Below, in pieces: positions 1-64,000 of a stretch of DNA of 64,000 nucleotides. Origin of the DNA: Azolla caroliniana (taxonomy: Eukaryota; Plantae; Polypodiophyta); contig JBHGNT010000003.1 of the NCBI GenBank assembly GCA_043228905.1, positions 22,196,001-22,260,000 of the forward strand, in the 5' to 3' direction. Every line of letters begins with the position of its first letter. Positions within the stretch are counted from its first letter, which is position 1. The position numbers were made by a program, and so were the translations under genes. The notes beneath the pieces are model-generated. The model did no database searches. It was given only the letters and a program-made list of their open reading frames with translations, and was not told where the DNA came from.

Positions 1-311
1 CAATGGCTATGCTTGGTATTAAATTAGTAATTCCACTCGCAGATGGTTTTGCAACGACATCACTTCCCCACTTTAAATTGCCAAAAGAGTATCTTATGAT
101 ATCTAATGCACTTGTATTCAAAACGGGTACATGTGCAACATCAAGTATTGCTCACTTGTCGCTGACATCAGTGTCTTTTAAAAAATGGCAAAAATGCTTG
201 GTTCTAATATTAAAGGATAAAATACAAGGGTGCAACAAACAAAATCATATATGATAGGTTCTTTCTCAAGTTGCATGTAGTAATCAAGTTGCATGGTTAT
301 GTGACCACCAC
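1..311 (+). pseudogene. C-terminal fragment of a TORNADO1-like Roco paralog (frameshifted; continues from upstream of the window)
   Basis: ORF 3..254 (LGIKLVIPLA..FKLPKEY..SSIAH..KWQKCLVLILKDK) aligns to the C-terminus of the 8092-12066 protein (LGINFVIPIA..LKLPKKY..SSISH..NWQKCLALILKDK). caagttgcatggttatgtgaccac = QVAWLCDH follows after a frameshift/stop. Confidence 0.85.
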
Positions 312-760
312 ATTAGATATCTTGCTAGGCTAAATTATATCTTGCTCATACAGGAGATTTGAACAAGAAAGGCATGATCTCATTTGTTTGAAATGCCTAG
401 TTTCAAATGTTGTTTATTGGACATTTCTATGTAATTCTTGACTAAACACATCCATGCTAACATATAGAAATCACTACTTTTGTCTGAATGGGTGAAGGTT
501 TTCCCTCCTAATTCAGTGATGTTTATGCTTATAAGAAAGGAAAATACATACCCCCCTCCCCTCGCCCCCTCAAATCTCACTAATGACTCTTGTTGACCCT
601 ACTCTCATGTACTACGTAGTTTGGTATGCACAAATCTATTTATTTCATGATCACATTAGCTATATTATCACAAAATTTGTGTGATATGCTAAAGAAGTTT
701 CACATCATATCGTTGGTTTTATTCTCAAATTGCTCAAAAGAGAACCTACCATAGTCTAGT

Positions 761-1593
761 TATGGTTTTATTCAACAATGTGTGAATAAGGAAATCATGT
801 GAGGAAAAGTAATGTTGCAATGCAGAAGGAAATGTGCTGAATAATAGGCCAAAAAAGTGGCACGAAATAACATCGGGATTCTAAAAGTATACAAGTAAGA
901 TAGATTTAGAACAAGACCCGAATCCCACACCCCATTTCTCATGTAATAAGAGAAAGCCCTAACTAGATTGATTTATCCATTTCACGTAATTCAGTCGGTT
1001 ACATGTTTTTCATAGCACCTTTCATGTCATGCCACATAAAGATGGATTACCTAAAATCAGTTGTGCCTTTTCTCATTTAGCATAGTGTTCAAACATTATT
1101 TTAGGTCATTTAGAGCCCATTCTGTGGCTCTAGATACATGTATACTTAGATATAGATTACCTAAACAATGGCACGTTTGGGTTGGGGCCAGTTTGGCCTC
1201 TGGCCTTTGTTTGTAAAGCTTTTTCTTTGTTTGTAGTTTTGTTGATTTCCATTTACGTTTTGTACGAAATCCTGTAAGGACTTGAAATCTCAATAGCACC
1301 ATTGTCTGAGGCTTTAAATGAGAATTCATATCCGAAATGCAAAAACTATCTCAGAAGAAAGTCATTGAAAACTTTGTCAAAGAACCGGCACTTTAGGCAT
1401 AGTTGGTACCGATGTTTACTGAGATTGGGAATCCCCACTTCGTGCTGATCGTATCGTATTGTCTTCGCTTATTGCAGCTGTGGTAATCGAGGCTTTGCTT
1501 TGTATGGTTTTATTCAGCAATGTGTGAATAAGGAAATCGTGTGAGGAAAAGTTAATGTAACAATGCAGGAAAGAAATGTGCTGAATAATAGGC
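761..1593. repeat. Pair of ~90-bp imperfect direct repeats (761-849 and 1503-1593), probably a TE/LTR remnant
   Basis: tatggttttattca(a/g)caatgtgtgaataaggaaatc(a/g)tgtgaggaaaag...gtgctgaataataggc occurs twice, ~740 bp apart. Confidence 0.75.
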
Positions 1594-2393
1594 AATAATC
1601 AGATGGCAAATCTGAATCGAAGATAGGTACCTAAACGATTAAAAATGAACATAATCAACTAGAATATATTAACAGTGTTCAAGTTCAACAAACACAGATT
1701 TTGGGTTCAAAAACATACAATGAAAATAGACATAGGGTGATTGCAGGTGGCAGTTAAGGCAATAATAGAAAATCTTGAATGGCAATGGGGATGTCTAATG
1801 TTTCTATGCTCTGAGCCTCTGAAGAGAAACAAATTAGCCTTGTTGGGAACACCCACATGTCCATAATACATCACCAGGTAGGGAGTTGCATCATATATTG
1901 AAGAGACATTGAAAATATAGGATCTCCACATAAGATAGGAATGAAATTATTCAAAGGCCATATATAGAGACAACCAAAATACAGAGTTGTGAGAATCTCA
2001 TCAAATTTTGATAAAAAGAAGTGGAAATCGGCACTGTAGGGAAGTTCGTGAAGTAAAATGTGCACAATTCTCAATAACCACCATTGTTTGTGTCACTTCC
2101 AGTGTCCACTTCTAAGGTATCCTTTTCATAGTAGTAAATTAATAATAATAGATTTCTTTTCTCCATTTCTATCCATCAGAGTTCAACAGATGACAAGGCA
2201 GGTCACAACAAAATCACCATAGAAAAAAGATACAGAACTTTGCTGTCAAAACAAGCCCAATACCTCATTATCTTAGACTCAAATTTGCTTGTCACAGAAG
2301 GTAGATGCTATGTTATTCTAGCCCCATTGTTTAGCACATTAAATGAGGTACTTTCTGAGGGAAAACCTCAGTTTCTGAGTTACGTTTTGAGGG

Positions 2394-2685
2394 AATTTCT
2401 CTAAGGTCGCCATGTCTCATAACGCATGGTTGGAGGAGGTGAAAGATATATCATATAATGTTGATGATGGATGATGCCAATAAATACGAGCAACATGAAT
2501 GTCATTCTAGTGTGACAATGACTGACTTGGCAAAAAGCGACGATTTAGAGAAGGGGGGCCAGAAACAATTGACATCAAAGAGGATGAATGTTGCAAGAGA
2601 AGAGTAACGGAGATTACACAGGCCTTAGAACCCAAATTTAATTTAGTGAAAGAAATGGTTGCTGCCAATCATGGAGAGATCATAA
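2394..2685 (+). pseudogene. Internal (post-COR / coiled-coil) fragment of a Roco paralog
   Basis: Encodes AWLEEVKDI..ECHSSVTMTDL..EDECCKR..ITQALEPKFNLVKEMVAANH, matching the intact ORF; contains frameshifts. Confidence 0.85.
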
Positions 2686-2824
2686 GGACAAGATAGAATA
2701 ATCTATACTTTTTCACACCCACACCCACACACTCTGAATATTCTCTTCATTTAATTGGTTTGGTTGAATCCCAAATCAGTGATTATTATTATGATTATTC
2801 ATACAAACTGCTAGTATCAATTAC

Positions 2825-2997
2825 ATGGGCACTGCTTCATCCCAGCATCATCATCAGAACCAGGATGTAGAAGTCGCGACCATCACCAGCGCTCTCATCA
2901 ATTGGAGGCCGTATGAATACGGGGACAGACTAAATTTCTGGCATCCTGACGGGGAAGCAGAACGAGATTGCGGAATCAAAGGCATCATGCTTGATTT
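2825..2997 (+). pseudogene. N-terminal fragment of a Roco paralog, interrupted by the copia element
   Basis: MGTASSQHHHQN..WHPDGE..IMLDL versus MAASSAPQHHEN..WHPAQE..MMLDL in the intact ORF; preceded by the conserved Roco 5' leader (ttggttgaatcccaaatcagtgattatt...aattacATG). Confidence 0.75.
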
Positions 2998-2998
2998 A

Positions 2999-5175
2999 TG
3001 TTTTCTAGCCACATTTTTTAGTGTGTAAATGGGCCCTGGGCGCCCAAAACTTATATTTTTCAATAATGTGAAAAGGGGGCCACACTTAGATGTAGTTGGT
3101 ACATCTATATGTACTCACTTTTGAAAGTAAGTTAAAACTTAAAAGAGAAAAACGGGCATTTTCCTGTTACATAAGAAAAAAACAGATATTTGAGAGCTCA
3201 TAGTCTCTTTCTTAGCCTGTTCATCCAGCGCTCTTTGTTACACCATTAAACGCCGACGTTTTAGACATCACCGCCTCCTTCATCAGCTACGTGTTGTGAG
3301 TTATTGTGTCTTTTAGTTGGGTTTAGTTGTTAAGGAAATCTCACATTCATTTCTTTCTCATAGTAAGCTAATTTGTTTAGAGTAGAACTTTGGTGTACAA
3401 GTTTTACGTTGAAAGTGAATTATTTTTGGACTAGGTCCCGTGGTTTGTACCTCTTTGAGGGTTTTCCATTTAAAATTTGTGGTGTATTGTGCATAGTTTT
3501 TGTTGTGTATATTGTTGCTTTCTTTGAGTAATCTTGCAGAACATAATCTTTGTCTCACGTAAGTGATTAAGTGTTATTAAGTTCCCAATCAAGTGTTATC
3601 AGAGCTGAGGTTTAGCACTTTGTTATGGAGGCGAATTATTCCACAATGGTTTGCTTGAATGGCACTAACTACCATAAATGGAAAGGTAAGATGAAAGATC
3701 TTCTTTTTGTGAAAAATCTACACTTACCTGTTTTCGCAGCCACTAAACTAGAGAGCAAAACCACCGAGGAATGGTTTTTCGAGAACCAACAGGTATGTGC
3801 TTTTATTCGACAATGGGTAGGAGATAATGTCTTAAACCATATTGTGAATGAAACGGATGCCAAAGTTCTATGGAACAAACTCGAAACATTGTATGCATCG
3901 AAGACACTAAACAATAAGTTGTTTTTTATTAAACAAGCGAAGAGTTTAGTGTATAAAGAAGGTAGTTCCATCTCAGATCATTTAAGTGAATTTCAAGGAT
4001 GTTTCAACCAACTTTTTGATATGGGAGTGAAATTGGATGATAAGATTCTTGCATTATGGTTGTTAAACACTCTTCCTGATTCATGGGAAATTTTTAGGGT
4101 ATCTTTAGTTAATGCAGCTCCAAACAGAATTCTGACTACGGAATATGTCAAGAATGGTATTCTAAGCGAGGAGATGCAACGAAGGACACAAGGGAGAGGG
4201 AGGAGTAAACATACAAGCCAAGGTCAAAACAACCGAGGGAGGATTAGAAGTAAATCAAAACCCAGGTATAAAGATCTAGAATGTCATTTTTGTGGTAAAA
4301 TAGGACACATAAAGAGGTACTGTTACAAATGGAAAAAGGAGAACCACACATCTAATGGTAAGCATCAAAAGAAAGGTAACACTGATAATTCTAATCGTGT
4401 TAATACAACTTCCTCACATGATTTACTCATTGTTTATGATGAAAACCTAATTAATCTTGCTTACAATGAAACTAATTGGGTTGTTGATAGTGCAGCATCG
4501 TTCCATGTCACATCTAGAAGGGAATTTTTTACTTCTTATACTTCAGGGGATTTTGGAGTTTTGAAGATGGGCAATGATGACCTTTCAAAGGTGGTAGGCA
4601 CCGGGACTATTTGTTTGGAGACCAACATGGGATTGAAATTGATCCTCAAGGAGGTAAGACATGTACCTGACATTCGTTTACATCTCATCTCCACTGGCAG
4701 GTTAGATGATGATGGCTATTGCAACATTTTTAATGAGGGGCAATGGGTGCTCACTAAGGGCTCATTGGTTGTAGCTCAGGGTAAGAAATGCTCTAGTTTG
4801 TATTTATTACAAGCATCTATCTCCACTAATCTTGTGAATGCAGTTGAAAGCAACAATATGTCAGAGTTATGACATAAAAGGTTGTCTCACATTAGTGAGA
4901 AGGGACTTGATTGCTTAGCAAAGAGAAACTTGCTTTCAAGTCTAAAAGATACGAAGTTAGACGTGTGCAATCATTGTGTGGTAGGAAAACAAAGAAGAGT
5001 CTCGTTCAAACATCATTCTTCTTAAAGAAAGGAAGAGGTACTTGAGTTAGTACATTCGGATGTTTGTGGTGCTTTAAAGGTAAAGGCAATAGGTGGTGCA
5101 CTCTACTTTGTTACTTTTCTTGATGATTATTCTAGGAAACTTTGGGTTCGAACATTGAAAACTAAGGATCAGATA
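2999..5175 (+). mobile_element. 3'-truncated Ty1/copia LTR retrotransposon (5' LTR ~2999-3591, PBS 3594-3605, gag-protease-start of integrase)
   Basis: LTR ends ...cccaatCA, followed by tgttatcagagc (one mismatch to the tRNA-iMet PBS tggtatcagagc), then the gag-pol ORF. After the TGA at 4870 the frame continues HKRLSHISEKG..C..C..GKQ..LELVHSDVCG..YFVTFLDDYSRK and then breaks off. LTR start is approximate. Confidence 0.9.
3625..4872 (+). CDS. Copia gag-protease polyprotein fragment (premature stop)
   Basis: LNGTNYHKWKGKMKDLL gag N-terminus, CCHC zinc knuckle CHFCGKIGHIKRYC, protease motif WVVDSAASFH; the stop replaces the Trp of the LWHxRL pre-integrase motif. Confidence 0.9.
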   Translation: MEANYSTMVCLNGTNYHKWKGKMKDLLFVKNLHLPVFAATKLESKTTEEWFFENQQVCAFIRQWVGDNVLNHIVNETDAKVLWNKLETLYASKTLNNKLFFIKQAKSLVYKEGSSISDHLSEFQGCFNQLFDMGVKLDDKILALWLLNTLPDSWEIFRVSLVNAAPNRILTTEYVKNGILSEEMQRRTQGRGRSKHTSQGQNNRGRIRSKSKPRYKDLECHFCGKIGHIKRYCYKWKKENHTSNGKHQKKGNTDNSNRVNTTSSHDLLIVYDENLINLAYNETNWVVDSAASFHVTSRREFFTSYTSGDFGVLKMGNDDLSKVVGTGTICLETNMGLKLILKEVRHVPDIRLHLISTGRLDDDGYCNIFNEGQWVLTKGSLVVAQGKKCSSLYLLQASISTNLVNAVESNNMSEL

Positions 5176-5313
5176 TCTATATGGTATATATATATTGCTT
5201 TAGATGATGCTATCTTAAAAACATCTCCTAGATATGGTGTATAGATGATGCTTTAGAATTTCCATGGCTAGTTATCTTTATGTTACATGATTTTGTTTCT
5301 TGTTGCTTTAGGG

Positions 5314-6701
5314 ACAGGATTCGTCAATCAACACAGTGCATATGCATATGCAGAGAGGGAGAGGCAGGGGCTATTGAATGATGGTCAGTATTTTATTAAT
5401 TGAGACGTGGTAAAATGTGTGATTCTGAGGATTGCATTCTCATTCGTTGTTATTTATATGCAGAATTCTCAACCACGTAATAAATTTGCTGAAGACATTG
5501 ATTTTATGGCAATGGACGAAAAGTTTAATAAAGATGAAGTTTGGGGAGAGCTAGCAAAGGCTGGTGTAGAGGAGATATGGGAGTAATATCACCATGAAGA
5601 GGAGGATGTCTCTCATGTTGTAATATTCCTCCTTTTGATGATGTCGTTTTACCTTACAGTCATTTCTTAAAATATTTAGGATCTTCATTGGTTCGAAATA
5701 TAGACCGGCCTGAGTAGAGCTCAAGTAAATATTATACATGAATGTCATAAGCTGCCTTAATTTTGGATGGCATCGGAGATCCCTCCATCGAACTTCGTTT
5801 TCTGATAAAACTTGATTTTTTTGTCCATAGTGCTAAATATGGTTGGCACCATTTTATTGGTTGCCATCCCCCATTTCTAATATGTTCGGAGTCCTAGAAA
5901 AACTTGATGATTAAGCGAAGCATGGTATTAGTGTCTTGTTATGGTGCTAGAGTCTTTTAAAATTTCTAAGTGTCAATGGAGGAACATATGTAATTTTGTA
6001 CAAATCAGGCAAACCTGCATTGGAATTCGTTTAATAACACCTTAATGTTTTGTTCCAGCCTGCTGCCTATGTGAAGGATGGTTTCTTTGATTCTCTATCA
6101 TCCAATAACTTTCTTAGAGCTTTAGCTATCTGTGTCTTTAATTAAAGCTATTAATAATTGTTATAAAAAAATAAAAATTTGGGTGAGAGGTTTAGTATTT
6201 TTACCAAGGTTACTATTGATGCTTCTGCAAATTGCAATGTTATAGCTGCTATAACTTTTATATAAGATGTGTTTTTTATATGCAAAAACCCAGGGGTATT
6301 TGCTGAAATAATAACTGCCCATGGGCATTTCTTAATATGAAGAAAAGATCAGGGGTATTTCGTTGGTTTTTTTCTTTTTTGTTTTTCATATGAAAAATGT
6401 GTTACAGAAAGACCTGCACAACCCATGGATGTCCCTCAATTTGAATTCTTTCAATGAATGTCTACTACTGTCTGATCTTTCTCTCACTCCCTGAAACTGG
6501 GATTTAAGTAAAATAAAATGCCAATTTGAGATTAGAAAATAAAAGGAATAATCCAGTTTAACACTTTTATTTTTGAACCAGACCTTCGGTAAATTCTCTG
6601 TAAAACATCATGGTGGGCATGGTGGCTTCCGAGGTGGAAATAGAGGAGGCTTCTATGGAGGACGAGGAAGAAGTACCTCATGGTATCCACAATCTTACTA
6701 A
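5314..6701 (+). pseudogene. DCP5: 3' fragment of a DCP5/LSM14 (decapping 5) gene retaining introns
   Basis: AG-flanked exons: 5464.. NSQPRNKFAEDIDFMAMDEKFNKDEVWGELAK (FDF domain, then in-frame TAA); 6059.. PAAYVKDGFFDSLS (FFD box); 6582..6701 TFGKFS..GGFRGGNRGGFYGGRGR (TFG box + RGG tail). No LSM domain seen upstream, where the copia element lies. Confidence 0.8.
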
Positions 6702-8091
6702 CGCATGCAACCAATTACAGCGCATTACCACATCTTACTTTGAAATTTCAGCAACATGATTTCACTAATTTCCTTTGTTTACATTTCACTTTTCTTTTTG
6801 AACTATTATGATTTAGGCTTTTTGGTTCGTCATGATTTTAGCTCATGGAACTTTTTTTTGTGTTTGTCATGATGTTAATCTCCATGACCTCTAGTAACTA
6901 TTCTGCTGTAGTCTTTTGGATTTGCAAATAGGGGCTGTTTATAATAGTTTTTTTCAGGTGGGTGTTTTTCCTCTTACCAGATAAAAGTCAGATCTAAGTT
7001 TTGATCTCCCTTGGCCATGTTTTATGGCCAGCCTAAAGAAGAGTGATAACTTGAGTTTCTCTTAATCAAGTTGTTGAGCTTTCAGGTCTGGCAAAGACTT
7101 GTCAGAAATATGATTCACCTACCTATTGTTTAGGTATTGTGTAAACTGTTTAAAGAGCAGGGTCACAGTGAATATTGTGCTTCTGCAATATAAACGAATC
7201 AAAAGATTACGTATTTGTTTTTTGTTTGTTAATTTTTCCATTTGTTAATCACTGAGAATTTAATTCTGTGAGGTAATTGTAGATCGTAGTGACCTCAGCT
7301 TTATCTCAGGTAGAAACTATGTTCAAGGTGAAAAACTTTTCAGGAATATGGAAGTGTGAAGCTAATGACATGGGTTACCATTGAACAATAAATATTGAAA
7401 TACTAAGATGTTTCTGTAATATGTTAATGAGAAAGATGGTACGACTGGAGGTTAGTTATAGTTTGTTAGATGTCTGTTTGGAGGGTGAATGTTTCAATCT
7501 GATGTGTAAAGTCTATCCAAGATGAAGCTCTTTCAGGAATGTGAGCATACATGTATCAAAGTGTGAAGCTAATGTAGCAGGGTAGCAGAATAGTAAATGT
7601 TGAAATACCCAAATGCTTGTGTAGTTACTAGTATATCAATTAGAAAGATTATATGGCAATAGGTTTTAGTTTGTTTCATTCCTCTCGTTTATTCATTGGT
7701 TTTGTTTATTGATTACTCTCAAATGTGGTCATACTGTTAAACTTCAATATAAATATGGATTAAATTATAACGACTCTTGACTTTTAGTAACCTGACTTAA
7801 TAACACTGTTAACAATTACTCGAAGCAACCCATGAAGGGGTCTAAAAGTCCCCTGACAACATCCTGCTTTCCAATCCGATTGTGAGTAAAAAACCTCCAA
7901 CCGTTCCAAGTAAAAAACAAAATCATCGTTTTATTGTAACGCAAAAGTAATTGCTTACATAAATAAGCATGCAAGCGTTTAATCAAGAATTACAGAGAAA
8001 TTTCCATTAACATTTGCAAGTCCTACGCATTTCAAACCAATGGGATCCTTCTTGCCTTTTGTTTTTCAAAGCTCCTTGAGTAGGACAGAAT

Positions 8092-11000
8092 TTAATCTAG
8101 TGGGAATGGTGTCTGTTCTCGATAGTGTTTGTCACATAACCATGCGACTTGAATATTACTACCTTCTTCCTTGTAGGTGACACGCTTGAGCTGAAAGTTA
8201 TCGAATATGATTTCGTTTGTGACACCTCCATATTTGTCCTTCAATATTAATGCCAAGCATTTCTGCCAATTCTTGGATGACTGCAATATTGTTGGCCGGA
8301 CATGAGAGATGCTTGATGATGGTGCAGGTAAAGGGTACTTTTTTGGCAATTTAAGTTGGGCAAGTGAAAGATCTTGTGTAAAAGCACCTGCAATGGGAAT
8401 CACAAAGTTAATGCCGAGCTTAGCAGCTGTAGTCAATATCCAAACTAAACCATTAACATATGGAAGAGCTCTCTCCAGCCCCTCTCTAAGAGGCTCTGAG
8501 AAAGAGGTAATTGTGATGCCACGTTGGTTTTCCACTGGGTGGGGGGACATTCTGTCCTCGCAACAGAGCTGGACTCTTATAGATGAAACATGGCCTCCTG
8601 ATACTGTAGTCACCAGCTTCCTTATATTGTTCACACCATCACTAGTAAGGATGACGAAACGAGGTAGCTGCTTCTCAGCCTCAGCTTCCATGACAAAGTT
8701 TAGTAACTTGTCTATAGCTTTTTGAACCTTGCTCAGCACATCTTCCCTCATATCTTTAAGGTCACTATGTATTTCTTCCAATTTCTTACGCATGCTTAAG
8801 ATCTGCTGATAATTGGCAGCAACCATTTCCTTCACCAAATTAAATTCGGGTTTTAGGGCCCGTGTAATCTTCTCCGTAATCTCCTCAGTTATTGTTCTCT
8901 TGCTATATTCATCCTCTTGCATTTCTACATCTTGGCTATTTTTCAAGTTAGTCATGGATACACTACAATGACTTTCCTTCTGCTTGTATCCATTGACATC
9001 ATCCATCTCCGACAATATATCTTTCACTTCCTCCAGCCATGCTTTACAAGGCATGATGACCTCCGAATAATTCTTGGAACCAAGGATATCAATGAATGAG
9101 TTTGTTGTACATGTATCCATATACTTGCTTTTCTTCCAAACATGACATTCTTGCTTACCTTGCTCAAGTTGCCTCCTTAACTTTTGTTTCAAAGTAATCA
9201 TTTTTACGCATTGATCTTCTCTATGTTCAGCCTTTGATGGGTCATGGAAGGAGTCAGGTCGAATAACACTCTCGATCAACTTAACCCCTTGGATGCCAGT
9301 AGGTTGCGCACATATTTTGATCAAATGGTTGATGACATTCTCTTCAACATAGTCTAAATTGCTTTCCACGTATGATTGTTGAGTATTAGGATTTGCCGCT
9401 CGAACTAACACATCTATCACATGGTCCGATTTTGCTTTACAGAACACCACAATGATCTCCATGTTTTGCATATAGATGGAAATGAAATCTTTACTAAGGT
9501 TGATTTCGGCATTTTCCTCTTCTTGGAAAATATTGTTAAATACCACTTGAATCATTGGGAATAAACCTGGTGTAAGGAAGGTGAGGTTTGCGTTTTCACA
9601 TTCTATTCTTCTACCCATATATACATATGGATTACAACCATCTAAAGTGCTTGTGTCTAAGGTTCTCCATTTGAGTTGTTGATCCATACCATCAAAAAGT
9701 CGTCCTCCGATGGGATTTAAATTCAATGTGGCTGGGATAAAGAGCCTATCCTCGTTCCTAGTTGACTTGTCATGGTTATTCGGGACTCTACAACAAAGGT
9801 GCATTGCTTCCATCAAATCTACCAACAAAGACCCCTTCACTTCATCTTTGGTGACAAGTTCTAACATGTCTTCTAGGAAACGTCGATTTGTAAATCCATT
9901 AATTTTCATGGTATTCGAATTTTCCTTGCGATCTCGAAAATGAATCAAGCTTCCCATGATTTTATTGCAAAACCAGTTGGGGTCAAGAACAATATGTGAT
10001 ATATTGTTTACATATATGATGATCCCCGACTCATTTAAAGACGAGGCGATTCCTCGTACTATTTTGGCCTCATCCTCATTCAAAATGGGAGGTATTATAG
10101 GCTTGCAAATTTCACTAAACTTGGACCATGGAATGATTCGTTGGTTTGATGTCTCTAAATGCTTTGATAGATTTTGGCCTACCTCTGTGCAGATATCATA
10201 AACCATAACGCCTTCGAGCATTTGCTCGGCGATACCAAAGATATGTTGGGAGAGACATTTAACTGAATCCATGTTTCTTGCATCCACTTCGAAAGTGGTG
10301 TCGTCTATCTGAATGATCTCTTTGAACTCGGATCGAAGAGAACCAATTGTATTTGACATGGCACTTGCAATGAGCTTCATTTGATCGGTGCGGGTGAATA
10401 CGACAATCACTTTAACAGGAGTGTTGGATTTGCGAGATTTGGAGGCAAGGAACTTGAGCCAATACTTGAAGCTCACTTCAAATTCTTGCTCTGTTTTCGC
10501 TTCTGGCCCTGCTCTACTGTTTTTGCTCTTCCTGGGACTCCACACAAACATGAACAATGATGGGGCCTGGTAAGAGCTGGATGCAATGTCTGGGAGCATA
10601 CAGTCATGGAATGCGTGGAATTCTTCTTGACCTGCCATGTCCCACAACGAGAGCCGAATTCTATCGTTTTGTATGGCCCGAACCTCGATTCCTTCCGTGC
10701 GATCCATGGTCTCGATTAATCTGCCTCGACCCGTCAGAAGCCCTTTTAACTTGTCTCTCTTGCGCTGCCTTGCATGGATGGAATGCATGGTGGATAGCAG
10801 GGTAGTCTTCCCCGCATATGCATCTCCACAGATGAACAGTCGCATGGACTTGGCGGGAACTTTCTCAAGATCTCCCAACATGAACAGGCTCCGATTCCTC
10901 TTGAGCTGGGCTTCAATGGCAGGATCCATCTTCTTCTTGATGTGCGTCGTCATTCTCTGAAGATCCACTGTATCCAGGTAATCCATCTGGTAATCTATCT

Positions 11001-12066
11001 GCTGTTTACCTGACATCTTGAGCTCAAAGCACGGAAGGCCAGACACAGAGAGTGCATCGATCACGGCAGCAATTACAGAGGGTGTCCTCTGCAATTCTCC
11101 TCCTAAGGAAAGACTGTATAATCGAGGAGGATCAGTGTACGGAGCAGAGGTGCTGCCAGCTGTCTCGCTGCTCGTCTTCTTCTTCTTCTTCTTCTTCTTC
11201 AAAGAGGATCGTACCAGCTGCTCCATCCAATCGATTATCTCCTCGTTTGTGATTTCGCTGTGTGCGTATAAAGTGAGCTCTTTGAGATACGGCCAGTGCT
11301 GCAGGAAACCTCTGCTCTCACTCCATTCAATGGATCCGGCATATATGTACAGTCTCTGGAGATTGGCCGCGAGCAGTGAATGTGAGGGATGAAGTCCTGC
11401 CAGTTTTGAAACGAAATTAAAAGTGGATACATCAAAATAATGAAGCTCAAGGTGGAGGCTAACGAGGGATGTGAATTGACTTAACACCTCAACGCACACT
11501 TCACTCATATGGCATTCCTGCAGGGAGAGATGCGTCAGGCCCTTGCTTTTCTTGAGGGCACTCAGAGTCTCGTAAGGGTCGAAGCCAATGGCTTTGATGA
11601 GGAGGCTCCTGGGGGTCTTATCGTGATCTGCAGCGTCAGAGAGGGCCTCCACCCAAGCCACATTTTCTTCTTCGGTGAGCAGAATCTCGCCGTCCAGGAG
11701 CAGATGGACTGCTCCCCTGCTAAAATTAGCGGCAGCCCTGAGGTAGTCCAGTCTCTGTTCCGCAGTGGCACCTCCCAAATCAAGCATCATGTCTCTGCTC
11801 CCCCACCATTCTCCTTCTTCTTCTCCTTCTTGGGCAGGATGCCAATAGTGTAAATTATTGTAAAATACAGAATTATCATAGATGATGAGGAAAAGGTTCT
11901 GAACATTCGACGCCTGAATGAGGTAAGAGTGCAGATTCAAGACATCGAGAGCCGCTCTGGATTTCTCGCACACTGCAAGAACTTCCTCTCTATTCCAGCC
12001 CTTCCAGAGGAGGCGGTGAGGTGGTGGAAGGTTCTCGTGATGTTGCGGGGCTGATGATGCAGCCAT
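8092..12066 (-). CDS. Intact, intronless TORNADO1-like LRR-Roc-COR (Roco family GTPase) protein, 1324 aa
   Basis: A few degenerate LRRs (LTHLSLQEC, LVSLHLEL, LQRLYIY, LKELTLY, LYSLSLGG). Roc motifs: G1 GDAYAGKTT, G2 RTEGIEV, G3 WDMAGQEEFHAFHD, G4-like VFTRTD. COR: IVLDPNWFCNKIMG..LFIPATL..YMGRRIEC..FLTPGLFP. Then a coiled coil and a TRN1-type C-terminus (QLPR..LCCE..H.VENQ.G..QVAWLC..H). Confidence 0.92.
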   Translation of the reverse strand: MAASSAPQHHENLPPPHRLLWKGWNREEVLAVCEKSRAALDVLNLHSYLIQASNVQNLFLIIYDNSVFYNNLHYWHPAQEGEEEGEWWGSRDMMLDLGGATAEQRLDYLRAAANFSRGAVHLLLDGEILLTEEENVAWVEALSDAADHDKTPRSLLIKAIGFDPYETLSALKKSKGLTHLSLQECHMSEVCVEVLSQFTSLVSLHLELHYFDVSTFNFVSKLAGLHPSHSLLAANLQRLYIYAGSIEWSESRGFLQHWPYLKELTLYAHSEITNEEIIDWMEQLVRSSLKKKKKKKKTSSETAGSTSAPYTDPPRLYSLSLGGELQRTPSVIAAVIDALSVSGLPCFELKMSGKQQIDYQMDYLDTVDLQRMTTHIKKKMDPAIEAQLKRNRSLFMLGDLEKVPAKSMRLFICGDAYAGKTTLLSTMHSIHARQRKRDKLKGLLTGRGRLIETMDRTEGIEVRAIQNDRIRLSLWDMAGQEEFHAFHDCMLPDIASSSYQAPSLFMFVWSPRKSKNSRAGPEAKTEQEFEVSFKYWLKFLASKSRKSNTPVKVIVVFTRTDQMKLIASAMSNTIGSLRSEFKEIIQIDDTTFEVDARNMDSVKCLSQHIFGIAEQMLEGVMVYDICTEVGQNLSKHLETSNQRIIPWSKFSEICKPIIPPILNEDEAKIVRGIASSLNESGIIIYVNNISHIVLDPNWFCNKIMGSLIHFRDRKENSNTMKINGFTNRRFLEDMLELVTKDEVKGSLLVDLMEAMHLCCRVPNNHDKSTRNEDRLFIPATLNLNPIGGRLFDGMDQQLKWRTLDTSTLDGCNPYVYMGRRIECENANLTFLTPGLFPMIQVVFNNIFQEEENAEINLSKDFISIYMQNMEIIVVFCKAKSDHVIDVLVRAANPNTQQSYVESNLDYVEENVINHLIKICAQPTGIQGVKLIESVIRPDSFHDPSKAEHREDQCVKMITLKQKLRRQLEQGKQECHVWKKSKYMDTCTTNSFIDILGSKNYSEVIMPCKAWLEEVKDILSEMDDVNGYKQKESHCSVSMTNLKNSQDVEMQEDEYSKRTITEEITEKITRALKPEFNLVKEMVAANYQQILSMRKKLEEIHSDLKDMREDVLSKVQKAIDKLLNFVMEAEAEKQLPRFVILTSDGVNNIRKLVTTVSGGHVSSIRVQLCCEDRMSPHPVENQRGITITSFSEPLREGLERALPYVNGLVWILTTAAKLGINFVIPIAGAFTQDLSLAQLKLPKKYPLPAPSSSISHVRPTILQSSKNWQKCLALILKDKYGGVTNEIIFDNFQLKRVTYKEEGSNIQVAWLCDKHYREQTPFPLD

Positions 12067-14002
12067 GTAATTGAAAACTAACAGATGTATGAATAGTAAT
12101 AATACTAATCAATGATTTGGGAATCAACCAAATCAACTTATTTAAGAGACTAATCAGTGTGTGTATGTGCCTGTGTGCCTGTGTGCCTGTGTGTGTATGT
12201 ATGTACCAATCCCAAACTGATTAAGGTATCCAAGCTTCAAGTCACTTATTTGGCTGCAGACAGAAATGGGTAGATACTTTAATAATGACCGCTTATACTA
12301 GTTCACAGCAGTAGGCGCAGATTGGGAATAGTAAGCGCTGACCTTCACCCAATGGCAACCAAGTTGGGATCAAAGCAAACTAGAAAATGGAAAAGCATTA
12401 TTCCGATCCATTTAAGTGTAAATTACGACAGAAGATAAGAGCTTTCTTCTATACTGGTGTGTAGATGATTCTATCTTGGTTTCTTTTGATCTTAATAATT
12501 ACAGAGCTGATACGGTCATTGGGTGTGACATTATCACTAATTCTGTGTATGGTATTGGAATGATGCATGCAGCCTCCTCATCCACAGCTACATCCTATTG
12601 GGATGCTATGGATCCCCAAGGATGTCAACAGATGTATCAATCATTATTATTATTATTATTATTATTATTGTTAGATATATAATCACTCAGATTGACAGAT
12701 AATCAAGAGAATCAGTGTTTATGTAAAGTTGAGATTTAAGTAATAAAGCTTATACATGCATACTTGCAAGAGCAGCGGCAGAAGAGATTGGATGTGTGCT
12801 GAACGAAAAGAATAGAAATTTTGACATTAAACCATTACAATATAAATAAAGAGTTAAGAGATATTATCTGTAAAGCCTAAAAGCCTGGAGGTATATTGAT
12901 TGAAAGTAAGCCTTAGTGACAGATAACACAATGAGGGGCATCGATTACAAGTTGAGTGCAGAATGGGCGAGTGCAAGCTGTTCATCGCTCTTATACTAAT
13001 CAAGATTATACAATCAATCACGCCAAATAATGACTCCTATATGAGAGAAGGTGATTGGTATTGTTATATGGAGGAGCTAGATTTACCAATGATGTATATA
13101 TGTGTTGTATTGAGAGAGAGAGAGAGACTGATGTCGTGTGAACGGGACTGTTGAAAAGGGCCAATATTGAAGTCAACTTCAGCGCAAAGTATAGATTCTG
13201 ATTAACTTACTCAAGGTGTCACATGCCTCACCCCTTTATGTACATTGTATATCAGTTTTGCTTGTCTAAACGTAACATTTGGCAGCAGATTGGGAATTAT
13301 AATATCCTCTCGTACTAAACTTTGACCTTCCACCAATTTCAAGTTGGGATGAAAGCAAGCTACAAAATGGAAATGCGTTTTTCCAATCTATATATACGTC
13401 TAAATTACGACATGAGACGATGACAAAAATAGATGAGAACTATCTTCTATACTAGTGTATAGACTATTTATGCAGTGGAAACATATTCTACACAAGCTAT
13501 TTCCATATAACAATTATTTAATTTTGGCTGAGAATTTTTATTTAAGAATTCATCAACTAAGCTTCTAAATCTTTATGCCCTACACAACATGTGGAGATAC
13601 CTTAAATAAACCATTATTGCTACGTATATGAAACAATAATGCAGAGTTGATGATAAACGTTTAAGCATACCATCAATAATTGAAGGATAGGATTCTCTAA
13701 TGGAAATTCAAGGTAAAAGCATGTCTGTTCTTCTTTGTTGCCATCAAAAGGTAAGATCTAGCAAGAGTTTGGTATGATATTCACTTCTTGCATACATATT
13801 AGAATACATATTAGATGATATTCTAAAATTGTGTGAGAATACATATTAGAAGTGTTCTTGCATTCTATATTTTATGTGAGCAATTTGTGAATAAAAAATC
13901 AACAATCTGATGCGAAATTCCTTTAGCATATCGCACAAATTTTGTGATAATATATCTAATGTGATCCTTCCTTTCCTTCTGTTGCCTACCTTATACCTTA
14001 CT

Positions 14003-14125
14003 GATGAGGCCGGGATGATGATGCAGCCGCCATGTAATTGATGCTAACAGATGTATGAAGAAGTATAAGAATAATCAATGCTTTGGGAATCAACCAAACC
14101 AATTCAATTAAGACAATAATCAGTG
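14003..14125 (-). pseudogene. Short 5' snippet (leader + first codons) of a Roco paralog
   Basis: gatgatgatgcagccgccatgtaattga..acagatgtatgaa..taatcaatg.tttgggaatcaaccaaa matches 12050-12135 and 22555-22584. Confidence 0.75.
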
Positions 14126-14131
14126 GGAATC

Positions 14132-15255
14132 AGGACGTGGTGGCTTCCGAGGTGGAAATAGAGGAGGGCCGAAGCTACTATGGAGGAGGAAGAGGAAATG
14201 TATAGGAGGACGAGGAAGGTGTACCTCACGGTATCCACAATCTTACAAATGCATGCAACCAATTACAACGCATTACCACATCTTACTTTTAAATTTCAGC
14301 AACATGATTTCACTAATTTCCTTTGTTTACATTTCAGTTTTCTTTTCGAACTGTTATGATTTAGGTTTTTTGGTTCGTCGTGATTTTTATCTCATGACCT
14401 TTTCTTTGTTTGTCATGGTGTTAATCTCCATGACCTCTAGTAACTATGCCACTGTAGTCTTTTAGATTTGCAAATAGGGGGCTGTTTATAATGGTTTTTT
14501 CAGTTGGTGTTTCCTCTTACCAGATAAAAGTCAGATCTAGGTTTTGGTCTCCCTGGGCCATGTTTAAGCTTCTTATGGCCAGCCTAAAGAAGAAGTGATA
14601 ACTTGAGTTTCTCTTAATCAAGTTGTTGAGCTTTCAGGTTTGGCAAAGACTTGTCAGAAATATGATTCACCTACCTATTGTTCAGGGTTTAGGGTTAGTG
14701 TTTAAACAGCAGGGTAACGGTGAATATATATGTGCTGCTGCAATATAAACGAATCAAAAGATTACATATTTGTTTTTTGTTTGTTAATTTTCCCTTTTGT
14801 TAATTAGCGAGAATTTAATTGTGTGAGGTAATTGTAGGAGATCTTAGTGACCTCAGCTTTATCTAAGGTAGAAAGTATGTCCAAGATGAAAAGCTTTTCA
14901 GGAATATGGAAATGTGAAGCTAATGAAGTGGGTTACCATTGAACAATAAAGATTGAAATACCATAATGTTTGTGTAATGTCAATGGCAAAGATGGTATGG
15001 CTATAGTTTTTAGTTTGTTAGATTTCTGTTTGGATGGTGAATGTTTTAATCTGATGTGGAAAGTCTATCCAAAATGAAGCTCTTTCAGGATTTGAGCATA
15101 TACATATATTGAAGTGCTAGAACAGTAAATGCTGAAACACCAAGATGCTTGTGTAGTATATCAATCAGAAAGATTATAGGTTTTAGTTTGTTTCCTTATT
15201 CTCGTTTATTCATTGGTTTTGTTTATTTATTTATTACTCTCAAATGTGGTCTCAC
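14132..15255 (+). pseudogene. DCP5: Second copy of the DCP5 last exon (RGG tail) and ~1 kb of downstream sequence; duplicate of ~6620-7735
   Basis: ggtggcttccgaggtggaaatagaggagg..ggtatccacaatcttac..and a long collinear match to 6620-7735, ending at ttactctcaaatgtggtc. Confidence 0.8.
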
Positions 15256-15690
15256 ACAGTCAAATGTCGTCTCTTTGGAGGGTAAATGAATGAACTAATT
15301 GTTTGTGGTTCCGTTGAACTAATTAATTAACATACACTTGTAATATAGATTCATTAGTCTTATGATGTATTCCATGATTGTCTGTGCGAATTTTTTTTGG
15401 TTGTGTTAAACTCATTTCTGTTACATCCACAACAAAGATAATTATGATTAGGCATAACATTGCCGTGGGATTCATTATTGAGAATATACAGATGTAAATA
15501 TTGGAACAAAGAGCTATAAATATGTATGTAAATAATTTCTGCATTATAATGTTACTTTTTAGAGGGAATTATAAGTATGATAAATGTTGAAGCTAGAAAT
15601 AGAAGGAATTGTTACTAGGATTTTTGCTGGTCATACTCGTAATACATGAACATGGAACAAATGATAAGGACTGTTGACTTTTAAGCGCCC

Positions 15691-16454
15691 TGATATGTTT
15701 ACAGACAGAGAGACAAACAGAAAATAAACTGAGACGACACAAACAAGAATTCAGAATACACGTGATTTACGTGGAGAACCTGAAACCAGGGGAAAACCAC
15801 AGATCAGCAAAAATTTCCACTATGGATCAAGAGTATACAAATCGATTACAAAGTTCCTTAGCTTTATAGGAGAAAGACTCAAATCTCAGAGAATACCGCA
15901 ATAGCATGGAGGAGACAAAACATCTCTCAACAAGAGTACATGAATTGACCAAACCTGTGTAGGTATAGGTGCACTCCCAGGTCGTCGTCGGAAACTAAGA
16001 CTGAGGTTTCAGCCAGATCTTCGTTTGTCTGCCTCTTTCACCTCCTTCTGTTTTATTCTTCCTCTGTCTCTCGCGCACTCTCTGTTGGACTCTCTGCTCA
16101 CAGTCGCTCACATGTATGTTACTGTCTTACGATTTACCACTTTCTTTCTGTCTTTTCGCACTGTCTTCTTCTTCTCTCTTTTCAATCGCTCTACTCACGC
16201 GCGCTTGCACGCTCTATTTCTGCTTTCTCACACTCAGCGATAATAAATCAACAGTTTGGACCGACTGGTCGGTTCGACTATCCGACCCATAGTTCGACCA
16301 TCTGGTCCATCCGACCAATTGATCCAACTAGTCAGCCCTCAATGACCTACAATTCGGTTCGACCCTCAATTCAATTGACTGACTGGTCAAAACGACCGAC
16401 CAGCTAGCATTCGGCCACCGACTCCTCCCATCAGGAGGGACACAATACCTAACA
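15691..16454 (-). mobile_element. Solo LTR (764 bp) with a 5-bp target-site duplication
   Basis: Begins TGata, ends taaCA, flanked by CGCCC at 15686-15690 and 16455-16459. Internal minus-strand gtggttttcccc..ggttctccacgtaaatc is typical of copia LTRs. No internal domain. Confidence 0.88.
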
Positions 16455-16922
16455 CGCCCAACATTACGAAGTACCATGGTGACATCTTCAATCCACCCTT
16501 CGTTCAGCCCGAAATCCATCAACATTTCCTTCTGTTGCCTATCTTATACCTCAAGGTACTCTCTTAGGATCTCGTGACATGAACATGGAATATTTTATAA
16601 GCACCATAGTGCATAATATACTTGAATGCATTGGCAAACATTCTTTTTCACATGAATGCCTATGTTATCAAACCATTCTTATGCTTTTTTCTACACTTTT
16701 TAACTTAAATTTCTTACCTTAAAAAAAATTACCTTATAATAAATAATTAATGACAAAAGTATGGTATTTGCCATACTTCAAGGGTGTTTACCATACTCGA
16801 ATACAAATGCATGTATGGTACATATGGTTCATCCTATGATAAGGACTCTTGACTTTTGGTAGCCCACTTACAAAGTATCATGCTGACATCTTCAATCCAC
16901 TCTTCGAACAAATTGTATATGT

Positions 16923-18290
16923 TCACCTCGATATGTGAGCATAGGGTAATGATGAGGTTGGATCGTTTGCACTACCGTCATTTTTTGTTTTCTCCACATT
17001 CAATGCTACTCCACTACTACGACAAAATTCTTCTAATACCCCAAGTAAATGTTGCATGCTATCGACATCATATGAGAAGAGTACCACATCATCTGCATAT
17101 AGATGCAATAAGATAAGATGTTGCATTAATTTGGGGGCAGTCAAGCCTTCTTCACTTGCAACCTTATTCACTACTTCTAATTTATCAATACATAAGCCAA
17201 AGAGTGTAGGTGATAATGGACATCCTTGCTTGACCCCCATGTTACGTAAAAAGTGCTTTCAGAATCCACTATCCATTTTTAGTTGGCATTTAACTTGTTT
17301 ATATAGGCGTGCAACAGCAACTCGGTACTCTAATGGCATGTCAATCTCTACCATTCTATTCCAAAGCTCACTTCGTGGTACAATATCAAAAGCTTTCTTA
17401 AAATCAACAAAACAATAATAAAGTGTTTTTCCTTGTCGACTCTCTTCCATGATTACTCTCAATGTGATCAAAGGATTCACAATGCAGTGTTTTGATCTAA
17501 ATCCTGCTTGTCCAAGTGCTCTTTTGCTTGTACTTTCAACCCATGTGTTTATCTTTTGCTCCATAATAGTCCTATATCATTTAGCAATAGTTGAGCTCAC
17601 CATTATTGTACGATAATTTGATACTTGATTTCTTATCTCCGGGTTTAAATATTGGTTTAATCCAATTCATAAGCCAATCATTTGGAAATCCTTGTTTTAT
17701 AGCTTGCTCTATAATTGTCAGTATCTAATGACGAGTATGTGGCATTGTCCATTTTAAAAGCTCACTTGAGATGTAGGTTGCATATGCTACTTTCCCACAC
17801 GGCACTTTCTTTATTCCCTTATTGACATCATCAATATCGATACATGTAGTGCATGGTGTTTCAATTTTATCAACCATAGGAGCCACACCTTCATGCATAT
17901 ATAACCTTTGTACATAGTCTTAACATCTCTTCATTTGTAAAGTGACCTTTGACATCTTCTTTCTTACCCGTGAGTTGTCCCCATTTTAATTTTGGTTTGA
18001 GCTTAAATAAGTTTTTATTTTTCATCTCTTGCATTTGGAAATATCTTCTCTTCTTTCTCCTCTCTACTTTCTTATATAGGTGCCATGCAACAATCTTTTC
18101 ATTTTCCCCTTCCATGGACTTAAACCATTTGAGATACATTTTACATTCATCGTCGAACCAAGAATTAAATGGAAAACGACACATCTTATGCCCACCCACA
18201 TGCCTCTTAAAGTATTGATATCCAACCTTAAATATGATATCCTTCAAATGTTACCAATTTTCTTTAACATTGTTGCTTAGCGAAAAAATA
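16923..18290 (-). mobile_element. Degenerate non-LTR retrotransposon (LINE) reverse transcriptase fragment
   Basis: QAGFRSKH..YCFVDFKKAFDIVPR, GVKQGCPLSPTLFGLCID, LYADDVVL and upstream WFDDECK, split over several frames by stops and frameshifts. Confidence 0.9.
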
Positions 18291-19883
18291 GAATATCCAT
18301 ACCTTAAGCTACATCATTGAGTCCTAAACCCTTATTCCATGGATATCCTCTACAATTCCAAAACATTACTTTCAATCATAAAGCACTTATAGTCCCATAG
18401 GTCGTTGCTTGCTTGAGAGAGAGAGAGAGAGAGAGCAAGGTCAATATGTGGCATTGGAGAAAGGAGAAGGATTTCATCGACTCGAGCCCAAACTTCCTCG
18501 ACTCAAGCTTAAGTTTTGTAAACTCCCTTGAGTCAAGCCTAAGACCCCTCAACTTAGGTCTAAGCTTCCTCAAGGTTATCCTAAGCTTTCTTGAGTAGGG
18601 CGTAAGTTGTCTTCGATTCCAGTCTATGCTTTCCTTGATTTGAGCCTAAGCTTCCTTTTACTTGAGCCTAAAGCTTTCCTCAATTGGAGCCGGATATCCT
18701 TGCTTCAAGTCTTACTTTGACTTGAATAAAATCTTCAATCTTGACACTTATATGACACAAAGAAAATAAAGAGGGGAAAATTACTCGATGTAGCCTGTGA
18801 AGGGGTTTAAAAATCCTCTCCCATAACATCACGCCCTCCAACCCGATTGTGAGTTATCAAATATTGTTTTTCATCTACATTTAGTATTGTCTTTAATCTA
18901 GCTTTGTTGTCCAGTTTCTACCATTCCTTCCATTGTCAATTTTTAGGTTCTCGACTAGTGCCAATTGTAACTTCAAGTAGAAGTTCCATCTAAGTCATCA
19001 CTGTTTTGTAGTTTGGCTCTATTAGTTTATTGTAGTGTTAGGAGGTAATCTTAACAAATCCATCCATCACTTAAGGTTAAGGTATAAGGGTGTACCATGT
19101 GACCTCCACCACCACTTAATACTATTTTATTTATGTATCTAATGTAGACTAGCCTAAGGTATATGAACTATCTATTTTAACACGATTTGGCATGGCTCAA
19201 ACCGAACAAAACCGACCTTAAATAGGTTAAAGAAGCGCAAGCCTAAATCAAGCTGAGTTGATTAGGCAAATAGTTTAATAATAGTTTAAAGGTTCAGTTC
19301 CAACTTGAGCCGAACTGTCGTTGACTCCTAGGTAATGCCACATTTTGTTGCAGTCTATGTACAATGTTCAAAGTGATTACTGAGGATTGAGACATGGACT
19401 TATTTAATGAGAGATTAGTTATTTAGATAGCATTAGTTGTCACATTCGACACAAATTATAGATTAACTTGGATCAAGCCTAAAGAAAACATCAAGGCAAT
19501 GACAAAACTAAACTAAATTTTGTGATAGCATATCTAATGTGATCCTAAAATAAATGAAATATGTGCATAACACACCGTCAAGAAAGGGTTTAGAAAGAAG
19601 CATCATTCGTGAGATTTGAGCTAGGATATGTATTTTCTTGTGTCATTATAAGAAAAAACATGAAAAATAAAGGTGAAAAACCTCCAACCATTCCAAGTAA
19701 AAAAAACCTCATCATTTTATTGACACTAACACAAAAGTGATTGTTTAAATATATATAAGCATGCAAGCCTTTAGTTAAGAAATAAACAGAAATTTCCAAT
19801 AACATTTGCAAGTCCTAGGCATTTCAAACCAATGTGATCCTTCTTGCCTTTTGTATTTCAAAGCTCCTTAGGTAGGACAAAAT

Positions 19884-22534
19884 TTAATCTAGGGGGAATG
19901 GTGTATGTTCTCGATAGTGTTTGTCACATAATCATGCGACCTGAATATTACTACCTTCTTCCTTGTAGGTGGCACGCTTGAGATGAAACTTATTGGATAT
20001 GATTTCGTTCGTGACACCCCCGTATTTGTCCGTCAATATTAATGCCAAGCATTTCTGCCATTCTTTTGAAGACTGCAATACTGTTGGCCGAACGTGAGAG
20101 ATGCTTGATGATGGTGCAGGTAAAGGGTAGTTATTTGGCAATTTAAGTTGGGCAAATGAATTAATTATCTTGTATAAAAGTACCTGCAATGGGAATGACA
20201 GAGTTAATGCCGAACTTAGCAGCTGTAGTCAATATCCAAACTAAACCATTAACATATGGAAGAGCGCTCTCCAGCCCCTCTCTAAGAGGCTCTGAGAAAG
20301 AGGTAATTGTGATGCCACGTTGGTTTTCCACTGGATGCGGGCACGTTTTGTCCTCACAATAGAGATGAACCCGTAGAGATGAAACATGGCCACCTGATAT
20401 TGTAGTCACCAGCTTCCTTATATTGTTCACACCATCACTAGTAAGGATGAAGAAACGAGGTAGCTGCTTCTCAGCCTCAGATTCCATGACAAACTTTAGT
20501 AACTTGTCTACAGCTTTTTGAACCTTGCTCAGCACATCTTCCCTCATATCTTTAAGGTCACTATGTATTTCTTCTAATTTCTTACGCATGCTGAAGATCC
20601 GCTGATGATTGGCAGCAACCATTTTCTTCACCGAATTAAATTTGGGTTCTAAGGCCCATGTAATCTCCTTCGTTGTAACTGTTCTCTTGCAATATTCATC
20701 CTCTTGCATTGCTACATCTTGGCTATTCTTCAAGTTAGTCATGGACACACTACAATGACTTTGATATTGCTTGTATCCATTGACATCATCCATCTTCGAC
20801 AATACATCTTTCACCTCCTCTAGCCATGCTCTACAAGTCGTGATGACCTCCGAATAATTCTTGGAACCAAGTATATCAATGAATGAGTTTGTTGTACATG
20901 TACCCATATACTTACTTTTCTTCCAAACATGACATTCTTGCTCACCTTTCTCAAGTTGCCTCCTCAAAATTTCCTTCAAAGTAGTGATTTTCACACACTG
21001 ATCTTCTCTATGTTCAACCTTTGATCGGTCATTGAAAGAGTCGGGTCGAATAACACTCTCAATCAACTTAACCCCTTGGATGCCAGTGGATTGTGCATAT
21101 ATTTTGATCAAGTGGTTGATGACATTCTCTTCAACATACTCTAAATTGCCTTTCATACATGTATGTTGAGTATTAGGATTTGCCACCCGAACGAACACAT
21201 CTATCACATGGTCTGATTTTGCTTTACAGAACACCACGAGGATCTCCATGTTTCGCACAAAGATGGAAATGAAATCTTTCCCAAGAATTATATTAGCATT
21301 ACCATCTTCTTGGAAAGTATTGTTAAATACCACTTGAATTCTTGGGAACAATCCTGGTGTGAGGAAGGTGAGGTTTGTGTTTTCACATTCTAGTCTTCTA
21401 CCCATATACACATATGGATTACATCCATCTGAAATGCTTGTGTCTGAGGTTCTCCATTTGAGTCGTCGATCCATACCAGCAAACAATCCTCCTCCTATGG
21501 GATCTAATGTCAATGTGGTTGGGATGAAGAGCCTATCCTTACTCTTGGTTGACTTGTCATGGTTATCGGGACCTTGCAACAAAGGTGCATTGCTTCCATC
21601 AAATCTACCAACAAAGACCCCTTCACTTCATCTTTGGTGACAAGTTCCAAAGTATCTTCTAGGAAACGTCGATTTGTAAACCCATTAATTTTCATAGTAT
21701 TCAATTTTTCCTTGCGATCTCGAAAATGAATTAAACTTCCCATGATTTTACTGCAAAACCAGTTGGGGTCAAGAACGATATGTGATATATTGTTTACATA
21801 TATGATGATCCCCGACTCATTTAAAGATGAGGCAATTCCTCGTACAATTTTGGCTTCATCCTCATTTAAATTAGGACATAATATAGGCTTACAGATTTCA
21901 CTAAACTTGGACCATGTAATGATTCGTTGGTTTGATGTATGTAAATGCTTTGATATATGTTGGCCTACCTCTGAGCAGATATCATAAACCATAACACCTT
22001 GAAGCATTTGCTTGGTGATGCCGAAGATATGTTGGGAGAGATGTTTAACTGAATCCATGTTTCTTGCATCCACTTCGAAAGTGGTGTCTTCTATTTGAAT
22101 GACCGCTTCGAACTCGGATCGAAGTGAACCGATTGTATTTGACACGGCACTTGCAATGAGCTTCATTTGATGGGTGCGGGTGAATACTACAATCACTTTA
22201 AGAGGAGTCTTGGATTTGCGGGTTTTAGAGGCAAGGAACTTGAGCCAATACCTGAACCTCACTTCAAATTCTTGCTCTATTCTCTCTTCCGGTCCGGTTC
22301 TGCTGTTTTGGCTGTTCATGGGACTCCACACAAACATGAACAAAGATGGGGCTTGGTAATCTGAGCTGGATGCAATGTCTGGGAGCATACAGTCATGGTA
22401 GTCTTCTCCGCATATGCATCTCCACAGATTAACAGCGCCATCGACTTCTCGCATGCTGCAACAACTTCCTCCCTTCTCCACTTCTTACGGATGAGACGGT
22501 GCGGTGGCAGAAGGTTCTCGTACTCATGAGGCTG

Positions 22535-22566
<32 letters not shown>

Positions 22567-22576
22567 CAGCCGCCAT
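19884..22576 (-). pseudogene. Roco paralog with LRR region and switch I/II deleted, plus frameshifts and a premature stop
   Basis: ORFs 22316-22642, 21510-22481, 20161-21582 and 19932-20189 align in order to the intact protein. CEKS is joined directly to MALLICGDAYAEKTT, and KTT directly to HDCMLPD; frameshifts near 22397, 21572 and 20165; QVAW became QVA*. Confidence 0.92.
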
Positions 22577-23529
22577 GTAATTGATTGAATGAAAAGAATA
22601 GGATATTATATCCTCTGCTACTAAACTAGGACCTTCAAGCAATTACAAGTGGGGATTAAAGTAAAGCTATAGAGAATGGAAATTTAGTATTTCATTTTCC
22701 AATCCATATAAGTGTAAATTAGGACGTGATGAGCCAATGACAAAAATAGATGAGTGGCCATCTTCTATACTACTAGTGTGTAGATTATTCTATCTTGGTT
22801 TCTTTTGATCTTAATAAGTATAGAGCTGCTACGGCCATTGGGTGTGACATTATCACTAATTATGCGTATGGTATTGGAATGATGCATGCAGCCTCCTCAT
22901 CCATAGCTACATCCTATTGGGATGTTAAGGATCCCCAAAGATCTCAACAGATATATCAATAATAATAATAATAATAATGTTATTATTATGACGATATATA
23001 ATCACTCAGGTAAAATAATCAAGAGATTCATCAGTGTTCATGTAAAGTTGAGAAAGTAATCAAACTTTTATACATACATACTTGCAAGAGCAGCGGCAGA
23101 AGAGATTGGATATGTGCTGGACGAAAAAGAATAGGAATTTTAACTAAAGAGATATGAGTTAAGAGATATTATTTGTAAAGCTTGAAAAGGAGGTATGTTT
23201 ATTTAAGGTAAGCCTATTAGTGACAGATAACTCAATAAGGGCATCGATTACAAGTTGAGCGGCAGAATGGACTAATGCAGGCTGTCCATCACTCTTATAC
23301 TAATCAAGCTTATACCTCCAAGAGAATCAATCACGCCAAATTATCACTCTTACATGAGAGGCTAGACTAGCAAATGATGTATATATGTGTTGAAAGGCCA
23401 TTATTAAAGTCAACTTCAGCAAAAAAAGTATAGATTAACTTACTCAAGGTGTCACATTCCGCACCCTTTGTGTAATCAGTTTTGCTTGTCTAAACCTAAC
23501 ATTCTGACAATCACACCTTCGGTTCTGGC

Positions 23530-23887
23530 ACCACGGTATGTAAATGTTATATTAAATAACACCTTAATCCTTGGGAGAAATCTATGCTCAATTCGATATC
23601 TATGCTCGTTTTCTCTTCTTCTTCTCGTTAATAGCTATTTTGGCACATACTTTGACCGATTATACTTGCAGAGCAGCAGCAGATTGGGAATTATAATATC
23701 CTCTTGTACCACGGTATGTAAATGTTATATTAAATAACACCTTAATCCTTGGGAGAAATCTATGCTCAATTCGATATCTATGCTCGTTTTCTCTTCTTCT
23801 TCTCGTTAATAGCTATTTTGGCACATACTTTGACCGATTATACTTGCAGAGCAGCAGCAGATTGGGAATTATAATATCCTCTTGTAC
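23530..23887. repeat. Apparently perfect 178-bp tandem duplication
   Basis: accacggtatgtaaatgttatattaaataacacc...ataatatcctcttgt repeats with period 178 (23531 versus 23709). Confidence 0.9.
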
Positions 23888-24929
23888 TAAACTTTGACCT
23901 TCAACCAATTTCAAGTTATGATATATGAAATCTAAAAGCAAGGTTAAGAATAGTGACAAAATACAAAGAAAACTTTTTCCATATAACAATTATTTCACCT
24001 TACCAATCATTTTATTAATAGTTTTACCAATGATTCGTATTTTGGCTCAGTCTTTTTATTTAAAGAGTCATTAACTAAGTTTCTAAATCTTTATGCTCTA
24101 TGCAACATGTGGAGATACCTTAAGTAAACTATTAGTGCTAGTCACGCATTTGAAACAATAATGCCTAGCTGATGATAAACATTTAAGCATACCATCAATA
24201 ATTGAAAGATAGGAATCTTTAATGGAAACTTAAGGTAAGAGCATGTTGATTGTTCCTGCTAGAGTTTGGTATCGTATTCTTTTCTTATCAGTGATAAATT
24301 AAGCATTACATTTTGCACAACTCGTCAAAAAATGAAAGGTACCGAACTTGACAATGAGTCCCCACTAGTCAAGCAAAATTTAAGTAACATTCTTGTGTAT
24401 TGCTGTATGAATGCAATTTGTACAATGTACCATTTTATCAAGGTTGTGTGCGCATATCTAACATTAGATTTTAGAGGAGTGAATTCAATAACTTAGGTTC
24501 TTGCACCTATGAGAGAAGAAAATTGTGTGAGAATACACAGAAGTGTTCTTGCATTCTATAATTTATGTAAGCAATTTGAGAATAAAAACCATCGATCTAA
24601 TGCGAAATTCCTTTAGCATATCACACAAATTTTGTGATAATATATCTAAATTATTTGATCCGGAGATAAACAGATATGTGCATACCAAACTACTTGGTAC
24701 ATGAGAACAAGGTCAACAAGTGGCATTAGTGAGATTTGAGGGAGGGTATATATATTTCCCTTTGTTATAAGCTATATGTATGCATGAATGTGTTTAGTCA
24801 AGAATTACATAGAAATGTCCAATAAATAACATTTGAAAGTAGGCATTTCTAACAAATGAGATCATGCCTTTCTTTTTCAAATCTCCTATGTGAGTAAGAT
24901 ATAGTTTAGCCTTGCGAGAAACGTGTTTG

Positions 24930-25320
24930 CTCTCAATAGTACCATGCAACTTGACTACTACCTGTTTGCTTATGTCCATCTTCAAACTTCCATAGATGCT
25001 TTGGTTCAAGCATGTGTTGTAGTAGACTTGATAGAAGAAGCTTCAATGATCTTCATGTTTTACACATAAATGGAAATGAAATTTTCGCCAAACTTAAGAT
25101 CAACATACCATCTTCTTGGAAAGCATTGTTAAATATAAGTTGAATTCTTTGGGAATAATCCTAGTTTAAAGGAGGTAAGGTTTATGTTGTCACACTCTAG
25201 TCTTCTACCCATATAATATATATATACATATGGATTATTATTTTAGATGCATGTGGATGAAGTTCTCTGTTAGAGTTTTTCCATTTCCATTAGAGATGCT
25301 TTGATGGAGCTTGTCAATGA
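24930..25320 (-). pseudogene. Highly deleted Roco relic (COR and C-terminal pieces) followed by the Roco-associated 3' flank
   Basis: Minus strand gives YMGRRLECDNINL..LFPK..FNNAFQED and QVAW; 24590-24915 is the reverse complement of ~330-740. Confidence 0.75.
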
Positions 25321-26586
25321 CTTTCAATTGCAATGTATGTGAGTTTGAAAAGTTATGGCTAATTTCGTCTTAGCTAAGAGATGATTCATCTTGTCAACAT
25401 TGAAATTACATACAAATGCCTTGGAAAAATAATCTCAAGATGCCTTCTCATACCACACGTGACGTGAAGCCTTCAAACAAATTTGGGTAAGGAATATTAG
25501 TATATGGTTGGAAGTTAAAAGCGGATAATAACCTCTAGGGCTCGTCAATTATGTTGGTGAAGTAGCTACTTCTCTCCCCAAAGTAGATTGAATAAAACTT
25601 CATGGTATATGTACGAGCTGGTCTTCTCGATTATTTTTCATTGGACATGGTAAAACTCTTGCACTAAAAATCATGTTCTTCCGAAGTGAAGCTATTTTTC
25701 CTCCTAAATCTTATATTCAACACACATGCTGAACAGTTCGATGAAACTCAACAATGCCTTTCACTGCACTTATCACTCAAGGTAAATCATGACAATAACA
25801 AAAATATGATGATTAATATTATGCATTATAGACTTTCCATTGATTATACATACAATCCATAACAAATTGGCCTTTATGCATTGTAGACTTTCCAAAGTCA
25901 ATACTCAATCCAGAAACATATGGTCATTGAGCAGTCACTATTCCAAGATTGTTTATAGCATTACTAATCAATCCAACACAATATGCACTTTTTCTTAATA
26001 TTGCAAACTTCCACAATAAACACTCAATCCATGACAATACGATCATTTGATGTTCCTCATTGAATTTGAAAGATAACCTTATACTAGATAACCACAATTA
26101 CATTCAATTGTGACACTTCGATCATTGTACATTGTTAGCGGTAAGGTATTTGTGTAAACACCTTACCTAGAGACACCAAGCAAGCCCTTAAAATAGGAAT
26201 CAAACTTTGAAATGTGTTATGCCCCCTAAACTAACAATAGCAATCAAACCGTGTTTATGTGTTCATTTTACACAGTAAACCCTAAGAATAGAACTTGAGC
26301 GATGACAATGTATTAACTATGCCCTGACAATAGAAATCAAGTCATGATGGGTTGGCTAAAATAAACATTCACTTTATTCACCATAACTATCGCATGTCCC
26401 AATTTACAATACTCTCATTGCGCATAACAAACCCTAAAATTAGAATTAACATCAACAGCATCATTTACATATTTAACGATCAAATCATTATGCATAATGA
26501 GACCTAACACTGGAATGAATATCCATGGAATTTCGCAATAAAACTACCATCATTAACAAACCAAACTAGAAACCGTGGTACTTTTG

Positions 26587-28859
26587 TCAAGGTCGGACAT
26601 AGCAACGATCGCGGCCACCTGGATGAGGAACAGGAATAACTCTTATAGCAATTTCGGTCCCAACCTTCATTAATCTTTCAAGTAATGGAATACCTCCAGA
26701 GCACCCAAGATGCATCGCTGCAAGAAATCCTTCTCTTCCATTAGGAAGATCAATAAAATACCCTACATTATGAATTCCTTTGATGATTCCTTGAACTGTT
26801 CCAGGATCGCCTTTCTTATACATTTTAGAATAATCAAGTTCAAATGTCCTCGCTTCTTCATCCAACTCCATTTGTCTTCGCTGTTGTTCAGCTTCTCTTC
26901 TGTATTGCTTCATTCGCATCTTTGCTTCGAGGTTATACGGCCTTCTGTTCACAGATTGATACCCTAGATCCTGCGTAAAATATAATATAGAATGTATATC
27001 AAAATATGTATAAAATGCCATATAGAATCTAGTTCAAAATAGAATTAAGCATAATCAACACATCATAAATATGTAAATCAAGGCATAATGAAGTTCTACA
27101 TATTTGACACGTTAATACATGTATAGAACAAAATAAAATACAACCGAGAACACAATACAAGACATACAAATTATAATATTATCCAATAAAGATCAAAGCA
27201 TAATATATAGGGAAATTTTACTGCAACATTTTTACATGATACACATTCTCCTTTATATTGATGATAGAAGCTTGGTCTACAAATCTCATTCTTACCTATG
27301 ATTCCATCTTAATACCACAAGTTATTGGAGATATGTTAACAATGAACCTGGAAACACTATGGCCATGATCTTCTCCAGAGACAGCTGATTTTCTGAAAAC
27401 TGTCTTCACCATTGCAGTAGGCCAAGAAGTAGTTGATTTCAGTGTCTATCTAGGAGACAGCTTTACAAGCAATCATTTAACACTATCCTATACCCCAAGC
27501 TGCTAGAGATTGACTCGTTCATACCTAATTTATGCAACTCTACCAATGCTAGATTGAGAATGCCACTAGGCCCACTTACAAGAACCTCATACCTAAGTAT
27601 GGTAACTCAACACTGTGGTCAACCTCCATCTTCATTTACAGTGCAAGCGTCGCCTTCCATAGGTAAATATATACAGTGTTCACTAATTATGTTGCTGTCA
27701 TGTACGATACATAGCAAAGCCTCCACATATCCTCCAAGCTGAAATGCCAGGTCTAAACCATGCTGCCTCAAGTTACACACAAAACGAGCTTGAAGCATGG
27801 ATGGATATGGCAAAAACAACAGAAGGAAGGGCATCACGATGCTCACAAGGGACGAGGTAGCAACACGTCATTGACTTCTTCCAGAGACTCACACATCCAG
27901 ACTGATAAAATGCCACTAGGATACAAATGAACAATCATAGGAATGCTGATGAAGACAAAGAGGACCACCAAATTTTGAATTTACTGGCACCAGGTTATGG
28001 TGACCATTGCTCTCCATGTCCAGACTGCAGGATAAGACATGAGGTGTCATATTAGCACTAGGTTATGATTATTATTACATGCCATGCCCAGGCGATGTCC
28101 TGGCTGCCCCAATAACATGATCAATAGGAACGCAATCTATTTACCTTGCCGTGGCTCCACTACACCATACAATGTCGGACATTGTGTTCTATCACTATCA
28201 CTCATCACTCCATACATAATAGTGTTAATGCACATCATATGCTTATATGATTCTGTTGAAATAATACGAATGATACATTTATCACATGTATTACTATCAC
28301 TGGCATTCATCTTTAAAAATCAGAAAGGTTTCATTTTTCCAGTATGGGTAACCTAATTCTAACAATTGTAACTATGATTTGTCTACTACGGTTGTTTCAA
28401 TCCCTAATTTAATTATCTGGAGACAGGGATCCAAGACAGAGACACTTGTTTACTAATACAGATCATTGTTTACTAATACGGATAATCCAACGTAATAAAA
28501 ACAAACGCAAAAGAAGCTAAAGCGTGTTTTCACGTAAAACAAAACAACGCTTCGTTTCTTTTTTTTCTTGAGATGGACAATTTTCCTTTTGAAATGTTTA
28601 ACTTTAATTTTTTTTATAATGTCTTTGTTTTTACTTGATACTCTTTTAGAAAGAAGAAATTTAATTCTTTAAAATGTAACTGTTATGATTTGAAGAAGAG
28701 CCGTACCTCGTCTGCAGTGGAGAAACATCTGAATAATCTCGGTGTAGATATTAAGGCGCCATGATCCAAGCTTCTCACAGAAGGAGCAAACGAAGAAGAA
28801 CACGAGGATGAGGAAGCGAGTGCTGCAGGCATTATCCTTCTGAGAAGGAGGCGAGCCAT
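26587..28859 (-). CDS. S1-like (OB-fold) RNA-binding protein A, 178 aa, 2 exons (28859-28707, 26970-26587), mitochondrial-presequence-like N-terminus
   Basis: ATG at 28859 gives MARLLLRRIMPAALASSSS..PRLFRCFSTADE; GT donor at 28706; tacgcAG acceptor at 26971, phase 0. Exon 2 carries GTVQGIIKGIHNVGYFIDLPNGREGFL..L.VG.EI..RVI, the S1 pattern. Confidence 0.82.
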
Positions 28860-28958
28860 GGTTGAGGAAGCTCTTTCTGACAGAGAAAGGGAAGAATATG
28901 CGAGAATGGTGTTAGGGTATAGCTTAAGGGTGGTTAGGGTGAATTTAGGGCGGGGGTT

Positions 28959-28966
28959 TAGGGTTT
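28959..28966 (-). promoter_or_regulatory. Telo-box (AAACCCTA) upstream of S1 gene A
   Basis: tagggttt on the + strand, ~100 bp upstream of the ATG; telo-boxes are common in plant translation-related gene promoters. Confidence 0.45.
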
Positions 28967-29711
28967 TCTGTAGGAAAAGAGAAGCCAAGGGCTTTAAAGG
29001 GGTGGGACACTGGGACTTAGAGACCACAGGTAGATATTTATGTGGGCGATTTCACACGCAGTAATTATTTGGGCACCATGAACAACAAACATCTCTTGTT
29101 ATTGGTCTCATATGTAGGCCATTTTGGCCTCTTAAAATATGTTTAATCTCTCTCTCTTCTCTTCTCTGGATGCTTCTGTGTCCAACCTGCCGTTAACTTG
29201 TAGGTTGGAACGATTAAATCACATTGTCTCGCTAATTATAGCTTCTTCGTTAGAATTAATTGTTACATAGATGAAAGGAAGTGTTAAGCTTACGCCATCA
29301 TATACAAGTGTGTTAATAGCTCGAGAGTGCTTGATGACCACTCCTTACCCGTTTTACACCAACAAAAAGGGGTCAACCACGATCCGACCCCATGACACAA
29401 CTTCACTAACGATATAGAGCTAGCTTGCCATTATGTAGACATCCACTTATCTTGGCATCAAATAACATATACATAACTCTTTGTAACTCTCATGAAGTTA
29501 TGTAAAACACCCACTTATCTTGGCATCAAATAACAATGTGACAAGACCTTCCAAATTTGAGAATGTAAACCCCTTGAGTCGACGAGAAAACAAAAATGGT
29601 ATGAAACGATGAGTCTTACCTTGCACTCGAACAATGCATAAGAAGCAAATTATCTATTGCTTGTTCATGTCTCTTTAGAGCTAACCCCAAAGGCATAATC
29701 TCCAAATGGGC

Positions 29712-29713
<2 letters not shown>

Positions 29714-29762
<49 letters not shown>
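29714..29762. repeat. (CT)n microsatellite, one of many GA/CT runs in the window
   Basis: Uninterrupted ctctct run. Confidence 0.95.
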
Positions 29763-29768
<6 letters not shown>

Positions 29769-32220
29769 ATCCAAGAGCTATGCCGAGATAAGGGCAAAAT
29801 ACCAAGACATACTTGGTTCCTCTCCCACCCTCCCTAAACTATTAGATACACTAGATATAAATAAATTAGGTAGATACATCTTAGAATTGAAACAACATAG
29901 AGAGAATAAGTTACAAAACGTTGATAATAATGTTGCTAATGTTTACCAACATGTAACAAATGAAGTTTTCCAGGAACATGGGGAGACAATGAATGTCGAC
30001 ACACCTGCACCACTCGGGCTTTTCCTTGATGAAGCAGAAGATCAAAGAAGAACCAAACACCCTTGGATGCCGGGTTTCAAAGCAACTCGACGAGATGTAG
30101 AAGCAATAAAGAAAATCAGGGAACATGAACTACACCGCCTAGAAGCCATGGCTAGGGCACTCTATACATCGGGACCATGGGTCACACCCACACCAAAAAC
30201 TTTTGACCTCCCACTTCTTTTTGAGAGACTTGGGTGGAAAGGAGATTAGGCTTAGTGCAAAGTTTTGTACACTACTAGAACTCTCTTAGCTTAAGCTATT
30301 TTCTTTTATTTTAGTTTTGATGATTGGATAAACACTCATTTTTGTTGTAAACCAATTGTCTCATGGGCCAAATTTGGCCTTAGAAGACGTTAATATATCT
30401 TTCTTCTTTCTTTCTCTCTCACACACACATAACACACATATCTATTCCGTTGCACAAGAATAACCATCGATTCTTTACATATACATACTAACAAATGTCT
30501 CATAAGCTTGTATTAGCGAGTGCTAAAGATTAATCCAATTATTGGTGTGATAACATAACATGCTAAAGTGTTGTGGGTGGTATATCCTTCACCTCCAAAA
30601 CTTAGTAGCATGGTCTTCATACATTCAATATAGTTGTTGGAGGCATGCATATATATGACTCATTGTCATTGTCATATAGTTGTTGGAGACTAATGGGATT
30701 TTGTAGCATTTCATTGGTGACCATTTCATGCATGTACTATATGAGTCTCTTGGCAAATACTACATGCAATGAGGACGAGTGCTTTGTATGAATGTATAGT
30801 CTTGTGTGTGAGAGTATGATATGAGCTTGTGGGGATGTCAACTTCAGCTAGCTCTATCAAACGTATGTGGTTCCAATGCATAAGAGATTCACGTTAGTGC
30901 CATGGAAACTAGCTTGCTAAGCCTCGCCAAACACCATTCCAATATTCTATAAGTTTGATTGCCTTGGTGCACTTGATAAGGGGATACTTCAATACATAAT
31001 ATAAGTTAAATTGAAGTTGTCTATGTGAAGAGTCAAGACTGTAGCCAAAGATGTAAATATATTATTGTTTTATTGCTAGAGAAATCCACAAAAAAAAACA
31101 TGCATATATAAGGTTTTGGAAGGACTTTTTAACTTACACGAAGGATCAACCACCCAAATACCTTTACAGATTGTGCTCTAGATGGACCACATTAATGTTA
31201 CAAACACGTGTGATTAGATAGAAATAGAGTTAATGATTGTCAATGTGACATCTTTGTCTGAATGTAGAACTTCATCTATGAGAAGATGTCTAGTTTGTCT
31301 AAACTATTAAATTGAAAACCTTTCCAATAGTCTATGCACATTTTCCCCTGTAGATAAGTTTATTTGCATATTGACCTTGAAATTCCAAAATGAGGCAATT
31401 TAAAACCTACGCCACAATTAGAGATGATTTCACATTCTCGATTGAACGACGATGAGTTTTTGTGAAATGCACCTTCGATCTCCTTAAGGTCAAACATACA
31501 TGATAGAAAACATAAACTATCATAGGTCCATGATCCAAACATAAAATATCATAGGTCCAAGACAAAAAAGAGTAATGCTATACACATAGAATGATGTGGT
31601 GTTTTGGAGTTGTTTTTTTATGTTGTTTCATCTACACATTGTTTTCCTTTGACATGCAAGATGTCTTGTAAGATATGAGTTGTAAATGATTCCTTTGTAC
31701 ATTCTTAACTAATGGAAGTAGATGTTTTTGGGAAAAAAAAATATCATAGGTCCAAGACAAAAAAATATAGTCTTTCACTACCATAGGTTTCAAATGTACC
31801 AATAAGAAATTGTTCAAATCTTCTACAACATGAGCCTTCTTACTTGGGAACGAATCTTTATATTCTTCCTTGAAGTTCCTAGCGTATTGTGAAGTCTTTG
31901 AGTGCTATTTCCATTGGATCATTGACCACATTTAACAAATTGTTCCTTCAAAGGCATCTTATAAGTGATGTGGAGAAGTCTTAATAACGAACATAATATA
32001 ATCAACACTACAATAAGCATTGTAATCTTAACGACTTTTGCAAACTTGCATCATCATATAATACAACATATTGAAGTCTTTAGAATAATGATTTTGTATT
32101 TTGTATTTTGTTGCTCATATGTTTTTTTAAACTAATGGAAGGATGTGTTTTCTTGGAAAAAAAAAGAATAGAATGGTAAATAATGATTATATGTTTAATC
32201 AAGTTCTTTATAAGTACAAG

Positions 32221-33010
32221 TAGTGTTGCCTTTTGACGGCTAACATTGCCTTTCATGAGAACGGTATTCCAAAAAATTTGCCCGTCAAATGACGATTTGT
32301 CAAAAAAATTGCCCTTCAAAAAGTAAATACATCGAATATTTGTACTAAACAATATATTATACCCTTCTATCCTTTGCATCTTTCCAAATTTCATATACAC
32401 GATCCCATTGTATTTCTTCAATGTGTGGCCCATTCAATGAGACTCGCATTAAATCATCTAAATGTTCTATATTCAATCGATTTCTTTTCATCTCTTTGAT
32501 GAGATTTTTCTTAGAGAACTCTCTCTCATACAAAATCGTGCTAGATGGAATAACCGCATGCCATAATTTCATCCAATGAGGGAACTATCTTGCCAATCCT
32601 TCATTTTGCAAAACATACGCCTAGCTTCATGCATAGTATAGCTTTCACAATTTAAACTTAAAGTGTCAACAAACCTATAGAGTTCCATTTCACAAGCCTT
32701 TGCATCATGTAAATTTTGAAGACATGCATTGACATTGACATTTGGTTGTAAGTGAGAAATCAAAATTCCTAACCATATCTTTGCTTTACTATCCCTAATC
32801 ACATCATCATCTGCATAATGGCATGGGCTGAATAATATTGCTACATTGAAGAGGCTTAAGACAGGGAACCTTGCATTTAGTCAATCAATAATCTTTTGCA
32901 CATAATTTTGAGATAGTTTAATACAACTTTCAAGTCATCCATAAATGGCCTCATTCCCTTAGATTTTGCAATATTGAGATTCGTATCATTGTGACTTGCT
33001 TTATCAATAT

Positions 33011-33047
<37 letters not shown>

Positions 33048-33406
33048 ACAAACAAAAGAGAGGAATGGGCTCAAAATAAAAGAAGCCCTAAGTTTATTTT
33101 CACACTATGCATATGTCCAATCACTTCTTTTCCTTTATCACGTCACATAACATATGTTTACACATTTATCTTTCTCAAATAAAACTATATGCTATAGCCT
33201 ATACATTGTAATTTGTAACTACTAATACATGTACTATTGTTTTGGCCTTAACCAAATTTGACGGTATTAACACATTTTAAACCATCATTTTTACGTTTTT
33301 ATAAAATATATGCCCATCAAGTTTGACGGTTTCATTTTCAAATTAACCTTCATATACGGTTAAATTTGCCAAAAACGGTCAAAACGGCCATCAAAAGGCA
33401 ACACTG
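32221..33406 (-). mobile_element. Internally deleted hAT-superfamily DNA transposon with ~20-bp TIRs
   Basis: Left end tagtgttgccttttgacggc and right end gccatcaaaaggcaacactg are inverted repeats. Internal minus-strand remnant LWHAVIPSST..EREFSKKNLIK..RNRLNIEHLDDLMRVSLNGP is hAT C-terminal dimerisation-like. No clean 8-bp TSD. Confidence 0.78.
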
Positions 33407-36400
33407 GTATGATAGGAGAAAGCATTATATGTCCGTGTTTGAGTGAAAGACCATGAAAATCGTTGACTAGTGGTTAATTATTTATAGAGTGGTGAATTAT
33501 TTACTTGGAGTTATGTTAGTTGGCGGCAAATGAATAATACCAATCCCTTCGTTTGAGTACACTCATGCCTTTCCAAATGTTATTGAACAAGTCATTGATG
33601 ATGGGTTGTGTGAAAATGAGGAGGTCGGCAAACAATTGTACTGTTCCATATTCGACTGAGTGAGTACAATTCAACCTACCGAATGTGTATGGATTAAAAG
33701 AGAGTATAATTGTTATAGGCGAAAGAGTCCCAAGGTAGAGAAAAATATGTTCTTTACAAGGAAACGTGTTTCGTCATTGATGCGGGGATACAAAAAGAGG
33801 TTTAAAATGCATTTAAAGTATTATGTATTAAGTGAGCTTTGTAAAAGGATAAAGAAATGGTATGATAGTAGAAAGGACGGGTTCTTGTTTCTTTTTTCAA
33901 ATCACACTATTGCTAGTGTAACCATTCACATACTGTTTACAATGCATTATATGATTAATTCCCTCATTCTCTTTCCAAAATTATGAGCAATTGTTATGCT
34001 TGAGAAGGCACTGAATTAAGACAACCACACATTATCTAGATCAACAAGCCATTGAAACAAGAAGTAAGCTTAAAACATTTTGGCCCAAGGTTCCGTCCAA
34101 TCGCAGATGGAATGAATACAATGTTTGTTGCTTGGAGGTGTGAAAGAGCACCTCCTATTCATTTGATAAATAAAATGTTGAGCTCCCGTAAAATATAGGT
34201 TCAACTCTCAGCTAACACTAATGCTTCTCTATGAGGTTGGAGTCGAAGTATGCATTGGTAGCATCTCCCAATTCCACTCATAAATATGTTGAAAATGTCC
34301 AAAACTTACACTTCCTTATGGCTCCTTCTAGTCAAGATACAAATGGCATACATGCTCCTACATAAAGAATGTTCAATGGACCAATGGCCATGGACTAGGT
34401 TGTGGAATGCATAATTTAAAAGAAAAATCATCATAATGAGAAGCTTACTAAAAAGTTTTAATAGAATCAAAATCCCGAGTCTTTGAATGGAAATGATATT
34501 TTAATGATTTAGAAGATGGAATGCAATTTGCTATACACTTGCTTCGTGTTGAATAAGCTCTTTACAACACCGATGTAAAAGAACTTTGGAGAGATATGGA
34601 GGATTTCATGCTTCATGCATTATATCTTTGTTTCTCCAAACAAGCAAACAACACCCAACCATATATGATGCTATACTAAACAACTTTATTCATATTCGTG
34701 TCAATGTGGACAAAGCATCAAGGCATTACTGGATGAGACCTATCAATGATGCATGTTTTACTCCAAATCAAATAATGAGCTCAATTACCAACTACTATGC
34801 AATCCTCCACCTTTGATAACAAATCGAGTTTGCTTTCCCCACATTTTCAACATTGACAAATATCTGAACTTACATTTCTCTCTCAATCACAATTTGTGTA
34901 GTCTCAAACGAGATAGTGACTAGTAACAATTTTGATTGAAAGTAGGATTCTCAATCTTGTTTTCTCTCCCTTTTTTTGTAATAAGTATGGTTGATGTTCA
35001 TTTCTTGAGTAAACAAAATAAGCTATAATATGCACATTGTTTTGGTCTCACAAGCATATTTAGAGAAACACTCCCCATCCTCTCTCTCTCTCTCTCTCTC
35101 TCTCAACACAAGGAAGTTAAATATGTGATTTGTCGATATTTGTGGCATCATCTAGAGTAGATACATGGCATATTGTCATCTAGTACACATATCATTGACA
35201 CAAATGACGTTAAAAGGACAGTGTGGGCAAGAAGACCAAGGTCAGACACGAACATCAAAATGATCACGGAAGCTAGTAGAAGAAAACATCGCATTGGCAA
35301 CGGTAGATACACGGAGACCCCGATAGACAAACAAACGGTGAAAGCTCGCCCATGTCAATCAATGATGAGAATTTGTCCGGGCAGAAAAGGTCCGGAGGTT
35401 TCGAAAGAAACTCCTGCTACAACGAGGATTTATCCGAGTTAGAAAGATGCCATTTGGGTTGGTTGGGCTTTTCACACGCACACACGCACACACATTACAT
35501 TACACTCTGACAAAGTGAAGCTTTAATATGTACCTTCCGCAAATGGATGAATTTCCAATAGAGATCCAAAAATCACCCACAAATCTGCCCCTGCAGAAAG
35601 AAGCCTGTATCAATTATTAATCCTGCTAGGACCTTTCTTTGACACCCCAACAAAACGTATGCTCTGTCTGTCTCTGTCTTTCTCTTCACTCCTTTAATCA
35701 CCCCCTCCCCCTCCCTAAAACCAGTCCACTTAAAAACTAGTTTACTTCGACCGATTTCCGATAGATCCATCCAAATCCCACCCACAATCTTGGCCGTCTT
35801 TCTTCTTCTTCTTCATTCCATTCTATTCCATTCTTCTTCCTGTTTGTGGGTGATTCTACTGAAATAATAATAACGGTTTACCGTTCCCTATTATCTTGTG
35901 TCAATCAGAAATCAACTGTCATATCCCAATTTTCAGATAGATGTTTTGGTGTCTATTCTGTTTCTAAGTGTAGGTCTTTGATCTATTTTTCATCGGAAAC
36001 TGAAACTGTATAATTGTAGATACATATACTAACACATCTAGTACATATATGTACATGTAGTAGACATATACGCATCTAGTGCATGTACATATACATACAG
36101 TTTCTTATTATACTTGAAGCTTTGTTATTTGCATTAGAACCTCAGACAACAGGAACTTTTTAAGGTTTTAGGGAAATCTCCATCACTTCGGTTTTGTAAG
36201 ATAGATCTTAATCAGGGAGGGTTTCTAAGCTTTGATTGGGCCGATTTTGGTTGCCTTTGATTAGAGCCTTTGGGGTTTCTAAAGCCAATCCCCTTGGGCG
36301 AAGTTCGAGCAAATTAGGTATTTGAAAATTTGATTAGAGCCATTTCGATCATTTAGGTGTTGCGAAGCCTTAGAGAGAGCTTGATCGAATTAGGTTTTCT

Positions 36401-36712
36401 AAACTTCCATTCAAGGGATTTCAATCAAAGGACGACTGACGTCCTAGGAATTTGATTATAATAGGAATTCAAAGTCTAGTTTTTGTGATTGATTCCTAGT
36501 CATAATTAGTAAATTTGGATCAAGACCACGGCATAATAAGGGTTTTGAGCTAGCTGCAATTTCTGAGAATCCAATCATAGTTAGGTATTTCAAAGCCCCA
36601 AATTTTCAATTGATACCCAGTGATAGTTAGATTTTTCGTAGCCTGCAAGCAACTTCGGGATATATCAGGGTTTCGATCAATATATTGAAAGCCCCAAAGA
36701 TTTAACAGTAGT

Positions 36713-39700
36713 ATGCAAGGAATCCACTATAGTTATAAATATAACCATAAATTTGTGGCTACAAATCCGCCCTTCTTCTCTTCATATCTGCAACCAGATC
36801 AAAGGTTAAATGTTACTTGTAGTAAACACAAGTCTAGTAAAATATGTTTCAATGGTCTCAGACTTCAAACTGACCGAGCCCATGAGGAGCTAATTTATAA
36901 GAAGAGATTATTGATCCCAAAACAGCCCAAGAAGTCAAGTAGGCTTGTTCATTACACTAGACTTAACACCAGAGCTTCATCGCTAGCAGATTTATGCAAC
37001 CATGTGCTCGTTAATAGCACTCATATACCATCATCAACCCTAACCAATCTATCTTTAGATGGTATACCATCTTTAGTATTAACTAAATTACCCAATGTTC
37101 TCAGTAGCAAGGTTGCAGAATTATATGTGGGTGCTATCACTCTCTTGGGGGTATCAGCCAACTTAAGCCTTAATTCGAACTCCTTCCTGAACCTCCAATC
37201 CACGAAGAACTTGTTGGCTGAGAAGACTTATAGACTTAATGATGATGATGATACAGTAGACGAAGAGATGTCAAACCCTACTCTACCATTCATGCAACAT
37301 TATGATGCAAATGCTATCACAGATTACTACAACAAGAGACAATTCCTCGTTCTCTCTCGATTTTCATTCATTCTTCGTGAATGTTTGATGCTCTTCATCA
37401 ATGCCTTCATTGACTCAAAGATCTCCAAATCCACTAGCGGTGCCACTTCGAAGACCCACAGTCAATATGAAGAGGAGAACAGTGAGGACATTGAGAAGAT
37501 GAGAGCATCTCAACTTGCAGATTTGCTCATTAGGCTGGGCCCGACTGCCATTAAGGTAAATCAGATGCCAAAATAATTCCGAGAATTTAAGCTTCTCAAA
37601 CTTTTTGAGTTACCAATCTTGTAATTTTGTAGATTGGGCTATCTCTGAGTACCCGATCCGATCTTCTATCGCCTGCCTACATCCAAGCGCTTGAAAGACT
37701 TGAAGATCATGTTCATCCATTCTCTGACGAAGAAGCAAGAAACGTAATTGTTGAGGAGCTTGGACACCCGATTGAACACATTTTCTCACAATTTTCGGCT
37801 GAACCAGTTTCTGCTACATCATTGGGTCAAGTAACTCCTCTCTCTCTCTCTCTCTCTCTCTCTCAACTATTATATGCATGCATCGTGCATCCATGTATCT
37901 GTATGCAAATGTGTGTGTATGTGTCTCTATCTGTATTCGTGTATATATGACTATATCTGCATGTATATGGAGCATGTACATGCAGACCCAAGGTTATAAT
38001 TTGTGCCACACACAACGTATATGCACAATCTACCATGTATATACATATGCATATGGATCATGTACCATGAATTCCATCACGTATATGTATATGTGATGTT
38101 GCATCGAACCATGTATGTGTATATGCATATGCATATGAATAATGTGCAATGCTCATACATATCCACAAGTATCATGTAACTTTGGGTCTCATAGGGTTCT
38201 TTTTATTGCAGATGTCAATTTCACGTTCGATTTCATTTCTAATATTTTTCTCACTCTCATTGATGGTAGCTCCTTCACATATGTGCACATGTATAATGCA
38301 GGTATATAAGGCTAAACTGCGTGTTTCGGGGGAGAATGTGGCCGTGAAGGTGCAAAGACCCGGTGTGCTCAGCACAATTTCTTTAGATTTGTACATAATT
38401 AGATCTCTAGCGATGGGCATAAGTAAACTTCCCAACCAGCAAGGCACATCAGATTTCCTGATGTTTCTTGATCAGTGGGCTGACCATCTTTTCCAAGAGC
38501 TCGATTATACAATAGAGGTACCTTTCTCTTTCTATTTTTCTCTAAAAACTTGTTGATCTAGATGGATATATCCATGTGGATCCACCAGCAAACTTAGATC
38601 AGAGAAATCATTTTCAGTCAATGTTTCACCATGGTTGCAAACACTGTATACATTGTACATATATATCTGTGTAAATATATGTCATACATGTATGTATGTT
38701 TTCTGTAAGGATACTTGCATGTATTTCACAAACTTTACCTTCAAACTAGACAGAATTCTAAACCAAGTGTGTTTCTTTCTTAACCTTTATTACATTAGGC
38801 AAAAAGTGCAGAGCAGTTCGGTAGAAGCCTGAGATCGTTACAAAATGTGGTTGTGCCCAAGCCTATAATGGAATACACAACAAAGAAGGTAACCATCAAA
38901 TTACAAACTGAGAAGAGTTTATCAAATATGGACTAAAACAAAAACAAAACTTAATGCATATTTGATTGGCTTCAACCACTAACTATACATGGCCATTGTG
39001 TCGTTCATATATGTACATATCTAGGTTCTGACATCATCTTGGATTGAAGTCGACAAACTATCAAAAAACAAAGATGAGGCACACATGACGTCGGTGGCAT
39101 TGAATTGTTACTTATCCCAACTTTTGGATAGTGGTTTCATTCATGCTGATCCACATCCAGGAAATCTCTTGCTAACCCGAGATGGACGCTTATGTGTCCT
39201 TGATTTCGGATTAATGATTGAGGTAGAAAACATAATCTACAAAGTTATTGTTATTGTGCATCAGGAATAAATCTAGGCTTTAGAGATAGGCATTCATTGT
39301 GCAAATAGAAATTAAATTAAGGTTAGATATTCATAGGCATTTTTAAATTTGAATCAGTAATTTATTTCACTTACATCAACACCAGAAATATGGAAATCAA
39401 ATGATTACTCACCCCGTTCCCCTCCCCCCCTCCTTCCCTCCCAAAAAAAAACCTGTTCTCCTCCATATCCAGGTACCAGAAGATCAACGCTATGCTTTGA
39501 TTGAGTGTATGTCTCATATAGTGCATTCGGACTTTGAAAAAGTTGGAAATGACTTAATAAATTTGGGATTCTTGCCATCCGGACAAGTTGGAAAGGAAAT
39601 GGCTGCAGAGATTTTACCACATCTTAGTAGAGTTCTTGAAAGACTAGTCAAAGGTGGCGGCACGCAACATATGGAAGTTGATCAGGTACTAAATCTAAAT

Positions 39701-41850
39701 ATTACGATGAGTTTGACAGTATTTTGTATGTTGGAGCAACAAAACAACGCATGTCCATCTCCATGTTCAGATGAAGATGTTGGGTGTTCCTTGGGTGCTT
39801 TGTTGTGTATTGAATATGTGACTTCATGTCCATCCCTGGGTGCTTCTTGGGGTATTTAATATACATGACTTCATGCCTATCTCCATATTCACATCAAACT
39901 TCACTGTAAACAAGTTCCAATGCTCTCTATTAGATGGCCTGGAGTACTTTTTGGGATATTGAACAGACTGCATTAGTAGATGTCCCTTTGGTGCTAATGC
40001 ACATAACTTCATGTTAGGATTCCCTTGACTTCAAGATTAGGGGTTCCAATGCACTATTACCCGTCCTTAAGTGCTTTGTGGAGTATTAAACGAATGACTT
40101 CATAGTACTACTTCCGACACAGTAACCACTAGGCCTGCTACTACGGAACAGATTTTCACACACTCTAGTTTCATTTCCTGTGAAACATTCTTTCTGTGAT
40201 CATACCAATATATTAGGATGTGGAAGTGATTTTCAATAGTAACCACAAATGTAAATTCTAATTAGGACATTTAAATAGGTTTATATACCTTTGTTTAATT
40301 TCCTATGTAACTTGCTGAATTTCCCATAGATACTTGCTGATCTCGTAGACCTGGCAAATGAGTATAGACTTGTGATTCCAACCTACTTCACAACGATTTT
40401 CAGAGCTTTCTCAATACTGGAAGGAATGGGACTAAAATCAAATCCGGATTATGCGATCATCAATGAATGCTACCCATATATATGCAAGAAATTGTTGACA
40501 GATAATAGGTATTATATATTAATGTTCATTCACACACAATCTTTTCCAATGCTACTAGGCCTGTATATGATGAAGGATATTTTTTTGACACGGGCATATA
40601 CACATTTACATACATATTTAGTTTTTATTGTGTATTTTGTCTTGAAATTAATTCTTGTATGTTCTATTATATAAATCCTCGAGCTTGAGCCATATTGAAG
40701 TATTTCTTACATGGCAAGAAAGAGCAACTCGATGCAAATACACATTTACATACATATTTAGTTTTTATTGTGTATGTTGTCTTGAAATTAGTTCTTGTAT
40801 GTTCTATTATATCAGCCCTCGAGCTCGAGCCATATTGAAGTATTTCTTATATGGCAAGAAAGAGCAACTTGATGCAGTGCGTGTGGAGGCAGTATTCCGT
40901 GGATTCCAAGAGTTTCAAAAAGTGATGGTTACTGCCGATGATAATGCATTATCTCTCAATGATCCTTTGTCAAAGCAAATAATATCCTCTTTATTTGCAC
41001 CTGAAGGAAGTTTCATTCAAGAGCTCTTGCTTGCTGAGGTATATCTATATATCTAATGCACAATTAGTCTTGTAAGAGTGACATATATAAGTGCATAGAT
41101 ATATAATGTAATATACAGATTCTTATATGTTTTTCTTAATTATATATTTTGTGATTTTGCTTTTTGCAGCTTGTTCGAATTGTTGATGCGTTATCTCGAG
41201 AGGCAATCGTAGAGCTTTGGAAGAGTTTCGTGGGAGTTGTTCCAGCACCCTTTCCTCAAATGTTTGTGGCCCTATGGCCTCTGCCAAATTTTGGTCTATT
41301 TGGTGTGGCTTCCTACAGTTTGTCACAAGAGGATAAAGAGGCCTTAGCATTGGTAAAGAGGCTCTGGAAATTGATGGGGTCGGAAGTGAGCACACACTCT
41401 CTTCTAGGTATATACACACTATTTCTCTCTTCTTAAGGGAGGCTATTCATACCCAATAATAAGTGACCCCTCGATCTTTGCTAGACAACCTTACAATTGT
41501 CTTGGAATAATTAATCTTTTGTTTTGGTTTGTTTCACTTGCATGTTTAGTTCTAATACATCAACTCTTTTCTTTTCTTTTATAAGAGCTAAGATTTATTC
41601 TTTTGGCATTCCAGACATGAGGATGGTGACACAAAGCCTCAATGTGATGTTTCCTCAAATCACGACGGGGGCAGTTATGGCTTCCACGAGGTTTTGGTTG
41701 ATGCTTCTTCACCGAAAAGCTCTTCGCTATGCTGATGATTTGGATGGAACAAATTCTTTGGTTTATTGGAACAAAGACCCTGCAGCACATGCAAGGCATG
41801 TGAGACCACTCGTGCTTCCATTTGCGAAAACAAATACAAAACAATATTGA
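36713..41850 (+). CDS. ABC1K/UbiB-family atypical kinase, probably plastid-targeted; exons 36713-37555, 37633-37830, 38302-38517, 38799-38888, 39025-39222, 39473-39685, 40330-40508, 40816-41038, 41170-41385, ~41593-41850
   Basis: GT-AG introns join in frame: LGPTAIK|[19 protein letters not shown]|[57 protein letters not shown]. The last acceptor is uncertain. Confidence 0.9.
40598..40876 (+). repeat. 140-bp tandem duplication across the ABC1K intron 7 / exon 8 junction
   Basis: cacatttacatacatatttag at 40601 and 40741; both copies run to gagcaact.gatgca. Confidence 0.88.
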
Positions 41851-42127
41851 ATCCATGAAACGAAAAAATCAAATCTAAGGCAAAAGCAAAGCCAACCATA
41901 ACTCAAGATGTTGCCTCAATGTTGCCAAACACACAAGCATTCAATCATTCTGTGACACATGAGGACCCAATGTTTTAGAGATTTCTAGTTAAAAGGGAAT
42001 ACTCTCTCTAAAAAATGAACCAAGAGTAAGACATATGAGGTTCATGGAAAGTTTTGTATAGTTTCCAACGCCATGCCACAATGTCTACCTACCTCCCATG
42101 TGAAGTATACAATGTTGAATAGTTATT

Positions 42128-42161
<34 letters not shown>

Positions 42162-43302
42162 GCACATTATACTCACTGACTCACTCTTCAGAGTACTGCA
42201 TATTTTTATCAATAAAATGTTTCTCCCTATGCACCAGCACAATATAAACATTATTGACGCTTTTACTTTACAAAGACTGCAAATATGTGACACATTCACT
42301 TTGATAGTAGTGCCTAGATCAATCATTACAACACAATAATGGTTTGCATCTCTTAGCTTACCATTGATGTGACGTTTTCCATGTTATCCTGCCAGGTTGC
42401 CATATAGGATACTATTTTTGACAGTAGCCTATGGTATACACCATCATTTATCGCATTATTGGCATTGTGCACATATCCCATAGCATTTTTATACACAAGT
42501 ATACAGATTCAATGAAATTACAGAGTTATATATGCTGAATTGGCCATACCATTCTTTTCTATATATACATCACGCTTATATACAGAGCATGCAATGCTGG
42601 TGTACTAATTTTTTGTTAGAATGGAAATCAATGTCTCCTTTGATCATTTTGGATACATCTAGATTCTCTATTATAATTTATTGGCCCCAACATACGCTTT
42701 CTTCACATGCCAATTCAATTTAACAAATGGGAATAAAAAAGAAGAGAAAACTTTACATCCTAATAGATATCAAGGCAAAAGTTACAACTGCTAATGTTGA
42801 AAAATAGTTCTCAATACAAAATAGAGCTAAAAGTTGTGTATCTTTCCAATACTTACACACAAGGTCTCAAATAATCTATTGTCATTTGAACCCTAGTGTT
42901 CCCCTTGCTCTTTGCCATTAAAGCAAGAGGAACATCCACAGCAGGGGAAATGTAATTCACCTTATATATCCCACCATATATAATAAGAGGCTCCTTGATG
43001 CTCGGTCTTGCATTTGCATTTATATGTCTCCATATAAAAGGCCCAAAAAGAAATGGAAATCAAATCTTGTCCAGCAAAAGCAACCTTTGGATCTCTTTAC
43101 TCACATTTGCATACGAACGAGAATATTAAGTTCCATCAAAAGAAAGCTCGAAATCAATGGAAACCAAATATGTTTTTCTTGTTATCTCAGACAACCTTTT
43201 TGATATATAAATATAATGATATAGATATATCTCCTCTTCACGGGACCCCATCCATCATCCACCCACCCTTTTACACACTTTCTCTAGGATACCTCTTTCC
43301 AA

Positions 43303-45960
43303 TTATGGCCTTACGTAGCACCTATCCCGACCTCCGGGATGGTATACTGGAATGATCCGCACCGTTACTTCTGATCCAACTTGCATCAATCTTTCCAATA
43401 ATGGAATGCCCCCAGAGCAACCAAGATGCATCGCTGACAAGAAACCTTCTCGTCCGTTTGGCAAAGTCACGAAATACCCCACACTATTGATCTCTCGAAT
43501 AACACCTTGCACAGTCCCTGGGTCTCCTGGCTTATACATCTTGGAATAGTCAAGTTGGAAGTTCTTGCGTTCCTCTTCAAGTTCTTTCTCACGCAGTTGT
43601 TGCATTGCTTCTCTCCGGTATTGCTTCATCCGCATCTTTGCCTCCAAATTATATGGACGGGTTCGCACTGTGGAGCTCATTGAGCGTATTGGTTGATAGG
43701 TTTGATAAGTTGGCACTTCTGGTGGTGTCAGAGGTGGAGATGGTGTCGCTGTCTAGTTAATCAAGGGGTAACAGAAAAAAGGGAAAGTTATACCAAAAAA
43801 ATGTTTCTTTTTCTATTGTATTATAAAAAAGGTTAGCTCCATTATCTCTCTAAAGTCTCTAAATTATTTCAAAACTCTCCAAACAAAGGGGAAAGTTATA
43901 CAAATTTATGGTTCTTTTTCTACTGTATTATAAAAAAGGTTTAATCTATTGTCTCTGTAAAGTCTCTAAATTATTTCAAAATTCTACAAAGGGGAGAGTT
44001 ATTAAAAAATATGGTTCTTCTTCTCCTGTATATTGGCTTTTTCCTTTGATGGTCAAGAAAAAAGATTCATAAATATAGTTCTTTTGTTCACACACACACA
44101 TATGCGTAATTCTATATGTATTAGTTTAAAAAAACGTGATTCGTTAACATGACTCCTTTTCTTGGATATATGCTCAATGTTTTCTCTACATTATTTCAGA
44201 AAGTGACTCCTTAATCTCATAAATAATGAGATAAGGAAATCAAGATGCACATGGTAGACAAGATGATCATAAGGCAGCTAGTATGAACGAGCAATCATAT
44301 TAATGCTATTTACAATGAATAATATTCTGCCCAATCACCACACATTTATCTACACTATATGATTTCTTAATAATTGTTTTCTATGTGATTAGGGAATCGC
44401 ATTTTTGACCAAGTATACAGAAAAACCAAGCATCTTCTTTTAATACCTTGAACATGATAGGTAGTTTTGTCAACTTCCATGAAAAATAGTGGAAACTTAC
44501 AAATCGCTAAGTTTAATATCATATGAAGAACCCGTAAAATTATAGAAAATAAGGGCTAATCTTTTAAAGTTTTTATAGTAATTTGTTTATGTTTATCATA
44601 TATGAATTGTAGATGCTAATTCTTCTTGTTAATTCGGTAGATCTGTCTACAATAATGGTATTAAAATAGCCAAAAGTTTTCAAATACCTTGAATTTGACG
44701 AAAATATTTGCCCCTTAATTCTATTTCCTTCGACATTTAATTATAATGACCACATTGACACTGGAATCAACATCTAGACTTACAGAAACAGCAAAAACAA
44801 TATTGATTGTGCAAAACATATGAAACATCCATTTGGCAAACATATTAGCCCCGGTTTCTATTTTCCTTTGACATTTATCACGGTAGAGCAGCTAGAATGA
44901 TACTCAAAAAATATATAAACGAATTTGCAAAAGTGAAGAAAAGGCTTACTTGAATAGTGTTCTCCTTGGGGATATTCGATTCATATTGAGCCTGATAATT
45001 ACTGTGTTGTTGCTCAGGGACATTTTGAGCATATTGGTTTTGATAACTACTCTGCTGTTGCTCGGGGACATTCTGGTCAGGGCCATTCTGGTTACTATTA
45101 TAATGCTGCCCATAAATATTACTCTGTTGTTGTGCAGGGGCATTCTGGTTATTATTATAATAGTGCTGATAAGTGTTCTGCTCTGGGATGTTATATTGGC
45201 CATTGAAATTGTTGTTATTATTATACTGCCCATATAAATTATTCTGCTCCGGAGGCAAACTTTGGTTATTATAAAGCCCGTTATAATTAGCATTTTGGTG
45301 ATACTGCCCATTAAAATTTCTCTCACTTTGGTTATTATATTGCCCATTAAAATTACTCTCACTTTGATTATTATATTGCCCATTAAAATTACTCTCACTT
45401 TGATTATTATATTGCCCATTAAAATTATTCTGATCTGGCACATTTTGGCTACCATATTGCCCATTTAAATTACTCTGATCCAAGCCATTTTGGTTATTAT
45501 ATTGCCCATGAAAATTACTCTGCTCAGAGCCATTTTGGTTATTATATTGCCCATAAATATTACCCTGCTCGGAGCCATTTTGGTTATTATATTGCCCATT
45601 AAAATTAGTTTGGTTTTGCCCATTTTGGTTATTATACTGTTCATACGCATTATTCTGTTCTTGGGTATTTTGGTTATTATAATGCCCATATAAGTTATTC
45701 TGCTCTTGGGCATTCTGGTTATTATATTGCCCATTGAAATTGTTCTGCTCTTGGGCACTTTGATTATATTGTGCACTTAGAGAAATTGGTTTCCGATGGT
45801 GTGAAGAACCCCTTAAGGCCCCATCATTGAAGGAAAGCTGAGAGCCTTTAAAATTGATCAGATTTGAGTTTCCGTGAAATATGTTATATTTTCCATTGGG
45901 TCGAATTAGCGAAGAGACAGCATATTGATGTGATGCAGATGCGGCAGTTAAAGATATCAT
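43303..45960 (-). CDS. S1-like RNA-binding protein B, 486 aa, 2 coding exons (45960-44950, 43752-43303): plastid-transit-like N-terminus, N/Q-rich repeat, S1 domain
   Basis: Exon 1 MISLTAASASHQYAVSSLIRP..RKPISLSA, then N/Q repeats to ENTIQ|gtaag; acceptor ttaactAG at 43753, phase 0; TATPSPPLTPPEVPTYQ is in frame with the S1 ORF 43303-43716. A probable 5'-UTR intron spans 47312-45981. Confidence 0.85.
45200..45772 (-). repeat. Coding tandem repeat of 45-bp and 36-bp units (QYNNQNGxEQxNFNG / QYNNQSESNFNG), about 14 degenerate copies
   Basis: Recurring ttattatattgcccattaaaatt on the + strand; translation in ORF 44878-45960. Confidence 0.9.
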
Positions 45961-48309
45961 TTTTGAAAGTGATTAATGTCCTGGTGAGGATAAACAAAAG
46001 CAAAGAAAAAATGAACTTTTGAATACACAATTTATACACTCAACTTGTTCACACCTTCACTCACTTGATTGCTTGCATACTCGCCCAATCGCCCACTCAT
46101 TCATTCTCACACTATCTCTGATTGAATCAATCAGGTAGTTCATTCATTAAGTCAGCATGTCATTTGTTCCATCCTCCTTTTATTCAAGATCAATCACTGC
46201 CACAGACCACAGAGGCCAGTGGCCATTCACTCGACTGGAGATCACTGGCTCGGTCATTCCATTGTTCAATTATTGAGTAATTCTATACACACTCACTCGA
46301 TCATTTACCAGGTCATTCTCTCAGTAGGCAGATTTTTCAATCTGTCACACTTTGATCGATGTTCATTTGGTTTATAATAACTCCACACTGATTGGACCAT
46401 TCTCTCAATCTCACTGGTTCCCCGGTCATTCTCACACTCGCTCATTTCCTCATATAGTCTTCAACCACTTGATCCCTTGGGCCATCACCTAAGTTATCCA
46501 CTGGGACATTCCCTCAATCGAACACTCAATGAGGTGATTTATCTCAGAAGCTCATGTCAATGGGGTCATTCACTCATTTGCTCAACCAATCCTTTTGATT
46601 GACCAATCACTGAGATACTCATTTATTCAGTCATCTTCACATACTCACTTGATCATCTCCCACTCGTTCACTAATTCAAATATTTTTCATAGCTAGACAG
46701 CCCTAGATGTGAAGTGGGAAGCACCTAGAGGAAAAATTAATCCTTTTACTCTCATATCTCATCATCATTCAGTTGAGAATTATCTTAATTATAATTGAAA
46801 CCCATGCTATTATAAGACAGTATAAGCATGTTTCCACTAAAAACATACTACATATGTACAGACACACACGCACACAAACACAGCAAAAGATGCTTAGTTC
46901 TAGACACAAAAAATGAAAACATTGTAAATAAAGCTTGTTTCTTAATACCTTAAATAGACCCACAAATAAACCCTAATAAAAGTATTTCGCATAATAGTAT
47001 ATGCCTCAATATAACTGGACGCCTACACAGATGGAGACTCGATCCCCTTTTTTGATACTTCAAGCAGACCCAAATACAACCCTAAAATTGATATGTTGCA
47101 AAGACTATAATCAATCATCTCCACGGATGATTAGTCTACACAACTGAGCAGAGAGCAGGAAAGAGAGATAAATCTGTCTGTCTATTGAAACTGTGGTCAA
47201 GAGAAAGAGGCTCCTCCAACATCTACCGTAACGACGTAAGATTTCACCCCAACAAAACCCTAATACTAATTCACAGACACGGGGAAAGAGAGAGCAGAGA
47301 GCAGAGACATACCTGAGCTTCAGTTGTATCTTCTTTTCCTTCAACTCAAAACGTTGGGCTCTTGTGCAAAGAGGGTAGGCGGAGGACGGAAGGAAGAAAA
47401 AGAAGAAGGAGAAGAAGATAGGGGTCGGTCACTAAAACCCAAGATAATTCTCTCAAGAAGAAGATATTTTCTGTGGGCTGCTTTCACACTCTGATGGCCT
47501 CCTCTCCACACAATTCCCCCTTACCAAACTAACAGACACTCGCTCTCCTTTCCAACACCCACACGTCGGTCGGTCGTGTCTCTGCCTCGTCCGTATTCTT
47601 CCATTTATGCTTTTGCGGGTTTTGCTTTCACACCTTCAGGGCTCTCGAGACAGTTTCTGACCCAGCCTGCTTGCTTCTCACTCTTGTCCTCGCCTGCCTT
47701 GGCCCAACCCACGAATGTTTGTGGTCGAACTGCCTACCTTTCCCCTACTAAAATTGTTGATGTTTGTGGTGTGCTTTCACACCTTCAAGGGGCACCTTGA
47801 GAAAACCCCCATCCAACTTTGCTTTTTGTGTTTGTCCTCCAACCACATTTGTGTCTCACTTTGGCTCAACTCGTGAATGTTTCTAGTTTGCCTCTCACAC
47901 CTTTTACGGCCCTCGATACATTTACATATCCCCAAAGTGTGCTTTTAATGCTTTTCCTTCCATCCACATCCCTGTTTCCGTTGCCTCCATCTGGTCAATG
48001 CCTCTATTACTCATCCTTCTCTCCCTTCCGTGTTGCTTGGGGCTCATGTATGGATCTATATATGGAAGCCATGGCTCGACAAATGCTATTTAGTGGAGTT
48101 GTTTAATTCACACCTCTATCCTTTCGAGTAACCTTTCACACTTTTACACGTATGTGTAATCTAATCAAACCGAAAGATGTGAATGCTTGCTTCACATTTT
48201 CACCTTCTATCTCCCAACATTTAGATGGAAGGTAAGGTGTCAAAACCAATATCCCTTTTATTGCTCTTGGATTGAAACATCAAGGTATCAAAACCTAAAG
48301 GAAACATTG

Positions 48310-49490
48310 AAACTATATACCAAATCTGAAGTGAAGGGATCTTTAATTGTAGATTTGATGGAAGAAAATCACCTTTGGTGCAAGGGTTGGAGTAACCTTA
48401 TTGTGTGAACCAAGAATGAAGAACATCTCTTTCTACCATCAAAGGATCAAATGTGCGACAATGGAACAACTCCAATTAAGATCCCTAGTGAAGACTAGCG
48501 TAGAAATAAAGATCTCACCTTCCTTGCACCGTGATTGGTCCCAAGGATTCAAGTGTTATTTAACAATGCTTTCCAAGGCGAGGGTAATGATTCTATGAAA
48601 CTCATGAAAGATTTCATTTCCATTTATTTGCAAAACATGGAAGTTGTCATCATGGTTTGTAAAACAAAACTAGATAATGTGATTGGTGTTGTTTTGGGAT
48701 CCAAACAATTCTAAACAACATAAGAGAATGTAATGAGCCATTTGATCACTATGTGTGCGCCACCCATTGGCATACAAGGGGTTAAGTTGATTGAGAGCGT
48801 CAAAGGACTTAACGCCTTCTTTATTCACCAACGAAAGGTGGAAAATAGAAAATGACTACAAATGAAAAGCTAAGAAAGCAACTTACGCAAGGTGAGCCAT
48901 GAATGTCATGTCTATAAGGAGACCAAAAATCTAGGTTTTTGCAACAATATCCTTAACATCCTTGGCTTCAAGAATTACCTAGAGGTCTTTGTGATAGCTA
49001 AAGCATGGTTGGAAGAAGTGAAAGATGCATTGTTGTAGACTAATGAAATCAATGGATCCACGTAACTTGTATGAAGTCATAGTAGTGGGATCGGTACTTG
49101 CTTGTAAAAAAGCCAATATCTAGAGAAGAGAACCAAAACGAACCAAAACAATTGATATGCAAGAGGAAGAATCTTGCAAGAGAATGGTAATAGAGATAAT
49201 GTAAACCTTGGAACCTGCTACGAAATTAGGAATAGAAATTGCTACCAATCACCAAGAGATCTTTAAGGGCATTGGATGAAATGCATAAAAAGCTTTATCT
49301 ATGTATGAGGGAAGACATTATCAACAAGGTTGAGAAAGCAACCAATAAGTTATTGAAGTTTGTCAAGGAGTATGAGGCTAAGAAGCAACCGTCTTGTTTT
49401 GTCATCCTTACTAGTGATGGTGTGAAGAACATAGGGAAGCTGGTGACTTCACCCATGTTTTATCTTTGAGAGTTCAACTCTATCGAGAGG
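48310..49490 (+). pseudogene. Degenerate Roco paralog, COR to coiled-coil region
   Basis: TKSEVKGSLIVDLMEENHLWC; PIGIQGVKLIESV; AWLEEVKD; MREDIINKVEKATNKLLKFVKEYEAKKQPSCFVILTSDGVKNIGKLVT; many stops. Confidence 0.85.
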
Positions 49491-49739
49491 TTCACACTTT
49501 TGATCTATAGGTTCAACTACTTAGAAAACATGGTGCATGTGCATATTCTGATAGGAGAGAAGAGAGTGGAGTCTCACAACTACATAACGAGACATATTAT
49601 GTATGTATATGTACATATTTGGCTCTAGGATTATTCAGCCTTGAGTTAGGGTTTCTTAAAGTTGTGTCCAAGATCTGTAATTGTTGCTGCGGTGGATGCA
49701 CTTGCTCTCTCGGGGGCTTCCATTCTCTGATATGCGGAC

Positions 49740-50090
49740 TGGAAGAATGGATCCCACCACTTAAGAGGGATTCGGGGCATGTTCAATCAAGGTGGGAGAT
49801 CTCTCTCTCTCTCTCTCTCTCTCGAGTCTTCATGAAGTCGATGTGGCCGTTCATCAGCTGAGATGCGTATGCAGGGAAGACGACCCCACCCTTCTGTCAT
49901 AAGTTGGGAGAGCTTATGACCAGTGAAGGCATCCAGACTGATTGAGGTCGTAGCCATAGAAAAGGATGAACTACGGCTCTCGTTGCTGGACATGGTTTAT
50001 GAAATCTGCACACAGGTGAGCCAACATCTTTCAAAGCATTAAAACATCAAAACAATGAATCATTCCATGTTCGAAGTTTAGACATATTTG
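49740..50090 (+). pseudogene. Roco fragment containing the P-loop
   Basis: gatgcgtatgcagggaagacgacc = DAYAGKTT; later VYEICTQVSQHLSKH; large internal deletions. Confidence 0.75.
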
Positions 50091-50649
50091 CATGGATAAA
50101 ATTTACATTTTGCCCTGCCTCGTCTTGTTTCATTGATGCTTGCTGTCTGCTTTCACACCTCTCTGGCTCTCCAGACAATTCTGCCTGGAGCACTCGTTTC
50201 TCACAATTTTCCTCTTGCTGCAGTCGTGGCCAATAGGGTGCAAATTCGCACTAAGTCTGACTCCCAAAGTCTTGACACACCCTTCAAGGCCAAACTAGTC
50301 AAATGTAAACTTCATGTTTGCAAGGTATGGGTTTGTTCGTTACCATGACTTTGTTGAACAATGGTTGTGCTTGGAAACTATGTTTGACTTCAGAAGAAAT
50401 GTAGAAGTATAAAGTAGAGGATGCAAAAATATAATTTTATTTACATTTAAAAATATGCACATTACCTCCTTACACTTTCGCATATATGTAGAAGAAACAC
50501 ACATACACATGTGCGTGTGTGCGCTTATTGACACCATCAGACATGTATAGATATATCTAAATCACTTACATACACATAGAGCACAAGCATACATTTACAA
50601 CTATGCTAATGTACATGTATACGTGGTCTCCTTCAAACACCTCACTCAA

Positions 50650-52130
50650 GATGCTTTTGAGCTTTTCCTTGAAAATAGTCATTTTCACACATTGATCTTC
50701 TCTTCTCTCTGTTATGCCTTCGATAGGTCATAGAATGAGTCAAGTCGGATGACACCCTTGACCAACTTAACCCCTTGGATGCCAATGGGTTGTGCACATA
50801 TTGTGATCAAATAGTCGATGACATTCTCTTGTAGATGGGCTAAGGTCTTTGCCATGCATTCTTAAATATTGTTTGGAGCCCAAATCAACACATCGATTAT
50901 ATGGTTTGATTTTTCTTTATATGATATCATGATGATCTCCATGTTTTGCACATAAAGGTAATTGAAATCTTTGCAAAACTTAATATCAACATTACTCTCT
51001 TCTTGTAAAGCATTTGTTAAATATCAGCTAGATCCTTGGAAACAATCTTGGTGTAAGGAAATTGGGACTTGAGTTTACATACTCTAGTATTCTACCCCCA
51101 TAAACATATGGATTATCATATGTGGTGGTTGTAGTAAAGGTTTTCCATCGGAGTTGTTCCATGCACAAGTGATTCTTGGATGGTAGTTGTCAACGTGGTT
51201 GGGATAAATATATTATATTATCCTCAATCCCAGTAGACATTTCTAAGGTTAATGGGAGCTAAGCATGCAACAAAGGTGCATTGTTTCCATCCTATCTACA
51301 AAAATCAAACCCCCTTCACTTTAGATTCGGTAACGGGTTCCATTGTTGATTCGTAGTTCTGTGAGTTCTCATAGTGATCAATTTTTCGTTGGGATTTTGA
51401 AAACGTACCAAGCTTCCCATGATCTGATTGCAGAACCAATTGGGATCAAGAATGATGCATATGATGAGTGGGGGATTGCTTGTAATTTTGTGTCAACGTC
51501 GGATATTGGGAATGTAAAATTTATCCATCCAAAATATCTCGAAACTTCGACTTGAATGGGTAAATTGGTAGGTGGTGGTTTATCTTGCGTGTAGATGACA
51601 TAAACCATTACAGGTCCAAGTATTTGCTGGGCAATCCCAAAGATATATTCTGTGAGACTTTTTGACTGAATGCTCCTTCTCTAGCATCCACTTTTGAATG
51701 TGATTTTTCTTGATGATTCTTTGAAAGGAGGGTTAATTATGTCAATCGCCTCTATCGAACTCAGACTAGTGAATTAATATTTTTCTCACACAGTTGGACT
51801 TGCAATGAGATCCACTTGATTGGCAGATCACGTTAAGAGCAATGTTGGATTTGTGGTTTTTCCTGAAGCTTTTGGTCTGTTTTGTCTTCTTCTAGTTTGC
51901 TATTTCTGGCTCTTCTTGGGACTGCAAACAAAAATGAGGCTTGATAAGAACTAGATCTTATGTTGGAGAGCATACAATCATGGAATGTGTGCTTAGCTCC
52001 ATCCTTTTTCTATGGCTCTTGGCTTAGACGATGCCTTGAATGCGTGAATGTGATAATTCCAGATGCCTCCATGGATTACGGGTATTTTGCGTAAATGGAG
52101 TGCATGATGGATAGATGGAATTAATCATCA
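50650..52130 (-). pseudogene. Degenerate Roco paralog (Roc-COR region), inverted relative to its neighbours
   Basis: Minus strand: HTFHDCML, IILDPNWFCNQIMGSL, LCCML, QPIGIQGVKLV, EDQCVKM. Confidence 0.82.
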
Positions 52131-52179
52131 TCCCATTACTATATGCATGAGGAGGCTGCATCATCAACCCAATAAGGTA

Positions 52180-54345
52180 TGGGTGAGGCAATTGTATCCC
52201 AGTATCTTGAGAACAACCTGCAACCTATGCGTGTTAGCTTGACACACTGGAATTCAGACGAAGACCGAGAAGCGTATGAGAAATTCAGAGTGACTATTGA
52301 TGGCTTGAAGTTACTCTCTCATCTGATTAACCTTCCCAATGTTAAGAAATTTCCTCATTGGTACCCAAGGTGGATATTGCATATTGCTCTATGGCATAAG
52401 GCATAAGAATAAATAGGGCATACTGCTTTCTGAGCAATTAATTGATGTTATCTAGCATGAATATGGCAAGGGAGATTGGTGGAGCAAAGACATGATGCGT
52501 CACTTGGGATGTGCCATTGTGGAACAAAGACTGGAGTACCTTTGGGCTGTCGCCAATTTTAGTTGGGGAGTAGTCCATCTCCTAAATCTATAGGGTCTCC
52601 ATTAATTGGAGTAGGAGCACAAGTTTCTTGCTGCATTGGCCGTAGCTAAATGAGCTCACTCTATCAAGCATCAACACAATGACAAAGGAGGAGCTAATCA
52701 ATTGGATGGAGCACCTAGCATCCTTGTTGAAGGAGGAGGAGAAAGCTAGCAAGAATGTAGAAACCAATGCTCATTCTGTATCCTGCGATCATATTCCTCA
52801 ATTTTACAGCCTTGAGTTAGCCTTCAGTCTGACTTTTCATTATTTAAGTTATTGGGTGTATGGATGGATACCGCCATTGAAGCACAACTTGAGAGGAATT
52901 GGAGCATGTTCATGTTGAGGGAACTTGAGAAGTACCTACAACATCTATGCGGTTGTTCATTTGTGGAGATGCATACGCAGGGAAGACGACCTGTCTATCC
53001 ACCATGCATTCCATCTATGTTGGACTCAAGGACAAGTTATGAGAGCTTATGACCAGTGGCAGCATCCAAATGTCTAACATTCAAGTTTTATATTGCATAA
53101 AATCAATTCACTTTAATGTAAGTTCCAAGAGGTTATAGAGGTAGTCAACTGTCCTTCGGGAGAAAGTTAAGAAACACTATTACTTGGCTCGAAGTTTATG
53201 CTAGAAAGAAGGTTCTGTCCATACTCTTGCTGAACATATCTTTGGCATGGCCAAGAAAATGCTTGAAGGTGTTATGGTTTATGAAATTTGCATAGAGGTA
53301 AGCAAACATCTTTCAAAGCATTCAAAGACATCAAACCAACAAATCATTGCATGGGGAATTGCCTCGTTCTTTAATGAGTCAAGAATTGTTATATATGTAA
53401 ACAATATAACACGCATCATTCTTGATCCCAACTGGTTCAGCAATCAGATAATGGGAAGCTTGATACATTTTTTAGAGTGAAAGAAAAAATCGACGGATAT
53501 GGAAATTCATGGAGTTGTGAATCGACTTTTCTAGGAGGAGAAGTTGGAACCAGTTACCAAATATAATATGAACGGGCCGTGATGGGTAGATTTGATGAAG
53601 CAATGAATCTTTGTTGCAAGATTCCAAATAACCTTATGTGATCAACGACGAATGAGAATATGGTGTTTATCTCTGCCACATTGAGAAATCCCATCAAAGG
53701 ATCACTAATGGGCATGGAAAAACTCCAATGGAGAACCTCACCCACAAGCATCTAAGATGATAATCCATTTGTATATATCGATAGAAGACTAGAGTGTGAA
53801 AACACGAACCTTACCTTACACCAGATTGTTCCCAAGGATTCAAGTGGTATTTAACAATGCTTTCCAAGAAGCGAGATCAAATGCTGAAATCATTTTTGTT
53901 AAAGAATTCATTTCCATCTCTGTGCTAAACATGGAGTTCATCGTAGTGTTCTATCTAGCAAAATCAAACCATGTGATAGATGTGTTGGTTTAAGCTGCAA
54001 ATGATATTCAAGAAACATACATGGAAGCGAATGTAATCAACCATTTGATTACAATATGTGCGCAACCCATTGGCATCAAAGGGGTTAAGTTGATCAAGAG
54101 TGTCATTTGGCCCGACTCTTTCTATGACCCATCGAATGCTAAAGACAAAGAAGATCAATGTTTCAAAATGACAACTTTGAAGGAAGAGTTGAGAAGGCAA
54201 CTTGAGCAAGGTGAGTGAAAATGTCATATTTTGAAGAAAACCAAATATATGGTTGCTTGTACAACAAACTCCTTAATAGATATCCTTGGTTCCAAGAATT
54301 ATTTAGACGTCTTCATGTCTTATAAAGCATGGTTGAAATATATGT
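52180..54345 (+). pseudogene. Degenerate Roco paralog from N-terminus to post-COR, with multiple deletions
   Basis: WNSDEDREAYEKFR..LSHLI; EELINWMEHL; MDTAIEAQLERNWSMFML; CGDAYAGKTT; ILDPNWFSNQIMGSLIHF; LFPRIQVVFNNAFQE; QPIGIKGVKLI; frameshifted and truncated by TE sequence. Confidence 0.88.
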
Positions 54346-54849
54346 TATCACAACATTTGTGTAATATGCTATAGGCTAGGTTTTGCATCACATCTTAGAT
54401 AGTACATAAAGACATAAGAAGTTTGGTTTTGGTACCATGCACAATTTTGTTATGTGTATATATACTACCTAGGCTGGGTTTGGTTTTTATATCATTGACT
54501 CGATGTTTTATGCTATGTTATTGTTTCATATTTTATAATTGGGAAACTCTTAAGTTAATTCACACGATGTAGCCTATAACTAACTTTCCCCATATTTGAG
54601 GAAGTTGATCATAAAAAGTAAGTTTCGAAGAAACCTCTCATGGTCATATGTCGAAACAGAACTGGAACAATGCATTCTTCGATGTTCCACGTCAGCTTGT
54701 AGGAAATGCAGGGATCTTAGATTCTCTCAGATAGTGAGATCACTGAGAAGACCGAGGAAAAATCAGTAGACTAGGAAAACCCCCTTATGATTACAAAGAT
54801 ATAGAATGGTTTATATAACAAATATCTATAGGCAGCTGGAATCCCAACG

Positions 54850-54985
54850 GTCACTTAATTAGGTCATACTATTCTAACTATGTCCACACCTAATAGCTAC
54901 TTAACTAGGTTCATACTATTCTAAGTATGTTCACACCAACAATCACTTAACTAGGTTCACATTATTCTAACTATTTTCACACCAA
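54850..54985. repeat. Three ~46-bp tandem units, probably inside a copia LTR / 3' region
   Basis: cacttaa(t/c)taggt(t)cata.tattctaa.tat.t.cacacc occurs three times. Confidence 0.7.
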
Positions 54986-55056
54986 AGCTTTCATATGATA
55001 CACATTAAGCATAAGAAACCCACCTGTATTGAATGGTGTGAACTTGAATGTTGTCA

Positions 55057-55332
55057 CTATCCAGATGTTGGAAGAATGCCCAATTCCTTCTGAAAATATT
55101 CAAACTTTTCTCCTGATAGATCCTTTGTAAAAATTTCTACAACATTTTCATGAGTTGGTACATAGATCAAGTTTATCTCTTTAGCATGGAACTGCACCCT
55201 CACAAAATGATAGTGCATCTCAATGTGTTTTGTTCGTGCATAGAAGATGGGATTTCTTGGAATAGCCAAGGCACTTTGACTATCTGTAAATATACCAGGA
55301 GGAGATGGTTTCTCAAGTGACAAATCAAACAA
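55057..55332 (-). mobile_element. Ty1/copia RNase H fragment
   Basis: DSQSALAI.RNPIFYARTKHIEMHYHFVR..ENVVEIFTK.L..F..F...LG, the copia RNase H signature. Confidence 0.9.
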
Positions 55333-55764
55333 TAATCTCTAACAATCGGCAACGGCTCGGTTCGGTTTGAGAGGGTCCTAACCGAACCGTTAAATTATTT
55401 TGAAACCTAAACCAAACCGATCCGAACCGAACCACGAAATCGTTAAACCAAACCATTAATTTTTTTTTCAAACCGTTAAGCCATTAAACCGGTAAAACCA
55501 TGGTTTCGGTTTTTAGCTTAGGTCAAATTTTAAATTTTAAAATTAAAAATTTCATTATTTAAAATTTTTAAATCTTAAAGATTTTCCTAAAATGTGAGAA
55601 TAAGGCGATTAGGGCCGTCCAACACAAAAAAAGCAAAAAGCAAAAATAACACTAAGTAAAAATAAAAATAAAAAATAGAAAGAGAAAAAATATAACTTTT
55701 GGGGGAGGGGATTTTTGAATTCTCTCTCTCTCTCCCTCTCTCTCTCTCACTCTCTCTCTTTATT

Positions 55765-55950
55765 GTAAGTACCTTACCCTATTGGTAAGTTGTTACACTA
55801 CGAGCACCATGTCTTGGGTTTGAAACCCAATTATCTCACCTCTCTATTACATACTTCATACATATCTATTCTAATTCACTATATGCCACTGTAGAATGTA
55901 GGGGTTGAACCCATGACCTCCAGGTCTCCATGGTGTAATCTTACCAACTG

Positions 55951-55984
<34 letters not shown>

Positions 55985-56035
55985 AATTAGCTTACCCTAT
56001 TGGTAAGTTGTTACACTACGAGCACTATGTCTTGT
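55765..56035. mobile_element. Cluster of tRNA-derived SINE-like heads (+ ~55765-55830, - 55899-55954, + ~55985-56035)
   Basis: Minus copy gactcagttggtaaga..gaggtcatgggttcaacccc has A-box and B-box-like motifs; plus copies read cttaccctattggtaag..gggtttgaaaccc; all adjoin (CT)n runs. Confidence 0.5.
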
Positions 56036-58301
56036 CTTGTTTATTTTACTTCATGGAGGGAAGCGAAATTTTTGGGTTTCTGAGTTATGTGATTGTTGCA
56101 ACTAGAAGATGAACATATGTGGTACAATCTCTGAAAAACTTGAGTTCCATTTGATTATGTGTATCTCTTGTTGATTCTGGTGTTTTTTCATAAAGTGTAA
56201 TATATACTACCTTTTTCGTTACGTGTGTTCCAGGTTTTGTTTTAATAAAACTTTTTCTCTTTGTATCATGCCATATATACTACCTTGATTGTTATAATTG
56301 GATTATGTATGTCATTCATATTCAAAAAGGCGAAGAGGAAAGGTACTCGCAAGTGATGTTGTGGCCAAAGAACAATAGCCTAAATATGTGAGTTTTTATG
56401 GTTAAATATTTGTACTTCATGGGCTTGCTAGAGGAAGAGGATGGACTCATAAAGAGACCAAGGTACATGTTCAAGACACTAGACCTAGGCACCTTTCATA
56501 TTATGGTATGAATTTATTTTCCTTTTGATGAATCGAACAACGATTCCAAAACATGGCATGGTTGCAAGAACTTAGAATCAATCGGAGGGAGTTTTCTGAG
56601 GAATATTTACCCAAGTGTTATATGATACTCATGATTTGGAAATATGTCAATGTACTTATGTATACAGTATAACCAATGGTGAAGTCTAAACTGATATGTG
56701 GTAGGAAATGCTCGGAATGGTTTTCCTAATTGAGATGTCTTTTAAACCTATATCTGTACAATAGATTTATAATGATTTTGAGAGTGTGTGATAATAAAAG
56801 TCTTACTTCATGTAAGAACACCCTTAGAACAATAAATTTGATATTGTCAACCTGATACATATGACTTGTGTCACATAAGCGTTAAATAAGAATGTCTTGC
56901 AGTTCCAAATTTATGATTTTCTGATTTTAAATATCATCTTGAATCTTCGAGCATTATGCCACTGACATTTGCAAGACTAAAGTAGAACATGATACAGGTT
57001 TCAAGTGTTGAATACATTGCTTGCTTTATGAGTTGTTCATGGAAAGTGATACATGGTCTTGTCATTGGTGATATAGAAATGTTGGTGGAAGAGTAGTATG
57101 ATGCTTAAGTGAGGTAACTTACAATTTGGTCACACATAAGGTGTGGCAAATAAAGCATACAATAAACATATTTCTCATACACTAGCCCACAATGCAAATG
57201 ATCCAAGCACAACCCTCAAAATATTTTAAGAGACCACTTTTAATTTCTACTAATTGTAAACAACACATCCACCAATATTACTCAGTGAATCCTGGAGGTG
57301 TGGCAAATAGAGCATAACATAAAGACAATGCAAGTTATTCTGCACAATCCATACAAACACAACACCTAAAACCATATTTCAAGAAACCATTTCATTTTTC
57401 ACTTCAACAAACCACAACCCTGCACATGTGCTCTTGCATTATGTTTGAACTCTTTGACCGCATGTATGCTATATTGGTTGGTAGCCTTTCGTAGAGAGCA
57501 TATCAATATAGCATCCAAGAACTCTCTCTACAGTGAGAGGGGGGTATCCACAAGACTGAGCTAAAAATACGTATTGGTATAATTGGGCATACGATGTCCA
57601 CAAGAGAGGAGGAAGTACACAAGACAGCCGGAGAGAAAGAAACAAGAGAGGAAGCACACAGGAGAGGAGAGGGGGAGATAAAACAGAAACAAGAGAGAGA
57701 GAGGAAGAACACAGAAAGGAGATCAGAGGAGACGGGGAGAGAAACAGAAACAAGAGCGAGGGAGAGGAAGAAAGACATTTGACTTTTGGCCCCAAAAAGG
57801 GGATTCTCTCTCTTCGTCTTTTCCTTCTTTATTTATTTAGTTTAGTTGTTCTTTTTCATATTTCTCTATTTTACTTTTCGATTTATTAGTATATCTAATT
57901 TCTAAATATAATTATGTGGACGGCCCTGATCGTCTGAGTCTTGGAGATTCCCCAAACCACACTTCAGGATCGTCCAAGCCGTAGATTCACGGGCTCTCAC
58001 TATCTAATGTTTGTGTATCAAATAGTGACGAGCGGAAAAATGCTGCTCCATTTTCTAGTTTCCGAATGCAAAAGTCTTTGGAGGTCGAAATTAAGCAGAA
58101 GACGATATTTATTATAAATACTCCTCTGCAGCTACTAGTCTAAGCAGTCAATTGAAGAAGCTTCGACAGCTTAATTACTTTCTGATTTGATTTAAATGCA
58201 TACGTACACTGATTATTCTCCTACATAATTGGGTTTGATTGATTCCCAACGCATTGATTATTAGTAATAGTAGTATACATAGATCTGTTAGTCTCAGTTA
58301 C

Positions 58302-59270
58302 ATGGCGGCTACATCATCATCCCAGCCTCATGAGTACGAGAACCGGCCACGACCTCACCGCCTCATCTGTAAGAAGTGGAGTAGAGAGGAGGTTCTTGCA
58401 GCATGCCAGAAATCCAGAGAGGCTCTCGATGTCTCGAGTACGCTCTCTCATCTCATTCACGTGTCTAATGCTCAGAGCCTCTTCGTCATCATTTGCAAGG
58501 CGGATGGAGATAACAGCATAGCTTATTGGCATCCTGACGATGAAGAAGAAGAAGCGCGAGAATGGGGGAGCAGAGACATGATGCTTGATTTGGGATGTGC
58601 GACTCCGGAGCAGAGACTGACTACCTCCAGGTTGCCGCCAATTTTAGCGGAGGAGCAGTCCATTTGATCATGGACGGAGAGGTTCTCCTCACCGGAGAAG
58701 AAAATGTGGCTTGGGTGGAGGCCCTCTCTGACCCCGCAGATTATGATGCGATCCCCAGGAGCCTCCTCATCAAAGTCTATGGGTTCGACCCTAAGAAAAG
58801 CAACGGCCTCACGCATCTCTCCCTGCAGCTCTGCCGCATGAGCGATGAGTGAGTGCAGGTGTTAAGTCACTTCAGATCCCTCACTAGCCTCCACCTTCAT
58901 CTTAATCCTTTGGATGTATGCCCAGAGTTCGTTGGGAAATTGGCGAACCTTCATCCCTCACATTCACCCCTCTCCGCCTCTCTCCAGAGACTGTACATCA
59001 CGCTCCGGACAAAATGAGAAGCGGGCAGATAATGGATTGGATGTATCACCTACCCTCGTCGTTGAATAAGAAAAAGAAGAGCCTGGCAGCACCTCTGCTG
59101 CATCATCCCCTGATCCAAGATCTCGATTATACAGTCTCTCCTTAGGATGTTATTTGCTAGGGGTGGGCCGAGATCCAAGACTCATAAGGGCTGTGGTGAT
59201 GGATGCACTCTCTCGATCCGGCCTTCCATTCCTTGAGCTGAAAGATTTAAGAGAGATGGATCCGACCATC
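58302..59270 (+). pseudogene. N-terminal (LRR) half of a Roco paralog, frameshifted and truncated before Roc
   Basis: MAATSSSQPHEYEN..KWSREEVLAACQKSREALDV..WGSRDMMLDLG; frameshift near 58620; AANFSGGAVHLIMDGEVLLTGEENVAWVEALSD; TGA at 58850; ends at DALSRSGLPFLELK..EMDPTIA. Confidence 0.88.
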
Positions 59271-60378
59271 GCTATTTTTTATTTTTTCTATCCTCGAACC
59301 TTGAGTCAAAACATACTATTTCCTTTTACTATATCAGGAAAATTAAGTTGTGACGTAAAGACTTACAAAAATCATAAAAAACTCAAGATAAATAAACAAA
59401 AACAATACTTGGATGCAATTCGAGAAATGACGTTAACTCAAGTTCCTGGTTTTATAACAAATGAATAGAGCAATAAAGGCGGTGCATTCGGTTAAAAACG
59501 AATACAGCATAGCAATGCATACATCATTGCAAGAACTAAATATTCGTAGTTTATACAAATAACTCATTTCAGTGAATAGTTTATACCAATGGTACAATTT
59601 TGTTGTGACTCCATTCTTTCTCTACATGACCTTGTGTACAATTTGGGTTCTCTGTTACCACATTCTAGAACGGCTCAGAAGAACTTTTAAATTTTTTTAT
59701 CTTCTTGAAATGTGATTGTAGACAAGTCAATAATTATATTGAAATAATGATGTATGCCAGTATGTTCAGCTGTAGTTGTAGACAAGTCAATGATTACATT
59801 GAAACATCAATGTATGGCAATGCCTGTGCCTTTTTTGGACATTGCTGATGGCATATCCATACATAAGCCATGGATATTGATTATTTTCTTTTTCCCAAAG
59901 TAGCTTATTTTTATGTGAAACATACCTGGAATAAGGATATAAATTATTTGAACCTTGAATGAATGTACACATTATTTCCGAGCCCACCTGCTTTGAAGCA
60001 AATATGTGAACCTTGAAAAGTAAAAACTGTATATCAATGTGAAATTTTATGACGAGACATTTTGTCCATCCGAAAATAGGATCAAATTGTTGATGTTTGT
60101 TTGATCTTTGATCGCCAATTGTTGTGAGAAATAAAGTTTCAGATTCTCAACGTTTGATCTTGTTCTGCAATTGTTCGGGTAAGCATCCTTATGCCACCTA
60201 AAGTATCCTTTGAATCCTGACAACATGGATAGTTTATTACTTAGATTGGAAAAATGGAAGAAAATTAAGGGGTTTGCAATCAAGCATCAAATCAACATAT
60301 TCTTTTAGAACAGCAGGCAAGTACATAGAGAGAACAAGAAACAGTTTATATAGGGAACATGAAACATGAAAAAAATTA

Positions 60379-64000
<3,622 letters not shown>

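Follow-up and report, generated by a model that had tools for sequence, protein, structure and literature searches.

Does a cluster of Roco genes in a fern, with a single intact member among decayed relatives, belong to a family of NLR-like intracellular sensors, or does it surround an ordinary TORNADO1 (TRN1) gene? The question is raised by a 64-kb contig stretch of Azolla caroliniana (hereafter the window), for which a sequence-only reading had proposed a birth-and-death array of Roco genes, separate from true TRN1 and used in immunity. The window carries one intact Roco gene and about ten decayed copies in both orientations (Table 1), as that reading had described. Its single 1324-aa open reading frame is present at 12066–8092 (minus strand), with Roc and COR-A domains found by Pfam, and nine of the eleven further pieces listed match the intact coding sequence by blastn at E<1e-4 (10 shuffles per piece gave top scores of 22–30 bits). 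The other two, 2825–2997 and 14003–14125, are genuine Roco relics, almost non-coding: the former aligns with the N-terminal part of paralog P0015 (E 1.7e-4 by tblastn), the latter with the intact gene's leader and start (82% nucleotide identity). Nucleotide identity to the intact gene ranges from 90% (copy at 19.9–22.5 kb) down to 66% (copy at 48.3–49.5 kb), so duplication has recurred over a long time. The cluster is real but is not a single array, being split into two subclusters (1–25.3 kb and 48.3–59.3 kb) separated by 23 kb that carry other genes, e.g. an ABC1 kinase. Likewise, the suggested interleaving with transposable elements (TEs) holds for the first subcluster but not for the second, where no TE relic was found in a scan of 48 of the 91 open reading frames of at least 85 aa, picked outside the Roco copies.

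Table 1. Roco copies, domains of the intact gene and transposon relics in the window (residue numbers as in the intact protein).
Feature	Position	Strand	Basis or remark
Relic A: 3' end of copy, residues 1215–1316	6..317	+	cut off by window start
Relic B1: residues 999–1093	2394..2693	+	blastn
Relic B2: leader and decayed N-terminus	2714..2998	+	self-comparison; tblastn to paralog P0015
Copia-type gag-pol relic	3616..4872	+	Pfam scan; context
Copy C (P0001): intact single-exon Roco gene, 1324 aa	8092..12066	-	ORF without intron or stop
C-terminal tail, no Pfam family, common to TRN1	8095..8676	-	alignment
Coiled coil, residues 1060–1129, predicted self-association	8680..8889	-	long helix in fold model; complex prediction
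COR, residues about 621–1010	9037..10206	-	Pfam; Foldseek
Roc GTPase, residues about 405–620	10207..10854	-	Pfam; motifs
LRR solenoid, residues about 20–395, ~10 beta-alpha repeats, RI type	10882..12009	-	predicted fold
Relic D: leader and start adjoining 3'-flank sequence; CDS almost wholly lost	13825..14125	-	self-blastn
LINE-type reverse transcriptase relic	16926..17576	-	Pfam RVT_1; LINE type read from motifs; context
Copy E: recent pseudogene, 90% nt identity to copy C	19887..22545	-	blastn; branch dN/dS
Relic F: COR piece, residues about 812–872, and 3' flank	24570..25319	-	blastn
Relic G: residues 731–1170, 8 stops	48295..49490	+	blastn
Relic H: residues 323–654, large deletions	49650..50091	+	blastn
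Relic I: residues 424–977, 13 stops; most decayed among long copies	50617..52114	-	
Relic J: residues about 12–1012, LRR deletions, 11 stops	52209..54338	+	blastn
Relic K: LRR only, residues 1–390, frameshifts and stops	58302..59270	+	

The intact gene, copy C, encodes a true Roco protein with a predicted LRR, Roc, COR, a coiled coil and a Cys/His tail. Pfam found no LRR in copy C or in any of 13 family members (E<=0.1), and the LRR named in the sequence-only reading therefore rests on the predicted fold, an RI-type solenoid (pLDDT 76, pTM 0.81) that compares with RanGAP, NLRP3, NOD2 and other RI-type LRRs at Z 15–18 and an rmsd of 3.5–5.3 Å over 255–279 residues. Pfam Roc covers residues 410–491 (33.1 bits, cut-off 27) and its motifs are intact (G1 GDAYAGKTT, G2 RT, G3 WDMAGQ, G4 TRTD), consistent with a GTP switch whose nucleotide binding and hydrolysis are putative; copy C is without the P-loop intron that most paralogs carry, the only intron seen among them. 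COR-A follows directly (residues 633–779, 36 bits, cut-off 35.3), and the top Foldseek matches of the COR are LRRK1, LRRK2 and the C. tepidum Roco protein (E 2e-19 to 3e-16). The coiled coil is predicted to self-associate, scoring 0.68 where the best control scored 0.01, with a pLDDT of at least 40 and at least 53% agreement between runs; 21 of 30 solved pairs attained this mark, as did 0 of 23 single chains. The models were made with three copies, a number that we set, and structures of this kind readily pass such tests.

Four residues of the tail (C1169, E1170, H1176 and C1311) are the same in all 29 proteins aligned, a set that ranges from Chara to angiosperms; they flank a hydrophobic, Gly-containing helical stretch (about 1198–1235) and likely form a putative zinc site. 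Its fold model stayed below pLDDT 50, an ESM Atlas search with the tail gave no usable match, and it resembles no known immune effector; a search of the same atlas with P0008 returned streptophyte Roc clusters and TRN1. The absence of a known effector fold, the sharing of the tail with developmental TRN1 and its position outside the predicted self-association interface all count against the immune-type sensor proposed below.

Copy E, the best-kept of the broken copies, is damaged by an LRR deletion (residues about 41–405), frameshifts and one stop. Its upstream region was duplicated as well (80% identity over about 700 nt), which points to duplication at the DNA level, and retroposition was rejected as its origin for the same reason. 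Two-ratio branch fits, run with our own GY94 code rather than PAML, gave dN/dS of 0.38–0.44 on the terminal branch of this dead copy (p<0.001) and of 0.39–0.41 on that of copy C (p 0.003 against 1). Judged by its codons, copy E evidently remained under purifying selection until recently, making neutral TE debris unlikely.

Outside the window, 41 of the 80 loci returned by a homologue search were ENA contigs with 39–85% identity, the remaining 39 (JGI, 25–32% identity) being excluded from every count. Of these 41 related loci, 13 keep an open frame throughout the part that they cover and the other 28 are broken; L002 is a full-length open paralog besides copy C. One related assembly contained 11 pieces with 44–77% pairwise protein identity (one pair has no overlap), and Adiantum capillus-veneris has seven gene models, two of them adjacent. 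Mosaics were also detected: L013 and L014 share 95% identity over 3 kb of Roc-COR-tail and 76% over the preceding stretch, while L007 is L002-like overall with an L005-like patch in Roc, although, at a contig coverage of about 1.3–3.8x, misassembly may account for some of the breaks and mosaics. The expansions are independent in ferns, mosses, liverworts and Chara. Both the large lineage-specific clade and the birth-and-death turnover anticipated from the window alone are borne out, the former by many fern paralogs among the related loci, the latter by the broken majority and by a dead copy previously under purifying selection.

In six paralogs, two of them copies with stops, dN/dS was 0.60 in the LRR (CI 0.51–0.72), 0.33 in Roc and 0.35 in COR, and comparison of M2a with M1a gave a likelihood-ratio statistic (LRT) of 34.8 in the LRR and 0 in both Roc and COR. 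The LRR value was 22.1 on hand-trimmed and 26.3 on gap-padded columns and 33–49 with seven or eight sequences (segments of copy K were placed by hand in the codon alignment), and 0 of 28 neutral simulations rose above 4.1, with the caveats that site-test LRTs can be inflated by recombination and that the site models, like the branch fits, were run with our own code rather than PAML. In the six-paralog set, the domain-by-domain check suggested by the sequence-only reading thus returned positive selection in the LRR (LRT 22–35) and none in Roc or COR. LRR sites with a posterior above 0.7 (160, 184, 242, 244, 267, 268 and 323) fall in the LRR domain of copy C, and on the hand-trimmed columns all seven such sites sit 1–3 residues past the final Leu of an LRR strand. 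The class of xxLxLxx positions, set a priori, had a dN/dS of 0.78 versus 0.48 elsewhere, higher but still below 1; the 18 sites past the last Leu, a class defined after seeing the result, reached 2.39. Diversification of the LRR, as had been predicted, is therefore supported by the six-paralog set but not by the four sequences open through LRR-Roc-COR, for which the LRT was 1.8 (not significant) on trimmed columns and 9.0 on all columns; nor is it confined to the LRR, as ten paralogs gave 12.7 in COR-A, 8.6 in COR-B and 9.6 in the coiled coil. The COR-A signal is weaker than that of the LRR but persists after gap padding (14.6 with ten paralogs), so selection extends beyond the LRR. The LRT of Roc stayed at 0 whether 6 or 10 sequences were used, though mosaic breakpoints fall in it.

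Copy C and TRN1 (P0024, Ipomoea) share 25% identity over residues 375–1314, with no BLAST alignment between their LRRs. Both have an RI-type LRR, Roc, COR, a coiled coil and the invariant Cys/His tail in the same order. P0001 groups in the fern clade and a clade uniting it with TRN1 is rejected (p-AU 0.000185); given also the low identity and the many copies (about 11 in the window and 11 pieces in one related assembly, where one or two would mark a TRN1 ortholog), we reject copy C as a one-to-one ortholog of TRN1. The separateness of the whole family, as proposed from the window, may or may not hold, since a clade of all the fern sequences with TRN1 is not rejected (p-AU 0.33) and the deep backbone of the tree is weakly resolved. 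TRN1 itself is slow: among the best 120 of 244 TRN1-seeded matches, in which all named proteins are angiosperm, identity outside Ipomoea is 68–79%, and 31 sampled angiosperm proteins average 72% in the LRR and 77–82% in other domains. The G3 Asp is lost from TRN1 (Asn in 111 of 120) but kept in 112 of 116 other plant Rocos, including the window gene, one of many divergent paralogs.

Plant NLR clusters are tandem arrays with pseudogenes, sequence exchange and LRR diversification, and the fern family resembles them in each respect. The NLR-like idea of the sequence-only reading thus fits the mode of evolution but not the architecture: the window gene is without NB-ARC and without an N-terminal CC, TIR or RPW8 domain, its nucleotide domain is Roc, and its LRR begins at about residue 20, ahead of the switch rather than C-terminal, so that sensor precedes GTPase switch and any output would be C-terminal. 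LRR-ROCO candidates with a proposed immune role have been described in Ectocarpus and four brown algal species, in passages that report clustered genes with high rates of birth and death, abundant pseudogenes and positive selection on LRR residues (PMC3341825, PMC11378527). Those genes have one LRR per exon and shuffle their exons (same passages), whereas the fern gene is intronless or carries a single intron in the P-loop and diversifies by point change, deletion and recombination at the scale of domains. Bacterial AP-GTPases, presented in part of PMC8195603 as counter-invader systems, share a fast-evolving N-terminal LRR, a GTPase-COR switch and a C-terminal output position; they swap at least 24 effector domains, whereas the plant family has one fixed tail.

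On this evidence we regard the locus as one birth-and-death cluster within a Roco family that has expanded in ferns, and the intact gene as likely encoding an intracellular immune-type sensor of putative function, a reading to which we give a probability of roughly 0.57. The paralogs, recent deaths, mosaics, GTPase motifs and N-terminal positive selection are read from sequence, and the RI-type solenoid and the self-association at 1060–1129 from models. In such a sensor, the LRR strand ends would bind either a variable ligand from a microbe or a host protein that a microbe has modified, and this would release the Roc-COR GTP switch, upon which the coiled coil would cluster the conserved Cys/His tail as output. 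The layout would be that of the bacterial AP-GTPase conflict proteins, with the sensor at the start and the output at the end, opposite to the order in a plant NLR. The sequence-only interpretation is, overall, partly supported.

A cluster of neutral duplicates of one ordinary gene, spread by transposons or local rearrangement, would agree with the death of about ten of some eleven local copies and with the two TE relics of the first subcluster, but is largely refuted and very improbable in view of the purifying selection on copy E's own branch, the arrival of that copy with its upstream region by DNA-level duplication, the existence of other open paralogs (full-length L002 included) and an identity range of 66–90% that implies recurrent duplication over a long time. 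The version that the sequence-only reading had set against itself, a single-copy TRN1 ortholog among neutral duplicates, fails on the same selection, on the 25% identity and on the rejected sisterhood (p-AU about 0.0002).

Rather improbable, too, is that the fern genes are TRN1 co-orthologs with a developmental or trafficking job, their LRR relaxed by redundancy and the positive-selection signal made up of alignment error and recombination. The p-AU of 0.33, the domain order and invariant tail common to TRN1, the selection signals outside the LRR and the null four-sequence trimmed test would suit such genes. Yet the LRR signal holds under two trimming rules and simulation, Roc, where the mosaic breakpoints fall, has an LRT of 0 at both sample sizes, and 28 broken copies out of 41 are unlike a patterning gene, as is the family's retention of the G3 Asp unlike the slow, mostly Asn-bearing TRN1. 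Birth-and-death, mosaics and LRR selection show only that the ligand varies, and the tail's lack of resemblance to known immune effectors would equally suit fast-evolving recognition of symbionts, of gametophyte self and non-self or of partners in internal genetic conflict. We nevertheless consider recognition of this kind unlikely, as the family's independent expansions in ferns, mosses, liverworts and Chara agree with a pressure that all plants share, and as the parallels described in the literature are systems of defence or conflict.

According to a passage of a 2014 review (PMC4104024), ROCO genes occur only in flowering plants among the photosynthetic eukaryotes searched, ferns included, and a passage of a 2024 paper (PMC11378527) gives plants one or two; the Roco families of ferns, mosses, liverworts and Chara contradict both statements. 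The literature searched (mostly open-access main texts) yielded no paper describing a Roco expansion in either ferns or bryophytes, and a term look-up limited to main texts found neither Roco nor TORNADO in PMC12512272, PMC11906373 or PMC6786969. The first of these is a fern NLR survey based on NB-ARC mining; Roc and COR are likewise absent from its main text.

More tentatively, and with the odds somewhat against it, non-seed plants (ferns, mosses, liverworts and Chara) may run a second class of intracellular immune receptor, with a GTPase switch and a zinc-bound C-terminal output domain, expanded per lineage, of which TRN1 would be a domesticated survivor, slowed, bereft of its G3 Asp and given a developmental job. 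If these proteins are sensors, an entire class of receptors in non-seed plants would have escaped surveys mined by NB-ARC, the brown-algal idea of Roco immunity would become testable in transformable plants (Marchantia, Ceratopteris and moss), and the family would give a route to the biochemistry of TRN1 and of the tail domain.

Copy C, intronless and encoding protein P0001, is the single long open Roco (LRR-Roc-COR GTPase) gene of the window. Nine of the eleven pieces that the sequence-only reading had assigned to a Roco cluster with one intact ORF match the coding sequence far above shuffles; the remaining two are relics of the leader and start. The copies are 66-90% identical to copy C in nucleotides and lie in both orientations in two subclusters with 23 kb between them. 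Of the transposable elements with which they were said to be interleaved, relics (copia gag-pol and reverse transcriptase) were found in the first subcluster only. Copy E is the youngest copy, and the duplication of its upstream region along with it indicates an origin by DNA-level duplication. Each member of a direct repeat pair adjoins a Roco copy. Among the neighbouring genes, a multi-exon ABC1 atypical kinase gene lies between the subclusters, and a papain-family, RD21-like cysteine protease directly adjoins relic K.

Features of the window, with the query that recovered the decayed Roco copies
Feature	Position	Strand	Remarks
Roco relic	6-317		copy C/family-profile query
Roco relic	2394-2693		copy C/family-profile query
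Direct repeat pair	6657-7730 / 14205-15251		1.07 kb, 85% identity
Copy C	12066-8092	minus	1324 aa
Copy E	19887-22545		copy C/family-profile query
Roco relic	25045-25281		copy C/family-profile query
S1-domain exons, weak	26590-27033 and 43306-43752	minus	72% alike
ABC1 kinase gene	36689-39859	plus	Pfam ABC1
Asn/Gln-rich repeat ORF	44878-45972		close to second S1-domain exon
Roco relic	48295-49490		copy C/family-profile query
Roco relic	49650-50091		copy C/family-profile query
Roco relic	50617-52114		copy C/family-profile query
Relic J	52209-54338		copy C/family-profile query
Relic K	58302-59270		copy C/family-profile query
Cysteine protease gene	59790-64000	minus	I29 propeptide, granulin domain

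The metagenome scan gave 80 loci, with 105 stretches confirmed; 41 ENA contigs (39-85% identity) were taken into the family counts and 39 distant JGI loci excluded. The latter (L041-L043 and L045-L080; 25-32% identity) are a distant Roco group, likewise multi-copy. The window gene itself was absent from the 41 ENA contigs, the best nucleotide matches to copy C being 85-89%. A single assembly contained 11 family pieces (pairwise identity 44-77%). After splicing, 13 of the 41 loci had an unbroken reading frame in their covered part and the remaining 28 were broken, a number that low coverage may inflate; a second gene open over its full length is L002 (62% identity). Several loci are mosaics: dS between L013 and L014 is 0.56 in the LRR versus 0.04 in COR, L007 changes partner within Roc, and L001 and L002 converge in the later COR only. 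Terminal-branch dN/dS was near 0.4 for copy C and the dead copy E alike (<1 at p<=0.003), so copy E was functional for most of its life. The birth-and-death proposed for the cluster is thus borne out by the open and broken loci and by purifying selection on both branches, and neutral litter is unlikely. Large LRR-internal deletions (residues about 124-311) occur in L020 and, in frame, in L028; L001 and relic J have the same LRR-internal deletions in common. P0014 is a contig ORF in which the Roc-COR-tail of one copy continues, without a change of frame, into the LRR of the next, which suggests a tandem array or a fusion.

The nearest named relatives of copy C are Adiantum proteins (39-41%), which makes a fern the likely source. 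Searched with a family profile, 1.84 billion representatives yielded 559 proteins at E<=1e-10, the best 150 of them being covered. Among 30 proteins checked for a name, the ones assigned to a species belong to Adiantum, Ceratopteris, Pteridium, Ceratodon, Riccia, Marchantia, Calypogeia and Chara, with one TORNADO1 (TRN1), the angiosperm Roco, besides. Two Roc-COR trees (114 and 48 rows) placed window copies and ENA contigs in a single clade (SH-aLRT 100) nested in a larger one (100) whose named members are all ferns, while TRN1 formed a separate short-branched clade on a long stem, with the deep backbone unsupported either way. Copy C is 25% identical to TRN1; against a TRN1 query from Ipomoea, TRN1 proteins from outside that genus show 68-79% identity (best 120 of 244 matches). 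Under LG+G4 with quick trees, an AU test rejected copy C as sister to TRN1 (p 0.000185), ruling it out as a one-to-one ortholog, but not the whole fern clade with TRN1 (p 0.33); the claimed separateness of the family from true TRN1 is therefore a conjecture. The G3 Asp is Asn in 111 of 120 angiosperm TRN1 sequences (P0024, P0185-P0303) and is kept in 112 of 116 other family members, which suggests that TRN1 is the derived form, and its GTPase activity may be weakened or otherwise changed. The G1 Ser/Thr is replaced in about 20 of the same 120 proteins.

Twelve loci (L005-L009, L011, L013, L014, L020, L024, L028 and L029) have a phase-1 intron, GT-AG or GC-AG, that interrupts the codon for the P-loop glycine, and six of the twelve use a GC donor; in four others the acceptor was seen. 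Because copy C and five close loci lack it while others have it, the intron was lost in the subclade of copy C. Gene calls made in prokaryotic style truncate the intron-bearing proteins at GDPFAG.

Pfam matched Roc and COR-A in the copy C protein, both over cut-off, and gave no LRR match. The model of residues 1-399 (pLDDT 76, pTM 0.81) is a beta-alpha solenoid that structurally most resembles RI-type LRRs, among them RanGAP, NLRP9, NLRP3 and NOD2 (Z 15-18), in agreement with a second structural comparison; such a common fold is no demonstration of function. A model of residues 400-1324 (mean pLDDT 59) matched LRRK1, LRRK2 and C. tepidum Roco, and the G1-G4 motifs of Roc are intact. A long helix is predicted after Roc-COR (residues 1060-1129). 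In the tail, which has no confident fold in the model, C1169, E1170, H1176 and C1311 are invariant across all 29 proteins compared, which range from Chara to angiosperms, and form a putative zinc site that surrounds a hydrophobic stretch of helix. Three co-modelled copies of residues 1060-1324 scored 0.68 versus 0.01 for the best control (pLDDT at least 40, agreement at least 53%), with the coiled coil alone as predicted interface; the self-association mark, which 21 of 30 solved pairs but none of 23 single chains reached, was calibrated on two-copy microbial cases versus three copies here.

Codon models (our own GY94 code) were fitted to six paralogs (copy C, L002, L008, L011, L013 and L014). 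The LRR had an overall dN/dS of 0.60, Roc one of 0.33 and COR one of 0.35, upholding the expectation of a diversifying LRR, and M2a was favoured over M1a in the LRR alone (LRT 34.8). Under its own tree the LRR gave 32.4 for all columns and 22.1 for hand-trimmed ones, with M8 versus M8a concordant; eight sequences gave 39.5-49.3, and four LRR-open sequences on trimmed columns gave 1.8. None of 28 M1a simulations exceeded 4.1. A uniform gap-padding rule left 26.3 and 32.8 for the LRR and 0 for Roc and COR. On trimmed columns the top sites lie 1-3 residues past the last leucine of LRR strands; gap padding added 73-79 (at and past another strand), 102 and 273. dN/dS of the a priori xxLxLxx class was raised yet <1 (0.78 versus 0.48), and the post-strand class at 2.39 was defined post hoc. 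When the set was enlarged to ten paralogs, LRTs of 8.6-12.7 were obtained for COR-A, COR-B and the coiled coil, and 0 for Roc and tail; COR-A was the sole signal outside the LRR to survive gap padding. The fair reading is a strong signal in the LRR and a smaller one in COR-A.

PMC4104024 reports that, of the green lineages it covered, flowering plants alone have ROCO genes, and PMC11378527 gives plants one or two. Titles and abstract openings searched held no report of a Roco expansion in non-seed plants, and main texts of the fern and Marchantia papers checked did not mention Roco or TORNADO terms; the family's proteins are already in public databases as COR-domain models. The immune role proposed for Ectocarpus ROCOs in PMC3341825 depends on exon shuffling, which is absent in the window family.

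Neutral duplication would fit the many dead copies in the window, yet given the constraint on the branches of both C and E it is very improbable. Developmental co-orthology with an artefactual selection signal could draw on the unrejected grouping of the fern clade with TRN1 and on the weak four-sequence test; set beside the simulations and the persistence of the LRR signal under gap padding, we consider it unlikely. Marginally better placed, though still doubtful, is recognition of something other than pathogens, which would share the diversifying LRR. We favour, at a probability of roughly 0.57, an immune-type mechanism in which a ligand would bind at the LRR, releasing the Roc-COR GTP cycle, whereupon the coiled coil would cluster the proteins and the tail would give the output; the same sensor-switch-output order is described in PMC8195603 for bacterial AP-GTPase counter-invader proteins. 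The conserved switch and tail, the diversifying LRR face and the steady copy turnover are in keeping with receptors that follow a ligand as it changes.

Follow-up and report, generated by a model that had tools for sequence, protein, structure and literature searches.

The plastid polyprotein PETs joins PSRP-7 (cS25) to EF-Ts and is known as EMB2726 in Arabidopsis and OsAL7 in rice (PMC8343077, PMC12156993, PMC1939882, PMC13481248, PMC13684679). PSRP-7 is described as an mRNA-binding protein of the 30S subunit (PMC1939882, PMC12156993, PMC13481248). SDP, SRRP1, RLSB and STF are further nuclear-encoded S1-domain proteins of organelles, described as plastid-only, with RLSB land-plant-wide and mostly single copy (PMC7352785, PMC4928308). 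The MORF/RIP proteins of seed plants are small organellar paralogs, about ten per genome and lineage-restricted (PMC13386178). The S1/OB fold is also that of bS1, i.e., bacterial, plastid and mitochondrial RPS1.

With these systems we compare two spliced fern genes, A and B, which lie in a 64-kb window (the whole stretch of DNA analysed) and encode proteins of 178 and 486 aa. The core of both proteins belongs to a multigene family of ferns. Like PETs, the family is nuclear-encoded, and many of its members have plastid-type leaders; its core is closest to the last S1 of PETs by score, tree and odd residues. In contrast to PETs, which has two S1 domains, the family has one, lacks EF-Ts domains and the NPFxxAF motif, and shows an added conserved N-terminal helix, many paralogs and, in part, mitochondrial-type leaders. 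It is small, multi-copy and fern-only among named matches, which, by their published descriptions, sets it apart from SDP, SRRP1, RLSB and STF; RLSB, SDP and SRRP1 were not named among the family matches. The resemblance to MORF/RIP extends to copy number, small size and lineage restriction, with a complementary distribution in ferns versus seed plants; however, the fold is unrelated, and no MORF (I9-like) domain occurs among 49 family members. The best PDB sequence matches are to bS1 through summed repeats, whereas the family is single-domain and per-domain similarity is low. A transferred mitochondrial rps1 is an unlikely origin, because fern mitogenomes retain rps1, in 3 of 3 species reported (PMC10027690).

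The features of the two genes are as follows.
26587..26970, minus strand: gene A last exon, 127 aa plus stop, with a predicted helix (residues 14-42) and S1/OB barrel (residues 56-127).
26971..28706, minus strand: gene A intron, 1736 nt, phase 0, GT..AG, skipped in 4 of 4 runs.
28707..28859, minus strand: gene A coding exon 1, 51 aa, a predicted mitochondrial presequence with 3 Arg in residues 1-12 and an RCF-ST cleavage-type motif at 44-48.
43303..43752, minus strand: gene B last exon, 149 aa plus stop, with a Pro/Thr linker, the conserved helix and the S1/OB barrel.
43753..44949, minus strand: gene B intron, 1197 nt, phase 0, GT..AG, skipped in all 7 runs examined.
44950..45771, minus strand: gene B N/Q/Y/G-rich low-complexity repeat, 274 aa (28% N, 22% Q, 11% Y), in 36- and 45-bp tandem units.
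45772..45960, minus strand: gene B predicted plastid transit peptide, about 63 aa (the end is an estimate), with no Arg in residues 1-16 and no Asp/Glu in 1-40.
45981..47312, minus strand: gene B 5'UTR intron, 1332 nt, GT..AG, skipped in 2 of 4 runs.
47313..47440, minus strand: gene B non-coding 5'UTR exon, upper end approximate.

An earlier, sequence-only reading of this locus had quoted four motifs, and all were located on the minus strand where it placed them. The phase-0 introns it proposed are real, being skipped in runs mapped to both loci; for the gene B coding intron, this was seen in two sets of runs (4/4 each, 7 different runs in all, one on record as RNA). A third run has a different joint in the region upstream of gene B. 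Because the 5'UTR intron precedes it, the coding exon of B is the second exon of the gene. The two genes had also been said to share a last exon. Their cores are indeed homologous, but the distance from the acceptor to the RPY motif is 9 codons in A and 31 in B, and the two last exons therefore start at different codons.

The cores (26943-26590 and 43659-43306, both minus strand) align ungapped with 93 of 118 residues identical, as counted earlier by hand, and DNA likeness between the loci is confined to 349 bp of core (72.5%). Codon positions 1, 2 and 3 differ at 30, 12 and 69 of the 118 codons; the earlier description of third positions as differing almost everywhere was thus too strong (58%), while the old duplication under purifying selection that it proposed stands. 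Differences occupy 25 of 34 fourfold sites, and saturated silent sites (pS 0.90) together with a dN of 0.165 argue for both age and constraint. A and B form a clade (support 96/94), and placing A or B with polypod paralog groups is rejected (p 0.04 and 0.015). A family tree was made after 7 of an initial 100 cores had been removed as chimeric or truncated. The duplication may have followed the parting of their lineage from the sampled polypod ferns.

The core had not been recognised as part of a described family, and our searches bear this out: it belongs to a small single-S1 family without earlier characterisation. The family comprises about a dozen subfamilies; in a homology search, 70 of 73 matches were at E<=3e-40, followed by a gap to 5e-4. 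Members with a named organism come only from Ceratopteris (12 loci), Adiantum or Pteridium, all leptosporangiate ferns, and among named matches lycophytes gave PETs only and no family member. In a metagenome scan, 8 of 42 loci belong to the family, the other 34 being weak matches (E 2e-5 or worse) that we set aside; leads from the ESM Atlas are all below 0.9 and all S1-type. Horizontal transfer from bacteria was rejected, as no bacterial sequence in the search came within the score range of the family. Judged by titles and abstract starts, no paper listed in our literature searches describes the family, though orthogroup tables of fern genome or transcriptome papers may list it; the term "s1 domain" has 0 occurrences in a fern transcriptome preprint and in an editing-factor survey.

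Sequence comparison points to the last S1 domain of the plastid PSRP-7/EF-Ts polyprotein as the likely source of the family. When a family HMM was run on 624 outside S1 domains (after exclusion of the long repetitive proteins P0032 and P0086), the top five were last S1 domains of PETs-type proteins, from 4 distinct clusters, and the best, from a fern PETs, scored 61 bits versus 17+/-10 for 594 others. A tree was built on 79 columns; it contains 24 of the 93 family cores together with 22 domains of PETs type and 40 further ones, of which 25 were the best-scoring and 15 were random. In this tree, the family falls within the PETs last-S1 clade (100/97) as sister to its four fern-type members (97/83), on a long stem (0.84). 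Grouping the family with the best non-PETs domain or with the first S1 of PETs is narrowly rejected (p-AU 0.037 and 0.046); a placement outside the clade, with all the PETs last-S1 domains together as its sister group, is compatible with the data (p 0.137). An aromatic residue at the beta-3 position is found in 22 of 24 family cores and 8 of 9 PETs last-S1 domains versus 4 of 40 others, and His is replaced by Pro in 20 of 24 and 7 of 9, respectively. The reciprocal HMM test backs this origin only partly. Built from the 9 PETs last-S1 domains, an HMM gives the family a mean of 50 bits, versus 24.8+/-4.8 for 30 random 9-domain HMMs, but ordinary S1 domains exceed that mean in over 5% of 594 cases (95th percentile 61.7 bits), and a non-fern PETs HMM gives the family 38.7, merely equal to a biased control (38.8). 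Chlamydomonas PSRP-7 in the PDB was absent from the 23 matches of the family profile. In PETs-type proteins the domain is followed by an NPFxxAF motif (13 of 13), which the family lacks. On this view, a PSRP-7-type gene would have shed its first S1 and its EF-Ts portion in ferns, acquired the N-terminal helix and given rise to many copies.

Structure prediction gives an S1/OB barrel (pLDDT 82), in agreement with the OB fold expected earlier. The model has a 29-residue helix, then a five-stranded barrel (strands 59-67, 70-74, 80-84, 106-112 and 121-124), directly after which A and B, with their single S1, terminate. S1 domains make up nearly all of its best structural matches (Z 8.8, rmsd 2.5, 71 aligned) and rank top in both fold searches. 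Pfam S1 (PF00575) scores 17.8 bits for A and 19.9 for B, below the curated cut-off of 22 bits; 30 of 49 family members match it at E<=0.05 (best 1.1e-9), and S1 and S1_RRP5 are the only domains that match any of the 49. A helix motif, RPYNLEAKMRMKxYRR, is near-invariant in the family. The homodimer prediction for the gene A core (score 0.00) counts neither way. The RNA-contact residues given for S1 are F19, F22, H34, D64 and R68 (PMC7352785). In this numbering, mapped by alignment, the F19 position is Val/Leu/Ile/Gln and the H34 position Pro/Ala/Ser in 93 of 93 cores, and the loss of these two residues counts against the RNA-binding role proposed below; kept positions are F22, aromatic in 79 of 93, and R68, basic in 24 of 24.

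We tentatively propose, as a reading with a real chance of holding though short of probable, that A and B are fern-family paralogs derived from the last S1 of PSRP-7/EF-Ts, imported into organelles (A into mitochondria, B into plastids), where they bind mRNA and help translation. After leader cleavage, the barrel would stack single-stranded RNA on two conserved aromatic positions, and the RPYNLEAKMRMKxYRR helix would attach to a partner protein, with the small ribosomal subunit as the most likely candidate; mRNA could thereby be kept in place or opened up for translation, a role also proposed for PSRP-7. However, the chlororibosomes of flowering plants are reported to have no PSRP7 (PMC13481248), so PETs ancestry is no guarantee of a ribosomal role. 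A dozen paralogs also exceeds the need of a stoichiometric ribosomal protein, which counts against translation.

Fern organelle transcriptomes are among the most heavily edited, and to our knowledge ferns lack MORF cofactors. By analogy, the family could be the fern counterpart of MORF/RIP: its members would be cofactors in both organelles, attach to PLS-class PPR editing factors or to the RNAs these target, and make C-to-U and U-to-C editing more efficient. Its layout is MORF-like: the paralogs number about a dozen, have leaders of both types and a single small domain, and optionally contain Q/N/Y/G/P repeats of a type that some MORFs carry. However, the likeness is one of analogy, with an OB fold in place of the I9-like MORF domain; heavily editing lycophytes yielded PETs only among named matches, and the likely ancestor is a translation protein. 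We therefore consider an editing role quite unlikely. The basic barrel (pI about 9), its conserved aromatics and the many paralogs, which could share out targets, would also suit RNA chaperones of a general kind that serve rRNA maturation, intron splicing or mRNA stability in organelles, similar to SDP, SRRP1 and RLSB and without stable ribosome contact. Such roles are known for plastid S1 proteins (PMC7352785), but the searches gave no sequence link to SDP, SRRP1 or RLSB, the nearest relatives being PETs-type, and this makes a chaperone role unlikely.

The proposal of translation helpers places A and B in different organelles. The first exons were described from the outset as unrelated, and likeness between exon 1 of A and the first 65 residues of B is indeed at shuffle level (144 of 300 shuffles as high). 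By published rules, a mitochondrial presequence has several Arg and a hydrophobic motif N-terminally and an RX(F/Y/I/L)-(S/A)(S/T) site, and a plastid transit peptide has an Arg-free start, no acidic residues and some Ser/Thr (PMC7031408, PMC8847149). As first suggested, the A leader fits the former (3 Arg in residues 1-12, RCFST at 44) and the B leader the latter (0 Arg in 1-16; 0 Asp/Glu and 8 Ser/Thr in 1-40), as rated by simple residue and motif counts with no trained predictor. From these sequence features, we predict import of A into mitochondria and of B into plastids. Alternatively, A and B may share an organelle, or A may enter both, the leaders being neutral drift in an ordinary subfunctionalised duplicate: M10, the second Met of A, lines up with the first Met in several polypod orthologs and opens a stretch poor in Arg and rich in Ser, and family leaders are often ambiguous (17 of 62 with exactly one Arg in residues 1-16). 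We regard this as somewhat unlikely, since the first ATG of A is in strong context (ACCATGG) with 3 Arg in 12 residues, and A has the exact RX(F/Y/I/L)(S/A)(S/T) motif, while B has neither motif nor Arg cluster.

The sequence-only reading went further and took the N-terminal exons to be swapped, of which we see no sign. The A leader is weakly similar to polypod ortholog leaders (4 of 1000 shuffles as high), the B leader shows no likeness to them (712 of 1000), and no donor for either first exon was found within the 64-kb window; a reciprocal swap between A and B is unsupported. It is conceivable that the B coding exon (leader plus repeats) was instead acquired in one piece, by way of the phase-0 intron, from a different gene for a plastid protein: it is without detectable likeness to the A exon or ortholog leaders, B has its own 5'UTR exon, and phase-0 junctions allow it. 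Against such shuffling, which we think improbable, stand the missing donor in the window, a predicted phase-0 acceptor within the same linker in other paralogs, and QYNQ-type repeats in Adiantum orthologs at the same site as the gene B repeat, which indicate that repeats are able to arise in place. A gained or drifting N-terminus would account for retargeting just as well as an exchange of exons: A would have kept an Arg-rich version of the inherited leader, and B would have gained a new or strongly diverged Arg-free leader along with the N/Q repeats.

Paralog retargeting is common in itself, so the A/B pair alone is less striking than the family. The organellar gene-expression machinery of ferns is little studied, and a conserved S1 family, predicted for two organelles and fern-restricted among named matches, offers concrete candidates testable in Ceratopteris. 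It probably also shows how a single domain can split off from a housekeeping polyprotein, give rise to a family and change its organellar address on more than one occasion. A broader scenario, in which ferns freed one EF-Ts-polyprotein S1 and made from it a dozen MORF-like editing or translation-gating cofactors, repeatedly re-addressed between organelles, with A and B a young mitochondrial/plastid pair, seems to us decidedly improbable. On the family tree, leader type changes 11 times, and starred branches force 6 of these changes; the count covers the 62 of 93 rows whose N-terminus was long enough. We do not rely on this number because wrong database start codons (e.g., P0022-P0026, P0186) inflate it. 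A second Arg-rich/Arg-free leader pair occurs among paralogs elsewhere in the family.

Genes A and B, minus-strand paralogs whose products have 178 and 486 amino acids, respectively, are spliced as the sequence-only reading had proposed. In assembled contigs from sequencing runs, only one of them recorded as RNA, the skipped segments are exact GT..AG introns, and each motif quoted in that reading occurs twice on the minus strand.

Coding and untranslated features of genes A and B
28859-28707, minus strand, gene A coding exon
28706-26971, minus strand, gene A intron, GT..AG, skipped in 4 of 4 runs
26970-26587, minus strand, gene A last exon
ending at 47313, minus strand, gene B 5'UTR exon
47312-45981, minus strand, gene B 5'UTR intron, GT..AG, skipped in 2 of 4 runs
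45960-44950, minus strand, gene B coding exon
44949-43753, minus strand, gene B intron, GT..AG, skipped in 7 of 7 runs
43752-43303, minus strand, gene B last exon

The shared core has the 93/118 identical residues first counted by hand. Differences at codon positions 1, 2 and 3 number 30, 12 and 69; a Ka/Ks comparison of the cores gave pS 0.90 and dN 0.165, and DNA similarity between the loci is limited to 349 bp within the core. The 64-kb window holds no third family copy. The core tree unites A and B in a separate clade (96/94) whose sister is a polypod group (97/97), and constraining A or B into a polypod paralog group was rejected (p 0.04 and 0.015). Judged from these trees and counts, the duplication is lineage-specific, yet old enough for silent sites to be saturated.

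Searches with the core and a 28-sequence profile delineated a compact family, with 70 of the 73 profile matches at E<=3e-40 and the next at 5e-4. All members with organism names are leptosporangiate fern proteins; going by names in the matches, there are 12 loci in Ceratopteris, 8-9 in Adiantum capillus-veneris, 16 in A. nelumboides and 3 transcripts in Pteridium. About a dozen subfamilies stand apart in the core tree, which used 93 of 100 rows. Database labels read hypothetical or S1 motif protein, and literature searches listed no paper describing the family in its title or the opening of its abstract. The earlier "uncharacterised" is supported: among organellar S1 proteins, a kind already known, this family is new. 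At 43600-43656, loose ends of the runs reveal additional family paralogs assembled from those libraries, which match only across invariant helix codons. The record L001 207-587 (P0002) was judged by eye to be a likely assembly chimera that joins gene A to a P0012/P0013-type paralog, and it was excluded from trees.

The OB fold expected by the sequence-only reading is predicted: an AlphaFold2 model (49 rows, mean pLDDT 82) has a helix at 14-42 and a five-stranded barrel. Foldseek and VIA-align match this model to S1 domains, the best with Z 8.8 and rmsd 2.5 over 71 residues, and no single S1 family stands out among them; Pfam S1 scores of A and B fall slightly below cut-off. With residue numbering from PMC7352785 carried over by our own alignment, F22 is aromatic in 79/93 members and R68 basic in 24/24, and 80/93 have a second aromatic on beta-3; F19 and H34 are lost in 93/93. 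RNA binding is therefore likely, short of certain.

Where did the family come from? PETs is a plastid polyprotein that joins a pair of S1 domains (PSRP-7) to a pair of EF-Ts domains (PMC8343077, PMC12156993). When 624 S1 domains from non-family matches were scored with the family HMM, the top five were last S1 domains of PETs-type proteins: Pteridium P0109, a further pair, Huperzia and Selaginella, the latter two with EF-Ts domains. An NPFxxAF-like motif C-terminal to the last S1 is common to 13/13 PETs-type proteins. An 86-domain tree, built on 79 columns with a long family stem and an outgroup without identified plant PRPS1, SRRP1, RLSB or SDP, places the family within the clade of PETs last S1 domains (100/97), where its sister group comprises the Pteridium, Adiantum and two further members (97/83). 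Placements with the best non-PETs domain or the PETs first S1 were narrowly rejected; placement outside the clade gave p 0.137, so nesting is not forced. In the reciprocal search with a PETs last-S1 HMM, some ordinary S1 domains outscore the family, and Chlamydomonas PSRP-7 is absent from the family profile's matches. Altogether, descent from the PETs last S1 domain is probable. Ferns additionally encode PETs-type proteins that have 2-4 S1 domains and match no EF-Ts domain, possible intermediates or alternative transcripts; four proteins of this build (P0165, P0166, P0153, P0109) suggest that PSRP-7-like genes expanded further in ferns.

PSRP-7 is 30S-associated and binds mRNA (PMC1939882, PMC12156993, PMC13481248, PMC13684679), and this ancestry makes a translation helper the best reading. 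The proteins would bind mRNA and aid translation while their conserved helix docks on a partner, an account we hold tentatively as a whole. That they are instead general RNA chaperones seems unlikely. Slightly less likely still are MORF-like editing cofactors, a role suggested by ferns that hyper-edit (PMC12548569, PMC10027690) and by MORFs described as absent outside seed plants (PMC13386178).

The mitochondrial-like A and plastid-like B leaders first noted do fit the respective targeting rules (PMC7031408, PMC8847149). The A leader carries 3 Arg in its first 12 positions together with a hydrophobic stretch and a perfect RX(F/Y/I/L)|(S/A)(S/T) site; the B leader lacks Arg up to residue 16 and acidic residues up to residue 40. 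From such residue counts, we predict with reasonable confidence that A is mitochondrial and B plastid. The same split in leader composition recurs elsewhere in the family: Arg-rich P0060/P0184/P0204 and Arg-free P0062/P0200/P0201 differ at only ∼3/84 core columns. Certain subfamilies have Arg-rich leaders throughout.

The proposed swap of N-terminal exons, in contrast, is unsupported. Scored on a profile built from the leaders of 10 polypod orthologs, the A leader beats 996/1000 shuffles, a weak signal since 3/17 control leaders also did well (2-8/300 shuffles as high); for the B leader, 712/1000 shuffles score as high, and the 64-kb window holds no donor for it. Aligned with those ortholog leaders, the A leader looks like the ancestral leader preceded by a short Arg-rich piece; that of B is new or diverged. 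Adiantum orthologs carry QYNQ-type repeats at the position of the GQYNNQ repeats of B. From acceptor to RPY motif there are 9 codons in A and 31 in B; family loci L002 and L003 have predicted phase-0 acceptors 15 codons upstream of RPY, and L006-L008 read through the linker with no intron. The phase-0 intron looks like an inherited subfamily feature within a length-variable linker.

Between A and B lies a spliced ABC1 atypical kinase gene (36154-42103, plus strand), oriented so that its 3' end and the 3' end of gene B point toward each other. Elsewhere in the window are a Roc-COR (ROCO) gene that lacks introns and encodes 1338 aa (8095-12108, minus) with a broken or partial paralog cluster (near 2400-2900, 19700-22500, 25000, 48300-54300 and 58200-59000; DNA identity 65-90%), a Copia-type gag/pol fragment (3616-4872, plus) and a papain-family cysteine protease exon with a granulin domain (60376-60945, minus). 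An open frame of 214 aa (29605-30249, plus), with a CT microsatellite, no Pfam family match and patchy, divergent contig cover, is probably repeat-derived.
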